From: a virus | Length of the DNA stretch: 64,000 nucleotides | Virus record (IMG/VR): IMGVR_UViG_3300002026_000005 | Reading direction: 5' to 3' (one strand) | The notes under the pieces: generated by a model | Databases searched by the model: none | Told to the model about the DNA's origin: nothing | The model's input: the letters and a program-made list of their open reading frames with translations, nothing else | Part shown: positions 1-64,000 of the stretch, piece after piece | Layout: each line of letters opens with the position of its first letter | Position numbering within the stretch: position 1 is the first letter of the stretch | Made by a program: the position numbers and the translations under genes

Positions 1-415
1 CAGACTCAGTCTGACTTGGTTGAGCTCGGCATGAACACGGCAACCAAATCTTTCCCGCTTAATCAGAGCGGGCGAACACCAAGCGCTGTCTTAGGACGCT
101 TGATGAGACTGGAACAGAAAAGAGGAAGCCAAACCAACACTGGCACCCCTATTTCCGCTCAAACACATACCGGGGTCGTTGGAGGGGGGTGGTCCACGCA
201 ACCAGAACTACATACGAAAAAAATATGGAAAAAATTTTTCTGGAAAAAAGCTAGAAAAAAGACGACAGGATGCCGGCTGATTTTGAGAGGGAGAAATCTT
301 TGTGTAGAAAAAGACGGTTGCCGGCTGCATCAAATTCAACAGTGAAATTTCAGTGTAGGGACAGCAGCCCAAGAAGACAAAGGCTTCCGTCTGTAGTAGA
401 AAAAGAGTAGAAGAT

Positions 416-805
416 ATGGCTGAGTTCAGGGAGTACACGAAGATCGAGTCTGTTCCGAGCATGTTCGGGATGGATAGGAGGTATGAGGTTGTCAGGTTTT
501 ATGTGTCGACGATAGCCAGGTTATCCAACAGGAGACTGAGTGAAGACGAGGAGATGGTGATGACGGAGTTGGTTCTAAGGTGGCCTTCCCACGAGTTTGA
601 TGACCTCAAGAAGAAGTCTATTGTGGACAGTATCAGCAGTGTTCACGACACTGACATGGATATCCACAGGTTGAAGAAGACCTTGTACAGACTGATACAG
701 AGAAAGTTGGTAGTTCAGGGCAGGGAAGACGAATACATTCCGATAAAGGAGTTCGTACCGAAGTTTGTTGGAGACAGCATAGTCATGTTCATAACAATCA
801 AGTAA
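416..805 (+). CDS. hypothetical protein (129 aa)
   Basis: ATG-started ORF ending in TAA, preceded by an A-rich leader (aaaaagagtagaagatATG). No recognisable motif. Confidence 0.55.
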   Translation: MAEFREYTKIESVPSMFGMDRRYEVVRFYVSTIARLSNRRLSEDEEMVMTELVLRWPSHEFDDLKKKSIVDSISSVHDTDMDIHRLKKTLYRLIQRKLVVQGREDEYIPIKEFVPKFVGDSIVMFITIK

Positions 806-1080
806 TGATAACGGGAGGAATCAAGAAGCGTCCAGAGAACGACCTGATCATGAATGAGATCCTGGAAGAGCTTCAGGCTGAGTATGGTCTAAACAAGCAG
901 GTTTTGAGGGAAGTAATAATGAGCCAATTCTCCTTCCTGAAAACCAAGATAGAGCAGAAGTCAGAGAAACCAATCAGGTTCAAGTGGCTAGGCTATTTCG
1001 GACGGAAAGACAAGAAGAAGAATTGGGACATAAACAACATAAAGAGGAAAGATAATGAAAACGGAAGAAAAACTGAATGA
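805..1080 (+). CDS. small basic protein, faintly HU/IHF-like
   Basis: 91-aa ORF whose ATG overlaps the previous TAA (TAATG). The pattern GLNKQVLREVI...IRFKWLGYFG weakly recalls HU/IHF. It ends at TGA 1078-1080, a codon that is read through elsewhere in the window; readthrough here would extend it to TAA 1138-1140. Confidence 0.45.
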   Translation: MITGGIKKRPENDLIMNEILEELQAEYGLNKQVLREVIMSQFSFLKTKIEQKSEKPIRFKWLGYFGRKDKKKNWDINNIKRKDNENGRKTE

Positions 1081-1273
1081 GATCCTGAATGGGTGGAAGA
1101 ATCTGATATTCAGAAACTCTGAAATAGAAGAAGAAGCTAAGAGGCGGGCAAAGATCTGCTCAGGATGTAGTGAGGTCGGAATGAGGCCGATGGTTCACTG
1201 CAAGAAATGTGGCTGCCCGCTAGCAGCAAAAACACGTAGTGAAACCAGCAAATGCCCACTAGGAAAATGGTAG
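1055..1273 (+). CDS. zinc-ribbon protein (72 aa)
   Basis: ORF with CSGC...CKKCGC...C cysteine pairs, ending in TAG. It overlaps the end of the previous ORF. Confidence 0.5.
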   Translation: MKTEEKLNEILNGWKNLIFRNSEIEEEAKRRAKICSGCSEVGMRPMVHCKKCGCPLAAKTRSETSKCPLGKW

Positions 1274-1637
1274 AACGAACTGCAACAAACAGCTCCACTA
1301 GTGAAGAGATGTGGATAGAGATAGAACGACTCAGAAAAGAGTTAGAGGAAGTCAACAAGAGATTGGAGGAAGAGATTCGGAAGGGACTCGAGGAGGAGGG
1401 AAATCCTCCAGAAAAAGACTATGGACAACAAAGGCTGCTGTCCCTTCATGAAAATATCAACGTCTTCTGGGACTCCAGAACCTGACAGTGTCCAGTCTGT
1501 CTCCAGATGAACCCTCTCACTAAGTGTGACTGTTGCACGAGAGCCGAAGCCGATGGAAAAAAGCTCGAAGAAATCAGAGAGAAATTGTTGAAGGGCCAGA
1601 GAGCAGGAGGGACAGAAGCCTTTAGGATGCCTTTGTA
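1267..1637 (+). CDS. coiled-coil protein with a C-terminal zinc ribbon reached through an in-frame TGA
   Basis: The first ATG is at 1267, in the frame of ORF 1252..1485. After TGA 1483-1485 the frame stays open and encodes QCPVCLQMNPLTKCDCC... up to TAG 1635-1637. Confidence 0.5.
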
Positions 1638-1902
1638 GACTTAGAAGACTATTGAAGACCTTGAAGTAAGGCTCCAGTTGAATCGTTCGTTACACTCACG
1701 ATTAAACAGAGAGAGTTTAAGTAAGTCTCATTATCTGATTGCTCATCAAGAAGTCTAAGCAGGTAAGATTCATCAGCAAGTAATCAGGTAAGCAAGAAAG
1801 ACTCATTAGAAGTTTAAAGGCAGTTGTCCTCATCTCATCTCTCATTAATGTAGAAAAAGATGTTGAAGTCTGCAAATCAAATGATACACAAATACTTAGG
1901 TT
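1638..1902. other. 265-nt non-coding region with degenerate short repeats, upstream of the terminase genes
   Basis: TAA or TAG stops occur in all three plus frames. GTAAG recurs 4 times, with a near-variant GTAAT, and (C)TCAT(T/C)A about 8 times between 1715 and 1850. A small hairpin aatcgt/acgatt sits near 1681-1708. This is the largest non-coding gap in the plus arm. Confidence 0.4.
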
Positions 1903-2469
1903 ATGGCGAAGATGATTTCTAGCTGAGATTACACCAAAGACTGCTTACAACTCAATGATAAACTGAGAGTTACGGGCACGCAGATTTTGGGTCAAAAAAA
2001 TAGTAGTATTTCAAAAAAAAGTAAAAAAAAAGCAGAAACCTACGATTATGCCAGCCTTTTGGAGTATCCTGATGGATGGAGTTGGTGGGGGTTTGTGTTC
2101 TATGCCGACCCAGAGTCTCCTTTTTCTGGTTGGACTGAGTCTGATAGGGCTAAGTTCGTGAAGGAAACCTTCGGGTTTGAGGTGAGGAAGTTTGGTGCCG
2201 AGATAGAGGCTTATGAGAAGTTTACGGACACTCCTGCAAAGAGGCACTATAGGGCATGGGGTAAGAAGATGGATGAAAGGACAGAGTTCCTCGAGACCGT
2301 GAAGTATGACGTGAACACTTGGGAGATGATAGACAAGATGGCGGCGGCCACTGTGAAGCTCTACTCTGACTTGGAGAGGATAAAGAAGATCGTGGATGAT
2401 GCCGGAGATTCTGGTAGGGTAATGGGTGACAGGACAGAGTCTCTGTCTGAGAGTGGGTTGATTGACTAA
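1903..2469 (+). CDS. hypothetical protein in the small-terminase position
   Basis: The standard ORF 1987..2469 has only a TTG start. An ATG at 1903 lies in the same frame, separated by a single TGA (1924-1926) and no TAA or TAG. The gene sits directly upstream of TerL. No motif was recognised. Confidence 0.45.
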
Positions 2470-2480
2470 AACTATATAAG

Positions 2481-4580
2481 ATGGCTCTACTGAGTAAGGA
2501 TGTTTGGAAGATGAGGCCGCCTGACTTGATTCCGATGACGGCTGACTACATCAGCTTCTGGAGACTATTCAAGGACAGGTGCAAGTTCGGCATGTGGTGT
2601 TCAGGCATTTGGATGCCAGGAGAGTTGTTCTTCTACTACAATGCCTGGAAGATAAAGCTGAAGAAACCGATCTATGACAAGTTCGGTAAGATAAAGGGGT
2701 TCACCAATAATGAGTACATCGAGTACCCGGATCTGAGGGATATCGAGTGGGAGTACTTCTACACCTACTCAGAGTCGAGAGGTTTCAGTCGCTTCGAGAA
2801 CAATACTGAGGAGGAGCTTGCTGTGATGACTCCACGAGAAATCATGAGGAAACATTGGGACAGAGAGATGGGTAGGCCGATGTATGAGAACCCAGCCAAG
2901 AACATTATCCTGATAGCAGGAAGAGGTGCCGGCAAGAGCTATTGGGCTTCGTGTGTGATTGGGTATGAGTTCCTGATACAGAGAGACAAGGGTATCGCTA
3001 ACACGATCACTGTTGGTGCCGGAGACTCGAAGTTCTCCAAGACTCTTCTCCAGAAGGTGAAGTTGGGTCTGAATGAACTGCCTGGATCAGTCGTGTTCGG
3101 AGGCATCTCGTATCCGAGTCCGATCTCGAAACAGTACAAGGGAAGCTTCGAGGTAAATGAAGGTATTCTTGCGTCCTACGTGAAATACATTGCTGGAGCA
3201 AAGAAAGAGATTGGTGACGGCTCCAGTATCGGCCACATAACCTTCAAAGACAATGACTTTGCTGCAAATGGAAGACGTTCCTGTCTTCTCGTGTTCGAGG
3301 AGATCGGTCTGTTCCCGAACTTCCGTGCAAGTTGAGACTCGTCTATCGAGGTTATCCGTACTGGCACATACCAGTTTGGGACGATGTTCGGACTCGGAAC
3401 AGGTGGAGACATGGAGAAAGGTTCGGTTGACGTTGCCGACATGTTCTATTCGACTGATGCCTACAACCTCGTGTCATTCGAAGACATCTGGGAAAGAAAG
3501 GGCCGGCTGGGACTGTTCGTGCCGGGTTATATGGGTCTGAATGAACACAAGAACGAGAGAGGGGAGACAGATGTAGAGGCTTCCATCAAGAGTCTTACTG
3601 ATGCTAGGGAGAAACTCATTGTAGACAAGGCAGCAAAGACGACGTTGGAGCAAGAGATAATGTATAGACCCCTGAAGCCGAGTGAGGCCTTCATGAAGTC
3701 GAGTGGAAACATTTTTCCCCGTATGCAGCTCCAGGAGCAGCTCACCTACATATCGAACAATAAGGACGTGGAACAGATGTGCCAGGTTGGTCAGTTCGTG
3801 CACGATCAGGACGGAAACCTGAAGTGGGTACAGACATCCCAGAACAGATACATCAGACAGTTTCCCCTGAAAGACAAGAAGAATGCGGATGCCGACATAG
3901 CTATCTGGGAGCATCCTGTGGACAATCCTCCACATGGACTCTACATAGCCGGATGTGACCCCTACGACCACGACAAGTCAGAGACAGGATCACTCGGAAG
4001 CATCTTCATCTACAAGAGATTCAATGGGTTTGATGGAACCTACAACATGATTGTTGCCGAATATAGTGCCCGTCCAGAGAGAGCCGACACCTACTACGAG
4101 AACCTGAAGAACCTCCTCATATACTACAACGCCCGTTGTCTCTATGAGAATGAGAGGAAGGGTCTTCACCAGCACCTTGTATCAAAGGGTCAAGACTGGT
4201 TGTTGGTAGACCAACCAGACATCGTGAAAGACATAGTCAAGAACACATCAGTAGACAGAGAGAAGGGTATCCACATGGTAACCCAGATAAAGGACTGGGG
4301 AGAACGGTCTATAAGAGACTGGTTGACAGAGGAATACTCACCAGGAAAGATGAATCTGAACCGGATATTCAGTCAGGCTTTGTTATCAGAGTTATTGTTG
4401 TATGAAGATGACGGAAACTATGACAGAGTGATGGCTCTGATGTGTGTCATCATCCTAGATAAACAGATGTTCAAGGTGAGAGTGAAGGAAAAAGAGACCG
4501 AATCACGTAAGATAGAGTGGAAAGACCTCGATTTCGGAGGAAAAGTCGGATTCAACTACGCCTGGAGTGGCTATAGTTAG
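2481..4580 (+). CDS. terL: terminase large subunit, with in-frame TGA at 3333-3335
   Basis: ORFs 2481..3335 and 3384..4580 share a frame, and the 48-nt gap between them has no TAA or TAG. A Walker A-like motif (IAGRGAGKS) and a Walker B-like motif (CLLVFEEIG) lie before the TGA. The RNase-H-like nuclease half (IAGCDPYDHD, YENERKG) lies after it. The gene ends in TAG. Confidence 0.9.
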
Positions 4581-4596
4581 TCCAAAACAAGACGAT

Positions 4597-4923
4597 ATGG
4601 ATAGAAAGACATTAGAAGCAGTGATAGGAGACCTTCTTAGTGAGGCTCAGGAGGTTAGAACCAGCAAAGGAAGAGACTACACCAAGGGATTGGAAGACGT
4701 CTTCACGAATTTCAAAGGCAGTAGTGCCTCCTTCGGAATGAGACCCGAACAAATACTGGGGATTTTCATGGACAAACACGTGTCTGCGGTATACGCCTAT
4801 ATAAAGTCTGGTGGTCAGAGTGAGTCTGAGCCGATAAAGATGAGGATAATTGACTGCATCAACTATCTTTGTCTACTTCATGGTATGATTCTGGAGAAAA
4901 ACCAGACAATCATGATGGAATAG
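4597..4923 (+). CDS. small all-alpha protein, DUF1599/MazG-like pattern
   Basis: This is ORF 4567..4923 taken from its first ATG at 4597. The pattern RDYTKG..NFK..DKHVSAVYAYIK..E..IDCINYL resembles the DUF1599/MazG-like fold, recognised from memory only. Confidence 0.45.
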   Translation: MDRKTLEAVIGDLLSEAQEVRTSKGRDYTKGLEDVFTNFKGSSASFGMRPEQILGIFMDKHVSAVYAYIKSGGQSESEPIKMRIIDCINYLCLLHGMILEKNQTIMME

Positions 4924-4958
4924 AAGAGTTTGAATAGAAATTAATACGAAAAAGAACG

Positions 4959-7613
4959 ATGGATGCAACGATAACAAGGGACGCGGTCTTTCCTCCACAG
5001 AAACTGCCGGCTTCTAAGAAGAACAAGGAGTGGAAGGATAGGTGTGTCGATGCTCTCATAGGAAGATGGGGTAGTTCGAGAGGTATGCAGAACATTGATA
5101 GGAAGAAGATCAACTATGACCTCTACAACTCCATCTTTTCTGAGGATGACTTGAGGTATGTGGTGAATCCGTTCAATGTTGACTCGGGTTTTCCGGCGAG
5201 GCCACAGAATTTCAACATTATTAGACCAAAGGTAAACCTCTTGCTTGGAGAGGAGACAAAGAGGCCCTGGAACTTCAAGGTGTTACGTACTAGTGACGAG
5301 GCTAAGTCGAAGGTTGTGGAGAGAAAGAAGGAGATGTTGTTCCAGTGGGTTGTCCAGAGGCTTCAGGAGCTTAATGGGGAACAGCCTGATCAGAAGACTT
5401 CTCCAAAAGAGATAGAGGACTACATCTCTAAGGACTATATAGACGTTGCTGAGCATGTCGCCTACAACGGTTTGAAGTATTTGGAACACAAGCTCAAGAT
5501 AAAGTTCGAATTTGATAGGGGTTGGAAGGATGCCCTTATAGCTGGGGAAGAAGTTTACTTCGTGGGCCAGAGAAATGGGGATCCGTTCCTAGAGAGAGTG
5601 AATCCTTTGTACCTGTACTATGACTCAGACCCCGACTTGATGAACATCGAGGACGGAGATTGGGTAGTTAGGAAGATGCACATGACGCCGTCCTCTATCT
5701 ACGACAAGTTCTATGACATAATTGAGTCGAAGGATCTTGATGATATTCTTCATGCCTCAATAGGGAACACGATCAACAGCAAGATAGGTTATGAGAGAGT
5801 TGTCTGGAAGGACAGGATAAAGTCTGATGCCTACGGCAAGGCAAGTTTGGATGACTTCAATGCGATGAACAATACTGGTTATGGTTACATAACGGTTTGA
5901 CACGTGTGTTGGAAGTCGTTCAAGAAGGTCGGATTCCTGACAACACCAGATGGGGCAACCGACATGGTTGATGAGACCTACAAGGTTCAGGAAGGTGATC
6001 AGATAGAGTGGGATTGGCTGATAGAGACATGGGAAGGATATAGGATAGGTCAAGACAAGTATGTTGGAGTAAGACCGATACCGTACCAGAACTTCAACCC
6101 AGATCATCCGAACTACAAGAAACTTCCCTACGTTGGGAGTCTGTACTCGAACACGAACTCGAGGGTTCAGAGTTTGGTAGACATAATGAAGCCTCTTCAG
6201 TACATGTACATCATATTGTGGTACAGGTTGGAGTTGGCTATTGCGAGAGACAAGGGTAAGGTTCCTGTTATGGATATTACCCAGATACCGAAGTCGATGG
6301 GACTCGATGTGAAGCACTGGATGCACACACTTAGCTCTCTAGGAATAATGTTCGTAAACCCCTATGAGGAAGGAATCTCGGACGACGTTGTTAGGGCCGG
6401 AAAGCCTTCGACCTTCAACCAGTTCCAGGCACTCGACTTGAGTATGTCTGACGTGATCCTCCAATACATCCAACTCTTGGACAAGGTAGACATGATGGCT
6501 GCAGAGTTGACCGGAATCACTCCCCAAAGAATGGGAAGTATCCAGAACGATGAGCTTGTGGGTAATGTCCAGAGAAGCGTGACTCAGTCGAGCTACGTTA
6601 CGGAAGAGCTCTACATCATCCATAATGATGTGAAGAGAAGAGTGTTGGAGAATCTTCTGAATATAAGCAAGTGGTGTTGGGGTAACAGCAAGAAGAAGTA
6701 TGTCGACTTCATCATGGATGACATGAGTAGGAGTCTGATCGAGATAGACCAAGACTTCCTGAACTCTGACTATGATATTTTCGTAGTCGATTCGAGTAAG
6801 GAGGCCTCAAAGATAGAGTCCGTAAGACAGTTGATGCAGCCTGCACTTCAGGCTGGAGCAAGTCTGAACGAGGCGGTGCAACTTCTTATCAGTGATAACC
6901 TGAGTGATATCAGTGATAAGCTGAAACAGATAGACCTGAAGAAGGAACAGATGATGCAACAACAACAGCAGCAGGAGCAACAGATGCAACAGATGCAGAT
7001 GCAGTCTCAGCAGCAGATGGTGCAACAGGAAAACCAGTTCAAGGACATGATCAACCAGAGAGACAATGAGACCAAGATCCAGGTAGCCCAGATACAGGCC
7101 CAAGTTAGTTTGGAGGTTGCCTCAATGGCTAAGTCGGAAGTGGATGACACTCCAATAAAGATGGAAGAGTTGAGAGTGAAGGAGAGTCTCGAGAACAGGA
7201 AGATCGATACGAAAAAAGAGATAGATGAGAGAAAGCTCGATCTAGACACACGTAAGAATGCCGCCGACATCAACAAGATGATGGAAGAGATAGAGCAGAA
7301 GACTAAGGATTTGGAGATGAAGAAGAAGAGTCTGAAGGAGAAAGACAAGTCAGACAGAGAAGTTTCCAACAAGAAACTTAGTTTGGAGAAACAGAAGGCT
7401 GACAAAGACCTAAGTTTCAGAAGGGAAGAATCCAACAAGAAGTTGGAGCTCGAGAGACAGAAGTCTGAGAAACAGATGGAGCTCGATGAGGAATTGGCGA
7501 GAAGAGACATGGAACTCAAGGAAGAATTGAAGAGGAAAGAACTCGAATTCAAGAAGGCCCAATTGAGACAGCAAGCTAAACAGAAGGCAGCTGAACCAAC
7601 AAAGAAAAACTAG
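4959..7613 (+). CDS. portal protein, with in-frame TGA at 5898-5900
   Basis: ORFs 4959..5900 and 5904..7613 share a frame and are separated by TGA plus one codon, giving 884 codons. The call rests on the TerL, small gene, portal, scaffold-like, capsid order. The C-terminus has a long polyQ and K/E-rich tail. The gene ends in TAG. Confidence 0.8.
6948..7037 (+). repeat. CAG/CAA (polyQ with M) low-complexity repeat in the portal C-terminal extension
   Basis: Encodes QMMQQQQQQEQQMQQMQMQSQQQMVQQENQ. Confidence 0.8.
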
Positions 7614-7619
7614 AAGAAT

Positions 7620-8870
7620 ATGGCAAAGAAGAATACCCCTGACGGATTAGACCAATTCAATTCCGTTCTAAACGGAGTAGTTCCAGGAGGAGACAAAGAA
7701 ATCTTCATCGACCCAGAAGACCTGAACAGTGCTCTTCATGGTGACGATGATGATGATGACGACAGCCTAATCCCGGCTGATGATGACAGAAGCCAAGGAG
7801 GCAAGAACAAGAAGCTCGATAAAAACCAGATCCAAAGCAAGAAGGCCGCCGTGGATGAAGATGAGGATGATGAAGAAGTTGAGAAAAAACCCAAGAAGAG
7901 AAGTCAGAAGAAGGAGAAAGTAAAGACTCTGGATGTCGATGATTTCAAGAAGGAGATGGGAATGGAGTCGAAGAGTTCAGACGAACTAAAGATTCCTGGC
8001 AAGAATCAGGTTGGAAATGGTGGTGTTGATGATGAATCAAACATCGTTGATCCATTCCTTGACCTATTCTCTGAGGAACTCGGATGGGAACTCGATGATG
8101 AAGACAGACCGAAAGACATCAAGGGTTTAGTTAGCTACATGAATGCAATCATCGAAGAAAACTCTAGACCGAACTATGCTTCTGAAGAAGTTGAGGAGCT
8201 GGATGAGTTCCTCAGGAATGGAGGTAGCATGAAGGCCTACTTCGACACCCGTTATGGAGAGATAGACTACGACAACTTCAAGTTGAAGACAGATGACGAC
8301 AAGAGGAGAGTAGTGAGAGATTTCTATAGGGAACAATACCAATCAAAAGGAGAGGACTGGATAGAGAGAAAGATAGATAAGCTTGATGATGCAGGACTTC
8401 TGGATGACGAGGCGGATGAAGCGTTGGAGACCTTGAGAGAAAAAAAGAAGGAGAAAACATCGAAGTTGGTACAACAGCAACAGAGGTATGTGCATGAACA
8501 GAGAGAGAACGAGAAGAAATTCTTTGAGGATACGTCTAAAGGTATATTTGAATTGGATGAAATCAGGGGAGTGAAGTTGGACAAGAAAGAAAAGCAGAAA
8601 CTTGTAGAATATATTTTCAAACCCCAGAAGGACGGAGAAACTCAGTACCAGAAAGATTACCTGAAGAACAAGATGAACTTGATAGAGTCGGCGTTCTTTA
8701 CGATGAATGCAGACAAGTTCGTGAATGAGATAAAGAAGAGTGGCAGTAAGAGTGCCGTAGATCGTATTAAGGAGAGATTTAAGGAGTCAGTTAGGACAAA
8801 GAATCAAGTAGGAGAAGAAAGAGATAATGGGTCCATTTGGGATTCAGTATACAAACAAATAAATAAATAA
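7620..8870 (+). CDS. scaffolding-like acidic coiled-coil protein
   Basis: 416 aa, located between the portal and the capsid gene. It has a poly-D run (DDDDDDDS), an EDEDDEE run and long charged helical segments. It ends in TAA. Confidence 0.55.
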   Translation: MAKKNTPDGLDQFNSVLNGVVPGGDKEIFIDPEDLNSALHGDDDDDDDSLIPADDDRSQGGKNKKLDKNQIQSKKAAVDEDEDDEEVEKKPKKRSQKKEKVKTLDVDDFKKEMGMESKSSDELKIPGKNQVGNGGVDDESNIVDPFLDLFSEELGWELDDEDRPKDIKGLVSYMNAIIEENSRPNYASEEVEELDEFLRNGGSMKAYFDTRYGEIDYDNFKLKTDDDKRRVVRDFYREQYQSKGEDWIERKIDKLDDAGLLDDEADEALETLREKKKEKTSKLVQQQQRYVHEQRENEKKFFEDTSKGIFELDEIRGVKLDKKEKQKLVEYIFKPQKDGETQYQKDYLKNKMNLIESAFFTMNADKFVNEIKKSGSKSAVDRIKERFKESVRTKNQVGEERDNGSIWDSVYKQINK

Positions 8871-8879
8871 ACTTAGTTT

Positions 8880-10358
8880 ATGCCACAGATTAATAATGTT
8901 CTTAGTGGTCTTCAACTGTACAGGACAAAATACTTTACAGATTTGGTAGACGAAAACATGTTGGCTAATGCTCTGTTGACCAGACCTCATCAAGTATCAA
9001 CTGTGTTGTCTTACGTATTCGGAAGATATGAGAACAACTCTCTTGATTTCCTAACAAGAGGACTCGGAAGGATTCAGTCGATTGAGTCAGACAATAGAGA
9101 ATACCAATGGGATGTAATGGTTGACATTGAGAAAGCCATTACTATCAAGGGGTTTGATGCAGACAATGCAACATATCCCGGACTTGGAGGTACTGCGATC
9201 AGACTTAGATTAGCAGAAAAATGGTTTGGCCCTGGTGCAATCTTGGAGTTCGACGACAAGAGATTCCAGGTAAGAGTACAGGGAACACCTGAGCCAGTAG
9301 TTGGTCAGGACGGAGCCGAATTCGTCTACTCAGTAATAATGGCTGATGGTCAACCAGAAAGCTATGTGCCAGTAGATTTGATTCAGGCAGGTAAGAAGGT
9401 ATCTAGAGCCGGTACTGCGTATGAAGAATACTCAGAAGAGGCAGACATTCTGAACTACCAGACTCCATTCAAGCTTCGTAACTACCTTACAACAATGAGG
9501 TTGAGCTACGACATAACTGGAGACGCCTACAGTTCAGTAATGGTAATCGCATTCAAGGATCCTAACTCAGGAAAGTCTACATACCTTTGGTCAGACTACC
9601 AGGAATGGCAGGCTCTGAGACAGTGGTACAGAACCATGGACTACCAGACATTGTATGCCCAGTACAATGCAACCCCACAGGGAACAATCAATGTTCCAGG
9701 AACAAACGGAAGACCAGTTTATGTTGGTGCCGGATTGCTTCAGCAGATTTCCCCAGCTAACAGGAGAACCTACACTCACCTAACTTCTGGCCTAGTTGAA
9801 GACTTCTTGGGTGACTTGTCCTACAACAACCTCGGAATGAATGAGAGGAAGTTTATCGCCTTTACTGGTGAGATGGGAATGAGAGCGTTCGACGACATGC
9901 TTAGAAATAAGCTAGGAGCCTTGAACTTGACTCTTGTAGACACAAAGTTCATCACAGGATCAGGACAGGAATTGACTCTTGGAGGTCAGTTTACTACCTA
10001 CAAGATGAGGAACGGAATAGAGTTGACAGTTAAGCACATGCCAATGTACGACAATACTGTTTACAACAGGAAGCTTCATCCGATTAGTGGTAAGCCACAG
10101 GAATCATACAGAATGACTTTTGTCGATTTCGGTATGAGAGACGGAGAATCAAACATCAAGAAGGTTGTTAGGAAAGACAGGGAATTCGTTCAGTGGTACA
10201 CTGGAGGATCTGTAGCTCCTGGAGCTGGACACGCAAAATCTATCCAGACTTTGAGATCAAATGCGAAGGACGGATACTCTGTACACTTCTTGAGTGAACA
10301 GGGAGTCATGTTGTGTGACCCAACTACTTCTGGAGAGTTGATACTTGACATCGAGTAG
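8880..10358 (+). CDS. major capsid protein candidate
   Basis: 492-aa ORF immediately after the scaffold-like gene, with balanced non-repetitive composition and no internal TGA. It is followed by a 164-nt non-coding gap containing hairpins. It ends in TAG. Confidence 0.7.
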   Translation: MPQINNVLSGLQLYRTKYFTDLVDENMLANALLTRPHQVSTVLSYVFGRYENNSLDFLTRGLGRIQSIESDNREYQWDVMVDIEKAITIKGFDADNATYPGLGGTAIRLRLAEKWFGPGAILEFDDKRFQVRVQGTPEPVVGQDGAEFVYSVIMADGQPESYVPVDLIQAGKKVSRAGTAYEEYSEEADILNYQTPFKLRNYLTTMRLSYDITGDAYSSVMVIAFKDPNSGKSTYLWSDYQEWQALRQWYRTMDYQTLYAQYNATPQGTINVPGTNGRPVYVGAGLLQQISPANRRTYTHLTSGLVEDFLGDLSYNNLGMNERKFIAFTGEMGMRAFDDMLRNKLGALNLTLVDTKFITGSGQELTLGGQFTTYKMRNGIELTVKHMPMYDNTVYNRKLHPISGKPQESYRMTFVDFGMRDGESNIKKVVRKDREFVQWYTGGSVAPGAGHAKSIQTLRSNAKDGYSVHFLSEQGVMLCDPTTSGELILDIE

Positions 10359-10522
10359 TAATGGTTAGTTACTGGATAGTAACAACAGTAACAGTTGAAA
10401 ATTAGAGAGACGCCGCCTTTGGCTCATGAGTAGTCAGAGGCAGTTGTCTGTCTTCAATATCAGAGTATTCAATTTCCGTATAGGATGTAGAGAGAGTTGA
10501 AGAACAAAAAAGAGTAGAGAAA

Positions 10523-11284
10523 ATGAGTGAAGTAATACTTAGACCGATTGAGTCTAATAGTTGGACTAAACACAATTCGTGGGTAGGTCCGAGATATAAG
10601 AATTGTAAGGATTGTATTGGGCCCTATTTCAGGAGAAACGGAACTATCTACACAGGAATACCAGAGACGGAGAGACCACGTTTAGAGAAGTTGACAGGAT
10701 TGAATCTGAGTGAAACCTCAGAGTTTTGGTTGACTTTCTGTATACCGGCAGACAACTCTGAAATGACCATAAACACAGCAGACCCTTTTGATGAGTTGAA
10801 GTATTTCTTCCTCAAAAGTCATAAGGATATCGCCAAGTCTCTTGCTGACAAGAATCCGAGAGCGAAGTATGTTATGATAGACAAGGAATCTGAAGCTAAG
10901 AAGGTGAATGCCGAAGCCGAAGTCCTGATTGATGCCATGATTGCGTTCAGGAAGATGACAGACACAGATAGAAGAAAGCTTCTGATGTTGTATGGATACT
11001 CTGCTGAAAACAGTAGTGGAGAAGTTGTTCAGAAGAAGGTGTATGAATTGGTGGAGTCAGATCCGAAGAAATTCATACGTGTTTGGGTAGACGACGATGA
11101 TAGGGAGCATAGGTTCTTGATAGAGGACGCTATAAGCAAACAAGTAATAAGGAGAAACAAGAATATTTATAGGTACGGAACAGACGTCGTTGGTCATAGT
11201 ATTGATGAGGCTGTTGCTTTCGTAAAGGAGAAAAAGAATCAACCGATAGTAGATGCCATTAAGGCTGCATGTCAAGTAAAATAG
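10523..11284 (+). CDS. virion-module hypothetical protein (253 aa)
   Basis: ATG ORF with an A-rich leader, ending in TAG, located downstream of the capsid gene. Confidence 0.5.
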   Translation: MSEVILRPIESNSWTKHNSWVGPRYKNCKDCIGPYFRRNGTIYTGIPETERPRLEKLTGLNLSETSEFWLTFCIPADNSEMTINTADPFDELKYFFLKSHKDIAKSLADKNPRAKYVMIDKESEAKKVNAEAEVLIDAMIAFRKMTDTDRRKLLMLYGYSAENSSGEVVQKKVYELVESDPKKFIRVWVDDDDREHRFLIEDAISKQVIRRNKNIYRYGTDVVGHSIDEAVAFVKEKKNQPIVDAIKAACQVK

Positions 11285-11311
11285 TGACTAAAGAATAAGC
11301 TAGAAAGAAGA

Positions 11312-12010
11312 ATGACTATACTTCAGATGCACCAGGCTTTTGATTTGATGCTAGACAAGACTGACTCTCTAAACTACCCTTCATTTCTTCCAGAGGAAAA
11401 AGACTTCTGGTTGAACATGTCACAGAGGCAGTTCGTGAAGACAAGGTACTCTGGCCTGAATCCACGCGGAAAGTGGGTCGAGTCTGAGCAGAAGAGGATA
11501 GAAGATCTTAGGGAGATTATTGAGACCGGGATGCTGACAAGCCCCACAAGAGGAGAGTTCAAGGAGAACTCGTTCCTATTTGATTTGAGTAGGCTCAATA
11601 ACTACTGATTGGTTCTTCATGATGAATGCAGCATTAGGGTTACTAAGGTTGGTTGTTACGAGGGCGGAGTGTCGAGAGTTGGAATCCAACAGATAGATAG
11701 CGACACCTACACGTTCCAGAAGCAGAATCCCCATTCTGACCACAACTTGTGGATTGGAACAGCAAAGCCATTGAGACTCTTCGTAGATCACTACGTCGAA
11801 CTCATTAGCGACGGAAACTATGATGTGGTTGAGTACTACATCAGATACATACGTAAACCTGTAGAGATGAATATATTCAAGAAAGTCAACTGTGAGTTAG
11901 GAGAGATTACTCATGACGAAATCGTTCGGAACGCTGTTCAGATGGCTCTAGAAAACATTGAAAGCCCAAGGCTGCAGTCCCATGCGATAGAAATTACACG
12001 ACAAGAATAA
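11312..12010 (+). CDS. virion-module hypothetical protein, with in-frame TGA at 11606-11608
   Basis: ORFs 11312..11608 and 11609..12010 are contiguous in one frame and separated only by a TGA. The gene ends in TAA. Confidence 0.55.
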
Positions 12011-12022
12011 TAGGAAAATATT

Positions 12023-13042
12023 ATGCTACAGAGAACAGGAAAAATCCTTATACACAACAGCGGAGTTGCGGCTCAGACTGGAAGTGTTCAGGTGAAGGAT
12101 CCGACAGTAACTGCAACATTCATCAAGAATGGAGAAGTTGCTGTATTGGATGAGAGGTATGAGCCTCTTGGAAGCAAGACTTATTCGGCTTCTTATGGAG
12201 CGACAACTACTTCAAAGATAATTATAGCACAAGGAACCGGAAACGGAAAGGTTAGATTCTCTAACCCTATCGACGGAAATCTTTTGCTTTCAGTTAAGGC
12301 TGAGCCATATGCTGCCATAGTTGAGAAGACTTGGGAAGTAGTAAAGGGAACAACCTTTACACCAATCATCGGACAAGAGTATGTTGTTAGAATAGTCTAT
12401 AGGGATATAGAGGAAACTAGGAACCAATACACTTTCTGGTACAGATGGGTAGCTGACTCAACAGTTTATGCTGACTTGGTTACAGCCATAAAGACTTCTA
12501 TCAACAACGACAAGAAGGCTAAGGTAGTTGCGAGTGGAACAACTTCTCTCGTGATAACCGCAAAGGATATTGTTGCCCTAACAAGCATCAATGATATCGA
12601 CAACTTCAGACAGACAGATTTCGATATATTCCTTTCAAGTGGAAACTGGGGAGATTCAGTTCTGAACAACAATCTTCTATCAACATTCAACACAGCTGAT
12701 GGAGCTGCTATTGGAAAGTTCACTTATGGATCAGGTTGCTGGCCATACGTTAGAGACATCGAAAAGACTTTCAAGGCCTATGAAGGTGTTACTAACTACA
12801 TCAACTTCCCAGTGTCTGCGTATGCTACTCAGTTCTACACAGAAGCTGGTGGAAACTATGACTTCATCGCGTTCGAACATGATGCGAGCTACCAGTCTCC
12901 AGACAACCAGTACGTTAAGAGAGCCCCATTGACAACAATAGTCGCTTTCCCTAACACGAATGCAGTTGGAACCGCCGTTGCCTCAGCCATAAATACTTGG
13001 ACTGCATCAACGCCAAGAAAGTTTGCTGCTGTTACGCTATAG
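12023..13042 (+). CDS. virion structural protein, possibly a capsid auxiliary or decoration protein
   Basis: 339-aa ORF ending in TAG and followed by a strong intrinsic terminator, which suggests a highly expressed unit. The functional call is positional only. Confidence 0.45.
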   Translation: MLQRTGKILIHNSGVAAQTGSVQVKDPTVTATFIKNGEVAVLDERYEPLGSKTYSASYGATTTSKIIIAQGTGNGKVRFSNPIDGNLLLSVKAEPYAAIVEKTWEVVKGTTFTPIIGQEYVVRIVYRDIEETRNQYTFWYRWVADSTVYADLVTAIKTSINNDKKAKVVASGTTSLVITAKDIVALTSINDIDNFRQTDFDIFLSSGNWGDSVLNNNLLSTFNTADGAAIGKFTYGSGCWPYVRDIEKTFKAYEGVTNYINFPVSAYATQFYTEAGGNYDFIAFEHDASYQSPDNQYVKRAPLTTIVAFPNTNAVGTAVASAINTWTASTPRKFAAVTL

Positions 13043-13072
13043 TAATCAGAGTGAATTATTTAGTTAGAAAAC

Positions 13073-13103
13073 AGGGCTGCCAAACGGCGGCCTTTGTTTT
13101 TTC
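13073..13103 (+). terminator. rho-independent terminator
   Basis: Stem agggctgcc / ggcggcctt (9 bp including 2 G-U pairs) with loop aaac, followed by tgttttttc. Confidence 0.7.
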
Positions 13104-13161
13104 TACACGGCATTAGTACAATTGAATACAATTGAAACAAAAGAAATAAAACAGAAAGAAT

Positions 13162-14553
13162 ATGGCTGGAGAGATACGAGTAGTTATAGACGGAACCGAA
13201 TTCCAAGACAATAGTGGGACTGAGTTCGATTTCGGTAGTGTTTTCGTCAGAAGTGTTTCTGACTGGAAGACAGTAAGAGTTTGGAATGATAGCACAATAG
13301 AGAACCTGAACATCACTGGAGTAACAGAGGTTGGAACAGAGTTCGAAGTGTATGGGCCGGCTACTTCCGTCATTCCTCCCACAATGTACACAGACTGGTT
13401 CATCAGGTTTGTTCCGACTTATCCGTCTAACGTGAGCCTTCTGGGCCCTCGCAGTACGACACTGACAATAAATAGCAACGATGCTAACGAAGGAGTCTTC
13501 ACTGTTAGACTTGTTGCCCGTGCTGACTCTCCGATAATAAAGGTGGTCAACATGAAGGGTTATGACTTCACCCAGATGGGATTGAACATAGTCAATGAAA
13601 ACTACAGCCTAGACTTCGGAAAGGTTGCGAAGACATTTGATAGGAGCAAGACTCTTAGGGTATACAATGTTGGAACCAGTCCACTTGGGATAAATTCTCT
13701 CACTATTGGTGGAGACCCAGAGTTCTCCATCGTGACAGAACCGACTTATCCAGCATCAGTGCCGGCTCCTTCTGTTCTTGGTAACTATGAGTCAAACAAC
13801 TATGTTGATATAGTCATCGAATACAATGGACAGACGGTTGAGTTGAACAAGGCTGTTGTAACCATCAATCATGATGACGTGAATTCGGCATCGATAAATG
13901 GGACTATAACGAATTCGAACTACGTCATCCATCTTCTTGGAGAGACGGTTTCGGTTCAGACTAGGCTCGAGTTCAACACTTGTGGTTGTTGCGATAGACT
14001 TACTATTGTGGACAAGACAGGTTGGTATGATAAGGATTCGAATCCTAATGGGTACACGACCTTCACGAACTCTGTTACGAGAATAGTCAGCAACAAACTC
14101 TCTACTCCGATTGTTTGGAGTTCCGACATGTTCAACTTCAGTATCGAGAGAAACAAGCTTCCAATAGGAAGAAACAGTGAAGTAGAAGGAGTAACGGCGG
14201 CACCATCAACCTGGATACATGATGGTCTGTATGAGGTTGAGTATGAAGTAAACCCGAGTTCAGACTGTTGTAAGTTGGTATCCAAGTGGACGTTCGTGTC
14301 ATTGTGTTGCACAAGGAAGAAGGTGTACAAGATGTTGTCAGACATCACGAAGAATGAGGCATGTGCCGGCTGCAACAGTGTACCGATGCAGAATGCTATC
14401 ACGGCTTACAGCCTACTGAAGTCGTTAGAGTTCAGTGCGTGGTGTAGGAAAGATGAGGCAACAATAGACAAACACATCTCGACGATAAACAAACTGTTTA
14501 GTCAGAACGAGAACTGTTGTGGTCAGACAACGCTTGACTGTAACTGTGGGTAG
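13162..14553 (+). CDS. structural protein with two Ig-like (ASH/HYDIN-like) repeats and a Cys-rich C-terminal domain
   Basis: Two tandem segments follow the pattern FDFG.V......V.N....L.I.G....F...L.I.S/N.D. The C-terminus contains CGCCD, CCKLV, LCCTRKK, CAGCN and CCGQTTLDCNCG. It ends in TAG. Confidence 0.5.
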   Translation: MAGEIRVVIDGTEFQDNSGTEFDFGSVFVRSVSDWKTVRVWNDSTIENLNITGVTEVGTEFEVYGPATSVIPPTMYTDWFIRFVPTYPSNVSLLGPRSTTLTINSNDANEGVFTVRLVARADSPIIKVVNMKGYDFTQMGLNIVNENYSLDFGKVAKTFDRSKTLRVYNVGTSPLGINSLTIGGDPEFSIVTEPTYPASVPAPSVLGNYESNNYVDIVIEYNGQTVELNKAVVTINHDDVNSASINGTITNSNYVIHLLGETVSVQTRLEFNTCGCCDRLTIVDKTGWYDKDSNPNGYTTFTNSVTRIVSNKLSTPIVWSSDMFNFSIERNKLPIGRNSEVEGVTAAPSTWIHDGLYEVEYEVNPSSDCCKLVSKWTFVSLCCTRKKVYKMLSDITKNEACAGCNSVPMQNAITAYSLLKSLEFSAWCRKDEATIDKHISTINKLFSQNENCCGQTTLDCNCG

Positions 14554-14623
14554 TGAGCGGTAAACAGACTAGAAAAGAAAGTAAAAGAAATAGAAGAATC
14601 TAAACAATATAAACGAAAAGAAT

Positions 14624-16888
14624 ATGTGCACAGACTGCGAAAAAAACATAGTGTTCCCCGGAACAGAAGACAATTCTCTCTACATTCAGTATAGTCAGAC
14701 AGGTTGTGGCGAGGAGAATTGGCACGTTCCATTTGATCAGTGCCAGGACATCTACATGAGACAGAAGGTTGGTGAGAGTGGAACCTGGACAGACAAGATA
14801 AAGATTACTGGAGACAGGGCTCCGTTCCTGACCAATCCTGTTGGAATAGTTTTGAGAACGTGGGATCCAAACAATAGAATTTGGAATCCGATACAATTCC
14901 CAAACGCTACAAGGATGTACATCTTCAATGGAGGTATTGATGACACAGCCAACTGAGATGTTTCTGTTGAGAACCTGAACCCAACAGAAGGATATCTTGG
15001 TTATAGTTTTGATGAAACCACTGCAACACTAGAGATAGATTCGGCTCTAGAGAGCCAATTCAACTCTGCCCTATTCAGATTCACTGCAACAAAAGACATA
15101 GTGAACTGTTCTGGTGAAGATGAATGTCAGGACGTAATCACGATGGACTACGTTGTCTACTTCCTGAGCTGGGGAGCTGATGGTATTGATGGAGTTGATG
15201 GTCTTGATGGAGATGTTGGACCACAAGGACCGATTGGACCTCAGGGACTACAGGGAATACAGGGGGCACAAGGGCCTCAAGGAATCCAGGGGCTTCAGGG
15301 AGTTCAGGGTATTCAGGGAATCCAGGGGCTGAGAGGACAAGGCCTGTGTCTAACAGGAGCCGGTCCGCTTGTAGACAGACCAGATAATCCGACTAATGTT
15401 GGAGACAACTGTTGTCACGACAGTGGAGTAACGTGTGCCCCATTGTGGTTCAACACGGATACGAATCTGGCTTCGGCTTACCAGAATGGAGCATGGGGAG
15501 CAGAGTTTCCTCTATTGCCGAACACACACAATCAGTTGCAGGGACTTCAGGGAGGTAATGGAGTGGATGAATTCTTCCATCTTACTGAGAATGTTGCGAA
15601 CAATGTAGAGACACTGTTTCCTAACACTATTACATCTGACACAGTAATGACTGTTGGCCCAGATGATTCAGTTGTATATGTTCCGTACGCAGACATTTGG
15701 GACATTCTGTTTCAACAGGCTATAAGTGCAACAAATCTGTTCAACAACACTATCTTCACAGATGAATTGCTTGACTTCCTTGATGGGAATCTTCCTCACA
15801 ACAGTTTAGAAGGATTGCAGGGAGGAGATGCAGTGAATGGATATTGGCATCTAGCTCAGGAGGAGTACAATAGACTACATGATTGGATAGCACCAATGTT
15901 CACTAATCAACCGGTTCTAGAGACATACATGTTTATCGATAACAACGGTGAGATGCAGTACCTGACACAGGAACAGTTGAATGAGACACTGACTGAAACC
16001 CTTAGTCCGGCTAATGTAACGAACCTGTTCAGTAACACTAACTTCACTACTGAACTTAGCACATACATCTCAAACAATCCACCAGCATCATATGATCTCT
16101 CTACTCTAACACAGGATCTTGCAAACGATCCAGTATCGGCAGCATTGATTGCAGCAGAGCTTCCTCACAATAGTTTGGATGGAAAGGATGGGTCCGGCAC
16201 CTATCACCTTAGTCAGTCTGTTCATGATTACTTCGAGAACCAAGACTTCTATGATTATGGAGTACTTAGAAATTTCCCAGGTGGAACAGCTCCGAGAATA
16301 AATCTGAATAATGGAGAATTGATTTCTGGAGGAACAGTTGTGTTAGACTGGGATGATCCTGTTCAACCAGCTAATAAGAATAAGTTCTTGCATACAAATG
16401 CGACTACTGGAGTGATTGAGTATGTTGATGTTGTGGCTCCAACAGTTGGGGTGCTTGATACGAACAATGATGTTCCATTAATAGTACCAACAACTCCAGA
16501 AAGCTTTGCTGATCACATAGATCTCCACAAGATATCTAAGACAGGAAGTTGGAATGACTTGGAAGACCAACCTCTTATACCTGCAGACAGTAATTGGATA
16601 GAGATATTCGAGATAAATATACCTCAACTTGTTGGAACTATACAGTTTAAGGTGTATGGAAGTGTTGTATCTATAGCTATTACGATAACATCAAATACTT
16701 TATCTACTCCATATTCTTACTCTCAAACAACTAATGTTCCATTGCTAACATTGCCACTCCAATACGTTGTTGGTTATGAAGGATTGAACTTTTTGGAATG
16801 GAGATACATAACATCAATATCGTCTCATGTGAGAATAAATATAGAGCCAACATTCCAAACAGGTATTACTATTACAAGTATAATCTAA
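14624..16888 (+). CDS. collagen-like tail fibre protein, with in-frame TGA at 14954-14956
   Basis: ORFs 14624..14956 and 15101..16888 share a frame. I checked the 144-nt gap codon by codon and found no TAA or TAG. The protein contains 19 G-x-y triplets and ends in TAA. Confidence 0.75.
15173..15343 (+). repeat. collagen-like G-x-y triplet repeat (19 units)
   Basis: Encodes GADGIDGVDGLDGDVGPQGPIGPQGLQGIQGAQGPQGIQGLQGVQGIQGIQGLRGQG. Confidence 0.9.
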
Positions 16889-17289
16889 TGGAAACAAAGA
16901 TAAACCTAGAAGCCTATATCGGCATAAATAAATGCAAAGTATCTTCAGTAGGCGAGAGTCTACTGAAGGCTTATGCTTTAATGAGTTGTGATCCTTCCGT
17001 GAAGGAGTGTGATCTGATACTGACTCAGGCTCTCATCGAGATAGTTGAGAGTTGGAAACCTGAGTGGGAGAAACTACCAAAGTATGATGAAGCCGGCAAC
17101 ATCCTGAATGAGGAGTGTTGTCACGACACAAATGCCGACGGAATCCTAGAGGCAGTTGTTGGTCTTCGTAGAAAGATAAGGACGTCTTGGAGCTGCAATT
17201 ATCTTACGCAAGATGAGATGATCGGGATAAGGGATTTCCTCAATAAGAAACTAAACTTGAACCTAAAAATCGGATTTGAAAATGAGTAA
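16888..17289 (+). CDS. hypothetical protein, possibly a fibre-associated or chaperone-like protein
   Basis: The ATG at 16888 overlaps the TAA of the fibre gene (TAATG). 133 aa, ending in TAA. Confidence 0.5.
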   Translation: METKINLEAYIGINKCKVSSVGESLLKAYALMSCDPSVKECDLILTQALIEIVESWKPEWEKLPKYDEAGNILNEECCHDTNADGILEAVVGLRRKIRTSWSCNYLTQDEMIGIRDFLNKKLNLNLKIGFENE

Positions 17290-17956
17290 TTATAATATCC
17301 AAAATAATAGCCACATTGAGCAGAGAGTCGTTACTCTCTTGTTGTCTTATCTTGAGTGTGCTATCAGGAATTGTGGCATAACAGCCAATGTCAATGTAGT
17401 AAACACTCCGCTTCCAACAACTGACACGAATGGGGCGGCAATGCTGACTCAGCTCCAAACAATTGCTGGAGACACAACTGCCTTGGAGGCTTTGCAGACG
17501 AATAGTAATGCCCTGATCACTACCATGAATGGTTACGTTGATCAGATAGAGGGTCTTCTTGCTGCGATAGAAACGAATGGTGGAGATCTTGAGACTATTC
17601 TTACTGCTGTTGGTTTGAATACTGTTGATATAGAGAATATTCTCACAGACATCAGAACCAATGTTGGATACACTACTGACGTAGCGGCAACAGTTGGTTC
17701 TAATGGAACCGTCATTGCGATACTAAAGGGTGTCTTGAATTCATTGGCAGCTGTTGCTCCTTCAAAGATTCAGAGGATAAAGAATGCTGATAATTATGCG
17801 ATGAACATAACTCTCTATTCTGGAACCACAGACAACGCTAAGACAATAGTCCACACTGGAACAACATCGGTTGGAGCAGAGACCGTGACTCAGACAATTA
17901 CTTACGTAAATGAAGCAGGTTTAGATTTCAGGGTTCAATCAGTAATATATTCGTAG
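17282..17956 (+). CDS. fibre-like coiled-coil protein
   Basis: The ATG at 17282 overlaps the end of the previous gene. It has T/N/A/L-rich heptad-like segments (LQTIAGDTTALEALQTNSNALITTMNGYVDQIEGLLAAIE). It ends in TAG. Confidence 0.5.
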   Translation: MSNYNIQNNSHIEQRVVTLLLSYLECAIRNCGITANVNVVNTPLPTTDTNGAAMLTQLQTIAGDTTALEALQTNSNALITTMNGYVDQIEGLLAAIETNGGDLETILTAVGLNTVDIENILTDIRTNVGYTTDVAATVGSNGTVIAILKGVLNSLAAVAPSKIQRIKNADNYAMNITLYSGTTDNAKTIVHTGTTSVGAETVTQTITYVNEAGLDFRVQSVIYS

Positions 17957-17957
17957 T

Positions 17958-18500
17958 ATGCCATACAAATTTAATCCGATAGAAGGGATACTTGATAGAG
18001 TAGAAGATGCTCCATCTATATCTACACAGGAAGTATTTTCCTATGCAAATCTTGCTGCATTTCCTGTTACGGGTGCAGGAAACACTCTATACATAGCTAA
18101 TGATACTGGTCTGTTGTATGCGTGGAATGGGACTACGTATGTAGTTACGACTGATGATAATGTTGAGTTCATACAGGATACTATTGGTGGAAGTCTTATT
18201 GATACTCCAACGATAGACCTTACCTATGATGACGTAAACGGCCAGATAAAGGCAGATGTCAATGATGACAGTATCACTTTCGCTAAGATGCAAGAGATTC
18301 CTACAATGACATTCTTAGGCAACATTGCAGCACTAACAGCCAATCCAACAGCAGTTGAAAGTGTTCAAATGTTTGTAAGTGTACCTGCAAATAGTGGTGT
18401 ATCAGGTGAACAAGGACAATTTAGTTTTGATGCAAACTATATCTATCTATATATAGGTACAGAATGGGCAAGAATACCAAGAACATTAGGAGGGTGGTAA
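17958..18500 (+). CDS. tail fibre-like protein
   Basis: The N-terminus MPYKFNPIEGILDRV matches the common N-P-x-x-G-x-L-D fibre N-terminal pattern. The gene is tightly packed against its neighbours and ends in TAA. Confidence 0.5.
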   Translation: MPYKFNPIEGILDRVEDAPSISTQEVFSYANLAAFPVTGAGNTLYIANDTGLLYAWNGTTYVVTTDDNVEFIQDTIGGSLIDTPTIDLTYDDVNGQIKADVNDDSITFAKMQEIPTMTFLGNIAALTANPTAVESVQMFVSVPANSGVSGEQGQFSFDANYIYLYIGTEWARIPRTLGGW

Positions 18501-18503
18501 GCT

Positions 18504-19220
18504 ATGAGTAAGATACCTATGATATATAAGAATGGTCTAAGACTACAAATAAATGATTATGTTCAATTTGCACATAATTCTAACTTTGACTTAAATCAAA
18601 GTGGAGATTGGACTATAAATTATCATTTTAGAATGATTAATTTACCTACAAACTATATGTTTTTAGCTGCTCACGGATTTACCCCTACAAGCTGGAATAT
18701 TCAAACGACAGGTGGTAATAGTACAATTTGTCAGCTAAGGATGTTTCAAAATTTTCCTACAAATTTTATTGAAATATCGCATAGTAGCTTAGTTGTTGGA
18801 AATTGGTATAATGTAGCATTTGTCAAAAGTGGAAGTAATTACAAAGTATATCTAAATGCTATTGATTCAACGATAGGAGTTTCAATTACGGGAAATCCAA
18901 CATCAGTAGCAAACTCAGCACCTTTCTACATCGGTGGTTTGCAAACTACTTATCCTAGCAACATTGAAATAGCAACATTTGTAGTATATAATGTAGCTTT
19001 GAATTTGAGTGAGTTACAACAATTATCTGCCAATCCTTATGCTGATATTCAATTAGCAAATAGACAAATACAAATGAATTTCAATAAACAAAGTGGTTTT
19101 AGTGTACCAGAAGTAATAACAAGTAATAATGGTACAATAAATAATCAACCAATAGGAGATTGGGTAGCAGTTACTCCAGATAAAGTACTAAGAGTAAACA
19201 ACAAAATACTGAGAACATAA
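18504..19220 (+). CDS. LamG / concanavalin-like jelly-roll protein, candidate receptor-binding protein
   Basis: The pattern GNWYNVAFVKSGSNYKVYLNAI...PFYIGG is typical of Laminin-G_3-type domains. The DNA is very AT-rich, about 23-30% GC in the stretches I sampled. Confidence 0.5.
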   Translation: MSKIPMIYKNGLRLQINDYVQFAHNSNFDLNQSGDWTINYHFRMINLPTNYMFLAAHGFTPTSWNIQTTGGNSTICQLRMFQNFPTNFIEISHSSLVVGNWYNVAFVKSGSNYKVYLNAIDSTIGVSITGNPTSVANSAPFYIGGLQTTYPSNIEIATFVVYNVALNLSELQQLSANPYADIQLANRQIQMNFNKQSGFSVPEVITSNNGTINNQPIGDWVAVTPDKVLRVNNKILRT

Positions 19221-19618
19221 TGAACAAATATTACTTTGTACCAAAAGAGTACGAACCAATGATAAAGCCTTTAGTTGATGATTGGAATACTAAGGGTAAA
19301 CAAACCATAATTACAGGCGAGTACAAAACTGTACCTTATACTGTAATAGATGAAGATACAACTATTCAAGCTAAACAATATAGTGGAGAACTCTTTACTA
19401 TAAAGAAATCATTTCAAGAAAACTTTATGGGAGAAGTAACTAATAAGGAGATTATAGGCTTTACAGTAGAGGGTGATTTAGAAAACCAGCTACCACCAGA
19501 AGTATATAATCAACTTATACAATTGCAGGGAATACATTCCGAAATAAAACCGAGTGATTATATTGCTTATGTGGAATCACTAAAGAATGAAAGTACAACA
19601 ACCTTAATAATAGAGTAA
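19220..19618 (+). CDS. hypothetical protein (132 aa)
   Basis: The ATG overlaps the previous TAA. It lies within the AT-rich cassette and ends in TAA. Confidence 0.5.
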   Translation: MNKYYFVPKEYEPMIKPLVDDWNTKGKQTIITGEYKTVPYTVIDEDTTIQAKQYSGELFTIKKSFQENFMGEVTNKEIIGFTVEGDLENQLPPEVYNQLIQLQGIHSEIKPSDYIAYVESLKNESTTTLIIE

Positions 19619-20352
19619 TGCAAATATCAAGAGGAACAACAGTAGAAAGAGATGCTTTATCATTAGGTGTAAGTGATAAAGTAATATTCTTTAATGTAAC
19701 CACAGGACTATATGACTTTTGGGATGGGAACAATTGGATACTAAAAGTAGATAAGCTATCAATACAAAATTCATTGATAGTAAACAATGAGTATCTAACA
19801 GGTACTGTATTCTTAGTTAGAGGTTATGGTATGGACTATCTGCTTAGGGCAATGGTTGAAGCAACTGGTACAAGATTGCTTGTTGATGCAGAATATGCAG
19901 ATGCTTCAATTAGAATGCACTGTTCAGCTACAACTTATCAAGAAATATCTTGGTCAGAAGATCCAGCTAATGATACTATTGGAATATGGGGACAACCCTA
20001 TCTAGGAAGAATTGGAGTATGGTCGTATGGAAAGGGTGCAGACCTTATCACTTTCAACGGTACATACGATGGAACAGGACAAGCAGAAGTAGTTGTCAAT
20101 GAAGACAATGTTGATGTAGATTTCATCATTGAAAAAAACACCGCAGGAGAAGCCTTTAGATATGATGCAGGTAATGACTTAATTTCTGTTGGTAGTGATA
20201 CTGAGATAGTAATAGGAAGCTATAACTATCATAGACAAACACTAGGAGTAGATACTGATGGTGATTGGAGAACCTATTCTGACACAAATGGTTTCTACAC
20301 ACAACAAAGAGTAGCCGGAAACTGGGTAACAAAACAAACAATAACTACATAA
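19618..20352 (+). CDS. hypothetical tail or fibre cassette protein (244 aa)
   Basis: The ATG overlaps the previous TAA. It ends in TAA. Confidence 0.5.
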   Translation: MQISRGTTVERDALSLGVSDKVIFFNVTTGLYDFWDGNNWILKVDKLSIQNSLIVNNEYLTGTVFLVRGYGMDYLLRAMVEATGTRLLVDAEYADASIRMHCSATTYQEISWSEDPANDTIGIWGQPYLGRIGVWSYGKGADLITFNGTYDGTGQAEVVVNEDNVDVDFIIEKNTAGEAFRYDAGNDLISVGSDTEIVIGSYNYHRQTLGVDTDGDWRTYSDTNGFYTQQRVAGNWVTKQTITT

Positions 20353-20355
20353 GCT

Positions 20356-20943
20356 ATGGGAGTAGAAACACAAAAAATAAAACTTACTGATGTAAGTCAG
20401 TATGAGGAAGATAGGCACGATGACATGCTTGGTTATATCATAACAGGTATATCAGGTGCAAATCAATGGCTTGTAGCAAACATTGGAGATACATTATTTC
20501 CGATGCAATGGCTTAGGAATAATAGTAGTGACTATTATTGCACCTATATCCAAAGTCCACATACCCGTAAACAGGGAGCGTTGATAGACAGTATTCATAT
20601 TCATTACATTCTTCAAACAGACTATGTCGCAAACCAAACTTTGGTATTTGATGTCAGCTATACTTGGATAACTCCAGGTATGATAATACCAAACATAGCA
20701 GGTTGGAACACACTAATAGGAGTGCCAATTAGTTGAGCAGAGAATAGGGAAGCAAGATATTCTGGAGCATTCTCTCTTGTCAGTAACTTTCCAGCACCAA
20801 GTCCAGACGGTTATGGTGCAGTACTCTTAGTAAGAGTAGTTAGAGGGAATGGTACATATAGTGGAAACTTAGGCATATTGGCTTGTGATGCCCATGTGAT
20901 AAAAGACAGAGAAGGAAGTAAACTTGAATTTTCAGATGTATAA
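20356..20943 (+). CDS. hypothetical protein, with in-frame TGA at 20734-20736
   Basis: ORF 20356..20736 continues in the same frame for 68 further codons (AENREARYSGAFSL...EFSDV) to TAA 20941-20943. I checked this codon by codon. The next ATG is at 20946. Confidence 0.6.
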
Positions 20944-20945
20944 CA

Positions 20946-21224
20946 ATGGAAATAAGAAAAGAAATACGTGATGGTAAGGAGGTAATAATCTTTCCATTCA
21001 AGGAGTTCTCGGAAGCCCTGATAAGTATGAAGCTGTTCAGGGACTTGTTGAGAACCCAGATAAGGGAGCTCCAGGATCCGATAGAGAAGAAACTGAACGT
21101 GTTGGAAGTCGACGTAGACAAGGTGAAGAAGTCGGAACTAAATTGATTCTCTGGTCTGCCGTTGGTTGACCAAGTTTTCTCCAATGAGAAAGAGGCTGTG
21201 GAACAGTCTAAGTTGTATATGTAG
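20946..21224 (+). CDS. small hypothetical protein, with in-frame TGA at 21144-21146
   Basis: ORF 20946..21146 continues in frame for 25 codons to TAG 21222-21224. This fills what would otherwise be a non-coding gap. Confidence 0.45.
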
Positions 21225-21255
21225 TATAAACAAACAATAAAAAGTAAGAATCCTA

Positions 21256-21582
21256 ATGGAAGAAATAGTAGCAAGTGGACTCAAGGGGCTCGGTTTGGCA
21301 GGAACAGTTATTGGTGCCCTTTTGTGGTATGCGAAGACAACGAATGCCAGAATGATGCAAATGCTCGAAGACGAAAGAAAGAGTAGAGAGGGAGCAGAGA
21401 AAGAGTTCAAGGAATACCTGAAGGAGACTTCGAGAGAACATATGGCTATTGTCGAGAAGAACAATTCTGTCTTCGAGAGAATAATCGACTCCATCAACAA
21501 CCAATCAAAAGCCTATAGCGACACAACGGCTTTGATGTCAACTATCTATAAGAAGCTCGAGGAAGAGTATGATGATGAATAG
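21256..21582 (+). CDS. small membrane-anchored coiled-coil protein
   Basis: It has an N-terminal hydrophobic segment (GLKGLGLAGTVIGALLWYA) followed by a charged helix. It ends in TAG. A holin- or spanin-like role is only a guess. Confidence 0.4.
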   Translation: MEEIVASGLKGLGLAGTVIGALLWYAKTTNARMMQMLEDERKSREGAEKEFKEYLKETSREHMAIVEKNNSVFERIIDSINNQSKAYSDTTALMSTIYKKLEEEYDDE

Positions 21583-21602
21583 GGAAAAGAAATAATTGAA
21601 CA

Positions 21603-22295
21603 ATGACAATACGACAAATAATTAGTGATATTCTGCTCAGTGTCCGTAACTATCGTGTTACGGCTTCTGAGCAGATTTCGGATAGATACGTTGCGTATCT
21701 GATGGACTTGTATAGATCCATTCTAGTCAAGAGAGATCTAGACAAGAAGAAGAGACTCGATCCTGCCTACATCCAGACTCTCAGCTGTGTCAGCCTGATA
21801 CAGGCTAGTAGGTCTGAGTGTGAGGACTGTGATCCTGGCTGTGTCATAATGAGAACCGAACAGAAGATACCGAAGCCAATCGAGCTGAACACAGACATCG
21901 GCCTAACCTTTGTCGGAACAGTCACGGACGAACCATTCGACTTCAGCTCAAAATCCTACTCGAAGTGGAGTAAGTACAGGAGATGAACCGGAAAGAAACC
22001 CCGAGTCTACATGAAAGGGGATTACATCTATGTCGAGATAAACGACAGCCGCCTTGGTCTTCTAGAGAAGATAAAGGTTGAGGGCGTCTTCCAGAGTCCG
22101 ACTGAGGTTGATGAGTTGAATAAGTGTGACAAGTGTGGTAGTCACAGCATCGATGATGAATACAAGTTGCCTAGTCACCAAGTTCCTGTCCTGAAACAGA
22201 TGATACTCGAAGACCTACTCAGAGGCGTTCAACTACCGAGCGACAAGGTGAATAATTCTTCTAACGACATAGGTAGTGGAGTCAAAGCTGAATAA
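21603..22295 (+). CDS. hypothetical virion-module protein, with in-frame TGA at 21984-21986
   Basis: ORFs 21603..21986 and 22011..22295 share a frame, and the 24-nt gap is open. It ends in TAA. Confidence 0.55.
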
Positions 22296-22914
22296 GTCCC
22301 AGATAGACAGCATCAGAAGTGAATATTCCTTCGGAAAAGTTTCCCAGGTTGAGTTGGCTAGGAGGTATGGTGTAACCCAGCCTCACATCAGCCGCGTCCT
22401 GAAACAGAAGCGGTGGAGAGATGAAAGTTTTGTTCCGGCAGAAACTAGGAAGTGTGGTGATGCATATCTCATTAGGGATATCTACAACTACTACAAGTCC
22501 GTGATGAAACATACGGCGGCACCTGTCGACTTCTCTGCCTATGTGATACTGACGACAGAGTTCAACAAGAAGTTGTCAGAGAAAATCATCAGCCGCAATG
22601 AGATCTTCAGGATGCCCTATGACCTTGGCTTCCTATTCATAGGCAAGAGGATTCCGACTGGAGATGTTCGGCCCATTGATTGGGTAGAGACGAAGAAGAA
22701 CGGATTCGTAGTGAAGAACGATAACGTCCACACAGGAGGTTATATCTATAGCATAAGATGGGACAAGAAGAAGAGATATATCAGGAACAAACAGTTCTTC
22801 AGGTTCTATGCCGCATCATCTCTCAAGAACAGTCTCTGCAAAGCAATCAGGAACGGATACGATACGGTATTCGATGTCACCATGAAAGACAGTAGGGAAT
22901 CTTTTGGTAGATAG
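22276..22914 (+). CDS. helix-turn-helix domain protein
   Basis: The segment VSQVELARRYGVTQPHISRVLKQ is HTH-like. Only a GTG start is available near the 5' end, so the start is uncertain. It ends in TAG. Confidence 0.45.
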   Translation: MESKLNKSQIDSIRSEYSFGKVSQVELARRYGVTQPHISRVLKQKRWRDESFVPAETRKCGDAYLIRDIYNYYKSVMKHTAAPVDFSAYVILTTEFNKKLSEKIISRNEIFRMPYDLGFLFIGKRIPTGDVRPIDWVETKKNGFVVKNDNVHTGGYIYSIRWDKKKRYIRNKQFFRFYAASSLKNSLCKAIRNGYDTVFDVTMKDSRESFGR

Positions 22915-22971
22915 AGAGCAGACAGAGCAGACAGAAAAAACAACACACGCACACACAATAAACAGAAAGAA

Positions 22972-23694
22972 ATGATATACAAGTACACAGGAATAAAAGA
23001 GATTATCGCAAAGGTTATGGCAGACATGAACCTCCAAGACGATACTCACAGGATAGAGGAATGGAAGGAGTGGGCGTTCGAGGCAATGGCTTTCCTCTAC
23101 TCTGAACCGATTCTCCAACCTAACGTCGAGATTCTTCCGGTAGAAAACTACCAGGCGAAATCTCCGTGTGATTTCTACAGTCTTATCCAGATAGCTTTTG
23201 GATCCAGTGCGACTGGACCATTCTCCCGCATGAAGAAGATGACTGGGTCATTCGACTCTGTCAAGAACAGAACTGGAAAAGATTACATGAACTTCGACAT
23301 CGACAGAGAGTACAGAATAGATAGGGGTTTCATCAGAACAAATTTCAAGGAGGGTTTTATTGCGATAGCATACAACAGCATTCCTGTTGATGAGGAGGGA
23401 TTGCCTCTGATACCGGATCATATTTCTTTCAAGGAAGCCATGTATTGGTACATCCTAACCAAGTTGTTCTTTCCGAAGTACATGAGTGGGGAGATAGATA
23501 TAAACAGGTACAGTATGCTCAAGAATAACTGGAGCAAGTTCTGCAACCAGGCGCATGGTGTTGCCCTTATGCCAGATAGGGATGAATTGGCTACGATATA
23601 TGACATGTGGATACGCCTGGTACCAGATGTTCATGCACACAAATCATTCTTTGATGTGATGGGAGAACAAGAGTACGTAAAGAAAAAATATTAG
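22972..23694 (+). CDS. tail-module hypothetical protein (240 aa)
   Basis: ATG ORF ending in TAG, immediately upstream of the large tail protein. Confidence 0.5.
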   Translation: MIYKYTGIKEIIAKVMADMNLQDDTHRIEEWKEWAFEAMAFLYSEPILQPNVEILPVENYQAKSPCDFYSLIQIAFGSSATGPFSRMKKMTGSFDSVKNRTGKDYMNFDIDREYRIDRGFIRTNFKEGFIAIAYNSIPVDEEGLPLIPDHISFKEAMYWYILTKLFFPKYMSGEIDINRYSMLKNNWSKFCNQAHGVALMPDRDELATIYDMWIRLVPDVHAHKSFFDVMGEQEYVKKKY

Positions 23695-23697
23695 AAC

Positions 23698-26600
23698 ATG
23701 GAGAACCAAGTAAATACTTTCGTCAAGGGGATGAATAGGGATACGGGTCTATCCATGTTCCCTGAGAACTCCTATTACGAAGCCCGTAACATGAGGATAA
23801 CTTCTCCCGACAATAACACTAACACTTTCGAACTCCAGAATGTTAGAGGGAACCTGAACTGTTTCAGCTTCAGTACACCAAACATGATAGTCGGAACATG
23901 TGAGAATCGTGACGAACTAGTCGTGTTTACCCACAACAGTATTGGTCCAGATGGTTACAAGGACTCTATCTTTATCCTGAAGAATCTTGATGACACAGAA
24001 ACCATCTATGAATGTGATCAGGCCGGCGTCGGACAGAATCCGGACACCTATGTCTGGCATGGAAACCTCGGCTTCAGTCCCTCCACTAGACTCCAGACGG
24101 TGTCTATGTATGAGAACCAGTATGCGCGGAAGGTGTTCTTCTGTGATGGTCTGAATACTCTGAAGTTCATCAACACCTACTCTATCACGGATGTCGATGG
24201 AATTAATCCGAACGATCCCACTCTGAACAGAACCAATGAGGGAGAGATGGAGATGGTGAGACAGCTCGTGTTCAGACCAAAGGAGAATCTCTCTATAGTA
24301 GAAGGCGGAAACCTGTTTGCTGGTAAGTACCAGTACGCTGTTAGGTTCTTCAACATCAATGGGTCTGCCTCGAATTGGGTAGTGTTCCCGAACATGATTC
24401 ATGTCGTGGACACGAATGATAGACAGTCAGACACCTGGAAGTATTTTGGTTCCGAGGTTGGTGATCAGTGTGGAAAATCTATCAAGATAGGTTTGAGCTG
24501 GGGTAATCCTTTGAGGGGATTCGTCCAGGTTGTGGCCATCAAGTACACAGCCGTCAACCAGACACCGACAATAAACATCGTTGGTTATGGTCAGCCAGAT
24601 GCTAGTGGTCAGACCATGTCGATAACAGACACAGGAGTCTATGAAGGAGTTCTGGCTGTTGATGAGGTTACGTCAATAATGAACGTCTTCTCGGCAGCAA
24701 CAATTGAGTCGAAGGACAATATCCTGTTTGCGGGCAACATCAAGAAGGAGTCCTTTGATATCGACTATGATGCAAGAGCTTTTAGGTTTGATCAGTCTGT
24801 TGGACGTTCCCAGATATATCATGGTAACGGAGACTATATCAGAGTCTATCCGAATGGGGATTGGATGAGATATGATAGTGGAGGAACCCTATTGACATCA
24901 GGAACAGGTTGGAGCATACCTGAGGACTTTGACTGTATAGAGAGTTACAACAACTATGACAACGATACGAACTTTCCCCAACAGTGGAGTGGATTCCACA
25001 ACGTCTATGGAGGAACAGGAAAGAACATCCAGTACAGTTTCGGAGTGAGGAGTTTCAAGTCTAGTGAGAGAAACAATGAGTACCGTAACTCGAACAGTAC
25101 AGACAGTACCTGGAAAATACCTCTGTTCGGAACCGACTCCCAGAGGAATACTTCATATGCCGACTATTCTTCACCAGAAATGGAATACTATGTGGGTTAC
25201 CAGAGGAACGAAACCTATAGGTTCGGAATAGTCTTCGTCAACCAATTTGGTCAAGACTCTTTCGTGAAGTGGATAGGGGATATCCGTTTTCCGGCACCAG
25301 ATCTGTACGACCTAAGACCAAGTTTCATTGATGCAAACAATGATCTCTGGATGAATGTTCTATACATAAAGTTTGCAGTAGTGGCACCAACTGATGAAGG
25401 TGTTACTGGATACAGGATAGTTAGATGCAAGAGAACAGAGCCAGACATGAGAGTGAAGGCAAATGGATTGCTTGGAGTATGTGATGTTGATTATCCAGAT
25501 TATTATTATGGAAACTTTGAACCAATTAATGCTTTGGTTCCGGCAAGAACTCCTCTAGTGTTCATTTCACCCGAAACAAATATCAACAACCTGAATCTTG
25601 ATGATGAGATAGTAATGAGGAAGTATTTTGGATACGCTCAATCATCAATTGTATCGATGAGTGGAACATTTTTTATAGTAAACAACAATGTGTTTACGCC
25701 AGACTTCCATCATGGAGACGACACTATAGTTGAGAATGTCACGAAAGTAAGTTGGGGAGATGAATCCCAATACTCTCTAGGAAATACGAAACCGTTCATA
25801 AACAAGTTTAATCTTAATGGAGACATCACTGATTATGTCACTAAGTATGTGATGGTATCAAATAGTGATGTTGATAGCGGTCCAGTATATAATTATTTCT
25901 ACACCCAGGCAATAAGCAAGGGAGTGTCGTATGGAGGAAACACTTATGTAGACAGGACAAAATCTGTCTATTTCCAGTGTTCAGAAAATGTGGGTATAAA
26001 CAATACTGATGATATTCACGTGTTCTGTGGTGATACATATGTCTCAACATTTGAGTTTCTCGAAAGAGCAAGAGTAGATAATTCATTCTCTGTATCCATC
26101 AGATTCCCAGTCGAATCCCGTATCAATCTCAATCTTCGTCACGATGACTACGTCTCTAGACACTTTGGAGATCCAAACGTGAAGTATATCAAGGAGACTG
26201 GCAACGACATGGAAGGCGACATCCGTCTTGGTTGGTCTGACTTGTATCAGTACAATTCTGTCTATAGCCAGGAACCGAATCTCCAGAGCTACTTCCCGAA
26301 GCCCTACATCTATCAAGAGCTAGAAGAGTTTGATGCGAGAGTAATAAAGAGTCAGAAGAAGATTTCGGGCGAGAGGATCTGTAACTGAACCCAGTTCAGA
26401 CAGAATGAATACATCGACCTCGACTCCCGCAATGGAAGCCTGAATAAGCTCACATACTTCGGTAACTACCTGACAGCACTCCAGGATGGGGCATTCGCAA
26501 TCATCTCAGTTAATCCCCGCTCTCTCATAACTGACCAGAGCGTGAACTCCGCCTTCAATACTACTGGACTAGCATTAGGCTCAGGAGGAATTCTGGATAG

Positions 26601-27564
26601 ATATGACTACATCTCTGTCAACACAGGAACGATTGATGCCGACTCTGTTGTTGCTACCGAGAATGGTCTGTATTGGGTAGACAGGCTGAACAAATCCATC
26701 TGGAGGTACAACAGCCAATTGGATAATCTTAGCCTCAGTAAGCTCATCAACAACTGGAGCAGGCAGAACATACTAGGAGTATCGACAGCCGGGATGGATA
26801 GGGAGAACAAGGAGATTCTGTTCACTATCAAGACAACGACTGATGAGAATAGTGAAGTGAGAGACACACTTGTTTTCAGTGAGACTATGGATGCCTTTGT
26901 TGGGTTCTTCGATATGTACTCGAAGCCGGTCGATTCCCAACCAAAGATATTTGGAGACCTCTTCTTCAACAAGAACAATAAGCTCTATTCATCAGTGACA
27001 AGATCAGACGCCTACATCCAGAATAGAGGAAAGTTCGATACGTTCTTCGAGAGAACACTTACTTCGATGGATGCCACAATAACCTTTGTCTGTAACAAGT
27101 ATTATCCTGCAACGAAGGTTTTCGATTCCTTCAAGCTGAACACAGAGGCAGTATGTATGGATGAGACGGACGACAACTATCTGAAGGTGATTCCCTATGA
27201 GACATTTGATAGAGTCATCTGTTGGAACGACAAGTTTGATAGTGGGACAACAGCCTTGGTCTACATTCCGAAGAATAGGGAGCTTCCAGTAACAGGAGAG
27301 ATTCCTTTGGTAAGGAGAGAACAGGAGTGGAATTTGTCTGTGCCTCGGAATGCGACTACATTGGAGAATAATCTGTATCCAGACTATGATAAGCTTGGAG
27401 ACACCATACAGGAACAGGACAGACTGTTCAGAGAAAGAATCAGGGGAAAATTCATGTTCGTAAAATTCATGTTCGATAACATCTGGGAGAAGACTGGGGA
27501 AGGAGACATCTTCCTAAAGATCCCATTCATCCAGACAAATTTCAGAGTAAGCGTAAGAAGCTAG
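23698..27564 (+). CDS. large tail protein (stabilisation or muzzle-like), with in-frame TGA at 26386-26388
   Basis: ORFs 23698..26388 and 26542..27564 share a frame. I checked the 153-nt gap codon by codon and it is open. The total is 1288 codons. The N-terminus FVKGMNRD...ARNMRI...LQNVRGN recalls conserved tail proteins of Bacteroidota podoviruses, from memory only. Confidence 0.55.
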
Positions 27565-27572
27565 GAGGAAGT

Positions 27573-30500
27573 ATGAAGAAGAATATTAGGAAGCCACAGA
27601 AGAAACAGAATGGTGGTAGGATTTATGGAGGAGACATCTTCCCCTACCAAGACGAATACCAGCAAGGTGGCTACGTCAACAACACTGGTTACCTAAGCAA
27701 TAGCCAAACCAGATACAACCCAGTCAACATCATTCCTTCAACAGACATCACGACACAGGGAATGGCCTTCCCAATTCAGGCCACAACAGATATGGGTGAC
27801 TCACGTACACTCTATCCTAACACGGGAGATTTCAAGATGAGAGGAAACTACACAATAGAGAAGCCGAAGTTCCAGACTGGTGGTACTGTCGGTAACAAGA
27901 AGTACTACCAGTACGCAGATGAGCTTCTTGGGCAGAAAGCCAAAGGCATGAATCCGAGCCAGAAGGCTGCTGCCCTTGATGAGTTCCTCGGACACAAGAA
28001 GGGTTCTGTCCCAGACAGAGACTACTGGATGACCCAGTTCATTGCTGGCTCAGCCTATGACAACATCAGACAGAAGACCCAGATGGCTCCGGCAGAACTT
28101 GAAGCCAAAGGCAGCCGTCTATCCCAAAGCTACGAAGGTCAGGATGCCGGCATGAACCTTGTCACGAACACAATCGACCCATCAACAATGGCTAGACAAC
28201 CCCAGTACAAGAAGGATCCGATCAGGGAACGTTTCAGCTACAGAGGCAATGACTACCTGTCTGAAGATTATGGTAACAACATAAGTATCAGAGACAAGAA
28301 GAGCAAGACCTGGGACCCCAACCTGAACAACACATCTGGAGCCGGCGTTGAGTATCCTGACCAGAGTGAGCAAGAGTACAACTCAGATGTCTACACACTG
28401 AATCCAAAGGAGAGAGTGGATGAATACAATAGGAGAATTAGGTCGGTTGATGCAGACCAAGAAGAGGCTCTCTATGATGAGATGGGAATGAATAGGGACA
28501 GGAACAGTGGAGATAAAAGCCAGCTCTACAACCACTTGAGCAAGTATGGAACGAGAGAACCGATCGATGTCGATATAGTAAAGCCCTATGATCCAAACTT
28601 CAAGGGTAACTACCAATACGGTGGCCAGATAGCTGGAGGTGCTCTTAGTGGTGCCGCAACTGGTGCTGGGATAGGTACAGCGATAATGCCAGGAGTTGGA
28701 ACCGCCATTGGTGCTGGAGTCGGAGCAATCGGAGGAGGAATAGCTTCTTGGCTGAAGGCGAAGGATGCCGACAAGATGAGTGATGCCCCAATGGAATATT
28801 CTGGGCCATCCAGAAACGCCTATGCCCCAACCTTCCAGTATGGTGGAATGGCTCAACCCCAGATGCAACAGCCACAGCAGCAAATGATGCAACAACCTCA
28901 GATGATGCCTGGGCAAGAAATGATGCCAGGACAGGAAATGGTACCAGCAGAGTTAGAAGGTGGAGAGACTGTTCAGACTCCTGATGGGAACATCAACCAG
29001 GTGTATGGGAAGAGTCATGCTCAGGGCGGAGAACAGATGGTGTTGCCAGAAGGAAGCCGTATCCTGAGTGATAAGCTGAAGGATTCTGACGGGATTCCGT
29101 TCGGAACCAAGGGAGAGAAGCTGAAGAACCAGATGAAGAAGGCTGAGAAGATCGCCTCGAATCCTCTTGCTCTTGGCATCCAGAAAGAGACAGCAAAGAA
29201 GAACATGGAGAACGCCCAGAGAGAGTATGATGCCCTCTTCGAGAAGCAAGAACAGATGAAGATGGAGAAGGCAAACAAGTACATGGATAAGCTCGGAGTA
29301 ACAGGAGACACATTCAAGTATGGAGGAACTGCAGGGGTGAAGAAGTATCAGAAAGCGGGTCTTGTTGGAAAGAACAGATTGTACTCAAGTAATCAGAGTG
29401 GTAAGTCTAATTATCCTGTGTACGATATAGATGAGTACGCATCAAGAATAACTGGAAACAGTAATCCTTATGGAATCAGTGTTAGTCCATATCAGTTCAT
29501 GAATAGTGTAAATCTAACGTCTGCACCAAAAAGTGTTGATCAGGAACGCTCGGAAATGAGCGGAGACAATACTCTCGCAAGACAGCCATACACAGGAACC
29601 TACAACTACTCATCCAACTATAATCCAACATCCCAAGGAAACCAATTTACTTCAGCAGGTAGTGGAGTGATGGCTCCAAAGACTGGTGATGGATGGTATG
29701 ATCCAAACACGTCATACAACCTATCTGACTATGAACCTGGTTCAAAGATGTACAACTATGTTAGAGGTGTTCAGAACATGAAGGCCCAAGGTCTTGGTGT
29801 TGGTTCTAACCAGAGCCAATCTAATGGTAATGCTTCGGTTGGAAATACTAATAGAGGAGTGAGCTACGTGAATCAGTCTGGTTCATACACAGGAAACCAT
29901 GTTGGAAACACTGGAGTTTTTGATGGAAGTAAGTTTGGAAACAAAACTGGTGGAGAAGGAAATTATATAGCCCCAGTCGGATCAAAGCTTGGTGATGGAA
30001 ATGCTAACACCTACAATTCTTCTAACAACAATACATATGGAGCTACACCAGGTATGACTGGAAAAGGTTCGTACACAATGGGAGTATCCAATCAGGGAGT
30101 TGGATCTCCATCAACTCAAACTCAGTTAGATATGGGTAATGCAAACGTTTCTGGCAGCCAATCAAGTCCAACAATAAATTATGGAGGAATAGATACACGT
30201 AAGTATGCCGGAGCTAAACCTTTCAAGCTTGGATTCGATAAGTCTAATGACTACAAACTTACTCAGACTAATCAGGAACTCGACTTCGGACTAAATAATG
30301 CCAAGAGCGATATCCTTTCTACTCCAGGTAAAGACTACTCTAGACAGATGGATTTTGATGGAACTAACACTGGAACAGACTGGGGTCAGGTAGGAATGAA
30401 CGCAGCCAAGTATGCCCCAACCATCTTCAACTTTGGTAGGGCTCTCTTGAACAAACCAGAGAAGGAACGTCCGTATCTGGTTCATACTCCTGAGGCCAAG

Positions 30501-30989
30501 TACATGGACTACAGCCAGAACAGGGCAGACACCAACTCTCTCGGAAGACAACAGCAGGATCTTGCTGCTCAGTACTCATCCAACGCAGGAGATCTAATCA
30601 ACTCGAAGAGGGCAGCAATGAACTCGAATGCGGCACAGCTTGGTCAGATCGGAATGAATGAGAACAACCAGAACAACCAGATCTATAACCAGTGGGCTCA
30701 ACAGAACTCTGGCAACCAGTACCGAAACAACCAAGAGAGGAAGTATGCCGACGACATCAATGCCCAGAACAGGGAGTCAAGGTGGAACTTCGCTAGTGCC
30801 GGCTCAGAAGGACTTGCCCGTGTAGCCTACACGAATGAGAAGGACAAGAATAGCGCGAACGCAGACCAGATGAGACTGAATACTCTTGAATCACTATACA
30901 AAGATTTCAAGTACGATCCGAACACTGGAACCCCTATAGCAAGAAAAAGTAAGTACGGAGGAACCATTCGTAAGCCTCGTAAGAAGTAA
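27573..30989 (+). CDS. low-complexity Q/N/G-rich virion protein with a glycine zipper, candidate ejected or cargo protein
   Basis: 1138 aa. It has a glycine-zipper segment (GGALSGAATGAGIGTAIMPGVGTAIGAGVGAIGGGIASWL), a polyQ/M stretch, and a recurrent aromatic-x-x-GG motif. It ends in TAA. Confidence 0.5.
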   Translation: MKKNIRKPQKKQNGGRIYGGDIFPYQDEYQQGGYVNNTGYLSNSQTRYNPVNIIPSTDITTQGMAFPIQATTDMGDSRTLYPNTGDFKMRGNYTIEKPKFQTGGTVGNKKYYQYADELLGQKAKGMNPSQKAAALDEFLGHKKGSVPDRDYWMTQFIAGSAYDNIRQKTQMAPAELEAKGSRLSQSYEGQDAGMNLVTNTIDPSTMARQPQYKKDPIRERFSYRGNDYLSEDYGNNISIRDKKSKTWDPNLNNTSGAGVEYPDQSEQEYNSDVYTLNPKERVDEYNRRIRSVDADQEEALYDEMGMNRDRNSGDKSQLYNHLSKYGTREPIDVDIVKPYDPNFKGNYQYGGQIAGGALSGAATGAGIGTAIMPGVGTAIGAGVGAIGGGIASWLKAKDADKMSDAPMEYSGPSRNAYAPTFQYGGMAQPQMQQPQQQMMQQPQMMPGQEMMPGQEMVPAELEGGETVQTPDGNINQVYGKSHAQGGEQMVLPEGSRILSDKLKDSDGIPFGTKGEKLKNQMKKAEKIASNPLALGIQKETAKKNMENAQREYDALFEKQEQMKMEKANKYMDKLGVTGDTFKYGGTAGVKKYQKAGLVGKNRLYSSNQSGKSNYPVYDIDEYASRITGNSNPYGISVSPYQFMNSVNLTSAPKSVDQERSEMSGDNTLARQPYTGTYNYSSNYNPTSQGNQFTSAGSGVMAPKTGDGWYDPNTSYNLSDYEPGSKMYNYVRGVQNMKAQGLGVGSNQSQSNGNASVGNTNRGVSYVNQSGSYTGNHVGNTGVFDGSKFGNKTGGEGNYIAPVGSKLGDGNANTYNSSNNNTYGATPGMTGKGSYTMGVSNQGVGSPSTQTQLDMGNANVSGSQSSPTINYGGIDTRKYAGAKPFKLGFDKSNDYKLTQTNQELDFGLNNAKSDILSTPGKDYSRQMDFDGTNTGTDWGQVGMNAAKYAPTIFNFGRALLNKPEKERPYLVHTPEAKYMDYSQNRADTNSLGRQQQDLAAQYSSNAGDLINSKRAAMNSNAAQLGQIGMNENNQNNQIYNQWAQQNSGNQYRNNQERKYADDINAQNRESRWNFASAGSEGLARVAYTNEKDKNSANADQMRLNTLESLYKDFKYDPNTGTPIARKSKYGGTIRKPRKK

Positions 30990-31021
30990 ACTGGATAGAT
31001 GAGAATTTGATGTAGGGACAG

Positions 31022-31043
31022 CTGCCTGGGGAAGCCCGGGCAG
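31022..31043 (+). terminator. GC-rich hairpin after the 27573..30989 gene, possible weak terminator
   Basis: Stem ctgcctggg / cccgggcag (9 bp including 1 G-U pair) with loop gaag. The downstream sequence is only moderately T-rich (ttgtggcttc). Confidence 0.35.
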
Positions 31044-31102
31044 TTGTGGCTTCATTAGATTTCGTACAATAAAAGTACCGTAACAGAACACACAACAGAC
31101 AG

Positions 31103-33187
31103 ATGAAATGTAACTCGATAACTCTTGCCTCTAATGGGAAACCCTCTATCTTCTTCAAGATGGTTGAGGAACGTGATGGCTTTGATGCCGCCGTCGAACA
31201 GTGGGGTCGCATCAACTCCCAGAGATACAAAGAACTCGTGAGAGGAATAGAGAGGACCGATGAGAACGGGGAGTCGACTCTAGAGTTCTGGGACTTTGTT
31301 CGGGACTCTGTGGGTCGGAATGAATCCCGTCGGATGATCGCGAAGACGGCCGGCACTAGTCTTAATCCTGATGAGTGGGTAGAGGACGCAAAGGAACGGA
31401 TGGATGCCGTCCTGGAGAGATCGAAGGACAAGAGAACCAATGAGGAGGAGCTCTTCAACAGGGTAGCCAAGACTCTCAGGTCTTATCTAGACAGGGACTC
31501 TGTTCTAGGCTACAAGATAAATGACCTTACTGACATCGAAGCCAAGGGCGGCTACTACGTCTCCCAACATGATGTTGTACTTGACCCGAGGTTCGTAGAT
31601 TCAGACCATTCCTTCTTGCATGAGATGGTTCATGCCGTAACCTCCAGATACATCTCGTCAAAGGTAATGGGACTCGAGGAAGTAGATTCCTTCAGAGCCT
31701 ACAAGAAGGCTGGAGACAAGTTCTTCCTGGAAATAGAGAGGCTCTTCGAGAAGATGAAGAAGGACGGCAGCCTAGAGAATCAGTATGGGATGAGAACGAT
31801 GATGGAATTCGTCTCGGAATACTTCTCCAACGGAGAGTTCAAGGCTCTTGTGGATAAGAAGGATAAGGGACTCATGATGGAATTCCTCATGTGGCTGTTC
31901 AATGTACCAACAAGGATGGAAGCCGAGTTCAAGAAGTTTGTTGCCGGCATCGAGACAGATAAGGTGTTTGGGTATGACAATAGTAAGAGTAGCGAGACAA
32001 ACTCTCTTGGTGAGAACTTTGTTGCAAAGGAGGAGGTTGATGGTGTATCATCGAACAGCATAATTTCAAACATTAAAGAAGGTGATTATTTATTCTATGA
32101 TAGGATTATTAGAATAGATTCATTAAGTGTTGATGAAGGGATTAAATTCTCAACTTTGGATAAGTATGGAAATATTGATAGTGATGAAATGGGTTATCAC
32201 TACGCATTAAAATACTGAACTAATGACAAGGTGAAAATAGCTGATGAAAAACAGAGGAAAAAGTTTGAGAAAGCTTTTGCTGAAAGAAATTCTTTAGATA
32301 AAGATATAAGTTTTGGTATACGTAAGTTTCTTGAACCAAATAGTTATGGAAAATATTACTCAGACAATTCTGTTTATAACTATCTAGAAAATAATAGCGG
32401 ATTAAATATTGGTGATGTTTTGGAATTTGTATCAAAAACATCTTATCAATACAAATCTTTAGCTGAAGCTCTTTTGCTTGCAGTAAAGAAGTACAATATA
32501 AAGTCGAGAGTTATTCTTGACACAGACCAATATTTAAAAGAAAATAAAAATGCAGCAGCGTACTATAATGATATCAATAGAAACATTACTATTGGGAAAA
32601 ATTACACCGCTAAAGAATATGGGGCTAGAGCTGTTTTGCATGAAGCTATGCACGCAATTGAATATGAGATAAGAAGATACGATAACTCATTCTACAATAA
32701 AATGGATGAATTGTTTTCTTATATAAAAAAACATATTCCAGAGGAAGTTGATGAATACGGATTGACTCAAACAAAAGAATTTATATCAGAAGCTTTTTCA
32801 AACCCACAATTTCAGGCATTACTAAGTGTAATAAAATATGAAAGAAAAGATGGTAAGATAGTGACCCTATTAAGGGAAGTGTATGATTCAGTATTGAAAA
32901 TATTCAACCTAACAGACAACAGCGTTCTTAGACATGTGTTTGTTGCATACAGGGATCAACTAAACAAACCACTAAATAAGAGAAAAGAAATTGAAGACTA
33001 CACACTTCCTTTTACTAGAGCTGATTACTCGAGTCTCGATCAGAAAGTTGGTGTAGAAAACAAAACAGAATCATCTAATTTAAACAAGAAAGAACAGTCA
33101 GAACTCGAACTCGAATTCATTCAGAACCCTGACCTAATCGGTCTAACCTCAGTTGAGGAACTTTCTAAACAGATGGAGAAATGTTAG
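31103..33187 (+). CDS. tandem double zincin (HExxH) protein, with in-frame TGA at 32216-32218
   Basis: ORFs 31103..32218 and 32231..33187 share a frame, and the second ORF has only a GTG start. HEMVH is at 31619 and HEAMH at 32639. Both are followed by a paralogous YG(M/L)...EF(V/I)SE(Y/A)FSN..F.AL segment. The gene ends in TAG. Confidence 0.6.
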
Positions 33188-33588
33188 CACAACCATACCA
33201 AACAAAAAACATTGACACGAAGTCAAAGACCAGGTCTAAAGCCGTGAAGAGTATTATCGAGAAACTCTTCGAGTCAGAAGTTGTCACCCATATTGCCCAC
33301 CTCCAATCCAAGAGTTATTCAGAACACATGGCACTCTGCTCATACTACGGCGGCGTTCAGGATCTTATCGATTCTCTTGCTGAGAATTCTGTTGTCAAGA
33401 CCGGCATCCTTAGTGGGTACCGCATAATGATTGGGGATACTAGCGACTGCTGTTCATACCTCAATGAGTGCCTCAAGTTTGTTGAGACCCAGAGAGAAGG
33501 AATAGATGAGCCCTACATCCAACAGATGGTGGACAATATCATAGAGTTTCTGGCCTCAACTATATATAAGCTAGAGAACCTGAAGTAA
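33181..33588 (+). CDS. Dps/ferritin-like four-helix-bundle protein (tentative)
   Basis: 135 aa. The pattern VTHIAHLQSKSYSEHMALCSYYGGVQDLIDSLAE resembles the Dps-family helix A/B signature. The ATG overlaps the previous TAG. It ends in TAA. Confidence 0.4.
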   Translation: MLAQPYQTKNIDTKSKTRSKAVKSIIEKLFESEVVTHIAHLQSKSYSEHMALCSYYGGVQDLIDSLAENSVVKTGILSGYRIMIGDTSDCCSYLNECLKFVETQREGIDEPYIQQMVDNIIEFLASTIYKLENLK

Positions 33589-33610
33589 TTCTACTAAAAC
33601 AAAACCACAC

Positions 33611-36600
33611 ATGAAGTGCCTAAACATAACCGATGAGAAGGTCGCTAAACTTATAGAGAGATACGGGTACTCACCCGTATTTTTCGTTTTCAATAAGACT
33701 GGATCAGTTCCGACTGATGCCTCTATGGCGAAAGAACTTCCTAACAACATCTGGGTCAGATGAAACCTGTCCAAACTGAAGTCCCGCATCAGTTTCCCCG
33801 AATACAAGAAGCTCCACTCCGACACTAAACATGGTGACTGGGTCACGGCTTCCGTTGCCTACAGAAGAATGCCGAAGTCGTCTGAACGTCGGTCTTTCAT
33901 GGTCAATAAGTATAGCCTTGTTGATGTCGATGAGAATCTGGAACCAATTGTCGGTAAGCATCTTCCCGTGTCTCCCTACTTAGAGGAACAGAGAAGAGTC
34001 ATCGAGAAGGCTCTGACTGGAGCCGGCAAGAGAGTCGAGTTCGAATATGACAGAGACATGAAGGATCCGGCTGAGGTATCGGTTGATGGTGATCTTATTA
34101 GGGTTAGAATCAATCCGAGTCTCGCCGACAGAGATTCCGCCTACCACGAGTATGGCCACGTCTTCGTCTCTATCATTGGGACAGACTCAAAGGAATTCCA
34201 AGAGCTTCTCTCTGAGTTGAAGAAGAACCAGAAGCAGTGGAACAGGGTGCAGAAAACCTACTCTGATGCTGATAGTGTGACGAGAGAGATCGAGTTGGTT
34301 GTGTGGGGATTGTCTAAGGGTGCCAACAAGGGCAAACTGTCCTACTACCTGAAGAGGTTTGTTCGGGCTATCGCAAGTAGGTTGGGTATCAGCCTGTTCT
34401 CGGCAGACGTTCTCGGCAAGGAGATGTTGTCGGCGAAGAGGGTTTCGGGCACAGTCAAGGTGAGAGGAAAGTGGAATCAGAGGAATCTCGACATGAACAG
34501 GGACGAACTCAGTGCTCTCCGCAATGGGGACAAGTTCAGGGATATCGTTCTAGACAGGATAATGAATATCCATAAGTATCTCTCGAGCATCGGAGACCGT
34601 AAGGGTTGGACTTCCCACTCGGAACTCCTGAAGAACTCGATCAATGATGCCCTAACTAAACTCAATGATAACCTCGATGTTGAGGCCTGGATAAAGATGC
34701 AGATGCTCCAGTCCCACCTCATCACGAATGTTGGCAAGAGACTCGACACAATCAGAGGAGAGATCGCTAATGGTCTAGTCAAGACTAAGGATGATCTGAA
34801 CAAGAAATTCATGGAACTCTCTTTCATCATCTCTATCGTAGACATGTTCAATGACCTGAATGAGATAGAAACCCCATCCGATGCGGATCTCGACAGGAAA
34901 GAACAGAGGATATTTGCCCAGATGAAAACAGAGGCCCACGGTAACGCCCAGAACGTGTCCTCGATGAAACTCGACGCAATCGAGCTCTACAAAACCATTG
35001 TCAGAACCAGTCTGTCTGAAACTTCCCGCAATAAGGAGGTGTTCGACTACGCAGCCTATGAGAGACTCCGCTTCCGCAATGAGTACTCCAAGAGATTCGA
35101 GATGAACAGAGAAAAGATGGCCGAGCTACGTGGGTTGGAGAAAGACCAGTCCAAACTTCTTGCTGAAGGAAAGGAGTTGGACCCGAAGCTGAAGAAGAGG
35201 CTAGAGGTACTACTGCTCAGGAAGTCTAAGGCGGAGTCGATCAGACTTAGCCCCGAGGAACAAGCCGAGTTCGATGAGCTCTCTAAGAAATTGGAGAACA
35301 AAGAGATTAGAGACTTGTTTGATCTGAAGGGGATAGATTTCTTCACGGCAAAGATGTATGCTCCCCAGACCAGTCCTGTTGCACTTATTGCTCTCATGGT
35401 GAAACAGAGAGACAAGGCGGAGATGGAGGCCAGCAATGAGGCCCGAGACATGACGTTCGAATGGGAGAAACTTGTACAGGAGATAGAGGACGCCGGGATG
35501 ACTCTCGACCAGTTCCTCGATGGTGACCAGCACGGAAACAAGACGAAGCTCCTAACCGAGATGGATGACTCCTACAAGAAAGACGTGTCTCGCCTGAGAT
35601 CTAAACAGAGAGCATTCGAGATGTCGGGCAACAAGTGGAAGACTGGAAGCCGAGTCTATACCGACGACTACAGGAAGACCATTGTCGAGATAGATAAGAT
35701 CCTGAAGGAGAGTACCAAGAACAAACTTGACCAGAGTGCTGTTGATGCCATAGACGACTTCCTGGGTAAGTTGGATCCGAATCTGGAGCCCATTCTGAGG
35801 AAAGGAAATGCTCGATGGATATTGGCCGAGATAGAGGAGGGTATCAGGTTCATCTATGAGTCGAATCCGAACCCCGAAGAGATGTCCCAAGAAGACAAGG
35901 ATTCTCTGGAGGAGCTCTTCAAGAAGAGAAGGAGTCTGTCTAGCTCGTTCTATGAAGACGGAAGAGTCAAGACTGGAGACGAACTGGAGATGTCTGGGAA
36001 GTTCAAGGACTACTTCAAGTGGTACTACAAGGCTACGGAGATGAAGAGGAGAACCAAGAAGATTCCTACCGATGGGGAACCGATTGAGGTTGATGCCTAT
36101 GATAATGCTCTCGAGTATGCCGAGACCGTGGACAAACAACATCCGGGTTACCTGAACAATTGGTATGCCCGCAATACGGAGACAAAGATCACGAAAGACT
36201 TCTGGGACGAACTGTCTACGGCATTCGATATGGTCATATCTGGGAAGACAGATGTGGAGAACTCGATGGAAGTCTCGAGAATGATAGACGACCTGGATAA
36301 GGCCACGAAGAAGATAGACGGAGTCGAGATGAAGTTGTTCGACATGAAGAACTTCGCTAACCTCGACCCCTGGTTTCCTGAGGGCGCACTCGGTACCTCT
36401 TTCATCTCAGAGAGAGGAACTCTTCCGAAGTGGACTCCTAAAGAGTTGGAACTCGGACTGAACTCTGATGAAGACATCAAGGGTAAGAAGGTGACAGCAG
36501 CCAGGGTAGCCCGTGCCATCTTTAAACAGCTTAGCCAGAAGTTCATGGATGAGAATGGGGAGCTGAAAGGTGACGAAGTCTTCTTCAAGAGAAGTGGAGG

Positions 36601-39448
36601 TTCCGAACAGGAGAGGATTCTGTTCTGGCAGTTGAGAGAGCTCGGACTGGTTATGATGAGAGACAGGAATAGGGACGAAGAATTCCAAGAAGACTACGAG
36701 GCTGACCCAGAATCAGCCGGAACCAGTCTAACTAAACAAGAAGTTCAGTGGAATAGGAGGCTTTTCGAACACATCAATAGGGTTGTCGACATGAATGCCC
36801 CTAATCAGGCTCTTGGTAGACAACTCGCTATCTTCCAACAGGAGTTCGATGAGCTTCCTGAACACGAGAAGAACTCCCTAAAAAGAACGGCTGCAGCCAA
36901 CCAGTCGGATGAACCCTGGAGATGACTTGAGTCCTTCAAGGAGTTTGTTCAGGACAACTATGTCATAGACAAGGGTTGGCTACCGATATGGACAAAGGTG
37001 AAGCCAAAGGCCGATGCTGATGGTTACGTCGAGTCTCTCGGTATGGATGAAGGCAGTGATGGTAGTGGAAAGATAAAGGCTGTTGAGTCTGCTCCAAAGA
37101 TGATGTGGATGAGGAGGGAATTCAAGACAGAGTACATGAACGATGACTACTCTGAGACGGATGGACGTCCTGACCCCGTGAAGTACAACGAAGCCTACTT
37201 CAATATGGAGCAGTCCAACACGAGGTTCGTTGAGCTCCACAACAAGTTGAAGACCTTCATGGACAGAACAGTCGAGTACTTTGGTGGAGGTATAATCGGC
37301 AACGGATTCATCCCCTCAGTTCGGAGTGATATGAGGTCAACTCGAAAAGCTATTGCTGAGGACGTGTTCCTACTGAAGGGAAGTGTTAGGAGTGAGGATG
37401 ATGAGGTTCAGGAGGGAAAGGGTTTCAAGAGCAAACTACTGAAGAAGAAAAAGAAGTTGGGAGAAGGTGTGAAGGTTTCCCATTCTGGTCAGAAGTTCGA
37501 GTACCTGAGTACCCACTACAACAAGAGACTCAACCAGATGAAGAAGCTCGACATCATCAAGAGGAAGACTGTTGAGGATAAGAACGGGAAGGCGGCGTTG
37601 GAAGATATGGATTCCTATGATGAACGCATGAGAGAATATCTGGACAAGCTTCATGGCAACGGAAAAGGACGAGTTGATGGGAAGTTCGAGCCGCTGTATC
37701 TTTCAGACACACTGAGTTTCGATCTGAATGAGAGCGAGCTCTGGAAGAGGGTGATGGAACTGAATGAGATGATCGAGTTCGAGAACGAGAAGAATCATGG
37801 AGATAATCTGGACTCGAATCTGAAGGAGACGATGAAGCTCCACATCTCTTCCAGCCGATACCATAAGCACATGCTCCAGATGAAGGACCAGGTGGATGGA
37901 CTAACATCCATAGGACGTTCTGGAGGTCTGAAGTATGAGAACCCGGGCACGTATGACTTGTTTAGTTGGAAACACTTCGGGAAGAGGACTCCTTTCGTGG
38001 AAGACTTCTCGAAGACTAATGCCTGGCAGTCTTTCGAGGACTGGGTTGATATGCACTACTACAAGACTGGAACAGATCCGAAGACTCTTTTCCATAGGGG
38101 AGTAAAGGTGGTCAAGAACATCTCATCTCTTCAGAGGATACTGGGATCAATCACGACGATGGTATCTAACTTTAGGCAGATAAATATCTCCATCCTGAAG
38201 CATGCGATTGTTGGGAGAGATTTCTCCTTCAGTAACTATTTGTGGGCAAGAAGGCTCGTACTGAATCCAAAGTTTGCTATCGACTGTATGAGCAAGAGTA
38301 AGAGGAAGAGGAATATTCTGGCTTCTCTTGTGGAGACACTCGGAATCATGACTGATACAACGGAGTTCGAAGACGGTATGAGAGGTGCGATGGCTAAGAC
38401 TAAGTCTGAGACTGCTCAGAATGTGGTGAAGGTCGGATACTGGTCACAGAACTTCCTCGAAACCAATGGTCAGATAATGGTTGCCATAGCAAAGATGAGA
38501 GCCGTGAAGGTCAAGAACAGTTCTGGAGAATTGGTGCCGATGACGGATGCCTTCGAGATGACAGAGATCGTGGACGGAAAAGGTGTAGCGAAACTTGGTG
38601 ACGGATACACCATCTTTAATCCGATGAGACAAGAGTGGGAGAAGTTGACGATGGACCAGGTTAGGGATGTTGCACTAAGCATCAGAAATATTCAGTCAAG
38701 TCTTGGAGGAAACTTCTACAAGAACAGGGCGGAGGCCATTCATCACAACAAGTTCATGGGACTCGGAGAACTTCTATTCCAGTTCAATAGACACGTTCCG
38801 GGTCATGCCAGAAAGTGGGGACAGCTGAAGTCTTCCTTTGATGAGGAGTATGGACGCAGTGTGAAGGGGGTGTTCGGAACACTCTGGGACAACAAGAGTC
38901 CTAAGGCGATGTGGAAACTGATGAGGACGGCTCTGTTCACTATGAAGGATGCGAAGAACAAGATGATCCTGAACGGAATAGATGAAACAGACTTCTACAA
39001 CATCAGATTCCTCTCAACAACGATGGCTTTTATGGCTGCGTCTGTCGTCATCTACAACCTGATAGCAGCAGGCGGCGATGATGATAAGTGGAAAAAGAAG
39101 GGGATCCTGCTGAATCTACTTGCGAGACAGATAGATGACATGTACTCAGAAGAAGGGTTCTTTACAGTTGGGGCCTTCTCTGAGAGTCAGAAGAAGTGGG
39201 CGAAACCTTTTGCCTCCTTGAGTGTGATGAATGAGAACTTTGAGCTCCTGTTCCAGGCAGTATGGGACGGGTTCAGGCTGATGTTCGGAAAAGAAATGGA
39301 GAGATATAAGGCGGGGTCGATGTATGGTGAATACAAGTTGAAGGACAAGTTCAACCAGGCTATACCGATATGGAGATCAATCTATAGACTTCAGAACATG
39401 CACCGATACAACAAGTCATACCAGAGTAGGATGATCAGATTCCTCTAG
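33611..39448 (+). CDS. giant cargo-like virion protein with an N-terminal zincin module and two in-frame TGAs (33761-33763, 36923-36925)
   Basis: The ATG at 33611, ORF 33869..36925 and ORF 36998..39448 all lie in one frame, and both gaps are free of TAA and TAG, giving 1945 codons. HEYGH is at 34145-34159. The gene ends in TAG and is followed by the bidirectional terminator. Confidence 0.6.
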
Positions 39449-39484
39449 ACAGAACATTCTCAGTAAACAAAACCACTCCCGTTT

Positions 39485-39530
39485 AAAAAAAACCTCTAAG
39501 AATCCCGAAGGATTCATAGAGGTTTTTGTT
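39485..39530. terminator. bidirectional rho-independent terminator at the convergence point of the two arms
   Basis: Stem aacctctaagaatcc / ggattcatagaggtt (15 bp with 1 mismatch) and loop cgaa. It is flanked by an A8 run on the left and tttttgtttt on the right. Confidence 0.85.
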
Positions 39531-40535
39531 TTAGATAGCTCTAGGAATATCAACATTGTCATCAGGAGTGTCTTCAATAACCATCCTCACTTCATCAATC
39601 ATGACTTGAAAATGATCTGTATTAGTATCATATCTGACATATGATCCAGCAGTATTTCTGTCCGTGCTTCTTTGACGAATGTGCGGATTTTCTAATCCGT
39701 TTCTAATTGATTGGGCATCTCTAACAAGTTCACGAAGTCTTTCTGTTTCGGGATTGAATCCAAATTCAACATCATGCCTAAAGCCTGATGATGTTCCAAT
39801 TAGATTCTGTACTGTTTCATTGGCTGAAAGATTGTGTCTACGTCTATCCTCCTCCTCTTGATATCTGTCTATTACTTTCGACATTTGAATCATGTTCCGT
39901 ACTGCATAAGATAGTGTTGTGACAACACTTTCCTTGTTCAGTTTTTTTGATGCAATGTTAGTAAAGAAACTGTTTTCGATGTTGTTGAATATCCAACTTT
40001 TTGGATTCGATTTCTTTAGAATATCAAGATTCCTCTTGTTGTCGTTCGACCTAACTGATAATAGTTTTGGATACATCGACATCGAGCTCTGCTTTGGTTT
40101 CTTTGAAGCAACAATTCTTTCAACGAACAGAGGCATATGTCTCGATAGCTTCACTGAGGCATCAATAATTATCTCAGATATCTTATTTAGTTTCCCCTCG
40201 TTCTTGAACATAGTGCCCTTTTTTAGAGCTTTCAGTTTTTCCATAGTCGACCTGATAGTGTAACCGACATCTTTTAGGCTCTCAATAAACATGACAACAT
40301 TTCTTTCTACATAAGAGTTGCCCTCAATGGCACATATTGATCTATTGTTCACACTATTGAAAATGGTTATGAATATATTCTTCGTGTTGACATACTTCCT
40401 TTTTTTCTCAGCCAAACACTCTGAGAAATTTTTTCCCAGAACAGACTGTTCTATATTGGAAACAATACTAAATAATTTTTTGAAGTCATTATTGTTCTCG
40501 ACAATAACCTGAAGTGTTTTTCCGTTCTTTTTCAT
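39531..40535 (-). CDS. hypothetical protein (334 aa), terminal gene of the minus arm
   Basis: ATG ORF ending in TAA. It is AT-richer than neighbouring DNA. No motif was recognised. Confidence 0.55.
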   Translation of the reverse strand: MKKNGKTLQVIVENNNDFKKLFSIVSNIEQSVLGKNFSECLAEKKRKYVNTKNIFITIFNSVNNRSICAIEGNSYVERNVVMFIESLKDVGYTIRSTMEKLKALKKGTMFKNEGKLNKISEIIIDASVKLSRHMPLFVERIVASKKPKQSSMSMYPKLLSVRSNDNKRNLDILKKSNPKSWIFNNIENSFFTNIASKKLNKESVVTTLSYAVRNMIQMSKVIDRYQEEEDRRRHNLSANETVQNLIGTSSGFRHDVEFGFNPETERLRELVRDAQSIRNGLENPHIRQRSTDRNTAGSYVRYDTNTDHFQVMIDEVRMVIEDTPDDNVDIPRAI

Positions 40536-40537
40536 GA

Positions 40538-40981
40538 CTATTGTTTTAGGGGTTTCTCTTTAAGAACAAAAGAGTGTGTCTTCGGACTATAACCTCCGTG
40601 ACCACACTTCAATTGCTCCATTACTCCCGGGCGGAAGCTTATTGTTGTTACGAGAGTCTTGTTCTTCACTCTCTTCTCTTTCTTTTTCTTCTTGCCTTTG
40701 CGTCTCTCAGAGTTCTTGAAGTAGGCGAAACTTATCTTGGATATCTCCACGACATATTCTCTCTCCCCCTTCTTGACGTTGTTTGACTCAGTCGTTTCGA
40801 CAGCCTTCTTCAGAGGAAACCTGATGCCGGCAATTCGTCCTTCGAGTGTCTTTATCTCGAGTTCTGCCTTGGCTGCAAGAGTAGTGTTTCCACTGGTTTT
40901 GTATCGTTCAAGATTATTCTTGGCTATCTTGACTGCTGTAATCCTGCGAGATTTGGCTCTCACGTTCATTGGTGCTCTCAT
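40538..40981 (-). CDS. basic hypothetical protein (147 aa)
   Basis: ATG ORF ending in TAG with a K/R-rich centre (RRKGKKKKKEKRVKNK). Its stop lies 2 nt from the next start. Confidence 0.5.
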   Translation of the reverse strand: MRAPMNVRAKSRRITAVKIAKNNLERYKTSGNTTLAAKAELEIKTLEGRIAGIRFPLKKAVETTESNNVKKGEREYVVEISKISFAYFKNSERRKGKKKKKEKRVKNKTLVTTISFRPGVMEQLKCGHGGYSPKTHSFVLKEKPLKQ

Positions 40982-41474
40982 TGTCTTCTGTTTTTATTTC
41001 GTTTGATTTTTCTTCATTTTTTACGTCCATAAACTTTGACTTCTTCTCGAGAAGATCCTTTACGGCATTATCCATATTCTTCTGAACGTAGTCCAAGGCC
41101 TTCTCGATGTTTGAGTCCATGTAGAATGGGTCAATATTTGATGCCCTAAGTTCCTCACCAAGAACTGGGAAGTTTTTGGTGATCACATTGAATACACACT
41201 GACCAAGACGTAGTCTTGTTCTTCCATCTGGCTCCTTCGAAGAGTTTCTTTCTGATGTTGCAAGTTCCAAGATAGAGACTCTTGCGTTCCACATTTCTGC
41301 TATTGATTGATAAAACAACTCATGTTTGCCTCTATTCCTAATCATGTCTTCTTCGACACTACTCTCGTCGACACCAAATATTTCATTAATCTTAGTGTAC
41401 ACAACAGGCTCTCCGTCGTAATACTTTTCATCGATCATTCCTATTGGCTTACTCTCCATTATCATTTCCTCCAC
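40914..41474 (-). CDS. hypothetical protein (186 aa)
   Basis: ATG ORF ending in TAA. It overlaps both neighbours, so the start may instead be an internal Met. Confidence 0.5.
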   Translation of the reverse strand: MEEMIMESKPIGMIDEKYYDGEPVVYTKINEIFGVDESSVEEDMIRNRGKHELFYQSIAEMWNARVSILELATSERNSSKEPDGRTRLRLGQCVFNVITKNFPVLGEELRASNIDPFYMDSNIEKALDYVQKNMDNAVKDLLEKKSKFMDVKNEEKSNEIKTEDNESTNERESQISQDYSSQDSQE

Positions 41475-41838
41475 ACTTCATTTTCGTGAAAGGAACAATG
41501 AACTCATTCCTTGTTGAGATATCTACTATGATGCTGTCATAGAACCTGATTGAGCCTCCGTATTCTTCTGATGGATGTCTCCTTATCCAATCGAGCTCAA
41601 ATGTTGCCTCGGCATAATTCTTGAAATCTTCTCTGACCCTAATCAGCTCACCTTTTAATAGCTCTTTCTGGACAAAGGTTTTTATCCTATCTTCCCTAGT
41701 GAGAAGTCCATACACAGAAACTATTAGTCCCGACAGAAGTATTGCCATACCAACTACAGCAAACGTCATTACTTTTGCATTCATTCCTTTTCCCTCCATT
41801 TGTTTTGTTTGATTTGATTTGTTTAATTTTGTTTTCAA
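41449..41838 (-). CDS. single-pass membrane protein (129 aa)
   Basis: It has a hydrophobic segment VMTFAVVGMAILLSGLIVSVYGLL after a basic N-terminus. It ends in TAA. Confidence 0.5.
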   Translation of the reverse strand: MKTKLNKSNQTKQMEGKGMNAKVMTFAVVGMAILLSGLIVSVYGLLTREDRIKTFVQKELLKGELIRVREDFKNYAEATFELDWIRRHPSEEYGGSIRFYDSIIVDISTRNEFIVPFTKMKCGGNDNGE

Positions 41839-41850
41839 CTTATCAGACTC

Positions 41851-42084
41851 CTACTTCTTGCCAGTATCACTCACTATCAGAGTAAACTCTGTTCCTGATG
41901 AATACCAGCTCCAACACTTCTCCACATTGCCTCCAGCTATCTCGGCGTCATCCGTTGTCGGATCGTGCTGGAACGCCCCAATCGGAACCGCTCCTTCCAC
42001 AATACTGTCATAGACCTCTGTTGATTCAGACTGGAGATCACCAGCTCAATCATAGATCCTCTTTATTATCGTCGTCTTCTTCAT
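41851..42084 (-). CDS. small hypothetical protein, with in-frame TGA at 42046-42048
   Basis: It is absent from the ORF track because the TGA splits it. The ATG is at 42084. It reads MKKTTIIKRIYD-TGA-AGDLQSESTEVYDS...LIVSDTGKK and ends in TAG at 41851-41853. It fills an otherwise empty 280-nt gap. Confidence 0.5.
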
Positions 42085-42123
42085 GCTTTCTTTTCCTTTC
42101 TTTATTTCACCTGTTTGTACTCG

Positions 42124-42195
42124 TAGCCCCAAGAGGATTCGAACCTCTATACACTCCTTAGGACGGAGTAGTCCTTCCATTTGAACGATGGGGCC
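42124..42195 (-). tRNA. tRNA-Arg (anticodon CCT)
   Basis: Hand-folded cloverleaf. Acceptor GGCCCCA/TGGGGCT, D stem GTTC/GGAC, anticodon stem ACTCC/GGAGT, loop GTCCTAA, T arm AGAGG-TTCGAAT-CCTCT. Confidence 0.85.
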
Positions 42196-42199
42196 GTCG

Positions 42200-42273
42200 T
42201 GGGCCAGGGAGGACTTGAACCTCCGACCTTTTCCTTATGAGGGAACCGCGCTAACCAACTGCGCCACAAGCCC
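42200..42273 (-). tRNA. tRNA-Met (anticodon CAT); elongator Met or Ile2 type cannot be distinguished
   Basis: Acceptor GGGCTTG/CTGGCCC with one mismatch, D arm GCGC-AGTTGGTTA-GCGC, anticodon loop CTCATAA, T arm GGAGG-TTCAAGT-CCTCC. It lacks the three G-C pairs typical of an initiator tRNA. Confidence 0.8.
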
Positions 42274-42280
42274 TAACCTC

Positions 42281-42535
42281 CTAAAGGTCTGTGATAACTG
42301 GTACCGACTTCAGTTTTTCTCCTTCGAAAACTATTTTCGAAATTGTCTTTCCTGATTCGAGATAGATTTCTTCCCTATCCAGATACTTCTTCATGACAGA
42401 AGCTATTGCGGCCCTAACCGCTGTTGCCTCATCTGAATCCAACCTGTCTATAGAGACTTCTATCACCAAATTACCTTCCACCTTGTCTAGAGAGAAGACA
42501 TCAACTGTCTTCTTCACTTTTTCTTTTTCAGCCAT
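42281..42535 (-). CDS. hypothetical protein (84 aa)
   Basis: ATG ORF ending in TAG, directly upstream of the tRNA pair. Confidence 0.5.
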   Translation of the reverse strand: MAEKEKVKKTVDVFSLDKVEGNLVIEVSIDRLDSDEATAVRAAIASVMKKYLDREEIYLESGKTISKIVFEGEKLKSVPVITDL

Positions 42536-43130
42536 CCTGATTCTTCTTTTCTTTTTCTTCTAATCTTTTTCTCTCTTCGGTTATCGTCCAAACCAGACCA
42601 AAAGTATTTCTCTCCATAATTGGTTTCGAATAGTACTCTTGGTCCTTGACTGGAACAATGTCGTCTAGAGATTTTCCCTCATTGATTTCTGGTTGACTAA
42701 AAATCTTCTTCTCTATCCTCTTCTTTGCTGCCTGAGTTTTATTCAGGATACTTCTGATGTATTCTGAACCGTCTCAGAACTCGTCTATCTTTCTCCTGTA
42801 TTCCATCGAGGTCAGACTGAAGCGTCCAGACATTATTAGCCGGAAATCTTCTAGTCACTTCTCGTCTATTCTGTAGACGAACATATTCACGTCCTCTACT
42901 TGCTCGAACAGAGTCGAGTCAGTTGAGTCGTAGGAATACATCGTCTCGAATGTTCGAGGTCTATTGAACACGAAGTCCCTGTCGGAGCTCTGGACGATTA
43001 TGTGTCCATCATATTTGGGATAGTTTACATCGGACAACCAGGTGTTCTGGTAGCCCGTGTAGGAAATCTGTTTCCATACCACCTCATCCAACATCGGAAG
43101 GATTCAGGTATGGGCGTCTGTTCTACTCAT
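42528..43130 (-). CDS. hypothetical protein with three internal in-frame TGAs (43104-43106, 42855-42857, 42774-42776)
   Basis: The standard ORF covers only 42855..43094. In the same frame an ATG at 43130 lies upstream, and 42528-42854 is free of TAA and TAG. The frame reaches TGA 42528-42530, which overlaps the next gene's ATG. Full readthrough would end at TAA 42471-42473. Confidence 0.45.
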
Positions 43131-43187
43131 CTTATCTTATCTCTCTATATATTTCTATACTCCAGAGACATTCCACAACTGTTTGAA

Positions 43188-44012
43188 TTACTTGAAGATG
43201 ATGTCGTCATCACTTTCTACAGTGTCTTCAACTCCCTCTCTTTCCACTTCTGAGTACAACGCCGCCGTTATTTCCTTGTTTACATCAATGGCTCTGACTA
43301 CATCCACATCGTCTTCACTTACGTGAACTATGTACATCTCGTCGGCCTTCAGATCACCGATGATGTTGTATGACCACAACTGGGCCGAATACTTCATCAG
43401 GTTGTTTTCGGGATACTCCTTCATCTCATTGATGAGGTAACCCTTCGAAACCTTCAGGTGTTCAGACGTCTTGTAGTCGAAAATGATTCTCTTACCATCA
43501 GACTTCCGTACACACATGAGGTCGAGTGTTCCTGCCTTCATGAATTTCTCAGAGTGAACCCTCAACTCTGTTTGGATTTCGTCGTAATTGGTCTGGATGT
43601 CTTCGAGGAAAGGAACCAATGCCAGCTCGTGACCACAACGAGGTTTGGCATAGTCTCTATCCATGAAGAACAACTGGGCAAAACAATGGATGCTGGTGCC
43701 GAAATTCGTCGCCCTAAGTCCATTTATTTTCCACAGCTCCTCATAGAACTCTCTCGGTCTAACAACCAGATCCTTCCGAACCGAGTCCAACAGCTCCATA
43801 GCCTTCTTCTGAAGAGGAGCATCAACGTTCTTCACCTGCATCAGAAGTTGATGTAGGGCATCAACCTTTGCCTGATCCGAACGGGCTTTCATTGTGGCTA
43901 TCATCGAAGCTACGAAGGGCTTCACGAATCTCCTAGAAACCCAAGTCGTTACACTCTCGGCCTCTCTTCCATCAATCTTGTATTGATGCTTTCCTTCATC
44001 GAACTCTATCAT
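43188..44012 (-). CDS. PD-(D/E)XK (RecB/Cas4/YqaJ-like) nuclease
   Basis: The N-terminus reads GKHQYKIDG...SVTTWV. It has GTSIHCFAQ and the core LDLMCVRKSDGKRIIFDYKTSE (D...D-x-K). It ends in TAA. Confidence 0.65.
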   Translation of the reverse strand: MIEFDEGKHQYKIDGREAESVTTWVSRRFVKPFVASMIATMKARSDQAKVDALHQLLMQVKNVDAPLQKKAMELLDSVRKDLVVRPREFYEELWKINGLRATNFGTSIHCFAQLFFMDRDYAKPRCGHELALVPFLEDIQTNYDEIQTELRVHSEKFMKAGTLDLMCVRKSDGKRIIFDYKTSEHLKVSKGYLINEMKEYPENNLMKYSAQLWSYNIIGDLKADEMYIVHVSEDDVDVVRAIDVNKEITAALYSEVEREGVEDTVESDDDIIFK

Positions 44013-44090
44013 GATCTTTTCTGTGTTTATTTTTCTCTTGCTTTTCTTGTTTCTTTCTTCTTCTTTTACACCATTACTTCTTTTGATTCC

Positions 44091-45248
44091 TTAGAAAGCG
44101 AATGGGACGTAGAGCTTTCTCTTGAATGTGCATAGGAAGTTGAAGTCCTTGTAGAGATATTCCATCACGATCATGCCATCAACAACCTTTGTTGAAACAC
44201 ATTCCCCGTCATCAAATTGGGATAGGTATGTTGGCCTAACCTTTGCAAACTGCATCTTCTTTCTTCTCTGTTCTTCTTCCTTCTCGCTGCTAAGAGGTTT
44301 CAATTCATCTTCATCGAATTGGTCCTCATCGAACTCGACAATGATCTCGATGTCGGTTCCTTTCTTTCTGACTTTTTCTTCCCACAAGATGTGTTTTCTG
44401 TTATCAAGACAGTTGAGAGGATTCTGTGACGCATTGGTATAACCAACAAGTTCAACTCCTTTCACCTTTATCTCGACATCGAAATCAGATGACTCTGGCT
44501 TTGCGTTCATCATCCTGATAATCTTGTTCGGCTCAGATTGGTTGTGCATATTTATCTCCCTGATAACCTCAGTGATGATATCGATGTTCAGTTTCCCGAT
44601 GATAGAAAAGATTCTGCGTAGGTTTGATTCATGACTCTTGTTTTCCAACATGTCTGAAATCATCTCATCCACAACTTCCTTTGTCGGCTCTCCGAATTTC
44701 AGTAGGTAACGAACTCTCTTGGTTCTGTTTAGAAGGAACGATGAGTTTGCTGAGAAGTTAGAACACATGATGAAAGAAATACGGGAATCTTTTGTTCCAT
44801 CAAGAATGGATAGAAGAGTCTCTTCCTTTTTGTTGTGGTCATAGAGCTTATCGAACTCATCTATCCAAACAACTGCCTTCTGGTTGATAGTCGAAATCAT
44901 CTCGGGAAATCCTTCCTCATAGGAGTCAACGATTATTACCGGCATCTCAACAGCCAGAATGTTGCAGATCTGTTTTGAGAGGATACTCTTTCCTGTTCCT
45001 TTTTCCCCAACCAACATGATGTTGACCGTTTCCATCCGAATACGAGTAGCCATTACTCTCTCAAGGTCTTCGTTGTTGTTACCATAGATTTTCTTTGGTA
45101 GATCCAATGACTGAAACCCGGCGTCTTCCAAATAGAGTACGCGCTGCATCTCGTCGTAACGAAGTCTTCAGAATCCGTTCGGAATCTGTTTGTGCACGCT
45201 AATACCTTCTCGTGCTGGCATCAATCTGCCGTCGCTTAGTGAATACAT
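44091..45248 (-). CDS. AAA+ ATPase, with an optional N-terminal extension through TGA 45168-45170
   Basis: Walker A is VGEKGTGKS and Walker B is VVWIDEFD. The standard start is ATG 45149. An in-frame ATG at 45248 is followed by 26 codons, a TGA, and 6 codons before it joins the standard ORF. It ends in TAA. Confidence 0.7.
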
Positions 45249-45285
45249 CTTTCTTTGTTTTTTATGTTTATACTGACTCTTCCAA

Positions 45286-45317
45286 TGAAAAACCCGTACC
45301 TCCAACAGAAGTACGGG
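45286..45317 (-). terminator. rho-independent terminator downstream of the tRNA-Ile/Cys/Lys cluster
   Basis: The minus-strand RNA folds as CCCGTAC-(11 nt loop)-GTACGGG followed by UUUUU. Confidence 0.7.
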
Positions 45318-45322
45318 CAATG

Positions 45323-45395
45323 TGCGCCCACAAGGGTTCGAACCTTGGACCCGGTGATTAAGAGTCACCTACTCTACCAACTGAGCTATGAGCGC
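45323..45395 (-). tRNA. tRNA-Lys (anticodon CTT)
   Basis: Acceptor GCGCTCA/TGGGCGC, D arm GCTC-AGTTGGTA-GAGT, anticodon stem GGTGA/TCACC, loop CTCTTAA, T arm CAAGG-TTCGAAC-CCTTG. Confidence 0.9.
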
Positions 45396-45443
45396 ATTCC
45401 TTTTGTTTCTTTTTTCCTACTTCTTTTACTTCATTCAAACCAG

Positions 45444-45515
45444 AGCACAGAGCTGGGTTCGAACCAGCGCAAACTTCTTTTGCAGAGAAGCCCATTACCG
45501 CTCTGGCATCCGTGC
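45444..45515 (-). tRNA. tRNA-Cys (anticodon GCA)
   Basis: Acceptor GCACGGA/TCTGTGC with discriminator U, which is typical of Cys. Anticodon stem CTTCT/AGAAG, loop CTGCAAA, T arm GCTGG-TTCGAAC-CCAGC. The D stem is short. Confidence 0.8.
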
Positions 45516-45519
45516 GTTG

Positions 45520-45593
45520 TAGGGAGTCAGGGACTCGAACCCTGGACAACCGACGTATCAGGTCGGTACTCTAACCAACTGAGCTAACCCCCT
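45520..45593 (-). tRNA. tRNA-Ile (anticodon GAT)
   Basis: Acceptor AGGGGGT/ACTCCCT, D arm GCTC-AGTTGGTTA-GAGT, anticodon stem CCGAC/GTCGG, loop CTGATAC, T arm CAGGG-TTCGAGT-CCCTG. Confidence 0.85.
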
Positions 45594-45600
45594 CTATCCA

Positions 45601-45858
45601 CTACAGTCCCACTGAATCAAGATGTTCCCTGTAGGCTGCTGTCTCTTCTTCATTCATTACCCACATAAACTTGTTGGGTCTTCCCTGTGGTACAAACGCC
45701 CTCTTGCGGGCTACCAACTGGGGTTTATCTCCACTCACACTCTTACTCGCCTTAGCTTTCAGTGTCGATGTGAAGCTCGCTTTCGCCTCTCTCTTCGAAG
45801 AGATCTTACGAGCCTTCTTGTTGCCGCCCTGAGACGGTTGTTTTCCTGTTCCTGCCAT
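45601..45858 (-). CDS. small highly basic protein (85 aa)
   Basis: ATG ORF ending in TAG with a K/R/S-rich N-terminal half. It lies between tRNA clusters. Confidence 0.45.
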   Translation of the reverse strand: MAGTGKQPSQGGNKKARKISSKREAKASFTSTLKAKASKSVSGDKPQLVARKRAFVPQGRPNKFMWVMNEEETAAYREHLDSVGL

Positions 45859-45895
45859 TTCTTTTCCTCCAGTTTGATTTATTACTGATTTTTCT

Positions 45896-46138
45896 CTACC
45901 ATTCTTTGTTGTACCTGAGATACAAAGCCTGCTGTCTTATTCCATACATTCTTGTTAGAACATCAGCTTCACCTCCGTTTACAACATACTCAACGTCATT
46001 AGACATCTCTTTTCCATTAAACATCCCACTTGTACTTGAAATCATTCCATGCTCGTCACACAAAGACATTACAACCTCAGCCAACTCTTCTGATGTAGAA
46101 CATTTGTTCACTTTTTGAAACTTCTCCAATTCTTCCAT
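45896..46138 (-). CDS. hypothetical protein (80 aa)
   Basis: ATG ORF ending in TAG with an A-rich leader. Confidence 0.45.
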   Translation of the reverse strand: MEELEKFQKVNKCSTSEELAEVVMSLCDEHGMISSTSGMFNGKEMSNDVEYVVNGGEADVLTRMYGIRQQALYLRYNKEW

Positions 46139-46193
46139 TTTGTTTGATTTTTTGTTTGTTTTGTTTTATTTATTCTTACTTGATTACACCTGT

Positions 46194-46278
46194 TGGCGGA
46201 AGGTGAGGGGATCGAACCCCCGGACCGAACCCGGCCACAGCTTAGCAAGCTGCTGCATTACCACTCTGCCAACCTTCC
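46194..46278 (-). tRNA. tRNA-Ser (anticodon GCT), type II with a long variable arm and encoded CCA
   Basis: Acceptor GGAAGGT/ACCTTCC with discriminator G and encoded CCA. Anticodon stem GCAGC/GCTGT, loop TTGCTAA. Variable arm GGCCG-GGTT-CGGTC, T loop TTCGATC. Confidence 0.85.
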
Positions 46279-46297
46279 TAACTTCCTTTGTCCTTCG

Positions 46298-46370
46298 TAG
46301 TCCTCCCGGGATTCGAACCCAGAACGAACACCTTAGAAGGGTGTTGCTCTTCCATTTGAGCTAGAGAACT
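46298..46370 (-). tRNA. tRNA-Arg (anticodon TCT)
   Basis: Acceptor AGTTCTC/GAGGACT, D arm GCTC-AAATGGAA-GAGC, anticodon stem ACACC/GGTGT, loop CTTCTAA, T arm CTGGG-TTCGAAT-CCCGG. Confidence 0.85.
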
Positions 46371-46389
46371 ATTTTTCCAATACTGCTTA

Positions 46390-47091
46390 CTACTTGAACA
46401 TGTAGTTGTACACCTCTTCAATGAAATCCCACCTCTCTTTGTTTTGAACTTCAGAGAAATCTATTGAAGCATCTACATCAACTGGACGTACAAGTAATCC
46501 AATGTTGTAGTCGTAGTGAATACTTTTTACTTTTCTTCCCCATATCGTTGTGTTTATGTGGCCTTCAAGGAGAATACCGGTACCATCCTTTTTATCCTTA
46601 GCGGCTCGAACAATCTCAGAAAGTTCTAAACATCTATCAGATAGATCATCAGTAGTCATTGCAAGATTTCTATCATACCCTCTATCTTCATTCATAGAAA
46701 ACTGTTGTTCCATTGATGCTCTAAGCTTGTGAATAGGGATATTATTACTACGAAAGAATTCCTTTATAAGTTCAACTACAGAATCAAATCTGTTTGAAAG
46801 ACGTTTCTGCTCATTATTCTTCACCAACTCCATTCCTGATGGGTTAGTTCCATGATAACACATACTTAGTTTGCATGATATGCTTTGAACAGTACAACCT
46901 TCTCTACCTAAGTGAGAACATGTTCCGCAACAAAGTCCTTTCTTCTTACAAAAAGCCCCGTTGCATGTGGTAAGACCCGACTCTTTTCTTATACCACAAA
47001 AGTTCGCCTTATTGTTTATGACGTCAAGTATTCTACATGCCTGCAAATACTTCTCTCTTTTCCAACTAGTTGTTCCAATAATTGATTTCAT
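46390..47091 (-). CDS. Cys-rich hypothetical protein (233 aa)
   Basis: The N-terminal half contains CGIRK..C.GAFCKKKGLCCGTCSHLGREGCTVQSISCKLSMCYH. It may be a metal- or Fe-S-binding protein of the CxxCxxCC type. The gene is AT-rich and ends in TAG. Confidence 0.45.
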   Translation of the reverse strand: MKSIIGTTSWKREKYLQACRILDVINNKANFCGIRKESGLTTCNGAFCKKKGLCCGTCSHLGREGCTVQSISCKLSMCYHGTNPSGMELVKNNEQKRLSNRFDSVVELIKEFFRSNNIPIHKLRASMEQQFSMNEDRGYDRNLAMTTDDLSDRCLELSEIVRAAKDKKDGTGILLEGHINTTIWGRKVKSIHYDYNIGLLVRPVDVDASIDFSEVQNKERWDFIEEVYNYMFK

Positions 47092-47145
47092 TTGATTTCT
47101 TTTTGTTTTGATTGATTTTATTTTCCTACTTTAAAAATATTTTTG

Positions 47146-47217
47146 TCGTCCCTCAGGGAGTCGAACCCCAAACGGCTGGGCCAGATCCAGCTGTGTTACC
47201 AATTACACCAAGAGACA
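47146..47217 (-). tRNA. tRNA-Gln (anticodon CTG)
   Basis: Acceptor TGTCTCT/AGGGACG with a weak U1-G72 pair, D arm GTGT-AATTGGTA-ACAC, anticodon stem GCTGG/CCAGC, loop ATCTGGC, T loop TTCGACT. Confidence 0.8.
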
Positions 47218-47224
47218 ATTTCGA

Positions 47225-47845
47225 CTACGCCGGCTCTAGTCCGGATTCGTCTTCATTTCCTTCTTCATTTCCTTCTAACTTTGTTCTCAACTTATTCAGC
47301 TGGTCCAGGTACTGTTGTTGTCTTACATAGGCTTCCATCATGATTCTTTTCTGAGCCGTATAACCACCGAACACAACCGCAATGAAGAATGACTCGTTGA
47401 AGTTCGTGGATAATTCCTTCACACCTTCTTCTAACCATTCAAACTTGTAGAGTTTTTCATCACCGAATTTCAAAGTCGACTCCTTCTCAGAGAAAAACTT
47501 CTCAATTTTCTTGACGAAATCTTCGTCTATCATCAGAGCCTCTGTCAAAGTTTGACTATCTGGGTTCACCACTGGATATACAACTTTCTGGGGTTGAGAT
47601 GACGCCTTCAATAGTCTGTTTTCAGCATCCTTGAAACGTATTCTCTTCTCCAAATCCTCGTTCTCGAGCATCAGCTTCACGTTATCCGACACAGAGTCAT
47701 CAAACGCCGCCTTGCTTATCAAGGGATACTTGAAGGCTGCCGTTGTCATACAGTTCTTCCACCAGGTTCTGATATCTCTTCTCAGCGTGAACACGACTGA
47801 AGCCATCGAGATAAGTGCTACTAAAATTAAAACGAATATAAGCAT
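47225..47845 (-). CDS. N-terminally membrane-anchored hypothetical protein (206 aa)
   Basis: It has a signal-anchor-like segment MLIFVLILVALISMASVVFTL. It ends in TAG, 8 nt upstream of tRNA-Gln. Confidence 0.5.
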   Translation of the reverse strand: MLIFVLILVALISMASVVFTLRRDIRTWWKNCMTTAAFKYPLISKAAFDDSVSDNVKLMLENEDLEKRIRFKDAENRLLKASSQPQKVVYPVVNPDSQTLTEALMIDEDFVKKIEKFFSEKESTLKFGDEKLYKFEWLEEGVKELSTNFNESFFIAVVFGGYTAQKRIMMEAYVRQQQYLDQLNKLRTKLEGNEEGNEDESGLEPA

Positions 47846-47929
47846 AATTTTTCTTGTTAGATTTTGTTTGATTTTGTTTTTGTTTTTTCTGTTTCAGTTC
47901 CAGTCGAACCAGTCCTGGACTGGCTGAGC

Positions 47930-48781
47930 CTAACACTCAGCCATCCTAACCGTTTGGTACAGCTCATCTGAGCTCATTTTGTTCACTGTCTCCGTACTCA
48001 CTTCCGTACCGTTCAGAGTCAGTGCTTCTAGACCATGCTGTATTCTCAGGACCTTTCTGACTCTCATCAGGATCTCGGGGAACAACTTAGTCCATTTCGA
48101 ATCGGATATCGTCTTACTCTTGTGAGTAATTAGACTCCTTCCTGTTGCAAGCAAGGCTTCTGGCTCCTTGCTCCATGTTGTGATCATTATCGTCTCCATC
48201 CATTTCTCCAGAGCCTTTTCTTGCTCCGAAGTCAGACCAGGTACAACTCCGTTCTTCTGGGCCTCATGCACCGAGAAGGTCACACTGCGGGGACTCATCT
48301 CGAGCATCCTCTTTCCGAGATCATCAATCGCATTCCTCTTTTCCTGAGACAAATCAGGGTTAGAACGAAGCATCAGAAGTTTCACCGTCTGATACGCATG
48401 CTCTATTGAAGGACGCTCTCTCTCTTTGTCTCCATAGGTGAACACAACCTTACGAGGATACATGTTTCCAAGTTGGACATTGTCTCCGTCCTTGTCGTAA
48501 ACATTCAGGACAGGTTCTGTCTCCGAATAGAGAGCATGGTAGTCGGCTCCAGTCTTCTTGGTTGAAGTTTTGGTAGAGTGACTACTGCCTTCAGACTGTT
48601 TGGTTTCGACATGTTTTTCAATAGGCTTAAAATTCTCGAACTTGACTATGTTTTTCTCGGCATAATCTCTTCTTGCTCTCCAGTATACTGAGTAGGTGTA
48701 CTTTGCGTCTCCTGATGGGAACGCTGATGATATAACCCAACTTCCGTCTTCATCCTTGAAAGCCTGTCCAGATTCAACCAT
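47930..48781 (-). CDS. NADAR (YbiA/DUF1768)-like domain module, in frame with the upstream polymerase frame
   Basis: LGNMYPRKVVF...RPSIEHAYQTVKL, EPEALLATGRSLITHK and W..LFPEILMRVRKVL follow the NADAR signature order, compared from memory with E. coli YbiA (SEHYFQAQKF ... LLATAPAKLVEH). It ends in TAG. Upstream it is joined in frame through TGA 48788-48790 and TGA 49013-49015. Confidence 0.6.
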   Translation of the reverse strand: MVESGQAFKDEDGSWVISSAFPSGDAKYTYSVYWRARRDYAEKNIVKFENFKPIEKHVETKQSEGSSHSTKTSTKKTGADYHALYSETEPVLNVYDKDGDNVQLGNMYPRKVVFTYGDKERERPSIEHAYQTVKLLMLRSNPDLSQEKRNAIDDLGKRMLEMSPRSVTFSVHEAQKNGVVPGLTSEQEKALEKWMETIMITTWSKEPEALLATGRSLITHKSKTISDSKWTKLFPEILMRVRKVLRIQHGLEALTLNGTEVSTETVNKMSSDELYQTVRMAEC

Positions 48782-49012
48782 CTTATTTCATGTAGCAATC
48801 TCGTTCTCTTTTGAGTAAAGTTTTCTCATCTCATCCAAGAATAGATATGTTGCCACGTTCACTTCCCTTTCGGAGAAACCAGACTCTTTAGCGTGCTCCA
48901 TGAAATCCTTGTAAGAATATTCGTTTCCGATCGATGTAAAGTATCCTACGGAGAATTTTCTTATCTCATCAAGTCTACTATCCTTCTTAGGCTGCTGTGC
49001 CTCCTTCTGGTT

Positions 49013-52000
49013 TCAAGCCTTCTTCTCGGTCTTCCAAGTCTTCACATAGACAGACGTGTCTCCATTTGGCTTCTCTTCGTAACCCTGTCCAAGCAACCAC
49101 TTGATGATGGCGTGCTCTGAATGGGATCCATTGATGAAGTTGTTCTTACTAGAATACTCAGTCGAGTCCATCGCGAAACTTGCTCCTGCCTCAATGGCTT
49201 TCTCCATGTTGGCTTTCGTGTTCTCGAACTTCAGTTGGGATGCCCCGAATTCTCCTTCACCGCCTGAGTTTGAGACGAAAACGATGTCGTCCGACTCATA
49301 GCTTGTGTCGTTCACGGGAATTCCTCTAGTCTTCGCACTGTTGGCATACGACAGAGTCGAACTCCTCTTCTCGTTGTAGATACCCTTCTCGGCATAGATG
49401 AACTTGTTGGAGATAGAGGACTTCCTCATATCCTTCCTAGTCTGTTCCTGTTTCGATTCAGTCACGGCATCCAGAGTGAATCCGAACTTCTTTGTAGCCT
49501 TCTCTCCATCTGGATCTGATTTCGGACCAAATCTCTTGATGGCATCCAAAAGGACTTCTCCGTGACACCTGTAGCTTGTGCCTTTTCCGTGGGCACCGAA
49601 ACAGACAAGGGTTTTGTCGTCGAGGTTTCCACTCAGGATCTTGCTCACTATCCAGCTCCTTCTTTCGGGTTCGGTTTCTTTCGTCGTCATCTCTTCTCCA
49701 TCTTGACCGATGAAGACCTTGTGGGTGTAACCATCTGGATCCAGCTCAGACATCAACCAGGCCTCAAACAAGTCTACTGACCTATTCAGGTTTAGGTGGT
49801 CGTCGGCTCCAAACATTTCGGGGTTGCCGTAGTGTCTGTTGCGGGACATGTTCTGGGCGCCTCTGCCTATGAAGACGTAGTCGTCCATCACGCCGTTGTC
49901 GTCTGATTGTTCCTTCAGGGTCATAGAGAGTTTGGAGTTGTTTATGTTTCGGGACTTCTCTGTCTTCATCTTGTCCTTCACAAGAACAAGAGCCTTGTCA
50001 AGCAGTTCAGAACTGAAAGAGACCTTGAACTTCTCTATCTCTTCTACCATTGTCTCTAAGTCTATTATCTCATCGTAACGGAAGATGATTCCATCTAAGT
50101 CTGAACCATCCTGATTGGATGAGACAACTTCGGACAACATGTCTGTCATCGCGTTTCCGGTCATCATCAGTCGTACTCCCAACTTCTCGGCTATTCTGAT
50201 AGCTCTGTCATTCGTACTCTCAAACATCTCGATATCGTTTCCGTCTTTGTCTTTCGTCTTTCTGAATAGACTTCTCGAAACTGTTTGGAGTGACGGCAGC
50301 CCGAACTCGAAGAACTTTCCATTGGATTCTGATAGGATCGGAACCTCTATGTAGACATTGATCTTTTTCTTTCCGTCTTTTCTGTCCCCAATCTTCTTGA
50401 AGAGTTTTCCATTATCATTCGACATCACCCTCAGGAAACGGACAGAAGTCTTAGACAATTGTTCGTTCGTAACCACACTCGGAATCATCAGGTACGGAGA
50501 ACCAGAATAAGTTTCCCAACTATCCATCTCAAGCACTCTTACCCCATCTACTTCTGACATCCAACCTTTGTCGTTCACGACACCCTCATTCAGACGAGGC
50601 ACGACATCAGAGTTGTAGGCATTGTTGCCATGAATCTCATCAAGGATGTTGATGCCTCCGTTACCTTCCCGAAGGAAGTAGGTTGGGTCATTCAGTTCGA
50701 TCTTCATCGCATCCGTGAAAGAAGTAAATGATTGACCCTCGAAGCCCAAGTTTTCCAAGAAGAATCGGGGAGGAATAACCTTGATGACGGAGTTGTTGCT
50801 GAAATCCATCTGGTTAGAAAGGATAGTATGCTTAATCAAAAGTACCCCAAATTGTTTCTTTACCTCAGATATTCCTCTCTCAACTTCTGTGCCTCCATTG
50901 TTGCCTTCGAGCATCGACTCAAGTTCATCCATGATTGTCTGGATGAAAATCCGATCACGAGGATCCTTGAATTGGAACAGACTCATGAAGGAGTTATCCT
51001 GGGTTTCACCAGGTTGGGTCATCGGCACCAGCTTGTGGACGATCGAGTCCTCATTGAACTCTCCAGACAACCTAAGGATGTCTATCAGCTCAACAAGACT
51101 TCCAATAGACTTGAAGCCGGCCTTCAGTTCCTCTTCATTTGGAGCAATATTCCTCAACATAACCTTGAGGTTATGGATACGGCTATTTCTCTTCTGACCA
51201 ACATCGAAGCTGAATACTTGCTCATTGGATTTCGCTTTGGAGTTAAGTAGGGTTCGGAGGTTGACAACGGCATCCCAAAGTTCTGGGAACGTCGCCTTAA
51301 GTCTTTGCCCCGAATCGGTTCTCTTCACGGCATCCTTGTCTGCGATAGTCTTCGGTTCAACCATGTCGATCCTGATTACTCTTCCATTGGAATAGACATT
51401 GAAGAGTTTCATTCCAATAAGGAATATCTTCTCTCTCTGTATCTGGGCATCAATTCCCTTCTTTCCGGCTTTCAACATCTGGTCTTCGAGATTCTTCCTG
51501 TAGTAATTGAACATGATCTTTCTCTCCAATGTCGATGTGATGGAACTGATGTAGTCGACATCCCTATTGAAGGCATCTAGTCTCTGAAGCACACCCAGGA
51601 ATGCGGGTGAATACTTCATGAAATGGGGAGCAATAATTCCCAAACTCTTGTTGAGAGCCTTCGTGAAGAACGTCTTCAATACGTCATACTTACTGTCTGG
51701 CCCATAGATTGCCTCAGCAACAGGAGTCCCGTCAATAGTCCTTATACAGTCTTTTGCTTGTGACACTTTTTCCATCTTGCTCTTGAATTTTAGTGTGTTC
51801 ATCACTTCTGGACCACTGCTACGGGTATCGGCGTCAACTACTTGAGTTGCTTCCTGTACCCTGAATGCTATCCCGTTTATGTTCTTGAAAATGTTCAACA
51901 TCTCCAACTGGAAAGCCATGTCGGTTTTCGTCATCGATCTCTGTCCATCCTTATCACCAACAACAGAAGCTGCATGGGCTTTCAGGGCACTAAACATCGA

Positions 52001-55000
52001 CCTCTTATCGAGATGGTTTATTTCGGCCCTGTCTCCGAGAAGGAACTCATCGAATCCCACAACGGTCTCTCCTCTTATGGCTCCGATCTTCTGTAAGCCA
52101 GATATGAGAGAAGACTTGATGGAAGAACTCGAGTTACTCAGCCTCTGGGAAAGTTCCTCAACAGACATCGACTTAGATGGCCATCTGGAGAAATGTTCTG
52201 TTTCGGCATAGGTTATTTCTCCCATACCCACAACAGCCTTTCGGATCCATTTGGTGCGGGTGTTCGTGAACATCCTGTTGTCACTCACATTCTCTTCCGA
52301 AACCATTCCTTCAGAATCGATTTTTCCCTCAAAGATTTCCCTGATGGATGGTTGAGCCACGAAGAACGACACCGTCTCTAAGTCGATTCCCATCATCAGC
52401 ATCGCCACAATCGTGTTGATACTCTTCTTGTTCCATCCCAACGGGATTGGCTGCTTGATGATATCGAAGAAGTTCGCAGGAAGTTTTGCCAACACCTGGG
52501 TAATGGTAAGACCCTTGTCCATACCTTCTGCAGAACCAAACAAGATTTCTCCGTTCAGGCCCTCATTCCAACCCAAGTGCTTGTGTTTCACGATGACACC
52601 AGTCTCTTCTCCCTTTCCGTTTAGAACAATCTCTACTGCCTTTCCGAATGTCTTGAGAAGGTTTTCCTTCTCAGAGATATCGTAGTAGACAGGAACTTCT
52701 TTGAAGGCTGTTGCCCTGATCTTCTGGAAGATATGGAGCGCGGCCAAGGACTTTGCTCCGATACCTTTCAGAGTCACACCATTCACGGCAGCCTCTCTGA
52801 ACAGGAATTGACCCATAACTGAAGTCGGAACGATATCTTTCTCGTCTATCTTGTAGAGAGCCGAGATGATGTCCTTTATCCTAGTTATCTCCTTGAAAGA
52901 AGCCGGGTCAGTCATTTCCTTGTGGGAATCCTTGTGCTTCAGAATAGAGGAGAAGATATCCACGATCTTGTTCTGTTCAGCCATGAAGAACTTCCTTTCC
53001 AATAGGGAGAGTTCTTTCTTCTCCTTCTCTTCAAGAACGTCTTTCTCTAGCAGTTGGGCGTAACGGAAGTCTTCTTCTTCTGTCATTCGTAGTAACTTAA
53101 CCTTGTCTTTCATGGACTCGGACATTTCTTCCTCAGTCATTTCTTCGTCCGAAAACAGCATCGTTCTCAGATCCATTCCATTGTCCTTCATCAGGTTGTA
53201 GTACATAAAAAAGTACTTGTCTCCGTCGAAATCGAGACCCGAAACTCCCTGTATCTCATGGGGTCCGACTACTACTCCCCTGTAGACATCTGGAAGGAAT
53301 CCGACTATCTTGTAACGGATGGTGGAGTACTTTGCCTCAGTCGGGATCCTGGCACAAATTCCTGACAAAACCTCATCGCTGAGCTCGTCTATGCTGAACC
53401 TGTTCAGGATTCCTTGTGGACGAGCCACAAGGATTTCGACCTCAGTAACTTCCCCATTCTCCAATTTGGAGAACTGGAGTCTTCCTGGTGCCTTCTTCGA
53501 GCTCCATTCGATTCCCCCAACATTCTTGTCCCAAACGTAACCTTCTGGCTTCTTGAAGCCTAGGGCCGAAACGTTCACGGCAGAGCCTCCAGGAGTACTC
53601 TCTTTCTGAACCGAGTTCCACATGGATGCGAGCATCGATTCGAATTGGTAGGCGAGACCCGGCACGTCGAGGAACATCTTCTCAACAAGCTCAATAGAGT
53701 TTGACGGGATCCGTCCAGAGTTCCGGATCTGGTCTATTACTGTTTGGTACAGTTCTAGTCCTGACTGCTTCAGCTCGATCTCGGTAGAAATCTTCTCGGC
53801 AATGTTGAACATGGTTTTCTCATAGAGTTTCATCAGGTCCGAACCCTTCATCGTACTTCCTCCAACCTCATACTCGGCCTCCAAATTCATGTTGGAGAAG
53901 ATGAGTTTCCTCAGCTGGGTTAGAGCCGAGGCATCATCGTCCTTGAAGTGGTCTGGAAAATCCTGTTGGGTTCCGAGTTTCTCTATTGGTAACTCCCTTA
54001 CCATACTCTTGTCGAACTTGGTTTCGTCTACAGTCTCATCAGAGTTGAAAATATTCATCACTGAAGTCATTCCGACCTTGAAGGCTGATGGTGGTACCGC
54101 CATATCTACTTCGTTCTCTTCCATAAACTTCCTGAGCTTCTCTAGTTCCGGCAAGGAACTCGTGATGGCTTTCGAGAGTATGAAGAATCCGGCCTTGATC
54201 TGGTTAGCACTATCGAACACGACCTGATCTCCATCAGCTGTGTCGTATGATATTTGTTGTCTATCGAAATAGAAGAGCTTCAGGACAGGAAAGAATTCCT
54301 TCTGGAGACTCTTATTCTCACTATTGAATAGGGTTCCATTGTCTGCCGCATCCAGAGCTTTCTCTAGACTCTCAGTGAGTTGGTTACGGCTACGGAAGTA
54401 GTCCTTCGCAAACTTTACTGATACGAATACCTGACCATTGTTTACCTCTGCATTTCCCTCTACCTCAACATCATTCGTCTGGATAACTCTGAAGTTCGGT
54501 CTGTCCCACAAGTGACGTAGAGCAGGAGACACCATTTGTTTGGCTCTCTTGTTTGTCTCCAACATACTCTTGTAGAGATAGATGTCTCCATTGAGCTCCC
54601 TAAACTGGGTGCTGTAGGCGAGATGGGAATTGATGACGAAGCTGTAGATGAATTCTTCAGGAGTGATGTTTCTCTCCAAGAAGTTTCCATTGTCTCCATT
54701 GATGTTTGTCTTGACGACATTATCCAAGAAGGTTCTGTACAGTTTTCCGGCTTCGGTCTTCGTCTTCTGTTTCTTGAAGTCGGCGAGGAATATCTTCGAC
54801 ATACTTTCGACATCCTTCTTGATAAAGTCGGCAATCAACTTCTCTATCCTTTGGTATGACATCGACTGGGGCATCTGTCTCAATTCCTCCTCAGTAACAT
54901 TACTATTACCGACCTCATTGTAGACATCGAAAAAGGCATCCTTCATGAAGATTCCCCTGCTATGGAGACTCTTGATGTCCGACACTGTTCTCCCATCAAC

Positions 55001-57697
55001 TTTCAGGTGAAGGAACTTGAATGCATTTCCTACTGGAAATACATCCTCGAGAGTACTTACGTCGGCTCCAGTGTCATAGTTTTCATCCATGAAATTTCCG
55101 TTCACCTTTGATTGGTAGACAAACTTCTTATTCTTGATGATGACTCTTCTGTTCTTAGACTTGGATTCCATAATGAGAACCTCTCCGTCTGAAGCGATTA
55201 GGTAGTGAGCAAACTGGACAAGCTTTGTTGTATCAAGATTCTTGTTGAAGAAATGTTGACCCTTCTCATCCAGAGTGACTTCTGTGTTCCACTTTGAGGT
55301 GTCGAAAAAGATTCGGTTGTTGTCCCAAACTCTTTTCATCTCCTCTCGGATGCTGTTGAAGACGGCTCTGAACATCGGATTCGATTCGTGGTTGATGAAC
55401 TCCGCCACATCTTTCGCATTATTCTCATCACTCCAGTCAACTGTGTAGCTGAAAGAGTCCTGAAAGTAGTGGCCTTCGATACCGATACGATTCTCATTCT
55501 TTCCGACATAAATCTCTGCTTCCGAATTAAATATCGATGTACTGTCTGAAGGGATCACGATAGGCACAACTGCCTTGCCGTTCTTGAACCCATTCATGAA
55601 GTTTATCATCGTCAAGTATCTCCAGTCCTTCTTAGATAGACCCAAGTATTTCGAACCTTTTCCGGTGCTGCTGTTCCTCATACCCCCAATAGAATGGACT
55701 TTTCCGAAACGTCTAGGCATGCCAGATTTCTCGTTCTTCAGGCTCTCTTCAGTTAGGTGGTTGTATTGGGAGATACCGAACTCTTTCTCTCCCGAGAAGT
55801 TTATCATCGTATTCTCGACACTCTCGATAGAGAAGATGGCAAGAAGCTTCGATACCCTTTTTAGGGAAGAGTTCTCATCCTGGACATTCAGTTGGTCGAG
55901 ACTAATCTCATAGGCAGACTTCTGGGAATTTATGTCATTGATGAACGCCTCTAGAAGCTCTTGGGGTTGAAGGTTGCCTATTCTATTCTTATGAATGTTG
56001 TAGGCGGCAACCGTGATGATTCCGTTTGGACGGTAACCATACTCGGTATCCCACTCTCCATTGGAGAAGTTCGTCTTCTTTTCGTCCATGTTTACTTGGC
56101 TATAGAACACGTTTCCTCCCTCAATAGAGACTCCCAAGATCCTCCAAAGCCTTCCCAAAGTCAGGGCATACAACGCGCTGTCTTTCGAGAACTTCTTCAG
56201 GTTGTCCAACGTCTTGAAGATCTCTGACTCAGGATCATTCAGGCCATTACCGACAAGAGTCTTTTTCAACTCAGAGTTGTCCCTAATCTTCACGATCTGG
56301 GAAGCAATCATCTTCGAGATCCTCATCTGGATATGGTCGTTGGTTGAGGTCTTGTTTGCCTTGTAGGTAGAACTAATCATCTGGCCTTTGGTTTCTCTAA
56401 GAGACACACCAAACACTTCTTGTTTCTTCTTCCTGAATAGGTTGAACCAGTCGACCTTGAACTTCTGGTCGTTCTTCATCAGGTTGGATATCTCGAGGAA
56501 ACTTGAGTTCACCATCTTGCCGAGGAATTCAAGCTTCTCTATCATCTCTTCTACTGTGAGTAGGTCAGATAGTTGGTTGCCGAGGTAGCTCTTGTATTTG
56601 CTCAGGATGAATGGGGTATCGATACCTCCAAAACCCTTCACGGGAATCACACTACCTTCTGTGAACGAGATCTTCTCGCTGATACGTGCAAGCTGTATCA
56701 GGATGTAGGGACTTGGCACATGGGGATCTACCTTCAGATGACTTCCGTCAGCAAAAGAGGTTCTCTCATGGGACACTATTTCTGTCACCTTGTCCGTATC
56801 AAGCTCGAGCATCGAGATATTGAACTCATCATAAATTACTTTTGTCGCGTGTTCAAAGAAGCCGCTGTTGTTTATGGCACCCACTACTCTCCTCAGTTGG
56901 TTGATAGAGGAACTAATAGCGTCCACATTCATCCACTTTCCATAGGAGAATCCTTCGGTTTCCATCTGGACAACAGACGAATTCCTCTTGATGAAGTCGA
57001 CGTCTTCCTTGGTGAGCTCCTTGCGACCCTTGCGGCCGTCTATCTCTAACAGCTCAGTTAGGATTTCTATCCTCCTGTTTAGTTCAGACAGGACAGAATT
57101 CTTTGAAGCAGTCTGGATAAGTCCCGAAACAGTTCGACTCTTGTCTTTCGACATGAAACTGAGTAGTTCTGTTCGAACAGTCTCTTTGGCATCCTCTAAG
57201 ACTGAGTCAAGTTTCTCTTCCATCGCATCAAGTTTCCTCGACACCGCCAGAATCTGGGAGTCCAACTTTGACAACATCTGTCTCAAGACAACTGTGTCAG
57301 ATTCAGATAAGTTTTTTATCTCATCAACAAGACGCTCTCTTTCGGCAGTAAGTTTGGAGAACTCTAGACTCTTCTTGTCCAGAAGTTCAGACCTCTTTCC
57401 CAACCCGCTTTGGACATAGATTTTCTCCACAAGAGCCTTAATACGCTTGTCCTCAATGGCACTCGGGTTCTCGATTTTGGACACGATGTCCTCAATGAGT
57501 TCTGTCAGGGCATTCTTTGTCTGAACGCCGGCCTCATCCATAACCTCTGTGTTGGTCAGGATGGAATAGAGACTCTTTATGGCCTCGTGTTGTTCAGAGA
57601 AGGAGGAGAACTCTGAGAAAGACGAATGTCTTTCTATTCCCTCTATCATCTTCTGAACTCTTCGCTGTGAATTGCTTTTGAATCGACCTCTTTCCAT
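49013..57697 (-). CDS. giant virion-type two-barrel RNA polymerase (crAss-like / phi14:2 gp66-type) with a C-terminal DUF4326-like module
   Basis: 2894-aa uninterrupted ORF. The beta-prime-like DPBB motif ARIPTEAKYS...VVVGPHEIQGVSGLDFDGDKYFFMY places DFDGDK at 53216-53233. The C-terminal segment YVFIGRG...RHYGNPE...LVCFGAHGKGTSYRCHGEVLLDAI (about 49540-49879) matches the DUF4326 pattern. The ORF is bounded on both sides by TGA, not TAA or TAG. Confidence 0.8.
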   Translation of the reverse strand: MERGRFKSNSQRRVQKMIEGIERHSSFSEFSSFSEQHEAIKSLYSILTNTEVMDEAGVQTKNALTELIEDIVSKIENPSAIEDKRIKALVEKIYVQSGLGKRSELLDKKSLEFSKLTAERERLVDEIKNLSESDTVVLRQMLSKLDSQILAVSRKLDAMEEKLDSVLEDAKETVRTELLSFMSKDKSRTVSGLIQTASKNSVLSELNRRIEILTELLEIDGRKGRKELTKEDVDFIKRNSSVVQMETEGFSYGKWMNVDAISSSINQLRRVVGAINNSGFFEHATKVIYDEFNISMLELDTDKVTEIVSHERTSFADGSHLKVDPHVPSPYILIQLARISEKISFTEGSVIPVKGFGGIDTPFILSKYKSYLGNQLSDLLTVEEMIEKLEFLGKMVNSSFLEISNLMKNDQKFKVDWFNLFRKKKQEVFGVSLRETKGQMISSTYKANKTSTNDHIQMRISKMIASQIVKIRDNSELKKTLVGNGLNDPESEIFKTLDNLKKFSKDSALYALTLGRLWRILGVSIEGGNVFYSQVNMDEKKTNFSNGEWDTEYGYRPNGIITVAAYNIHKNRIGNLQPQELLEAFINDINSQKSAYEISLDQLNVQDENSSLKRVSKLLAIFSIESVENTMINFSGEKEFGISQYNHLTEESLKNEKSGMPRRFGKVHSIGGMRNSSTGKGSKYLGLSKKDWRYLTMINFMNGFKNGKAVVPIVIPSDSTSIFNSEAEIYVGKNENRIGIEGHYFQDSFSYTVDWSDENNAKDVAEFINHESNPMFRAVFNSIREEMKRVWDNNRIFFDTSKWNTEVTLDEKGQHFFNKNLDTTKLVQFAHYLIASDGEVLIMESKSKNRRVIIKNKKFVYQSKVNGNFMDENYDTGADVSTLEDVFPVGNAFKFLHLKVDGRTVSDIKSLHSRGIFMKDAFFDVYNEVGNSNVTEEELRQMPQSMSYQRIEKLIADFIKKDVESMSKIFLADFKKQKTKTEAGKLYRTFLDNVVKTNINGDNGNFLERNITPEEFIYSFVINSHLAYSTQFRELNGDIYLYKSMLETNKRAKQMVSPALRHLWDRPNFRVIQTNDVEVEGNAEVNNGQVFVSVKFAKDYFRSRNQLTESLEKALDAADNGTLFNSENKSLQKEFFPVLKLFYFDRQQISYDTADGDQVVFDSANQIKAGFFILSKAITSSLPELEKLRKFMEENEVDMAVPPSAFKVGMTSVMNIFNSDETVDETKFDKSMVRELPIEKLGTQQDFPDHFKDDDASALTQLRKLIFSNMNLEAEYEVGGSTMKGSDLMKLYEKTMFNIAEKISTEIELKQSGLELYQTVIDQIRNSGRIPSNSIELVEKMFLDVPGLAYQFESMLASMWNSVQKESTPGGSAVNVSALGFKKPEGYVWDKNVGGIEWSSKKAPGRLQFSKLENGEVTEVEILVARPQGILNRFSIDELSDEVLSGICARIPTEAKYSTIRYKIVGFLPDVYRGVVVGPHEIQGVSGLDFDGDKYFFMYYNLMKDNGMDLRTMLFSDEEMTEEEMSESMKDKVKLLRMTEEEDFRYAQLLEKDVLEEKEKKELSLLERKFFMAEQNKIVDIFSSILKHKDSHKEMTDPASFKEITRIKDIISALYKIDEKDIVPTSVMGQFLFREAAVNGVTLKGIGAKSLAALHIFQKIRATAFKEVPVYYDISEKENLLKTFGKAVEIVLNGKGEETGVIVKHKHLGWNEGLNGEILFGSAEGMDKGLTITQVLAKLPANFFDIIKQPIPLGWNKKSINTIVAMLMMGIDLETVSFFVAQPSIREIFEGKIDSEGMVSEENVSDNRMFTNTRTKWIRKAVVGMGEITYAETEHFSRWPSKSMSVEELSQRLSNSSSSIKSSLISGLQKIGAIRGETVVGFDEFLLGDRAEINHLDKRSMFSALKAHAASVVGDKDGQRSMTKTDMAFQLEMLNIFKNINGIAFRVQEATQVVDADTRSSGPEVMNTLKFKSKMEKVSQAKDCIRTIDGTPVAEAIYGPDSKYDVLKTFFTKALNKSLGIIAPHFMKYSPAFLGVLQRLDAFNRDVDYISSITSTLERKIMFNYYRKNLEDQMLKAGKKGIDAQIQREKIFLIGMKLFNVYSNGRVIRIDMVEPKTIADKDAVKRTDSGQRLKATFPELWDAVVNLRTLLNSKAKSNEQVFSFDVGQKRNSRIHNLKVMLRNIAPNEEELKAGFKSIGSLVELIDILRLSGEFNEDSIVHKLVPMTQPGETQDNSFMSLFQFKDPRDRIFIQTIMDELESMLEGNNGGTEVERGISEVKKQFGVLLIKHTILSNQMDFSNNSVIKVIPPRFFLENLGFEGQSFTSFTDAMKIELNDPTYFLREGNGGINILDEIHGNNAYNSDVVPRLNEGVVNDKGWMSEVDGVRVLEMDSWETYSGSPYLMIPSVVTNEQLSKTSVRFLRVMSNDNGKLFKKIGDRKDGKKKINVYIEVPILSESNGKFFEFGLPSLQTVSRSLFRKTKDKDGNDIEMFESTNDRAIRIAEKLGVRLMMTGNAMTDMLSEVVSSNQDGSDLDGIIFRYDEIIDLETMVEEIEKFKVSFSSELLDKALVLVKDKMKTEKSRNINNSKLSMTLKEQSDDNGVMDDYVFIGRGAQNMSRNRHYGNPEMFGADDHLNLNRSVDLFEAWLMSELDPDGYTHKVFIGQDGEEMTTKETEPERRSWIVSKILSGNLDDKTLVCFGAHGKGTSYRCHGEVLLDAIKRFGPKSDPDGEKATKKFGFTLDAVTESKQEQTRKDMRKSSISNKFIYAEKGIYNEKRSSTLSYANSAKTRGIPVNDTSYESDDIVFVSNSGGEGEFGASQLKFENTKANMEKAIEAGASFAMDSTEYSSKNNFINGSHSEHAIIKWLLGQGYEEKPNGDTSVYVKTWKTEKKA

Positions 57698-57718
57698 TTG
57701 TTTGATTGTTAGGTTTGT

Positions 57719-58477
57719 TCAGGCACGCTTATTTCCAAGCATGCTTCTGATTGTTGTTATTAGGTTCTCGAAAAATGTCCACACCGATTCTGGTATGAAC
57801 GAAGGTCGTCTGTAATACTTCACACTGACGTCCTCATACATGTCCGCTAATCTTTCTTCTAGCAAGATCTCTCTCGCCTCATCCAACTCCACTCCACTCA
57901 TCTTCATCTGGGAAGACAGTTCGTCTTCACCGATCTTGAACATGGCTTTCGCCTCCTTCAGGATCTTTTCTCTTGTTTTCGCATCCAAACTCCAGAAGAT
58001 TAGGTGAAACACTTCGTGTCTCAGAACCTTCTTGTTTGCACCCTGCGATAGGTGTATCATCCCGTTTGCCATGTAACCCCACAGCTTACGGCCTTTCTTC
58101 TTTATTATTCCTTCATGAAAACTAACAAGGTCCTCGTCTCCGAGAAGCCTATCTATCTCCTCAATAACTTCTTCATCACTCTCTATACTATTTCCAAGAT
58201 GTCTCGAGTCTTCCTCGAAAGGTTTGGTTCTAAATATATCCTCTACGTCCCTAAGTAAACTTTCTTGATCATCTTTCGGATCCTTAACGGTCTTCCCGGC
58301 CTCAACTATTGGAGCTGTCTCTATCGAGTCTGGTTTCTTTGCCCTACTTACTCTCATCTTCTTCACGAGCAACTTCATCCTGCTCTCTGGGGAGTCCTCG
58401 AAATGGGTCAAGATCTTTCCTTTCGCATCCCGAACACTTCCGACGTCTGTGGTCAGACCAAAGGTCTCAACCAACAT
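57719..58477 (-). CDS. zincin-like HExxH metallopeptidase module, in frame with both flanking ORFs
   Basis: HEVFH lies at 58004-58018 and is followed by EERLADMYED. The module is joined upstream through TGA 58571-58573 plus 31 open codons. It is joined downstream through TGA 57719-57721 plus 7 codons to the polymerase ATG. Confidence 0.6.
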   Translation of the reverse strand: MLVETFGLTTDVGSVRDAKGKILTHFEDSPESRMKLLVKKMRVSRAKKPDSIETAPIVEAGKTVKDPKDDQESLLRDVEDIFRTKPFEEDSRHLGNSIESDEEVIEEIDRLLGDEDLVSFHEGIIKKKGRKLWGYMANGMIHLSQGANKKVLRHEVFHLIFWSLDAKTREKILKEAKAMFKIGEDELSSQMKMSGVELDEAREILLEERLADMYEDVSVKYYRRPSFIPESVWTFFENLITTIRSMLGNKRA

Positions 58478-58570
58478 CTCTTTGTAGCTGCCGTATTCCT
58501 TACCGACTCTATCTACACTCAGATCCTTTCCGATCCTGTCCCCGTGTCTTGCCGACTTACCAAAACTGTT

Positions 58571-60397
58571 TCAGTTGATATTCCTCTTCATGTCTTTCCA
58601 CATGCCGTGGTTCAGAAGTAGTTGTTCCAACTCGACTTCAGTCATCTCGACAGACTTCTTCTCGAAAAGACTTCCTTTTACTACAGTCCCATCAGTGATG
58701 ACACCAACTGGAGTAGAAACGATCGAACTCATCTGGGAATCACTAAGTTTAGTTCCGTCTCCGAAGTCGGTTCTCATGTCGAAGTGATTGAAGACCGAAA
58801 CCTCATAGATGGTTCCACTCGCATCCGAACGGGGCACTATCTCCATCGTCTTGAAAACTCCTGCACTTCCCTTTGGTTTCCGAGTGGTTGTACTGGAGTC
58901 TCTCCACGTAATGGATACACGCCCACCTTCTTTCGATGCCCTAATAGTTTGAGTCATAAGGTTCTCGTCATACATCCCATTACTCCACTCAGTAGACCCG
59001 AGTATTCCACTCTCGACAAGACTCGCAACCTCATCAAGTGTCGTGTTACAATACTTGATACCAGTGTCTTCACTCTTGTAGGCCTTATCCATCTTGATTG
59101 GCCTATAGTCGTGACCCGTAACAAACACCGTATCGAGCACTAGTTTCAGGGCCTCAGGGTTCTGTCTCCCAACCAGACTTCCGAGAAGGAAGTTTATGGT
59201 GTTGTCGACATCCCTATTGTCTGTGAGTGTTCCTGTCTGGAGAGGGATGTACATGAATCTCTTCTCACCAGATTGGTCATTGTACTGGATGCGGGTGTAG
59301 ACTTTTCCCACTTCAAAAGAAGGAGCACCAGCCACATTGGTTCCGGACTCATCGACGCTCACGAACTGGTTGGAGGCCATAGACACGTGGAACAACTCTA
59401 CCTTGTCGGCTTTCTTCCCGAACGCCGTTGTCAACTTCATCTGACCCCAACCTGACTCGTCCTTTCCTCTAGCCTTTATCACCCTGCCTCCAGTTGTACC
59501 GAAAACTTCCACCGAGCTACGGAAGCCCTTGTCGACCTTGATGTTTTCGAAGAAGTCGTGGCGGAAAGCAGACAACTTCTCTCTCTCCCTATACATCTGG
59601 AGCAACCTCAGACTCTCTCTCCTAAGAAGGATTTCGTCGGCCTTTATGGCTCTCGAGATTTCTGGAGTAGAGACCCCTATAGACTTGTTGGCCTTGATTC
59701 GGGCACGGGCGTCTTCCATCGAGGAAGTTATCCTCCTCATGTAGTCGTCCGTAACCTTTATCGTCGGAATTCCGTACTCCACAACCTCCTTAGTGTTCCC
59801 ATCAATCACAACGGTTCTCTTTGAGGCAATTGGGAGGTTCTCGGCAGAGAAGTCATAGTGTTCCTTTCCGACAGCACTCTCATCGAAGACGAGGTCTATC
59901 TTGAAACTCTTGGCTGATACTGATGATGACGCCTCAAACATCTGTCTCTTGGCCGAGTCATCAGCAACCTCATAACCGAACTCGGTTCTGTTTAGTCCCG
60001 ACATCGGCTCTATGGGAAGAAGGATATCACTCAGCTTCTGTTCATTCTGGGGAATGGACTTGATGATGGACTCGGCCACGGCATCGAAGGTTCTGAGCTT
60101 CTGCTCCCCATTCTCGATGTGGGCGATTCCCTCTATAAAGTAGTCCTCAGCCTTCTGGTTTCTGTCCATAAGGAGACGAGCAATGTTCTCGTACTCAGTC
60201 TTCAGAGACGCCTTATTCCTCATGAAAGTCTCACCAGTAATACCGAGTTCCATAAGCAAACTCTTGATAGAGATCGTTATCGGAACCCCAGTAGACTTGG
60301 CACTTCTACGAGTCTGGTCAGTAAATTCTCTCTCCCCAATCCTCCTGATAGCTGCGGAGATCAACTCCATTGCCTCTTCGGCACAAATTCCTATCAT
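58571..60397 (-). CDS. N-terminal module of the polymerase polyprotein frame (608 aa, function unknown)
   Basis: The ATG at 60397 is bounded upstream by an in-frame TAG. The ORF ends at a TGA and continues in frame. Confidence 0.55.
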   Translation of the reverse strand: MIGICAEEAMELISAAIRRIGEREFTDQTRRSAKSTGVPITISIKSLLMELGITGETFMRNKASLKTEYENIARLLMDRNQKAEDYFIEGIAHIENGEQKLRTFDAVAESIIKSIPQNEQKLSDILLPIEPMSGLNRTEFGYEVADDSAKRQMFEASSSVSAKSFKIDLVFDESAVGKEHYDFSAENLPIASKRTVVIDGNTKEVVEYGIPTIKVTDDYMRRITSSMEDARARIKANKSIGVSTPEISRAIKADEILLRRESLRLLQMYREREKLSAFRHDFFENIKVDKGFRSSVEVFGTTGGRVIKARGKDESGWGQMKLTTAFGKKADKVELFHVSMASNQFVSVDESGTNVAGAPSFEVGKVYTRIQYNDQSGEKRFMYIPLQTGTLTDNRDVDNTINFLLGSLVGRQNPEALKLVLDTVFVTGHDYRPIKMDKAYKSEDTGIKYCNTTLDEVASLVESGILGSTEWSNGMYDENLMTQTIRASKEGGRVSITWRDSSTTTRKPKGSAGVFKTMEIVPRSDASGTIYEVSVFNHFDMRTDFGDGTKLSDSQMSSIVSTPVGVITDGTVVKGSLFEKKSVEMTEVELEQLLLNHGMWKDMKRNIN

Positions 60398-60465
60398 CTG
60401 TTTTCTATTAAAATTGTTCTATATTGTTTCCCATGTCTTTACTTCTATCATTAGTGTATGGCTTA

Positions 60466-63400
60466 CTAGCAATTCCTGATGTTCGAGAACAGGCCGTTGC
60501 CGGCGTCTTCATTGTTGTTCTGGAGCATCTCTATCAGGTCTGATGGGTACAGGAAGGAACTCTTCTTCAGACTCTTGTTTATCATCGTTACCAACTCTTC
60601 CTCTGTTGTCTTGCTGCCTATTTCCATCTTTACTTTCTTCCCGGTTACTCCCATAATCGAGAAGAAGAATCTTCCTCCTTCATCGTGAATGAGCTTCCTC
60701 AAGTAGAGTTCTTTCACGACTTTCCCCACAAGCTCATTCTCGAACGGAACAACCTCATTCACGTCTAGGTTCTCTGAGGGTTCAGATGCCTCGTTAGATT
60801 TCCTCTGGTTCAGGTCGTTCTTGTAACGTGCTGTGTACAACCCCAGTTTCAACATTGCTGCCTCATCCAGGATCTTGTTTCCGAACCTCATCAGGAGCTC
60901 CAAGTCGTTCTGGACTCTCTCACTCAGGAGGTTCAGGTCTCCGTACTCATCCAAGCTGGTTTTGTTCTTAGCTGTCTTGGCAAGGAAGTCCTCAAACCTC
61001 TTATTAAACCAGGTCAAAGCATCCGAGAAGATCCTTCTCTCTCCTTCAGTCAGACTATTGACGATACCAAGGTTCCCGACTACAGTCTCTCTCACAGCAA
61101 TGGACATCTTACGAGACACGTTCTTCGGATCAAACTCACCAGTCTCCTCTGGCTCTCTTGTGTTTTGGTTCCCACTCTGACTATCGTTACCGAGAGAGTT
61201 GTAGTAATCCTCCTGCTCCTGTCTCTGTTGTTCTTCCGAACTTCCAGATGTCGCATCAGGATCTACTCCAAACCCTTCGTTCACTCCACTACTTCCCTCA
61301 ACGTCATCAGTCTGAGACTGGTTCTGGACAGGTGCCGGCTGTTGCTGATTCAGGTCATTCAGGTTCTGTTCCTGAGTGAGACCCACTCCGCTATTACTGC
61401 CACTATTCCTATTGGCATCAACGGCTGCCGTCCTCTCCTTACCTGACTTGATCTCTTCGATGGCCTCATCTATTGTCGTGATTACGTCGTCCCTATCTAG
61501 GGAATGGTTCCAGTTCTTCTCGAAGTAGGCCTTTGTCCTCTTTCCGAGTTTGAACGGATTCCCAAGCAGAAGCTCTGCCGCCTTCGATACGCTGTTGCCG
61601 ACTTTAGCCAACTTTGATTTCTCTCTGTTCAGACTCAACAACTTCTTCTCCTCCGGATCCTTCGTCTGTCTCCAAGCCTTGTCGAAACTCACTTCTTCCT
61701 CGTTTATCTCCTTGCTATCCTGGAGCTCCTTCAGTCTATCCTTCTTCATCTGTTCGAGAGTAGACAGTTTCTTCTCCGTGTCTTCCTTCGAGTCCAGTAT
61801 GGCCTTGACATTGGCTTTGTCTTCCTTCTTTCTGTCCAGCCTGAATTTGTTCCAGTTCTTTCTCTTTTCCCGAAGGATCTCTCTCGGATTCGAGTGGAGA
61901 CTCATCAGTCTCTGGTGGTTGCTGGCATACTCAGAGGTAGACTCATTCAGCTTTCCGATAGAAGAGAGATAGTCCTGGAACTTTTGGGCATCATGGATAC
62001 TCTTTATCTGGTTCGGATCCTTCAGCATCGCCTTCAGGTTCGGGTCAACCGTTTTGTCTTTCTCAAGACGACCCCAGGCTTCCGTCCTCTCCTTCTCTTT
62101 TCTCTTGATGGATTCCCTGTTCAGCCTGATATTGTTTCTGATACTCAGCTTCTCCTCACGGGAAATCTTCCTCAAACCTTTCTTGTCTAACATAAGGAGA
62201 GTTCTCATCGTCTCATTCTGAATCATTTCCGTCTCTATCTGGGCGTTCTTCTTGATGTAGTCTTTCGAGTTCTGGTCAAGCTGTTTTCCGCTGTTATCCA
62301 CAATGGTCTTCATGTACTCGGCCTCAGCCTTGTTCATGTTGGATTCATTCTCTCTCACCTGCTTCAGGATCTTGTCCATCTTGTAGGCTCCCTGAAGACG
62401 CTCCTTGAAGACAACGGCTTTCTCGAGTTCCGACAACTTCCTGGTGGAAGCATCTGTCTCTATCTGGTTCCAGACAGCTCGGGCATTCTTTAGCCTCGAA
62501 ATCTCTTCCCCGAACTCTTTCTTCCCAATAGTGACTTTCTTTCCGTCTACTTGGGTCTCGACCTCTTTCTCCTTCTCGAGCATCCCTATTCGGGCATCAA
62601 CTCTCCCATTCTGGATGGCATCATAGTAGGAAGAGATGCGGGCGTCATCTTGACCTGTTTCCGTCATGTGTTTAGCGAGACCCTGGAGATTCTTTTTCTC
62701 CCTGATCTCATTCTTTAAGCCCTTTATTTCACTGTAGAGACCCGGGACGTTCATTGGGTTGAAGACACCCATAATCATACCGGCCCTCACTGAGTTCCCG
62801 AACTCATTTGAAACAAGTCCGTTTGTGTCTCCTATTCCTGTCATCGCCTTTGCTACTGTTCCGTAGTCATTGAAGAGATTCTTCGCGTTCTTTATAGTGA
62901 ACTCGTTCAGTCCGACTCCGTCCTTTCCATACTTCTCATCTCTCTCTCCCGGAACATTCGGCACATATCATCCGTTCTTGTTCTTCTTCCAGAGTGTTCC
63001 CTCCAGTTGGTTGTTGGCTCTCTGTCCCGCAACGTCCTGAACACCTTCTTCAACTCCTTCCATGATGGAACCGATCATCTGTTTCATGAGGAAACTCGAT
63101 ATCTTTCCGGCATTCGTGTTTCCGAGCGTCCAGGGCATCATCCCCATTCCACTCTGAGCATAGTCACCCCACTGGAGAGCCATGTTCTCGGCACGAAGGT
63201 CGTTCATTCCTTTTGAGGCCTCTAGTCTTATGTAGTCATCTATCTCGGGTGGAATCTCTGCCTCTGGAGACAGACCGTTCCTGGCTCTGTAACCGTCCTG
63301 AAACTGTTCCACTCTCTCCTTGTAGGCTCCACCAACTTCGGCATTCGTCTCCCTCTCTCTGGCATACCTGTCAGCCGCGAAACGGACTCCTCCAGACAAG

Positions 63401-64000
63401 GCAATTCCGAGTGGGCCAAAAAAGACCCCTGTAGCATTGGCTGCCGCAATCAGTCCTGTTGCGGCTATTTGGGAACCAAGCTGGTTCATGGAGCCTCCGA
63501 GGTCTGACATCAGTTCGTTCCTTAGGTAGGTGACAGGATTTGAATTCTTTTCAGATAAGGCATACTTCGTTCTCAGCTGTTCAGACAGCTTGATCGGACT
63601 CGAGTCGATGTCTTCTTGGTTACTCTTGATGTCTTCATATATGTCTCCAAGTTCCTCCTGGATTTCTTGTGTACGATCAGAGAGCTTCTTCATCTCTCCA
63701 TCGATGTAGCCACGTTGAGCCTCATCGACATTGATGTTCATCGAGTTCGACTTCTGCATGAGTTCCCTGATGCTTGCCAGCTCTCTTTCGAGAGGTTGGG
63801 CCTCACCCCAGAGTTCATTGATGTCGGTCTCATCGATCTTGTTCATGAGCGTAGTCCACTGACCACCACCCTCTTCGGGGTTATCGAAGTTCAGCTTCGG
63901 AACAACAAGATCCATCTTGCTGAATCCTTCTGCACCATGCTCATTGTTCCTGTTGGAGACTGAACCGATCTTCGGAACAACGAGGTCCATCTTACTGAAC
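60466..64000 (-). CDS. large coiled-coil and glycine-zipper virion protein (partial, extends beyond the window), with in-frame TGA at 62968-62970
   Basis: ORFs 62968..63990 and 60466..62964 share a frame and are separated by TGA plus one codon. It has a hydrophobic Gly-rich segment (LGSQIAATGLIAAANATGVFFGPLGIALSGGV) and long K/E coiled coils. The frame is still open at 64000. It ends in TAG at 60466-60468. Confidence 0.6.

What the first reader, a model, noticed from the sequence alone, without database searches (positions are those of the whole stretch)
1483..62970. In-frame TGA splits essential and large genes throughout: phage-type TGA reassignment, with TAA and TAG kept as stops
Every coding-frame ORF that ends in TGA continues in the same frame, with no TAA or TAG, into the next ORF.

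Plus-strand TGAs are at 1483, 1924, 3333 (TerL), 5898 (portal), 11606, 14954 (collagen fibre), 20734, 21144, 21984, 26386, 32216, 33761 and 36923. Minus-strand TGAs, given as plus-strand coordinates of the codon, are at 42046-48, 42774-76, 42855-57, 43104-06, 45168-70, 48788-90, 49013-15, 57719-21, 58571-73 and 62968-70.

By chance only one third of adjacent genes would share a frame. Open gaps of 144, 153 and 231 nt would also not be expected. The TerL Walker motifs and its nuclease half sit on opposite sides of one TGA.

All unambiguous gene ends use TAA or TAG. TGG still encodes nearly all Trp, so TGA is a rare sense codon (about 0.1% of codons), usually present once per gene.

Stop-codon recoding has been described in crAss-like and other gut phages. 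What is specific here is its extent and its presence in both arms.
Basis: partly seen in the sequence, partly recalled or inferred. Interest (0 to 1): 0.8.

Follow-up and report, generated by a model that had tools for sequence, protein, structure and literature searches.

The report
Phage reads TGA as tryptophan
This is part of a crAss-like gut-type phage genome that uses the stop codon TGA as a rare tryptophan codon, a phenomenon already known in this group; the transfer RNA that appears to decode it, just outside the window, has an unusual extra arm that copies the tryptophan anticodon loop.

Summary
All 23 TGAs exist at the stated coordinates. In-frame continuation after TGA is far beyond chance: 15 of 17 TGA-ended coding-frame ORFs stay open for at least 50 codons, against 11 of 41 TAA/TAG-ended ORFs (p=2e-5).

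The window is 64 kb of a 93.75-kb circular Crassvirales genome, with portal identity of at most 56% to any relative. TGA aligns with conserved Trp in TerL (59 of 61 homologues), in portal (W or Y) and in the muzzle protein. Pfam or homologue matches run across the TGA in portal, muzzle and the giant virion RNA polymerase.

All 40 confident window genes end in TAA or TAG. TGA is about 0.14% of codons, or about 10% of Trp codons. Four listed sites lie near possible starts and are ambiguous, and a few TGAs were missed.

This kind of recoding is already described for crAss-like phages (Yutin 2021, Borges 2021). Its density here is low, not high.

Outside the window the genome has one tRNA(UCA). 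It sits between a TGA-poor early block and the TGA-bearing rest. It is Trp-like (A1-U72, G73) and carries an extra hairpin with loop CUCCAAA, the tRNA-Trp anticodon loop. Thirty-three of 36 long phage tRNA(UCA) share a UCCAA loop. I found no published description of this.

The parts
805..1140 (+). Small gene with TGAs at 1078 and 1120 near its 3' end. It is either read through to TAA 1138-1140 or is the only gene that effectively ends at TGA.
   Evidence: ENA gene-1080
1252..1638 (+). Small gene with in-frame TGA 1483-1485. Under code 11 it was called as 1252-1485.
   Evidence: weakly positive coding score on both sides
1903..2469 (+). Gene with TGA 1924-1926 at codon 8 if ATG 1903 is the start. 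Ambiguous site.
2481..4580 (+). Terminase large subunit, 699 aa, with TGA 3333-3335 at codon 285. Walker A is at 2919-2939 and Walker B at 3285-3302, both upstream of the TGA.
   Evidence: The TGA aligns with Trp in 59 of 61 homologues and with Trp in cr125_1. Motifs.
4959..7613 (+). Portal protein, 884 aa, with TGA 5898-5900 at codon 314.
   Evidence: The P22_portal profile is split across the TGA. Aligned residue: Trp 41, Tyr 34.
11312..12010 (+). Structural-module gene with TGA 11606-11608 at codon 99.
   Evidence: Homologues align across the site, with Trp in 13 of them, including several of the best-scoring hits, and L/M/V/F in others.
14624..16888 (+). Fibre protein with a collagen-like GXY run (aa 184-240, nt 15173-15343). 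TGA 14954-14956 is at codon 111, followed by a 144-nt stretch with no start codon.
20356..20943 (+). Gene with TGA 20734-20736 at codon 127.
20946..21224 (+). Gene with TGA 21144-21146 at codon 67.
21603..22295 (+). Virion structural protein, homologous to cr125_1 gp028, with TGA 21984-21986 at codon 128.
   Evidence: The cr125_1 homologue aligns over residues 1-222, across the site. The aligned residue is Ala, in a weak alignment.
23698..27564 (+). Muzzle protein, 1288 aa, with TGA 26386-26388 at codon 897, followed by a 153-nt stretch with no start codon.
   Evidence: The crAss_MUZ profile lies on both sides of the TGA. The TGA aligns with Trp in cr125_1 and in crAss001 gp44, PDB 7QOK.
31103..33187 (+). 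694-aa gene with TGA 32216-32218 at codon 372.
33611..39448 (+). 1945-aa gene with TGAs 33761-33763 (codon 51) and 36923-36925 (codon 1105).
41851..42084 (-). Small gene with TGA 42046-42048 at codon 13, just downstream of two tRNA genes. Ambiguous site.
42471..43130 (-). 219-codon ORF with TGAs at 43104 (codon 9, ambiguous), 42855 and 42774. Two further TGAs (42528, 42501) lie in its 3' overlap with the next gene.
44091..45248 (-). AAA ATPase. TGA 45168-45170 lies 6 codons upstream of ATG 45149, and homology starts after it. Ambiguous site.
47930..60397 (-). Giant 4155-aa virion RNA polymerase-type protein. HEVFH is at 58004-58018 and DFDGD at 53219-53233. In-frame TGAs are at 58571, 57719, 49013 and 48788.
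   Evidence: Homologues of 2.4-4.2 kaa carry both regions in one chain, and their alignments cross TGA 57719. The 74-codon stretch 49012-48791 has no start codon in its first 15 codons and scores as coding. There is a weak hit to the cr125_1 4502-aa protein.
60466..64000 (-). 1205-aa gene that starts at 64083, outside the window. TGA 62968-62970 is at codon 372.
   Evidence: Strong coding score on both sides. The full gene is seen in L088/L095.
42123..47217 (-). Eight tRNA genes in clusters: Arg-CCU, Met, Lys-CUU, Cys, Ile, Ser-GCU, Arg-UCU and Gln-CUG. None reads UGA.

Best explanation
The window is two thirds of a 93,753-bp circular genome of a divergent crAss-like phage (Crassvirales, nearest Suoliviridae). 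In it UGA is not a terminator but a rare tryptophan codon, and every gene ends in UAA or UAG.

Shown:
- Conserved single proteins (TerL, portal, muzzle, a structural protein, the giant virion RNA polymerase) run across in-frame TGAs.
- Where the position is conserved, homologues have Trp.

Shown, outside the window:
- The genome encodes 19 tRNAs. Exactly one has anticodon UCA, and there is no tRNA-Trp(CCA).
- That tRNA lies on the minus strand about 15.7 kb beyond the window's right end (ENA ERZ2286684 NODE_1, positions 18616-18711).
- It sits at the boundary between a block of about 13.5 kb at the head of the minus arm, whose confident genes hold at most one TGA, and the rest of the genome. 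Replication, virion RNA polymerase and structural genes all carry TGAs.

Inferred:
- Early genes are translated with the host's standard code.
- Once the tRNA is made, it competes with release factor 2, and the TGA-containing genes can be completed. This is the gating model of Borges et al.

Shown:
- The tRNA is 96 nt long, with A1-U72 and G73 (bacterial Trp identity elements) and C2-G71 (an antideterminant against SerRS in E. coli).
- Beside the UCA anticodon arm, in the variable-arm position, it has an 8-bp hairpin closed by the loop CUCCAAA. That is the anticodon loop of tRNA-Trp.
- The same design recurs in dozens of phage tRNA(UCA), with compensatory changes in the extra stem and an invariant UCCAA loop.

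Inferred, not tested:
- The extra arm arose by duplication of the Trp anticodon arm.
- It keeps the tRNA recognisable to the host TrpRS after C34 became U.
For: TGA is a sense codon:
- Searches give the frame continuity (p=2e-5).
- the portal and muzzle Pfam profiles are split by the TGA.
- Trp at the TerL, portal and muzzle sites.
- giant homologues span TGA 57719.
- the DnaB_C and AAA_24 domains span TGAs outside the window.
- no TGA stop is needed, and in-frame TGA occurs 26 times against 625 and 812 off-frame.

The sequence is identical in independent assemblies from ENA (two samples), Logan, IMG/VR and NCBI.

Genome and tRNA:
- circular assembly.
- a single tRNA(UCA). The general Rfam tRNA model is the only listed hit (51 bits); one lower-scoring same-clan match was suppressed. 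The cloverleaf is 7/5.
- Trp-codon choice upstream of the tRNA is 1 TGA to 36 TGG, against 14 to 31 just downstream (p=7e-4).

tRNA family:
- 36 distinct long tRNA(UCA), of which 33 have UCCAA in the extra loop and 27 start with A1. Only 3 short Trp-like tRNA(UCA) were found.
- covariation. 90.5% of cells are paired against 70% in shuffles, and the core pairs of the extra stem show 4-5 pair types.
- a co-resident canonical tRNA-Trp has the same arm, GGUCUCCAAAACC.
- the two halves of a suppressor each hit only annotated tRNA-Trp genes in GenBank phages.

Literature:
- PMC7886860 and bioRxiv 10.1101/2021.08.26.457843: TGA to Trp in crAss-like phages, and late-gene gating.
- PMC9976931: Trp identity rests on G73, the anticodon and the 1-72 pair; C2-G71 acts against SerRS.
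- bioRxiv 10.1101/2025.10.30.685624: 13 of 13 phage tRNA(UCA) inserted Trp in E. coli extract.
Against: - There are no protein data, so the inserted amino acid is inferred from alignments at only 3-4 well-conserved sites. At TGA 57719 homologues have I, V or T, and at 21984 Ala.
- Seventeen of the 23 sites rest on frame continuity and codon usage alone, and four of those are ambiguous.
- This particular tRNA has a Ser-like D arm and a long variable arm, which in bacteria is the main SerRS determinant.
- The host and its TrpRS are unknown.
- The TGA-poor early block is only modestly significant against the genome average (p=0.07). It also contains uncalled stretches.
- The geometry of a variable-arm hairpin does not obviously place its loop where TrpRS binds an anticodon.
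- Most of the UCCAA-loop tRNAs first collected came from a pattern that required that loop. The later unbiased scans remove this bias but still fix the T loop.
Confidence: 0.85

Rival explanations
1. Suppression is incomplete, so TGA remains a leaky stop. Some sites are real gene or module boundaries that yield both a short product and a read-through fusion. This is not exclusive of the main explanation.
For: - Some TGAs are followed within 2-7 codons by an ATG in an A-rich, spacer-like context: 48788 (TGA AAT AAG ATG) and 57719.
- All four TGAs of the 4155-codon ORF lie outside its central 2,900 codons, which hold 23 of the 35 TGG (p=0.02).
- Gene 805-1080 ends at TGA with only a short extension.
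- RF2 competes with tRNA(UCA) in E. coli (bioRxiv 10.1101/2025.10.30.685624).
Against: - Homologues run continuously across 57719, with conserved residues on both sides.
- TerL, portal and muzzle cannot work as halves.
- The 74-codon segment after 49013 has no start codon in its first 15 codons.
- The positional test is weak and was made after seeing the data.
Confidence: 0.25
2. The tRNA(UCA) is charged by seryl-tRNA synthetase, so TGA encodes serine.
For: - This tRNA has a class-II-type D arm (GCCGAGUGGU..AAGGC), an 8-bp variable arm and G73.
Against: - TGA sits at Trp positions that are nearly invariant: TerL 59 of 61, and muzzle in two distant phages.
- C2-G71 is an antideterminant against SerRS in E. 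coli (PMC9976931).
- A1-U72 is invariant in the 18 aligned suppressors.
- Many family members have a Trp-type class-I D arm, and their halves hit only tRNA-Trp genes.
- The extra loop is sequence-conserved, which SerRS recognition would not require.
Confidence: 0.06
3. The phage simply follows a host that uses genetic code 4 or 25 (Mycoplasmatota, Absconditabacteria or Gracilibacteria).
For: Such phages exist (bioRxiv 10.1101/2021.08.26.457843). The host of this phage was not identified here.
Against: - The genome is a Crassvirales member, a group described as infecting Bacteroidota (PMC7886860).
- Ninety per cent of Trp codons are TGG.
- The phage carries its own tRNA(UCA) and has a TGA-poor early block.
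- The aligned residue is Trp, not Gly.
- The closest relatives recode TAG instead, and carry tRNA(CUA).
Confidence: 0.04
4. The TGAs are selenocysteine codons. ARAGORN labels the tRNA 'SeC'.
For: The anticodon is UCA, the tRNA is 96 nt long, and it has G73.
Against: - The cloverleaf is 7/5, not 8/5, and the D arm is an ordinary one.
- The general Rfam tRNA model outscores the other member of its clan.
- The sites align with Trp, not Cys.
- About 69 in-frame TGAs occur in all kinds of genes in the crude code-4 gene model.
- No SECIS element was looked for or seen.
Confidence: 0.01
5. The TGAs are assembly or sequencing errors, or the genes are pseudogenes in a defective phage.
For: None beyond the fragmented code-11 gene calls.
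Against: - The same TGAs occur in independent assemblies from different samples and pipelines.
- All are in frame.
- Trp positions are targeted.
- A matching tRNA is encoded.
Confidence: 0.01

Closest known systems
TGA-to-Trp ('code 4') recoding in crAss-like phages (Yutin et al. 2021, PMC7886860; Borges et al. 2021, bioRxiv 10.1101/2021.08.26.457843; Lera phage, PMC12386605)
   Same: - The phage belongs to the order Crassvirales.
- In-frame TGA occurs in TerL, portal, muzzle and the RNA polymerase.
- Trp stands at the aligned positions.
- The phage encodes a tRNA(UCA).
- TAA and TAG are kept as stops.
- An early block is compatible with the standard code.
   Different: - The lineage is very divergent: portal identity is at most 56% to anything in IMG/VR and 49% to any deposited genome.
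- Density is low, about 1.4 per 1000 codons.
- Recoding also covers replication genes (DnaB-like, AAA_24) and the virion RNA polymerase block, not only structural and lysis genes.
- The suppressor tRNA carries an extra Trp-anticodon-like arm that these papers do not mention.
TAG-to-Gln ('code 15') recoding in the nearest relatives (Suoliviridae such as cr125_1; validated by proteomics, PMC9523058)
   Same: The genome architecture and gene set are the same. A suppressor tRNA is encoded near the packaging genes or among the early genes. Recoded codons occur in the same structural genes.
   Different: - The relatives use a different stop codon and amino acid.
- Their suppressors are ordinary 72-78-nt tRNA-Gln-like molecules (U1-A72) with no extra arm.
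- Their density is much higher: 61 TAGs in the aligned parts of cr125_1.
Cellular code 4 (Mycoplasma, Spiroplasma, many mitochondria) with tRNA-Trp(UCA)
   Same: UGA is read as Trp by a tRNA with a U34-C35-A36 anticodon.
   Different: - In those systems the whole organism is recoded, RF2 is lost, and UGA is the major Trp codon.
- Their tRNA is a normal class-I tRNA.
- Here the code is switched within one infection cycle, in a host presumed to use the standard code.
Class-II tRNAs and tRNA-Sec / allo-tRNAs (Mukai et al. 2017, PMC5389517)
   Same: These tRNAs have a long variable arm, some have UCA anticodons, and they occur in phage tRNA arrays.
   Different: - Those are Ser, Sec, Cys or His systems with 8/4, 9/3 or 8/5 acceptor/T branches, and their arm sequence is not conserved.
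- Here the branch is 7/5, the acceptor identity is Trp-type, and the loop of the arm is a conserved copy of the Trp anticodon loop.
Programmed UGA read-through (Q-beta A1 protein, retroviral gag-pol)
   Same: An in-frame UGA is passed by a tRNA to give a longer protein.
   Different: Those are single sites, read at a low percentage by host tRNAs, where both products are needed. Here dozens of sites lie inside essential domains and a dedicated tRNA is encoded.

Membership tests
Crassvirales (crAss-like phage) | Signature proteins: crAss-type major capsid protein, portal, TerL, muzzle protein and giant virion RNA polymerase, in a conserved module order. | tested here: met
   - Pfam crAss_MUZ matches at E=1e-124, and P22_portal also matches.
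- Crass_capsid is recorded on the MCP gene.
- tblastn to 151 phage records returns crAss-like phages among the best hits, with identity up to 49%.
- The structural module is syntenic with cr125_1.
- A DFDGD motif and giant homologues are present.
Stop-codon-recoded phage, TGA to Trp | In-frame TGA inside conserved single-domain or single-chain genes. | tested here: met
   TerL, portal, gp11312, muzzle and the giant RNA polymerase in the window. DnaB_C and AAA_24 outside it.
Stop-codon-recoded phage, TGA to Trp | The recoded codon aligns with one amino acid (Trp) in homologues. | tested here: met
   - TerL: Trp in 59 of 61.
- Portal: Trp 41, Tyr 34.
- Muzzle: Trp in cr125_1 and in 7QOK.
- gp11312: Trp in 13 homologues, including several of the best-scoring hits.
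- Not conserved at 57719 (I/V/T) or at 21984 (Ala).
Stop-codon-recoded phage, TGA to Trp | TGA is not needed as a terminator; genes end in TAA or TAG. | tested here: met
   40 of 40 confident window genes (20 TAA, 20 TAG). Genome-wide: 64 TAG and 43 TAA. One borderline gene, 805-1080.
Stop-codon-recoded phage, TGA to Trp | A phage-encoded suppressor tRNA with anticodon UCA. The literature notes this is common but not universal. | tested here: met
   None in the window. One in the rest of the same genome, at L092:15381-15476.
Stop-codon-recoded phage, TGA to Trp | Recoding is confined to late (structural and lysis) genes, with early genes in the standard code. | tested here: inconclusive
   - A block of about 13.5 kb upstream of the tRNA has at most 1 TGA against 36 TGG.
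- Replication genes downstream of the tRNA are the most TGA-rich, at 14 TGA to 31 TGG.
- The timing of expression is unknown.
Stop-codon-recoded phage, TGA to Trp | Peptides that span the recoded codon and carry Trp. | not testable with these tools
   No proteomic data. Indirect support only: 13 of 13 phage tRNA(UCA) inserted Trp in E. coli extract (bioRxiv 10.1101/2025.10.30.685624).
Selenocysteine recoding | A tRNA-Sec with an 8/5 acceptor/T branch and a 6-bp D stem, SECIS elements, and sites that align with Cys. | tested here: not met
   The cloverleaf is 7/5 with a 3-4-bp D stem. The general tRNA model scores best. The sites align with Trp. SECIS elements were not searched for.
Code 25 (TGA to Gly) phages of Absconditabacteria or Gracilibacteria | TGA aligns with Gly, and the host uses code 25. 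| tested here: not met
   Gly does not appear among the aligned residues at any of the three sites tabulated. The host was not determined.
tRNA-Trp (bacterial identity set) | G73, an A1-U72 first pair, an anticodon C34-C35-A36, and a class-I body with a 4-5-nt variable loop. | tested here: inconclusive
   - G73 and A1-U72 are present in all 18 aligned suppressors.
- The anticodon is UCA: C35 and A36 are kept and C34 is lost.
- The variable region is a hairpin, not a short loop, and its loop reproduces U33-C34-C35-A36-A37.
- The halves are homologous to tRNA-Trp genes.
- Charging was not tested.

The most novel reading that the evidence does not exclude
Many phages that recode UGA to Trp, including this one, may use a previously undescribed 'two-armed' tRNA. 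It is a tRNA-Trp whose anticodon arm was duplicated in tandem. The copy in the anticodon position mutated to UCA and reads UGA. The copy in the variable-arm position keeps the CCA loop and serves as the identity signal for the host tryptophanyl-tRNA synthetase, or for a phage factor. This would uncouple codon reading from synthetase recognition.
Probability: 0.4. Interest if true: 0.85.

Novelty: new variant of a known kind. Interest (0 to 1): 0.55.

Why it matters
The finding as handed over is an already described phenomenon, TGA to Trp recoding in crAss-like phages. Its practical importance is for annotation. With the standard code, TerL, portal, muzzle and the virion RNA polymerase of this genome are all called as fragments, as they are in the public ENA and Logan gene calls.

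Two things go beyond a routine case:

1. The whole genome shows a very clean layout: a TGA-poor leader block, then the suppressor tRNA, then TGA-bearing replication, RNA polymerase and structural genes. This makes the 'code switch as timer' model directly testable in a lineage where middle genes are gated as well as late genes.

2. The decoder tRNA belongs to a widespread and apparently unremarked family with a second, Trp-anticodon-like arm. If that arm is what the synthetase reads, it would be a natural solution to a central problem of genetic-code change: how to alter an anticodon that is itself the synthetase's identity element. It would also be a ready-made scaffold for engineered UGA-decoding orthogonal tRNAs.

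Tried and rejected
- Pfam on the two TerL halves and on most large proteins gave nothing. PHROGs named only the exonuclease and the ATPase on the minus arm.
- The search for homologous proteins with the whole 4155-aa protein timed out. With residues around TGAs 58571 and 57719 it returned only the phage's own fragment. Homology at 58571, 49013, 48788, 62968, 14954, 32216, 33761 and 36923 therefore could not be tested.
The exact 283-aa inter-TGA segment was used instead.
- The 340-aa window-truncated protein is not on record.
- The Lera phage (PV725988) is not in the phage collection, so its tRNA(UCA) could not be compared.
- blastn of this phage's suppressor against GenBank phages found nothing.
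- Comparison with the phage's own class-II tRNAs (Ser-GCU, Leu-UAG, Tyr-GUA) and with all tRNAs in the related loci showed no close relative, so an origin from a resident tRNA-Ser was rejected.
- Selenocysteine, host code 4 or 25, and assembly error were considered and rejected (see rival explanations).
- A test for non-random placement of TGAs within genes gave only weak hints: p=0.02 for the giant ORF, and an excess near N-termini that is confounded by uncertain starts.
- Four literature searches for a two-armed or long-variable-arm Trp suppressor found no description (papers checked).

Full report
**1. The observation**

All 23 TGAs are at the stated coordinates. Each lies in a frame that has no TAA or TAG across it.

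I listed every table-11 ORF of at least 80 codons on the coding strand of each arm and measured how far the frame stays open after its stop.
- For the 17 coding-frame ORFs that end in TGA, the median is 360 codons.
- For the 41 ORFs that end in TAA or TAG, the median is 12 codons.
- The difference is significant (Mann-Whitney p=7e-6).
- Fifteen of 17 against 11 of 41 continue for at least 50 codons (Fisher p=2e-5).
- The TAA/TAG fraction is about the one third expected for neighbouring genes that share a frame by chance.

A codon-usage model trained on the long ORFs favours the same frame on both sides of the TGA at 19 of 23 sites.

In 40 confident genes that lie wholly in the window (18,654 codons):
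- TGA occurs 26 times in frame, against 625 and 812 times in the two other frames.
- TGG occurs 233 times.
- The stops are 20 TAA and 20 TAG.

- The open stretches of 144, 153 and 231 nt are there.
- The TerL Walker A and B motifs (2919-2939, 3285-3302) precede TGA 3333.
- The 14624-16888 protein has a run of 19 collagen-like GXY triplets.

**2. Qualifications**

Four listed sites lie 8 to 27 codons after the first possible start: 1924, 42046, 43104 and 45168. They may be upstream of the real start. For the ATPase gene, the homology to cr125_1 begins only after TGA 45168.

ORF 805-1080 ends in TGA 1078. It is open for only 19 more codons, which include a second TGA at 1120, before TAA.

The recoding is sparse, not extensive. 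The nearest annotated relative, cr125_1, has 61 in-frame TAGs in the stretches that align with this window alone.

**3. What the sequence is**

- The muzzle-protein family of crassviruses matches at E=1e-124.
- The portal matches the P22-portal profile.
- The best tblastn hits of the portal include Suoliviridae and other crAss-like phages, at up to 49% identity.
- In IMG/VR the closest portals are 56% identical, apart from one 4.6-kb fragment of the same phage.
- The structural module is syntenic with cr125_1.

The window is 100% identical to an ENA contig, ERZ2286684 NODE_1, 93,808 bp. That contig's ends overlap by 55 bp, so the genome is a 93,753-bp circle. Nearly identical pieces occur in a second ENA sample, a Logan assembly, IMG/VR and an NCBI WGS record. 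Sequencing error is therefore excluded.

**4. TGA is read, and read as Trp**

Single proteins run across the codon.
- The portal profile is split 66-182 and 267-589 by TGA 5898.
- The muzzle profile is split 2-545 and 1092-1206 by TGA 26386.

tblastn of read-through proteins against 79 related loci gave the following.
- TGA 3333 in TerL aligns with Trp in 59 of 61 homologues.
- TGA 5898 in portal aligns with Trp in 41 and Tyr in 34.
- TGA 11606 aligns with Trp in 13 homologues, including several of the best-scoring hits, and with L/M/V/F in most others.

TGA 26386 aligns with Trp in cr125_1 and in the solved muzzle protein gp44 of crAss001, 7QOK.

For the 4155-codon minus-strand ORF no close relatives exist. 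A full HMMER search with the 283-aa segment between TGAs 58571 and 57719 found 43 distant homologues. Nearly all are giants of 1.7 to 6 kaa in which this HExxH domain is internal. Eight of them, aligned locally, each carry both the HExxH region and the RNA polymerase region (our DFDGD, 53219-53233) in one chain. Seven of the eight HExxH-region alignments cross TGA 57719. There the aligned residue is I, V or T, so not every TGA sits at a conserved Trp.

The 74 codons between TGAs 49013 and 48788 score as coding and have no start codon in their first 15 codons.

In total, six of the 23 sites are confirmed by homology, thirteen by frame and codon usage, and four are ambiguous.

**5. The rest of the genome and the decoder**

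The window's eight tRNAs do not include a UGA reader. I recovered the remaining 29.7 kb through the public contig.

The genome has 19 tRNAs. There is no tRNA-Trp(CCA), and exactly one tRNA has anticodon UCA. It lies at genome position 79654-79749 on the minus strand (L092:15381-15476).

A crude code-4 gene model of the whole genome shows the following.
- The minus arm starts about 13.5 kb upstream of this tRNA.
- The 14 confident genes of that leader block contain 36 TGG and at most one TGA, and that one lies upstream of the start called in ENA.
- The block directly downstream holds replication genes and has 14 TGA to 31 TGG (Fisher p=7e-4; against the genome average p=0.07).
- The DnaB_C and AAA_24 domains there run across three and two TGAs respectively.

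The order along the genome is therefore: genes compatible with the standard code, then the suppressor tRNA, then everything else. This fits the published idea that recoding gates later genes (bioRxiv 10.1101/2021.08.26.457843). Here the gated set includes replication genes and the virion RNA polymerase block. In this phage that block is inverted onto the minus strand relative to cr125_1.

No release factor or TrpRS appears among the precomputed Pfam hits of the called genes, nor in my own scans.

**6. The tRNA**

ARAGORN calls it 'SeC' only because of the anticodon. The Rfam general tRNA model matches end to end and scores higher than the other member of its clan.

Its features are:
- a 7-bp acceptor stem with A1-U72 and C2-G71, and G73;
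- a D arm of the class-II type;
- an anticodon arm with loop CUUCAAA;
- in the variable position, an 8-bp stem closed by the 7-nt loop CUCCAAA;
- a normal T arm.

CUCCAAA is the anticodon loop of tRNA-Trp.

A metagenome scan with a pattern that fixed only the D arm and the UCA loop returned about ten more such tRNAs, in dense tRNA arrays. They have A1-U72, G73 and a variable-arm loop containing UCCAA.

Two IMG/VR scans fixed only the UCA loop and the T loop, with a long or a short spacer. Pooled with the earlier pattern scans, they gave the following.
- There were 36 distinct long tRNA(UCA).
- Thirty-three of those have UCCAA in the extra loop, and one more has ACCAG.
- Twenty-seven of the 36 start with A1.
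- There were only 17 short tRNA(UCA), of which three are Trp-like.

In an alignment of 18 members, the cloverleaf plus extra hairpin is supported by covariation.
- 90.5% of cells are paired, against 70% in shuffles.
- The core pairs of the extra stem show four to five different pair types.
- A1-U72 and G73 are invariant.

Where a canonical tRNA-Trp(CCA) lies in the same locus, its anticodon arm (GGUCUCCAAAACC) is the same 13-mer as the extra arm of the neighbouring suppressor.

blastn of such a suppressor against 50,697 GenBank phage records hits annotated tRNA-Trp genes, plus a few unannotated stretches, and only as two separate halves. The extra arm plus T arm plus 3' acceptor aligns to the anticodon-arm-to-3'-end part of tRNA-Trp. 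No record has the full-length molecule.

The simplest reading is a tandem duplication of the Trp anticodon arm.

[quoted passage not shown] C2-G71 is an antideterminant against SerRS (PMC9976931). I therefore infer that the extra arm preserves recognition by TrpRS after C34 became U. This step is untested, and the three-dimensional geometry is an open objection.

Some carrier contigs are clearly TGA-recoded: long-ORF cover rises from 0.22 to 0.92 in L126. Phage tRNA(UCA) tested in E. coli extract all inserted Trp (bioRxiv 10.1101/2025.10.30.685624). That paper does not mention an extra arm, and neither do the other papers I searched.

**7. Comparison with what is known, and verdict**

TGA to Trp and TAG to Gln recoding, mostly of late genes and often with phage suppressor tRNAs, was reported for 243 crAss-like phages (PMC7886860). 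It has since been extended (Borges et al.; Lera phage, PMC12386605).

This genome is a new and very divergent member. Its near relatives use TAG with ordinary tRNA-Gln-like suppressors.

It differs from the described cases in three ways:
- low codon density;
- inclusion of replication genes and the virion RNA polymerase in the recoded set;
- the architecture of its decoder tRNA.

Selenocysteine, a host with code 4 or 25, serine insertion and sequencing artefacts are unlikely, for the reasons given under the rival explanations. Partial read-through at boundary-like sites cannot be excluded.

The finding as handed over is of moderate interest. The two-armed suppressor tRNA, which lies outside the window but belongs to the same mechanism, is the part that deserves follow-up.

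Noticed in passing
Outside the window: L092:15381-15476 (+), which is ENA ERZ2286684 NODE_1 positions 18616-18711, about 15.7 kb beyond window position 64000 on the circular genome: The genome's only tRNA(UCA) is 96 nt long. It has A1-U72, C2-G71 and G73, and an extra 8-bp hairpin whose loop CUCCAAA equals the tRNA-Trp anticodon loop. It belongs to a family of at least 33 distinct phage tRNA(UCA) that share a UCCAA extra-arm loop.
   Followed up: yes
Whole genome. The leader block of the minus arm lies about 15.8-29.3 kb beyond the window's right end, equivalent to L092:1786-15322.: The roughly 13.5 kb transcribed before the tRNA(UCA) has 36 TGG and at most 1 TGA in confident genes. The replication genes right after the tRNA have 14 TGA to 31 TGG. 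No gene anywhere needs TGA as a stop.
   Followed up: partly
window 47930-64000 (-): The block of giant virion proteins is on the opposite strand to the structural genes, whereas in cr125_1 it is co-directional with them. It comprises a 4155-aa protein with HEVFH at 58004-58018 and DFDGD at 53219-53233, a 1205-aa protein, and a 673-aa protein just outside the window. The N-terminal 600 aa of the giant has no detectable homologue in 5.8 billion proteins.
   Followed up: partly
window 15173-15343 (+): A collagen-like run of 19 GXY triplets (GADGIDGVDG...GLRGQG) lies in the 754-aa fibre protein.
   Followed up: yes
window 1-415, and contig ends: The window starts in the divergent intergenic region between the two arms. 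An independent 8.9-kb ENA contig (L085) starts at exactly the same base. The 93.8-kb ENA contig has a 55-bp terminal overlap, which indicates a circular assembly of 93,753 bp.
   Followed up: partly
L081/L082 (cr125_1, NC_055900), and L035-L066 and L075: The closest relatives carry tRNA(CUA) of 72-78 nt. The nine printed begin with U1, the first base of the glutamine-identity U1-A72 pair, which suggests they are tRNA-Gln-like. cr125_1 has 61 in-frame TAGs and no TGA in the regions that align with the window. The choice of recoded stop codon has therefore switched between related lineages.
   Followed up: partly
window 1924, 41478, 42046, 43104, 45168; also several genes outside the window: Many TGAs lie within the first 10-30 codons of the longest possible ORF, and 22 of 43 genome-wide fall in the first quarter of the gene. 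This could be over-extended start calls, or a real preference for an early 'gate' codon.
   Followed up: no
window 57698-57721 and 48781-48790 (-): Two TGAs inside the giant ORF are followed within 2-7 codons by an ATG in an A-rich context that looks like a gene junction. All four TGAs of this ORF lie outside its central 2,900 codons (p=0.02). This may hint at dual short and fused products.
   Followed up: partly
L154, L177, L211, L149, L147, L137 (IMG/VR): A second group of long tRNA(UCA) starts with G1 (for example GCCCCAG...). They also carry an extra hairpin with a CCA-containing loop (AUCCAAU, or ACCAG in L149). This suggests the design arose or spread beyond the A1-U72 lineage.
   Followed up: no
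window 42123-47217 (-), and the rest of the genome: The genome has 19 tRNA genes in several clusters, 8 of them in the window, but no tRNA-Trp(CCA). Two tRNA-Phe(GAA) and two tRNA-Met(CAU) copies are present.
   Followed up: partly

Follow-up and report, generated by a model that had tools for sequence, protein, structure and literature searches.

A crAss-like phage with in-frame TGA codons encodes a long tRNA(UCA) whose variable-arm loop matches the anticodon loop of tRNA-Trp

TGA serves as a sense codon across the genome of the crAss-like phage analysed here, in every module and at about 40 sites in total, and a tRNA(UCA) is encoded by the phage itself, among its replication genes. The stretch of DNA that was analysed (64 kb, hereafter the window) is part of this genome, a 93,753-bp circle, and the tRNA(UCA) lies 15,654 nt past the last base of the window, 64000. 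We consider it likely that this phage tRNA from outside the window decodes TGA as Trp and is charged by the host TrpRS by way of a CCA-loop hairpin in its variable arm. The first-pass annotation of the window had found no TGA decoder there and had suggested, as its first option, that the phage genome encodes one outside it, in or near the replication module, which is where it proved to be: ARAGORN, run on the rest of the genome for a tRNA with a TCA anticodon, detects it. The missing decoder was an effect of the window’s edge, and the other options that had been raised, namely supply by the host, near-cognate decoding or a host that uses code 4 or 25, are no longer needed given the phage tRNA(UCA).

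The remaining 29.7 kb of the genome were rebuilt from a public contig of 93,808 nt at 99.99% identity, by walking along the genome with exact-protein look-ups. A 55-nt overlap between the ends of the contig indicates that the genome is a circle of the size given above. Signature virion genes of Crassvirales (crAss capsid, portal, TerL, tail ring proteins and muzzle protein) are present by profile matches, with the muzzle protein matching PF25731 at 6.5e-171 and the portal matching PDB 7qog at 1.4e-91. Further crAss-like matches in the window are PF25702, PF25710, PF23898 (precomputed), phrog_6547 and phrog_6681. Megablast of 7.9 kb of the phage against a phage collection gave zero matches, and a scan of IMG/VR with a 1138-aa protein returned no relative, the phage itself being represented there by a 4.6-kb piece only.

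ARAGORN and Rfam cmscan at the gathering threshold concordantly found exactly eight tRNAs in the window, all on the minus strand (Table 1), the same set with the same anticodons that had previously been folded by hand. Neither program found a TCA or CCA anticodon among the eight, in agreement with the earlier reading, and these tRNAs cannot read TGA. A T-arm-like string at 47900-47925, read before as only a hairpin, yielded no tRNA in a permissive Rfam search of 47700-48100. The rebuilt 29.7 kb holds 11 more tRNAs, and none of the 19 in the genome is a tRNA(CCA). The phage proteins scanned, precomputed Pfam matches included, yielded no match to a release factor or to an aaRS family.

The first-pass count of at least 23 TGA readthrough events in the window was of the right order: 16 sites are well supported (Table 1), and there are up to 26 candidates, up to ~10 of them doubtful. 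Six of the 16 were placed by profile or homologue alignment and 10 by frame continuity alone. The two events singled out earlier, in TerL and portal, are among the six, as alignments cross both sites. TGA occurs in frame at 1.6 per 1000 codons, versus 37.8 off frame. Relatives of tail ring protein 3/4 have a single ORF through the position of its TGA (11606..11608), and a search for homologues bridging the TGA junctions of the giant ORF (47930-60397) gave the phage’s own fragment alone. In all, profile matches cross TGA in six window genes and in three genes outside the window, the latter encoding a DnaB-like helicase (3 sites), a Sak4-like protein (2) and a peptidase (2-3). Among Trp codons, TGA accounts for ~7% in the structural genes, against 16-18% in replication genes and genes on the minus strand.

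Table 1. Coordinates of the tRNAs and of the well-supported in-frame TGA codons. Positions are those of the window, except for the tRNA(UCA).
Feature	Position	Strand	Evidence
tRNA-Arg (CCT)	42123..42195	-	ARAGORN; Rfam 49.7 bits
tRNA, CAT anticodon (Met or Ile2)	42199..42273	-	ARAGORN; Rfam 63.8 bits
tRNA-Lys (CTT)	45322..45395	-	ARAGORN; Rfam 66.7 bits
tRNA-Cys (GCA)	45443..45515	-	ARAGORN; Rfam 57.6 bits
tRNA-Ile (GAT)	45519..45593	-	ARAGORN; Rfam 66.3 bits
tRNA-Ser (GCT), the phage’s ordinary class II tRNA	46194..46278	-	ARAGORN; Rfam
tRNA-Arg (TCT)	46297..46370	-	ARAGORN; Rfam 60.5 bits
tRNA-Gln (CTG)	47145..47217	-	ARAGORN; Rfam 44.7 bits
tRNA(UCA), 96 nt	L015:13010-13105 = ENA ERZ2286684 NODE_1 18616-18711		ARAGORN; Rfam tRNA 51.4 bits
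TGA in TerL, residue 285 (gene 2481-4580)	3333..3335	+	phrog_6681 match spans residues 17-676; Trp in nearest relative L021
TGA in portal, residue 314 (gene 4959-7613)	5898..5900	+	phrog_6547 9-795; P22_portal 142-692; PDB 7qog 11-781
TGA in tail ring protein 3/4, residue 99 (gene 11312-12010)	11606..11608	+	PF25710 spans 1-213
TGA in collagen-repeat tail fibre, residue 111 (gene 14624-16888)	14954..14956	+	frame continuity alone
TGA in gene 20356-20943	20734..20736	+	readthrough closes otherwise non-coding gap to next gene
TGA in gene 20946-21224	21144..21146	+	gap filling alone
TGA in tail ring protein 2, residue 128 (gene 21603-22295)	21984..21986	+	PF25702 spans 5-222; Trp in L003
TGA in muzzle protein, residue 897 (gene 23698-27564)	26386..26388	+	PF25731, phrog_28748; Trp in crAss001 gp44
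TGA in gene 31103-33187	32216..32218	+	frame continuity
TGA in gene 33869-39448	36923..36925	+	frame continuity
TGA in AAA ATPase, residue 67 (gene 44091-45368)	45168..45170	-	phrog_2376 match spans 54-367
TGA in giant ORF 47930-60397	48788..48790	-	frame continuity alone
TGA in giant ORF 47930-60397	49013..49015	-	frame continuity alone
TGA in giant ORF 47930-60397	57719..57721	-	frame continuity alone
TGA in giant ORF 47930-60397	58571..58573	-	frame continuity alone
TGA in 1205-aa ORF (60466 to beyond window end)	62968..62970	-	frame continuity

Relatives at ~35% identity are too distant for reading the TGA sites, and closer metagenome relatives and large homologue sets were used. In the Sak4-like protein, TGA positions 42 and 106 both align with Trp in 47/47 homologues. 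The portal site is Trp in all three relatives at 43-45% identity (L021, L023 and L024) and aligns with Leu in crAss001, and the site in tail ring protein 3/4 is L, M, R or N in relatives. Residues aligned to the DnaB sites are I/Y/V, F/L/I and L/W/Y; one of these sites is Trp in 10 of 40 sequences, and Ser appears in 2 of 40, at one site only. Because homologues carry Trp at TGA positions, we infer that TGA is read as Trp, and not as Gly, Ser or Sec. Code 25, in which TGA is Gly, was contradicted by the aligned residues.

The tRNA(UCA) is identical in three assemblies and folds into a normal 7/5 cloverleaf with discriminator G73 and an acceptor stem that begins A1-U72, C2-G71; A1-U72 and G73 are likewise found in bacterial tRNA-Trp. 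Its D arm, GCCGAGUGGUCAUAAGGC, is class II-type and Ser-like, with a 3-bp D stem plus G13.A22 and an 11-nt loop. The anticodon loop is CU-UCA-AA, and the variable arm is an 8-bp hairpin whose 7-nt loop, CUCCAAA, has the same sequence as the anticodon loop in bacterial tRNA-Trp. The earlier annotation did not foresee TGA inside replication genes as well, or a decoder other than an ordinary derivative of tRNA-Trp.

The hairpin loop recurs in a family of viral tRNAs. We collected long tRNA(UCA) genes with a scan pattern that left the variable arm unspecified, the family being defined by this collection itself. UCCAA was found in the variable-arm loop of 23/23 non-Sec long viral tRNA(UCA) genes, and the two long tRNA(UCA) without it are genuine bacterial tRNA-Sec; among other class II-length tRNAs the motif occurs in 1 of 75. 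The variable-arm helix of the 23 members covaries: at its inner four pairs, pairing holds in 78-100% and as many as five pair types occur. A1-U72 is present in 19 members and G73 in 22. Most members have a tRNA-Trp-type D arm (UAGUGUAAUGGUAGCAC), which the phage tRNA(UCA) lacks; its class II Ser-like D arm is common only to L027, L032, L045, L116 and L141. The literature searches gave no account of a variable arm with a CCA loop, and a term search of some of the papers returned no mention of the variable arm. A pattern scan for TAG suppressors with an analogous Gln-loop arm turned up just one long tRNA(CUA), an ambiguous one.

Host TrpRS normally recognises C34-C35-A36 together with G73 and A1-U72. 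In the mechanism that we propose, it would charge the tRNA(UCA) with Trp, with the CCA-loop hairpin standing in for the anticodon as its handle; on the ribosome, the UCA anticodon proper would decode UGA and, probably, UGG by wobble. Since its making needs transcription only, the tRNA could be available before the replication genes that contain TGA are translated. With no phage TrpRS in the scanned proteins, a host enzyme would be needed, and a handle that confers identity would then be of use; the hairpin is probably such a handle for host TrpRS. The chances seem to us even that it is, more generally, a portable aminoacylation handle, one that separates the part read by the synthetase from the part read by the ribosome and is set here on a class II scaffold. 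If the handle is real, the class II scaffold here, as opposed to the tRNA-Trp body of most members, would mean that the module moved between tRNA scaffolds or arose more than once. The elbow, from which the variable arm of a class II tRNA extends, is distant from the anticodon, and it is not obvious how the anticodon-binding domain of TrpRS might reach a hairpin placed there.

It is possible, though on balance unlikely, that the tRNA(UCA) is charged with Trp via G73, A1-U72 and C35-A36 alone and that the hairpin has another role, such as recruiting an anticodon-loop modification enzyme, stabilising the fold, helping to compete with RF2 or acting as a decoy for a host anticodon nuclease, or is the frozen remnant of a duplicated anticodon arm. 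The motif holds A36-A37-A38-like bases, which some modification enzymes read, and its conservation shows selection without saying for what. Opal suppressor tRNA-Trp(UCA), which has no extra arm, is known to be charged with Trp in E. coli, as cited in Borges et al. (10.1101/2021.08.26.457843). However, the conserved bases are exactly those of the tRNA-Trp loop, U33-C34-C35-A36-A37, and 19-22 of the 23 members combine them with the Trp identity elements of the acceptor end; nor would a mere remnant be expected to keep its loop invariant, on stems that covary, in phages that are unrelated. A class II-type D arm, a long variable arm and G73 are features that SerRS, which ignores the anticodon, also uses. 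If the tRNA were a class II suppressor that accepts serine, having arisen from tRNA-Ser(UGA) through a single change in the anticodon, TGA would be read as Ser; this would account for these tRNA-Ser-like features, D arm included, and for an anticodon loop one base from CUUGAAA. Serine identity, first suspected from the D and variable arms, was rejected on the Trp columns and is very unlikely: TGA falls at invariant Trp columns in the Sak4-like protein and elsewhere at Trp or large hydrophobic residues, the rare Ser in DnaB notwithstanding, the acceptor stem starts A1-U72, C2-G71 as against G1-C72, G2-C71 in bacterial tRNA-Ser, and the variable-arm loop is that of a Trp anticodon.

Decoding could also come from the host, through code 4 or 25 or a near-cognate tRNA-Trp(CCA), the phage tRNA being incidental. 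Suppressor tRNAs were seen in only ~35% of code 4 phages by Borges et al. (10.1101/2021.08.26.457843). We nevertheless hold this to be highly improbable, as a tRNA with exactly UCA is conserved in three independent assemblies, the aligned residues exclude Gly and hence code 25, and Crassvirales are known, in the literature surveyed, from Bacteroidota only, which use the standard code. ARAGORN labels the tRNA(UCA) as a selenocysteine tRNA, but the chance that it is one, with TGA encoding Sec, appears negligible. The UCA anticodon, long variable arm and G73 fit such a tRNA, but it was rejected on its fold, which has 7/5 acceptor/T stems and a D stem of 3-4 bp with an 11-nt loop against 8/5 and a 6-bp D stem in bacteria. 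In addition, the general tRNA model of Rfam outscores the tRNA-Sec model, the TGA sites number about 40 and lie at Trp positions, and genuine tRNA-Sec genes from the same scan have no UCCAA loop.

Other phages recoded from TGA to Trp (code 4), crAss-like phages included, are described by Borges et al. (10.1101/2021.08.26.457843) and Yutin et al. (PMC7886860). They resemble this phage in having their own tRNA(UCA), TGA at Trp and presumably a standard-code host, and in the lack of any detected TrpRS or release factor of phage origin (here, in the proteins scanned). In those accounts recoding is concentrated in late, structural and lysis genes, whereas here TGA takes a larger share in replication genes (18%) than in structural ones (7%), and the phage shows TGA recoding across early genes, not late genes alone. 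The passages matched by term searches of both papers mention no long variable arm or CCA-loop hairpin, unlike the hairpin on a class II-type body seen here. UGA is likewise read as Trp by a phage tRNA(UCA) in the AP1 pair of TrpRS and tRNA-Trp(UCA) that phage metagenomes yielded (Seki et al., PMC12636597) and with the TrpRS/RF1 operon of Jade phage (Borges et al.), but these phages bring their own TrpRS, and this genome has none in the scanned proteins. Bacterial tRNA-Sec (selC) shares UCA, G73, the long variable arm and the ARAGORN label, and is set apart by the differences in fold given above, the Trp-loop variable arm and the many TGA at Trp positions. Class II tRNA-Ser and the serine-accepting allo-tRNAs (Mukai et al., PMC5389517), among which UCA anticodons also occur, share the long variable arm, the Ser type of D arm and G73. 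The phage tRNA differs in its canonical 7/5 branch, against 8/4 or 9/3 in allo-tRNAs, in its Trp-type A1-U72 acceptor end and in its Trp codon sites. In Mycoplasma and Spiroplasma (code 4), tRNA-Trp(UCA) also decodes UGA (and UGG) as Trp, but is an ordinary class I tRNA with a short variable loop and a co-evolved TrpRS.

Borges et al. (10.1101/2021.08.26.457843) raise the question of how the suppressors of recoded phages come to be charged by host synthetases, and the copy of the Trp loop in the variable arm offers a concrete hypothesis for it. A CCA-loop arm would also explain 93-100-nt tRNAs that are labelled ‘SeC’ or missed. If borne out, the hypothesis would supply a precedent in nature for uncoupling the identity of a tRNA from what it decodes, with direct use in genetic code engineering. 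The D arm of the phage’s own tRNA-Ser (GCT), at 46194..46278, is similar to that of the tRNA(UCA).

ARAGORN identified eight tRNA genes in the window, all on the minus strand, with the anticodons CCT, CAT, CTT, GCA, GAT, GCT, TCT and CTG, and a whole-window Rfam search at the gathering threshold recovered the same eight and no extra ones. Their coordinates and anticodons agree with the first-pass annotation, as does the absence of a TCA or CCA anticodon from every window tRNA. A T-arm-like string that had been dismissed there as a hairpin is indeed not a gene, because a permissive Rfam search of the surrounding region gave no tRNA. The rest of the genome was found by an exact-protein look-up that led to NODE_1 of ENA assembly ERZ2286684 (93,808 nt), which matches the window at 99.99% identity over 18.9 kb; four further exact-protein look-ups spanned all sequence outside the window. 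The ends of NODE_1, located within the window, share a 55-nt overlap, and the genome is therefore a circle of 93,753 bp, of which the window represents 64,000 bp, with a 2,962-nt overlap free of mismatches. A further contig of the same phage is 94,131 nt long. Window base 1 is also the exact first base of L010, an independent contig of 8.9 kb that comes from a different sample, and NODE_1 continues through this point; possible explanations are a physical end of the genome, a terminal repeat and a break in the assembly.

On the full circle ARAGORN found 19 tRNAs, 11 of them outside the window (Gly-TCC, Asn-GTT, Asp-GTC, Tyr-GTA, Met-CAT, Thr-TGT, Glu-TTC, Phe-GAA twice, Leu-TAG and one TCA). 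The TCA tRNA lies amid replication genes, 15,654 nt beyond the window end, and scores 51.4 bits against the Rfam tRNA model; two other assemblies (L016 and L017) contain identical copies. None of the other 18 is a tRNA-Trp. Since this tRNA was found outside the window, the first option of the earlier annotation, a decoder encoded elsewhere in the phage genome, is correct; the decoder seemed to be missing only because the window stops short of it.

Coordinates of features discussed in the text
Feature	Sequence	Coordinates	Strand
TCA tRNA	L015, locus beyond the window	13010-13105	minus
TCA tRNA	genome	79654-79749	minus
Genome beyond the window, with the replication genes (L015, L019)	genome	64001-93753	
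Plus-strand block	window	1-39.5 kb	plus
Tail fibre	window	14624-16888	plus
Permissive Rfam search region	window	47700-48100	
T-arm-like string	window	47900-47925	
Giant ORF	window	47930-60397	minus
Capsid and TerL matches, each in two pieces	L023, crAss-like relative	8827-11107, 2835-5222	
Capsid and TerL matches, each in two pieces	L024, crAss-like relative	10001-11792, 2463-5066	
tRNA(UCA) with CCA-loop arm	L145, Phoenicibacter MAG contig	4597-4692	

Window genes are strand-skewed, a plus-strand block being followed by a minus-strand block. Under table 11 they appear densely packed; under table 4, each TGA-terminated ORF runs in frame into the following ORF. Profile matches cross the TGA at residue 285 of TerL, 314 of the portal, 897 of the muzzle protein, 99 of ring protein 3/4, 128 of ring protein 2 and 67 of an AAA ATPase, and the TerL, portal, muzzle and ring families identify the phage as crAss-like. 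A further ten sites in the window are based on frame continuity or on the filling of otherwise empty gaps, and about 10 additional candidates are doubtful. The earlier figure of at least 23 readthrough events holds as an order of magnitude, with 16 sites counted as well supported. TGA density is 1.6 per 1000 codons in frame and 37.8 per 1000 in the two remaining frames. The giant ORF is a single protein of 4155 aa if four TGAs are read through (table 11 fragments of 283, 2894, 252 and 608 aa); it matched nothing in Pfam or PHROG, its only homologue was itself, and its position could fit the virion RNA polymerase or the cargo block of crAss phages. Residues 184-239 of the tail fibre match PF01391 as a block of collagen-like Gly-X-Y repeats.

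Thousands of full-length homologues exist for the 222-aa Sak4-like annealing protein, which contains two TGAs, and each of these codons stands opposite Trp in all 47 homologues that were aligned. The portal TGA column holds Trp in 3/3 relatives at 43-45% identity, the TerL column holds Trp in the nearest relative, and the muzzle and ring protein 2 TGAs stand opposite Trp in crAss001 gp44 and in the distant crAss-like relative L003, respectively. At some sites the residues vary among more distant relatives; the three TGA columns of the DnaB-like helicase hold I/Y/V, F/L/I and L/W/Y, with Ser nearly missing. Taken together, the homologue columns mean that TGA is presumably translated as Trp, and readings as Gly (code 25), Ser or Sec are a misfit with the residues found there.

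The TCA tRNA, or tRNA(UCA), has a 7-bp acceptor stem starting with A1-U72 and C2-G71, the discriminator G73, the anticodon loop CU-UCA-AA and a normal T arm. Its D arm (GCCG/AGUGGUCAUAA/GGC) is of class II type, similar to that of the phage's own tRNA-Ser(GCU), and its variable region, roughly 25 nt long, folds into a hairpin whose 8-bp stem is capped by a 7-nt loop, CUCCAAA. In bacterial tRNA-Trp this sequence is C32-U33-C34-C35-A36-A37-A38; judged by sequence, the variable-arm loop is a copy of the tRNA-Trp anticodon loop. The pattern CTTCAAA followed by 24-45 nt and GGTTCGAATCC was run against IMG/VR and one genome per prokaryote species; it requires the loop of a UCA anticodon, a long variable region and a T loop of a common type, and leaves the variable arm itself unspecified. 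Of the matches, ARAGORN confirmed 27 as tRNA(UCA) genes (90-100 nt; 24 distinct), including two genuine tRNA-Sec, from Actinoplanes and Pelotomaculum. The motif UCCAA was present in the variable region of 23/23 remaining tRNA(UCA), the phage's included, nearly always within a hairpin loop, most frequently CUCCAAA, GUCCAAA or CGUCCAAAA. Among other class II-length tRNAs of the same loci it occurred in 1/75, and this lone case resembles a misparsed family member. When the 23 sequences were aligned, the cloverleaf and variable-arm helix were 88.8% paired, versus 63.1% for shuffled and at most 45.8% for slid controls, and the inner four pairs of the variable arm were 78-100% paired and showed as many as five pair types. 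The D arm is tRNA-Trp-like in most of the 23, and the phage's belongs to a class II minority; no crAss capsid gene was found in the five other minority phage records (one complete). One tRNA(UCA) with a CCA-loop arm lies on a 6.6-kb contig binned into a bacterial MAG (L145), which is probably phage or prophage DNA. At locus L037, ARAGORN called a tRNA with the four-base anticodon 'aaac' whose variable region contains GUCUCCAAAAC, probably a misparsed member of the CCA-loop family.

We are highly confident that tRNA(UCA) is the decoder and that TGA is Trp. The identity elements recognized by bacterial TrpRS are the CCA anticodon, G73 and A1-U72; A1-U72 is present in 19/23 and G73 in 22/23 of the long tRNA(UCA). 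The hairpin, which is conserved and covarying, would supply the anticodon loop now lost from the real anticodon arm, and TrpRS would accept tRNA(UCA) because the hairpin presents the tRNA-Trp anticodon loop. We rate the chances that the CCA-loop hairpin acts as such a handle for TrpRS as roughly even, and its main rival is that the hairpin has some other purpose. The UCA anticodon would read UGA in competition with RF2 and, through U34 wobble, probably UGG too. As tRNA(UCA) requires transcription only, it could be made ahead of the translation of TGA-containing replication genes. The phage decoder is an unusual suppressor tRNA, and the mechanism proposed for it is concrete and testable.

Other routes to TGA decoding appear unlikely. 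Serylation could be proposed from the anticodon loop, which is one base from that of tRNA-Ser(UGA), and from the Ser-like D arm, but a Ser-like identity clashed with the Trp evidence. ARAGORN labelled the tRNA 'SeC', a label that comes from the anticodon only; bacterial tRNA-Sec does not share its 7/5 configuration or its short D stem, which makes a Sec tRNA improbable as well. Supply of TGA decoding by the host, which the first-pass annotation had offered as an alternative, is improbable beside the phage's own TCA tRNA. The subset of phage proteins that was scanned, together with the precomputed Pfam hits, yielded neither a release factor nor an aminoacyl-tRNA synthetase family.

Code 4 recoding through phage-encoded suppressor tRNAs has already been published, also for crAss-like phages; Borges et al. 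(bioRxiv 10.1101/2021.08.26.457843) detected suppressors in just 35% of the code 4 phages and suspected non-canonical tRNAs. Full-text literature searches and term searches inside papers yielded no account of a CCA-loop variable arm. The same preprint reports a late-gene bias of recoding, whereas here the bias is the reverse: TGA makes up 18.4% of Trp codons in the replication block and 16.5% in the window minus-strand block, but 6.7% in the structural block. Beyond late genes, TGA is needed at 3 sites in the DnaB-like helicase, 2 in the Sak4-like protein and 2-3 in a peptidase. Two distant crAss-like relatives at 35% portal identity (G006 and G007, the IMG/VR records behind L003 and L005; one is 100% complete at 94,957 nt) lack tRNA genes altogether and show no in-frame stop in the aligned genes, and so both the recoding and the set of 19 tRNAs are specific to this lineage. 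In the closer relatives L023 and L024, with capsid identity of 60-69%, 0.3-1.1 kb of unmatched DNA separates the two pieces of the capsid and TerL matches, an arrangement suggestive of introns, of inteins or of homing genes inserted there.

Follow-up and report, generated by a model that had tools for sequence, protein, structure and literature searches.

For crAss-like phages, both the recoding of late genes and the fusion of RNA polymerase and zincin in polyproteins have already been published. Recoding of TAG to Gln or of TGA to Trp was reported for 243 crAss-like phages and mostly concerns the late genes (Yutin, 2021; PMC7886860). The same late-gene pattern was found by Borges (2021; bioRxiv 10.1101/2021.08.26.457843), where a suppressor tRNA was detected in just 35% of the code-4 phages. 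Fused polyproteins with a zincin domain were described by Drobysheva (2020; bioRxiv 10.1101/2020.03.07.982082), together with the hypothesis that the zincin may process the polyprotein. The giants compared here are gp65/gp66/gp67 of phage phi14:2 and their fused orthologues as well as cr118_1 gp14 (4946 aa), cr11_1 gp66 (4388 aa) and P0018 (3452 aa); in the latter, the zincin is joined to the polymerase in one standard-code ORF.

Here, a window of 64,000 nucleotides from the virus record IMGVR_UViG_3300002026_000005 was analyzed. By homology, its source is a divergent crAss-like phage, nearest to the Suoliviridae and with sparse late-gene recoding. Very probably, this phage reads TGA as Trp in its late genes, and the locus at 47930..60397 on the minus strand encodes one giant virion RNA-polymerase protein. 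The pattern is similar to that of the code-4 crAss-like phages, in which TGA is likewise found in the large terminase, the portal and the RNA-polymerase block, aligned positions carry Trp, only late genes are affected and a suppressor tRNA is not always detectable. The nearest relatives belong to the Delta group (Suoliviridae), in which recoding is common, and cr273_1 contains 36 in-frame TAGs in its own 5794-aa giant protein. In contrast to the code-4 phages, recoding is very sparse here (~6% of the late Trp codons) and 0 of 18 detected tRNAs is a suppressor. Furthermore, the phage shares only 30-50% protein identity with the described crAss-like phages (Crassvirales).

Within the late genes of the window, 15 TGA stand against 221 TGG in 17298 codons, usually one TGA per gene. 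All late ORFs (28/28) terminate in TAA or TAG without overlap conflicts, and the endolysin gene ends in a tandem TGA-TAG. Thirteen of the 15 late TGAs are followed by at least 100 codons in the same frame without TAA or TAG, compared to an expected one third (binomial P 3e-5). The early-like genes (n = 21) harbor no TGA and 48 TGG. Early and replication genes thus dispense with the codon, with marginal support for a restriction to the late genes (P = 0.04).

In the large terminase gene (2481..4580, plus strand), the reading frame is interrupted by a TGA at 3333-3335. The halves on either side of it map collinearly to phrog_6681, and cr273_1, cr1_1 and cr118_1 have Trp at the aligned position. 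The portal gene (4959..7613, plus strand) is interrupted at 5898-5900, again with both halves collinear on one family (phrog_6547). Here, the window reads YITV-TGA-HVCWKSFKK and the relatives VNVWHVCWKSFKK and VNVWHACWRSLKK, with Trp in both. A virion structural protein (23698..27564, plus strand), which matches phrog_28748 with collinear halves, has its TGA at 26386-26388 aligned with Trp in three relatives. For the late gene at 21603..22295 (plus strand; TGA 21984-21986) as well as for the TGA at 11606-11608 in ORF 11288, Trp is present in the best homologue. Further in-frame late TGAs lie at 343-345, 14954-14956, 20734-20736, 32216-32218 and 36923-36925. In the same block as the polymerase locus, the upstream gene (60466..63999, minus strand) consists of 371 aa, a TGA (62968-62970) and 832 aa (1205 aa) up to the TAG at 60466, and its start lies beyond the window edge; it maps into the 4946-aa protein of cr118_1, as does the polymerase core. 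Outside the window, a peptidase gene carries three in-frame TGAs. The major capsid protein contains no TGA. By codon usage, the segments following the TGAs at 343, 3333, 14954, 20734, 26386 and 36923 and junctions 1 and 3 of the polymerase locus are coding; the segments after 5898, 11606, 21984, 32216 and 62968 and after junctions 2 and 4 lay outside this scoring. The distribution of the TGAs over the genes corresponds to a random use of Trp codons, and a test for the evenness of one per gene gave P = 0.12. Together, these comparisons show that TGA must be translated genome-wide in the late genes for virion, packaging and lysis functions. According to the alignments in five other genes and at junction 4, the amino acid inserted is almost certainly Trp.

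Since TGA would be recoded in all late genes, the five modules into which a sequence-only reading had divided the polymerase locus are expected to form one giant protein. The reverse complement of 47930-60397 is 12468 nt long (4156 codons, the stop counted), beginning with the ATG at 60397 and ending with the TAG at 47930-47932. With TGA read as Trp this gives 4155 codons, and TGA at codons 609, 893, 3795 and 3870 are the sole in-frame stops, separating pieces of 608, 283 (31+252), 2901 (7+2894), 74 and 285 (2+283) aa. Recomputation thereby reproduced the frame, TGA positions and piece lengths of that reading exactly. Because the four TGAs appear to be ordinary late-gene sense codons, the locus is best described as one gene, predicted to encode an N-terminal region, a zincin-like domain, a crAss-type RNA polymerase with a DFDGD motif, a DUF4326-like region, an unnamed C-terminal domain, a small conserved domain and a NADAR domain.

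The proposed module identities were upheld for the zincin and the polymerase and only in part for the others. When the five pieces were searched against Pfam, PHROGs and sequences of solved structures, nothing was obtained at normal thresholds, and the N-terminal 608 aa had no detected homologue. The zincin-like domain (57584..58165, minus strand) spans TGA 2 and contains HEVFH (HExxH) at 58004-58018. Its region matched cr128_1 gp051 and P0018 in local phmmer searches (E 6.5e-8 and 8.6e-7) and the phage collection in tblastn (E 0.01). A Pfam match for the region was not found, and its assignment as a putative metalloprotease is based on the motif and homology. This homology to the zincin regions of crAss-like giant proteins supports a zincin adjoining the polymerase. 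The RNA-polymerase core (52208..54496, minus strand) carries the catalytic DFDGD at 53219-53233, residue 2389 of the frame, and is 23% identical over ~500 aa to a 'putative RNA polymerase' of crAss-like phages (tblastn E 1e-13); a sequence search of solved structures gave no match for the polymerase. The DUF4326-like region (49547..49879, minus strand) reached E 0.004 and 18.2 bits with Pfam PF14216, compared to a cut-off of 25, and is thus to be regarded as a resemblance to this family only.

The C-terminal 'tail' domain (49019..49504, minus strand) belongs to no Pfam family, is common to many giant and small phage proteins, and in P0014, P0015 and P0018 occupies the C-terminus or a position close to it. 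The small conserved domain (48605..48970, minus strand) is composed of the former 'linker' and the N-terminus of module 5, spans TGA 4 and matches residues 3074-3201 of P0018 (phmmer i-E 6.8e-15). For the NADAR-like domain (48041..48538, minus strand), library-wide matches range from E 1e-14 to 1e-4. All six aligned homologues of module 5 (6/6) match the Pfam model PF08719 with a best E of 8e-17 and the window sequence itself does not, so that the name NADAR comes via homologues only. A query across junctions 3 and 4 yielded 36 matches in an exhaustive protein search. No close relatives of module 2, module 5 or the polymerase core were obtained from IMG/VR, and no homology was seen between the linker or module 5 and the third giant protein of the relatives L021 and L022.

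Similar to the fused giants, the predicted protein has a DFDxD core preceded by a zincin HExxH on the same chain, C-terminal accessory domains and almost no cysteine, and its gene adjoins structural genes. It differs in the set and order of the DUF4326-like, tail, small and NADAR domains, which is absent from the relatives examined, in the four recoded TGAs that interrupt the ORF and in the N-terminal region without homologue. As suggested by the homology and the near absence of cysteine, the 4155-aa protein is probably a packaged virion component that is injected, like its homologue gp66 of phage phi14:2.

The claim that all TGAs fall between recognizable modules was circular, because the modules themselves had been delimited by the TGAs, and it is wrong for junctions 2 and 4, both of which lie within conserved domains. 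TGA 2 (codon 893, 57719..57721, minus strand) lies within the zincin domain, in its conserved C-terminal portion, where alignments with cr118_1 gp14, cr128_1 gp051, cr273_1 gp35 and P0018 span the junction and the motif IKQMERGRFKSN 3' of the TGA is conserved. The residue aligned to it is Tyr in cr273_1, and in cr118_1 and cr128_1 a Trp lies 1-3 residues off. TGA 4 (codon 3870, 48788..48790, minus strand) appears to be a Trp codon within the small conserved domain, since P0018 reads ..AVMKSN-W-KEGVERGNIIKDEDGEW.. where the window reads ..ENEIAT-TGA-NKMVESGQAFKDEDGSW... The ATGs following TGA 2 and TGA 4, which had been taken as starts, are internal residues of conserved motifs. Homology thereby shows that the predicted protein is continuous across both junctions. 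The comparison of TGA with sense codons in relatives therefore gave Trp at junction 4 and Tyr at junction 2, and at junction 1 a homologue covering the site was not found. As precedents for fusion, cr118_1, cr11_1 and P0018 all possess single ORFs under the standard code.

TGA 1 (codon 609, 58571..58573, minus strand) is read as an internal sense codon. The next 31 codons contain no start and have a codon-usage score of +0.41, compared to a coding median of 0.42. TGA 3 (codon 3795, 49013..49015, minus strand) is situated after the tail domain. The codons behind it also lack a start and score +0.55, and the conserved domain 3' of TGA 3 begins ahead of the first ATG, which bears out the earlier claim that the 231-nt linker is coding. 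Both scores match the coding median and far exceed intergenic values. The lack of start codons, these coding statistics, the strain deletion described below and the terminal cysteines show that the protein should also be continuous at junctions 1 and 3. In the distant homologue P0014, a TAG ends the gene ~14 residues past the position of TGA 3. Junction 3 may thus mark the end of an ancestral gene. Partial termination is conceivable at any of the TGAs and most of all at this one, where it would give a truncated product.

Three independent assemblies, namely ENA ERZ2286684, Logan SRR931067 and the window, carry the same TGAs. In addition, the variant strain L006 (99.6% identical) keeps the TGAs at junctions 1 to 3, and a net 417-nt in-frame deletion has removed TGA 4 together with the ATG of module 5. 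In this strain module 5 is reachable only via TGA 3, and the four changes 3' of the deletion are all synonymous. Across the block, 61 differences separate the window from L006, 42 synonymous and 19 non-synonymous, which shows purifying selection. Together with the homology and the coding scores, the deletion bears out the view that the five pieces are a single translation unit read through the TGAs.

How TGA is decoded was approached by a tRNA survey of the window plus 21.7 kb beyond it. Within these 85.7 of ~93.8 kb (ENA ERZ2286684 NODE_1, 15069-23130, being the ~8 kb left out), 18 tRNAs were detected, and no tRNA(UCA), tRNA-Trp, RF1 or TrpRS was found. Eight of the 18 tRNA genes are located at 42123..47217 on the minus strand, none with a UCA anticodon and none for Trp. 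When ARAGORN was run at lowered thresholds, its calls were scattered within coding regions, and none was a credible suppressor tRNA. A suppressor tRNA decoding TGA could be encoded in the unsurveyed 8 kb or by the host, or be too divergent for detection. The recoding might delay or gate late-gene expression, and the zincin domain may cleave the polyprotein or act on the cell wall. Selenocysteine insertion was considered and rejected: homologues carry Trp and not Cys at the TGA positions, and an Rfam search at the gathering threshold found no SECIS family.

Programmed readthrough of stop codons is known from the A1 protein of Q-beta, where Trp is inserted at UGA, and from retroviral gag-pol. 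These systems use one dedicated site with a stimulatory context, produce two functional isoforms and otherwise follow the standard code. The locus resembles them in that a UGA read as an amino acid leads to a longer protein, and the sequence-only reading had considered its four TGAs as dedicated, tunable readthrough points between modules, which set the ratio of short and extended polymerase. All four stops are TGA and in frame, and competition between a suppressor tRNA and RF2 would leave some termination at every TGA. At junction 3, which corresponds to the end of P0014 and lies near the ends of P0015 and P0018, termination would even give a familiar architecture. In contrast to the known systems, however, many unrelated genes are concerned here, and special contexts or RNA structures are missing: the +4 base has the same distribution after TGA as after TGG, an A following TGA was tested and is not special, and folding at the four TGAs gave z-scores of -2.3, 0.15, -0.58 and -0.66 and therefore no shared downstream element. 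TGA also occurs inside the large terminase, the portal, virion proteins, the peptidase and other single-domain genes, whose truncated forms have no plausible use, which speaks against switches specific to this locus. Furthermore, 4 of the 39 Trp codons of the ORF are TGA, fitting the genome-wide rate, junctions 2 and 4 interrupt conserved domains, and a 'polymerase-only' form would have to start at a Met internal to a conserved motif. Dedicated readthrough points are thus very unlikely. Natural readthrough of UGA in bacteria typically amounts to a few percent or less. A leaky readthrough of this kind by the host tRNA-Trp, without any suppressor, would dampen low-copy virion proteins throughout the genome, and would fit the lack of a suppressor tRNA in 91% of the genome as well as the TGA-free gene of the major capsid protein, the most abundant virion protein, beside TGAs in the portal, the large terminase and the giants. 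We nevertheless regard it as distinctly unlikely, as four TGAs in one ORF at a few percent each would leave a negligible yield, the TGA spread does not differ from random Trp codon use and published recoded phages often have no detectable suppressor tRNA as well.

Five standard-code genes sharing a frame by chance, with the 231-nt stretch (48782-49012) non-coding, would be what code 11 gene callers deliver as separate pieces, and an ATG does follow TGA 2 within 7 codons and TGA 4 within 2 codons. The same frame at four junctions would arise by chance in only ~1/81 of cases, before other evidence, and the large terminase and the portal would each be broken. This arrangement is contradicted by the collinear halves, the Trp alignments, the junction-spanning homology and the coding scores, and is extremely improbable. 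Nonsense mutations in a phage that is decaying or defective, and likewise errors of assembly, are just as improbable. For these, nothing speaks apart from the presence of the stop codons. Against them stand in-frame stops that are only TGA and never TAA or TAG, a complete lack of frameshifts, the same TGAs in independent assemblies and the variant strain, and the purifying selection mentioned above. A further possibility goes beyond the preferred reading of late-gene TGA as Trp. Here, the phage would only have begun to recode TGA to Trp, having converted ~6% of its late Trp codons and lacking its own suppressor tRNA, and TGA 3 would be the former polymerase terminator, a role suggested because distant homologues end there, so that reassignment welded a NADAR-containing gene onto the virion polymerase. 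If this were true and suppression incomplete, the phage would make the extended form alongside the ancestral short one. As a whole, this scenario is unlikely.

With late-gene TGA read as Trp, the crAss-like genes appear normal in the annotation and there is a single virion polymerase protein of 4155 aa, whereas under the standard code the large terminase and the portal are both broken and the polymerase locus falls into five pieces. The polymerase locus reveals no new regulatory principle. The phage joins the known code-switching crAss-like phages as a very divergent member with sparse recoding, useful for the question of how recoding begins, and raises the question of how TGA is decoded in a phage seemingly without a suppressor tRNA.

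A separate observation concerns cysteine. The giant proteins are nearly free of it except for conserved terminal cysteines. Cys occupies residue 5 and the very end of the 4155-aa protein, an arrangement shared with the single-ORF giants P0014 and P0018, and in the product of the upstream gene the single Cys is the last residue. No such terminal cysteine is present at any of the four TGAs; the terminal cysteines appear as marks of the real protein ends. In N4-like phages, the ejected proteins are cysteine-free, among them the vRNAP gp50 and DEV gp71 (PMC11445570); that article makes no mention of the terminal-Cys pattern of the crAss-like proteins. In both groups, cysteine is strongly depleted from the giant injected polymerase and from the proteins encoded with it in the operon. 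In contrast to the N4-like phages, the crAss-like proteins keep a single Cys at their extreme C-terminus, and the protein that follows has one at residues 3-5.

The frame encoding the virion RNA polymerase runs on the minus strand from the ATG at 60397 to the TAG at 47930 over 4156 codons (stop included). Its only in-frame stops are TGA codons at 58571–58573, 57719–57721, 49013–49015 and 48788–48790 (junctions 1 to 4 along the gene), which leave pieces of 608, 31+252, 7+2894, 74 and 2+283 aa. The frame, the four TGAs and the piece lengths described in the sequence-only reading all match these recomputed coordinates. The window sequence is identical in the independent assemblies ENA ERZ2286684 NODE_1 (93808 bp) and Logan SRR931067, and in a 99.6% identical strain (L006, ENA ERZ2286707) the TGAs of junctions 1, 2 and 3 are retained. 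The 2894-aa piece gives a match to the "putative RNA polymerase" annotated in crAss-like phages (E 1e-13) and carries DFDGD at 53219–53233, which bears out its earlier assignment, and the zincin assignment is borne out by the alignment of the HEVFH region with relatives. The NADAR assignment finds indirect support, through homologues of the C-terminal module, and the match to DUF4326 lies below threshold.

The phage belongs to the order Crassvirales: the large terminase is 30–44% and the portal 44–50% identical to crAss-like phages, with the closest matches in Suoliviridae, and for the major capsid protein the match is to the crAss capsid family. Since the ENA contig NODE_1 breaks at window 61093, within an 832-aa gene, and resumes at its position 1, the phage has a circular or circularly permuted genome of ~93.8–94.1 kb. 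For 243 crAss-like phages, reading of TAG as Gln or TGA as Trp has been reported, mostly in late genes (Yutin et al. 2021, PMC7886860), and the same late-gene pattern was described by Borges et al. Furthermore, some crAss-like phages are reported to encode the polymerase together with its two neighbours as a single huge, likely cleaved polyprotein, of which one component bears a zincin-like protease domain (Drobysheva et al.). Giant ORFs of 4388–5794 aa are annotated in the crAss-like phages cr11_1, cr118_1 and cr273_1. The TGA-linked frame is a known phenomenon, correctly read, in a new divergent genome.

The TGAs are not a peculiarity of the polymerase locus. In a stop-to-stop survey, an ORF ending in TGA is usually followed in-frame by the next ORF, in contrast to those ending in TAA or TAG, and PHROG searches revealed single conserved genes each split by one TGA. 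Here, the large terminase falls into 2481–3335 (profile positions 85–302) and 3384–4580 (330–737), the portal into 4959–5900 (7–304) and 5904–7613 (325–827), and a virion protein into 23698–26388 and 26542–27564. The window has 28 late ORFs, all ending in TAA or TAG, with 15 TGA versus 221 TGG in 17298 codons, and at least 100 open codons follow 13 of these 15 TGAs (binomial P 3e-5). By comparison, all 48 Trp codons of the early-like genes are TGG (P 0.04), and none of these genes ends in TGA. A peptidase gene of the same genome outside the window (L019 3880–5577) is also split, by three TGAs, with its pieces collinear on phrog_4191; TGA accounts for three of its eight Trp codons, a share well beyond the genome-wide 6%. 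The nearby endolysin gene (L019 6437–7033) terminates in tandem TGA-TAG. The TGA excess of the peptidase and the tandem stop of the endolysin agree with published accounts of preferential recoding in the lysis region.

The merged ORFs were translated and compared with cr118_1, cr273_1, cr128_1 and cr11_1. TGA stands opposite Trp in the large terminase, the portal, the virion protein (three relatives), ORF 21603 and ORF 11288; in the portal, for example, YITV-TGA-HVCWKSFKK of the window aligns with VNVWHVCWKSFKK in relatives. By these alignments, the amino acid inserted at TGA is almost certainly Trp. Read in this way, the TGA-spanning peptide of the large terminase is ..ASWDSSIEVIR, and the predicted tryptic peptides of the polymerase frame are NINWNSFGK at junction 1 (where the TGA follows ..KRNIN), AWTNLTIK at junction 2 (after ..GNKRA), AWNQK or KAWNQKEAQQPK at junction 3 (after ..TEKKA) and ENEIATWNK at junction 4 (after ..NEIAT). 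As separate products, pieces would begin at MLVETF, MERGRF or MVESGQ. At least 18 tRNA genes were found in four clusters (including window 42123–47217, L019 6052–9886 and L008 1822–2059) using ARAGORN and Rfam on 85.7 of ~93.8 kb, for Arg (two), Met (two), Lys, Cys, Ile, Ser, Gln, Asn, Gly, Leu, Phe (two), Glu, Thr, Tyr and Asp; neither a tRNA with anticodon UCA nor a tRNA-Trp is among these 18. Suppressor tRNAs have been reported in only 35% of code-4 phages (Borges et al.). Judged by the large terminase, the nearest annotated relative is cr273_1 (L018 11514–28898, NC_055904.1), which is also recoded, but with TAG; 36 TAGs are in-frame in its 5794-aa giant protein and four each in its large terminase and portal. 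More than one stop codon has been reassigned within this lineage.

Genome-wide recoding of TGA to Trp in late genes supersedes the mechanism proposed previously, in which the four TGAs would act as tunable readthrough switches between modules. A dedicated inter-module switch is unsupported, since the following base (A after 53% of TGAs and after 46% of TGGs), downstream RNA folding, which revealed no shared signal at the TGAs, and the spread over genes, as expected from random Trp codon use, are all unremarkable. Partial termination is conceivable above all at junction 3: because the polymerase gene of a distant standard-code relative (P0014, on L021) stops at a TAG ~14 residues past the equivalent position, this TGA may stand at a former gene terminus. 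Continuity is nevertheless indicated there as well, as no ATG, GTG or TTG lies ahead of the conserved stretch and the 37 codons directly behind the TGA have a codon-usage log-ratio of +0.55 (coding median 0.44, intergenic -0.1 to -1.9).

At junction 1, which no homologue spans, 31 codons without a start codon follow the TGA, with a log-ratio of +0.41. At junction 2, the zincin region aligns with cr118_1 gp14, cr128_1 gp051, cr273_1 gp35 and P0018, a giant protein of 3452 aa that a crAss-like phage encodes in the standard code, obtained by exhaustive profile-free search. The alignment runs past the TGA into a conserved motif (IKQMERGRFKSN in the window, FKNIVSGKFKDN in cr118_1, YKDIVDGKYKAV in cr273_1), so that the Met taken as polymerase start is internal to the protein; cr273_1 has Tyr opposite the TGA, and Trp lies 1–3 residues off in cr118_1 and cr128_1. 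At junction 4, the 74-aa linker and the N-terminus of the C-terminal module form one conserved stretch in P0018, with Trp at the exact position of the TGA (..SN-W-KEGVERGNIIKDEDGEW..). The suggestion that the 231-nt linker is coding finds support.

In strain L006, a net 417 nt are deleted in-frame (window ~48567–48987 versus L006 16040–16060), which takes out TGA 4, the larger part of the linker, and the ATG and first ~72 codons of the C-terminal module. The small conserved domain formed by the linker and the N-terminus of this module would hence be dispensable or variable in nature. Downstream, four of four substitutions are synonymous, and in this strain the NADAR part is accessible only via TGA 3, unless translation starts at an internal Met. 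The L006 contig stops 155 nt after the deletion, which leaves a small chance of an assembly artefact.

Terminal cysteines independently mark genuine protein termini. Giant proteins encoded in the RNA-polymerase block of crAss-like phages contain 0–0.2% Cys, and one protein has Cys within its last 1–6 residues while the next has it at residue 3–5 (L021, L022, cr128_1, cr118_1, cr11_1), often as the sole ones in 1200–3400 residues. L021 3977–23485 reads ..KTEC*, then MKC...KKC*, then MAKC; further such loci are present in L022 (5449–23940), L012, L013 and L015. In the window, the single Cys of the upstream 1205-aa ORF is its last residue (..IRNC*, 60466–60468), and the 4155-aa ORF has Cys at residues 5 and 4155 (MIGIC...MAEC*, 60383–60397 and 47933–47935), with no Cys on either side of any of the four TGA junctions. 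These cysteines could serve end-to-end linkage of ejected proteins, perhaps by disulfides between neighbours, or be a packaging or processing signal. The pattern is not described in a study of an N4-like phage, which gives cysteine depletion only (PMC11445570).

The portal carries a C-terminal extension of ~250 aa (window 6900–7613), rich in Gln, Lys and Glu with a QQQQQQEQQMQQMQMQSQQQ run, which falls outside the portal-profile match. The C-terminal "tail" domain of the polymerase piece (window 49019–49504) represents a widespread family without a Pfam model match, with the consensus GYGK..SST..YA...G.PVN..Y...DVVFVS.NG....AL.AGAT.LTDS. It is found in phage giant proteins, where its placement with respect to the DUF4326-like and NADAR domains varies, and in free-standing proteins of 140–280 aa.

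Follow-up and report, generated by a model that had tools for sequence, protein, structure and literature searches.

A divergent NADAR domain at the C-terminus of a giant crAss-type RNA polymerase gene product read through in-frame TGA codons

In a 64,000-nucleotide stretch of viral DNA (IMG/VR record IMGVR_UViG_3300002026_000005; hereafter the window), an open reading frame (ORF) with NADAR-like motifs lies downstream of a large crAss-like RNA polymerase ORF. Are the two parts of one protein, and what would such a protein do on entering a cell? An earlier note on this DNA had suggested that the NADAR-like module, two TGA codons away, is fused to or co-translated with an injected polymerase. 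The sequence motifs it quoted all lie on the minus strand where it had placed them. Under the standard code, the polymerase gene is split into ORFs of 608, 252, 2894 and 283 aa plus a gap of 74 codons. The 2894-aa ORF (49013–57697), the 74-codon stretch and the 283-aa ORF (47930–48781) share a single minus-strand frame, and when only TAA and TAG are taken as stops, an ORF of 4163 codons with four in-frame TGAs extends over 47930–60418. With TGA decoded as an amino acid, the gene therefore spans 60397 to 47930 and encodes 4155 residues:

47930–60397, minus strand: full gene with TGA as sense, predicted to encode a giant crAss-type virion RNA polymerase polyprotein (4155 codons plus the TAG stop at 47930–47932)
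58571–58573, minus strand: TGA 1, residue 609; coding-type usage in frame in the next 31 codons (codon-usage LLR 0.433)
57719–57721, minus strand: TGA 2, residue 893; the ATG taken as the start of the 2894-aa polymerase ORF follows shortly after
49013–49015, minus strand: TGA 3, residue 3795; apparent end of the 2894-aa polymerase ORF
48788–48790, minus strand: TGA 4, residue 3870

TGA is recoded in this phage. All nine of the large TGA-terminated ORFs run on in frame into the next ORF, including the portal gene, which would be non-functional if truncated and in which tblastn matches cross the TGA site in one piece. Homolog P0014 aligns without a break through TGA 2 and past the presumed ATG start. 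The 37 codons directly after TGA 3 contain no start codon, yet their LLR in frame is 0.556, with all off-frame chunks below 0.3; the values for 48791–49012 and 48500–48787 are 0.453 and 0.359, respectively (coding mean 0.445 ± 0.13; off-frame mean −0.76). Independent assemblies carry an identical polymerase gene sequence, TGAs included, and the TGAs, TGA 3 among them, are conserved in a 99.5%-identical variant strain that differs from the phage by 32 synonymous and 15 non-synonymous codons.

The encoded amino acid is probably tryptophan. TGA positions were compared with homolog residues at two sites: the portal TGA aligns to W in the Suoliviridae portals cr7_1 and cr118_1 and to I in Fpv3, and TGA 2 aligns to Y in P0014. 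Borges et al. are said to have described, on bioRxiv, TGA-to-Trp recoding in crAss-like phages. Such recoding is known from these phages (Yutin et al. 2021, PMC7886860), and the phage examined here, which belongs to Crassvirales, resembles them in having in-frame TGAs in the portal, other structural and polymerase genes, with the portal TGA in a Trp column. In contrast to them, it uses TGA sparsely (about 10 TGA versus about 190 TGG in the genes counted), and no TGA-reading (anticodon UCA) suppressor tRNA was found among the 12 tRNAs of the window, L005 and L052, which together cover about 76 of the genome's about 94 kb. With four TGAs to read through, less full-length protein may be made. The decoding of TGA as an amino acid physically links the polymerase to the NADAR, which forms the C-terminal domain of the 4155-aa polymerase gene product; the earlier note had implied the shared frame.

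From the N- to the C-terminus, this product comprises an HExxH region, a two-barrel gp66/Gp50-type RNA polymerase core, a DUF4326-like module, an alpha/beta module, a linker of about 155 residues and a His-type NADAR:

52700–54700, minus strand: virion RNA polymerase catalytic core, homologous to phi14:2 gp66 residues 873–1444 and crAss001 Gp50
49547–49876, minus strand: DUF4326-like module, residues about 3508–3617; GNP and C...CH motifs, insertion of about 23–30 aa
49040–49489, minus strand: conserved alpha/beta module, residues about 3637–3786 (...SST..YAN...Y.SDDIVFVS.SG...)
48545–49012, minus strand: linker of about 155 residues, made up of the 74 codons between TGA 3 and TGA 4, TGA 4 itself and the first about 80 residues of the 283-aa ORF; no homologs detectable in searches
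48026–48544, minus strand: NADAR domain, His-type (gp30.3/AdfN-like), residues about 3952–4124
48401–48403, 48380–48382 and 48122–48124, minus strand: catalytic residues Glu3999, Lys4006 and His4092 (roles from PMC11543638 and PMC11125620)

Judged by its sequence, the large ORF is a true homolog of crAss-type virion RNA polymerases, in agreement with the earlier assignment. The core profile matches phi14:2 gp66 (PDB: 6VR4) over residues 873–1444 at 5.2e-59, with the DFDxD motifs aligned (GSDFDIDKMY in gp66 versus GLDFDGDKYF here; the metal-binding GLDFDGDKY lies at 53213–53239, minus strand), and tblastn matches the RNAP genes of crAss001 (Gp50), crAss002 and a Cellulophaga phage at 2e-14. Polymerases of the gp66 type are injected with the DNA, according to Drobysheva 2021 as cited in PMC7886860, and crAss001 Gp50 was found in virions by mass spectrometry (PMC10172136). 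Like gp66 and Gp50, the protein is giant and has the homologous core, and its gene belongs to the 'transcription block', in a Crassvirales genome with a Crass_capsid MCP and a crAss portal. Unlike gp66 (2194 aa) and Gp50 (2412 aa), which lack a NADAR, it is about 1.8 times longer, with a C-terminal enzyme array and four TGA sense codons.

The downstream module is a real but divergent NADAR, as established by a transitive profile match, the fold and the catalytic residues. Its 285-aa translation has no direct match to Pfam NADAR (PF08719) at E ≤ 1, nor any match in NCBIfam; the family was recovered through homologs and a family profile. An exhaustive search of 1.8 billion proteins yielded 17 homologs (E 4e-8 to 1e-3), every one of which matches PF08719 (best 1.1e-25). 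An HMM built without the window sequence scored the window NADAR at 99.6 bits (E 7e-30), with the next-best window ORF at 7 bits, and the family profile matched YbiA (PDB: 2B3W) at 3.8e-18 and PnNADAR (PDB: 8BAU) at 4.9e-14. The AF2 model (pLDDT 86.6) has the alpha+beta NADAR fold, in which small sheets flank five core helices; the first about 80–90 residues of the 283-aa ORF lie outside this fold and are linker-like. Among PDB structures, Foldseek gave 8BAU as the sole credible match to the model (probability 1.0, TM 0.55/0.56; next TM 0.15). The top 24 matches in BFVD were all viral, with probability 1.00; 15 are named NADAR or swarming motility protein, and the remaining nine are unnamed, otherwise named or parts of larger proteins.

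The motifs SIEHAYQTVK (48380–48409) and LLATGRSLITH (48122–48154), both on the minus strand, contain the catalytic residues. The catalytic Glu and Lys of NADARs are E43 and K50 in PnNADAR and E88 and K95 in E. coli C7 NADAR (PMC11543638). Glu3999 and Lys4006 stand seven residues apart, as E43 and K50 do; neither varies in the family alignment, and their counterpart in 8BAU and YbiA is the S(S/V)E...K segment. His4092, invariant in the 17-sequence family, aligns to E125 of 8BAU (LTH versus LYE); in phage NADARs, a His takes over the position of the catalytic Glu or Asp in the last strand (PMC11543638, PMC11125620). All 11 family-invariant columns, the catalytic Glu, Lys and His included, are kept in the window NADAR. 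A near-invariant Ser is replaced by Gly (LGNM versus LSNF) and the central W-D and AK.LGR family motifs are degraded, and NADAR activity could therefore be altered. The window protein has no direct match to Phage_30_3 (PF08010), which is matched by four of the 17 homologs (best 8.8e-7); P0017 scores 25.1 bits, below the cut-off of 36.

Of the two modules preceding the linker, the first probably belongs to DUF4326, which PMC9503650 assigns to a rhodanese-phosphatase clade, at sub-threshold sequence similarity. The pattern noticed earlier (YVFIGRG at 49859–49879, RHYGNPE at 49817–49837 and RCHGEVLLDAI at 49538–49570, minus strand) corresponds to PF14216, the sole Pfam family found at E ≤ 1. The match has E 0.0042 and 18.2 bits in the 288-aa context, covering profile positions 13–81 of 82, and E 5.7e-4 and 20.9 bits for the domain alone, rising to 24.4 bits with a 23-aa insert removed, against a cut-off of 25. 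The module also matches phrog_464 (E 0.001) and is weakly similar to residues 3287–3368 of P0005; homolog searches gathered no sequences for building a profile. Structure prediction, which for the NADAR led to NADAR folds only, gave pLDDT below 50 for this part. The second module, previously described as alpha/beta-looking, is conserved (DDIVFVSNSGG at 49259–49291, minus strand), with homologs in P0005 (4054–4172), P0013 (71–190) and the L022 ORF (1242–1366); the copies in P0013 and L022 are immediately upstream of a NADAR. Neither Pfam nor NCBIfam gave a match to it, and its three homologs have no Pfam match. AF2 reached pLDDT of about 55–80, confined to the alpha/beta part. A SLOG or cpYpsA assignment of this module found no support: Pfam profiles gave no match, and Foldseek with the low-confidence model returned only non-significant Rossmann/methyltransferase matches (E ≥ 0.12).

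The combination of NADAR and polymerase, of which the earlier note knew no description, turned out to be recurrent and already present in databases. Both occur within one uninterrupted standard-code ORF at 26 of 41 IMG/VR loci, as well as in P0006, P0014 and P0017, and polymerase homologs of 4200 and 4223 aa are likewise uninterrupted ORFs in the standard code. Gp003 of the RefSeq crAss-like phage cr126_1 (Kolpuevirus hominis; YP_010111697.1) also holds a NADAR and the polymerase core in one ORF; the fusion is therefore already deposited and machine-annotated, as a 'DUF1768 domain-containing protein' that names the domain and leaves the polymerase unnamed. Gp003 has the same polymerase core and a NADAR of the same subfamily (family HMM E 3.7e-58; ...TLTH...), whereas its NADAR is N-terminal (residues 48–209 of 2402), the phage uses the standard code, and no DUF4326-like or alpha/beta module was detected in gp003. 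Related fusions have been predicted (PMC9503650); our literature search found no paper that discusses a NADAR-polymerase fusion. Some NADAR-bearing polymerase homologs also have AlkB-like 2OG-Fe(II) oxygenase domains, a base-repair theme, and cpYpsA/SLOG domains occur in some family members.

By analogy with T4 AdfN, we propose, with about even confidence, that this region is a C-terminal effector tail of a virion-delivered polymerase, with the NADAR acting as an AdfN-like eraser of nucleic-acid ADP-ribosylation. The published AdfN precedent points to a counter-defence role, which the earlier note had also considered. As suggested by the gp66 and Gp50 homologs, the protein would be synthesized late and enter the capsid, from which it would be ejected along with the DNA, and because of this the NADAR would be in the cell before any phage gene is expressed. 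There it would hydrolyze the ADP-ribose-guanine N-glycosidic bond that ADP-ribosyltransferases of the DarT1 type leave on phage nucleic acid, as T4 AdfN does, and early transcription and replication could then go ahead. The ADP-ribose set free, or related compounds, might be processed by the alpha/beta module and by the DUF4326-like module, predicted to be a phosphatase-type enzyme for ADP-ribose products. These domains may act either tethered to the polymerase or once released by proteolysis.

A tentative alternative keeps the virion-delivered fusion and assigns it small-molecule substrates, so that the modules would degrade diffusible ADP-ribose-derived signals or toxins of TIR, sirtuin or ART-type defences, such as cyclic ADPR isomers or ADPr-1''-phosphate, and would have no part in the repair of ADP-ribosylated DNA. 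In the view of Iyer et al. 2022, soluble ADP-ribose derivatives are the main substrates of phage NADAR, SLOG and DUF4326 domains, with a proposed division of labour in which DUF4326 removes terminal phosphates (PMC9503650); the co-occurrence of a DUF4326-like module with a NADAR fits this pattern, as do the family members with cpYpsA/SLOG. Against it, phage His-type NADARs have experimentally defined activity solely on ADPr-guanine in DNA (PMC11125620, PMC11825919), fusion to a DNA-tracking polymerase and the AlkB-like neighbours in homologs indicate nucleic-acid lesions, and a SLOG identity of the alpha/beta module could not be demonstrated.

Within the proposal of a nucleic-acid eraser, the NADAR tethered to the injected polymerase might act in cis, in a transcription-coupled de-ADP-ribosylation that we consider unlikely. 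Single-stranded DNA is what DarT-type toxins modify, and a transcription bubble with its nascent RNA would offer such substrates; a polymerase with its own ADP-ribose eraser, and in some homologs an AlkB-like dealkylase too, would clear lesions on meeting them. If so, the polymerase would have on board a repair system for base damage inflicted by defences, and repeated selection for tethering would explain why the NADAR sits at different places around the polymerase core in dozens of phages.

It is quite unlikely that the TGAs are genuine stops, at least part of the time, and that the NADAR is a separate, unpackaged, cytoplasmic, AdfN-like protein of 283 aa translated from the ATG at 48781. 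That ATG lies two codons past TGA 4, gene callers annotate the 283-aa protein, many phage NADARs stand alone, and the available sequence yielded no suppressor tRNA; but such a protein would begin with about 90 linker-like residues, the minus strand has no promoter-like or terminator-like site between polymerase and NADAR, and homologous polymerases hold the same NADAR inside one standard-code ORF, in addition to the in-frame continuations and the start-less coding stretch after TGA 3 described above. Very unlikely, given the retained invariant columns and the high-confidence predicted fold, is a catalytically altered or inactive NADAR that serves the polymerase as a binding or structural module, for example recognizing ADP-ribose or NAD-capped ends, for which the divergent sequence without a direct Pfam match, the lost Ser, W-D and LGR motifs and the mention of a phage NADAR acting without enzymatic activity (PMC11825919) could be cited.

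The closest functional precedent for the proposed eraser is T4 AdfN (gp30.3), which takes ADP-ribose off phage DNA and defeats DarTG1 (PMC11825919); a phage NADAR is active in vitro on ADPr-guanine (PMC11125620). The domain described here shares with AdfN and other phage NADARs the fold, the Glu and Lys seven residues apart, the last-strand His and the proposed removal of ADPr from guanine in phage DNA. In T-even myoviruses AdfN is small, stands alone and is made early, whereas the NADAR here is the C-terminus of a 4155-aa polymerase of a crAss-like podovirus, would arrive pre-made and is too divergent for direct Pfam detection. Away from its own infection context, the T4 His-type NADAR failed to relieve DarT1 toxicity (PMC11125620, PMC11825919), and the target of the NADAR here therefore cannot be assumed.

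As in polyvalent proteins, several unrelated enzymatic domains (polymerase core, DUF4326-like, alpha/beta and NADAR) occupy one frame of 4155 residues. One of the polyvalent phage proteins is the virion RNAP of N4, in which zincin peptidase and lysozyme domains are joined to the polymerase (Iyer et al. 2017, PMC5512222); that survey contains no mention of NADAR or of crAss-type polymerases. In both cases, counter-defence enzymes and an enzyme that jump-starts transcription would share one very large virion protein. The polymerase here also has an HExxH motif (HEVFH at 58004–58018, aligned to HEALH of P0014), which could permit processing into separate units; crAss cargo proteins must unfold in part for passage through the tail (PMC10172136). 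In contrast, the N4 virion RNAP is T7-like and the polymerase here is of the two-barrel crAss type, and a zincin identity of the HExxH region, for which Pfam gave no match and jackhmmer no local homologs, could not be demonstrated.

A further comparison concerns DNA viruses with DUF4326-SLOG-Macro-NADAR fusions: Iyer et al. 2022 (PMC9503650) predicted virion-packaged NADARs and DUF4326-SLOG-NADAR fusions. Those are typically stand-alone or small fusions, whereas the array here is joined to a polymerase, its DUF4326 match is sub-threshold and its middle module is not demonstrably SLOG. In both, a DUF4326 or DUF4326-like module and a NADAR are combined in one polypeptide, here with the alpha/beta module between them, and early deployment from the virion is predicted for both.

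The polymerase and the NADAR module downstream of it are encoded in one continuous reading frame whose TGA codons are read as sense. In the standard code, the polymerase ORF ends at a TGA (TGA 3, 49013..49015), past which 74 sense codons on the minus strand lead to a further TGA (TGA 4, 48788-48790), followed by AAT AAG and an ATG that starts a 283-codon ORF with a TAG stop at 47930. These three stretches share a single common frame, and reading through the TGAs turns the polymerase gene into a single ORF of 4155 codons (60397..47930) containing only four of them; off-frame ORFs have one TGA per 20–40 codons. The earlier note had suggested that NADAR is fused or co-translated with the polymerase, which is borne out, and the motifs it quoted were each found in place on the minus strand.

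Standard-code polymerase ORF and phage tRNA genes
49013..57697, minus strand: polymerase ORF, standard code, 2894 codons, TGA-terminated
42123-47217, minus strand: eight tRNA genes (Arg-CCT, Met, Lys-CTT, Cys, Ile-GAT, Ser-GCT, Arg-TCT, Gln-CTG)
just beyond the right end of the window: Asn and Gly tRNA genes
upstream of the left end of the window: Leu-TAG and Phe tRNA genes

[quoted passage not shown] All large TGA-terminated ORFs in the window (9/9) continue in frame into the next ORF, for which the chance expectation is (1/3)^9. Codon usage just past the TGAs is that of true genes in the same frame; the 37 start-less codons following TGA 3 gave an LLR of 0.556, compared with 0.44 ± 0.17 for coding sequence and with values below 0.3 for all off-frame chunks. 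Crassvirus portals align without a break across the TGA site of the split portal gene, with the TGA opposite Trp in both closest homologs, and the 4223-aa polymerase homolog P0014 is unbroken across TGA 2 (57719..57721) and across the presumed ATG start of the polymerase ORF. Independent assemblies have the same TGAs, as does a 99.5% variant with 32 synonymous and 15 non-synonymous codon differences. TGA-to-Trp recoding is documented for late genes of crAss-like phages (PMC7886860). Thus, the TGAs within the giant gene are sense codons, and NADAR forms the C-terminal domain of the polyprotein that includes the polymerase, without a gene of its own. Some separate initiation at the ATG of the 283-codon ORF, or partial stopping at the TGAs, may occur as well.

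No suppressor tRNA for TGA was found in ~76 kb of the ~94-kb genome. None of the 12 phage tRNA genes (window 42123-47217, minus strand; positions 281-570 and 1822-2059 of L005 and L052, two contigs sharing the genome) reads TGA; ~12 kb beyond the window was added from two contigs, and the only tRNAs there are Asn, Gly, Leu and Phe. To recover the remaining genome, JGI contigs were scanned by exact pattern, with no match.

In the structural and virion genes generally (window 2481-39448, plus strand, and 47930-63999, minus strand), TGA appears to be read as sense, for example at 3333-3335, 5898-5900, 26386-26388, 32216-32218, 36923-36925 and 62968-62970. ORF pairs fuse in frame as listed below, which means that annotating this genome with the standard code breaks up its genes.

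ORF pairs fused in frame
2481..3335+3384..4580, plus strand: fused pair
4959..5900+5904..7613, plus strand: portal, TGA aligned to Trp
23698..26388+26542..7564, plus strand: fused pair, both halves matching PHROG 28748
31103..32218+32231..33187, plus strand: fused pair
33869..36925+36998..39448, plus strand: fused pair
62968..63990+60466..62964, minus strand: fused pair

A restriction of TGA use to late genes had no statistical support, the replication-block genes having 0 TGA versus ~1.3 expected. The portal gene of crAssphage cr7_1 (NC_055895.1), the closest RefSeq portal homolog, has in-frame TAGs at codons 103 and 213 of the retrieved stretch, one of which aligns to Gln in other portals, fitting TAG-to-Gln recoding in cr7_1. 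Close portal relatives thus reassign a different codon from the window phage. With respect to genome form, comparison of the window start with three contigs sharing the genome (L003, L052 and L007) revealed that window position 1 coincides with the start of an independent contig (ERZ2286707 NODE_975), and that the window and the 93.8-kb contig ERZ2286684 NODE_1 are circularly permuted relative to each other (window 1 being contig 32716). This is consistent with a ~94-kb genome that is circularly permuted or terminally redundant; the genome is present in at least four samples.

The ORF upstream of NADAR is a crAss-type virion RNA polymerase, as had been proposed. In tblastn, its core (window 52700-54700) matched genes labelled "putative RNA polymerase" in crAss001, crAss002 and Cellulophaga phages (2e-14), the crAss001 gene being that of Gp50. 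A nine-sequence profile matched the phi14:2 gp66 DNA-dependent RNA polymerase (PDB 6VR4) at 5.2e-59, aligning the catalytic motif GSDFDIDKMY with GLDFDGDKYF. The major capsid protein of the genome is Crass_capsid, and its crAss-type portal is ~50% identical to those of Suoliviridae. A passage of PMC7886860 that cites Drobysheva 2021 places gp66 in the virion and has it injected along with the DNA, and Gp50 was seen in crAss001 virions by mass spectrometry (PMC10172136).

Between TGA 1 (58571..58573) and TGA 2, an HExxH motif (HEVFH, 58004-58018, minus strand) aligns with HEALH of P0014. This region had no Pfam match and no local homologs by jackhmmer; the motif hints at a possible processing peptidase of zincin type, as in polyvalent proteins (PMC5512222). 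A large protein encoded directly upstream of the polymerase gene (window 60466-63999, minus strand, continuing outside the window at L005 2708-6325) was called as 371 + 832 aa and is ~1204 aa when fused across its in-frame TGA. It has no Pfam or PHROG match and probably belongs with the cargo or 'transcription block' proteins.

The NADAR assignment required indirect searches. Scanned directly against Pfam, PHROGs and NCBIfam, the 283/285-aa ORF had no NADAR match, single-sequence PDB searches returned only noise, word-indexed protein searches returned only the query's own cluster or the homolog P0013, and single-protein scans of IMG/VR with the polymerase tail and with the NADAR ORF gave no match. 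Whereas the direct Pfam search thus failed, an exhaustive phmmer search of 1.84 billion representatives recovered 17 homologs of residues ~84-255 (E 4e-8 to 1e-3), all of which match Pfam NADAR (best 1.1e-25) and four of which match Phage_30_3. The window sequence retains all 11 invariant columns of the 17-sequence domain alignment, the profile of which matched E. coli YbiA (3.8e-18) and Phytophthora NADAR 8BAU (4.9e-14) among solved structures. Against an HMM built without it, the window sequence scored 99.6 bits (E 7e-30), as compared with 7 bits for the next-best window ORF. Structure prediction agreed: the one credible PDB neighbor of the AlphaFold model (pLDDT 86.6) was 8BAU (probability 1.0, TM 0.55; others TM ~0.15). 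The best 24 BFVD matches (probability 1.00) were all viral proteins, of which 15 bear the name NADAR or swarming motility protein, the others being unnamed or parts of larger proteins.

In NADAR enzymes, the catalytic Glu and Lys are spaced by 7 residues (Schuller et al. 2023, PMC11543638); a third catalytic residue differs between groups, YbiA having Glu, DarT1-linked NADARs Asp and phage NADARs His (PMC11543638). These residues have not been lost here: Glu3999 and Lys4006 lie within SIEHAYQTVK, and His4092 lies within LLATGRSLITH. By sequence, the module is a His-type, gp30.3/AdfN-like NADAR and a divergent family member: in the domain alignment, it has Gly in place of a near-invariant Ser, and its central motifs W-D and AK.LGR are eroded.

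The two modules preceding NADAR are less sharply defined. DUF4326 is the sole Pfam family matched at E<=1 by the first ~120 residues of the 288-aa stretch (profile positions 13-81 of 82), and it is the family named in the earlier note. The score rose from 18.2 bits in context to 20.9 when the domain was taken alone and to 24.4 without a 23-residue insertion, still below the curated cut-off of 25. Membership is probable. This part also weakly matched phrog_464. Homolog searches gathered none for it, a regex search found no DUF4326-type GNP...C...CH motifs in related giant ORFs, and blastn and tblastn of the polymerase tail against GenBank phages gave no match. MAFFT placed the DUF4326-like segment of the homolog P0005 on the alpha/beta module, and this alignment was left out. 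The alpha/beta segment, which had been noticed only as alpha/beta-looking, is a real conserved domain that Pfam places in no family: its homologs occur in P0005 (4054-4172), in P0013 (71-190) and in the giant ORF of an IMG/VR locus (L022), in the latter two directly upstream of NADAR. The model of both modules had a mean pLDDT of 47.7 (<50 over the DUF4326 part), and on this low-confidence model the Foldseek matches, to Rossmann/methyltransferase folds, were weak and non-significant; neither a SLOG nor a methyltransferase identity is supported for the alpha/beta module.

Surveying polymerase domain architectures, as the earlier note had proposed, we found that the fusion recurs. A degenerate-pattern scan of IMG/VR yielded 41 loci matching the NADAR alignment, most with NADAR inside an ORF of 2000-4700 codons in the standard code. 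In 26 of the 41, a gp66-type core lies in the same unbroken ORF, with NADAR C-terminal (20) or N-terminal (6) to it. The homologs P0006, P0014 and P0017 likewise combine NADAR and core in one ORF, and some homologs also have AlkB-like 2OG-Fe(II) oxygenase and DUF7831 domains. Among RefSeq phages, cr126_1 (Steigviridae) encodes a 2402-aa Gp50 homolog with NADAR at 48-209 and the core at 942-1558, annotated only as "DUF1768 domain-containing protein", the RefSeq name for the NADAR stretch; BFVD matches to cr272_1 and cr131_1 are consistent with the same fusion. NADAR is absent from crAss001 Gp50, and only cr126_1 and one Bacillus phage matched it among GenBank phages, with no match in the portal-closest Suoliviridae, a distribution that gives the module the look of sporadic, mobile cargo. 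P0005 combines NADAR with DUF7831, the alpha/beta module and a DUF4326-like segment that is degenerate, its Cys being replaced (3065-3689, 4054-4172), and has a weak AlkB-like 2OG-Fe(II) oxygenase match, and in P0017 (1224-1644) an AlkB-like oxygenase adjoins NADAR. This suggests that the polymerase homologs carry a shuffled toolbox of nucleic-acid damage-reversal enzymes.

Extrapolating from gp66 and Gp50, the polyprotein would be made late, packaged and ejected with the DNA, and NADAR would be on hand from the moment of injection to reverse guanine ADP-ribosylation of phage nucleic acid. We consider this role most likely by analogy, because T4 AdfN (gp30.3), a His-type NADAR like the one here, strips ADP-ribose off phage DNA and defeats DarTG1 (PMC11825919), and a phage NADAR hydrolyzes ADPr-guanine in vitro (PMC11125620). 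In the main rival reading, argued by Iyer et al. 2022 (PMC9503650), what NADAR, SLOG and DUF4326 proteins of phages mostly break down are soluble signals derived from ADP-ribose; the same authors describe DUF4326-SLOG-Macro-NADAR fusions, and the DUF4326-like neighbor fits that proposal, whereas the polymerase tether and the AlkB-like neighbors fit action on nucleic acid.

The ingredients are already known: phage NADAR counter-defence, crassvirus TGA recoding, polyvalent virion proteins including the N4-type virion RNA polymerase and, as a prediction, ADPr-processing enzymes packaged in virions. The earlier note knew of no description of the architecture; full-text searches for crAss-like with NADAR and crAssphage with DUF1768 indeed returned no paper describing the fusion, and neither NADAR nor crAss comes up in the survey of polyvalent proteins (PMC5512222), but the fusion can already be found in RefSeq, under machine annotation (cr126_1). 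New here is a crAss-type virion polymerase with a DUF4326-like/unknown/NADAR tail hidden by recoding: standard-code gene calling cuts the giant protein into five pieces and orphans NADAR. The fusion idea was conceptually anticipated and its recurrence is clear; its function is predicted by analogy.

CrAss-like phages are dominant in the human gut, and recurrence of the fusion in at least 26 uncultivated phage genomes and one RefSeq crassvirus suggests that ADP-ribosylating defences are a significant pressure on them. The modules offer concrete constructs for asking whether crassvirus cargo proteins bear counter-defence enzymes. To our knowledge, the known phage answers to DNA ADP-ribosylation (AdfA, AdfB and AdfN) are all made once infection begins; a de-ADP-ribosylase arriving as part of the polymerase would remove the interval of exposure for unprotected phage DNA and the first transcripts.
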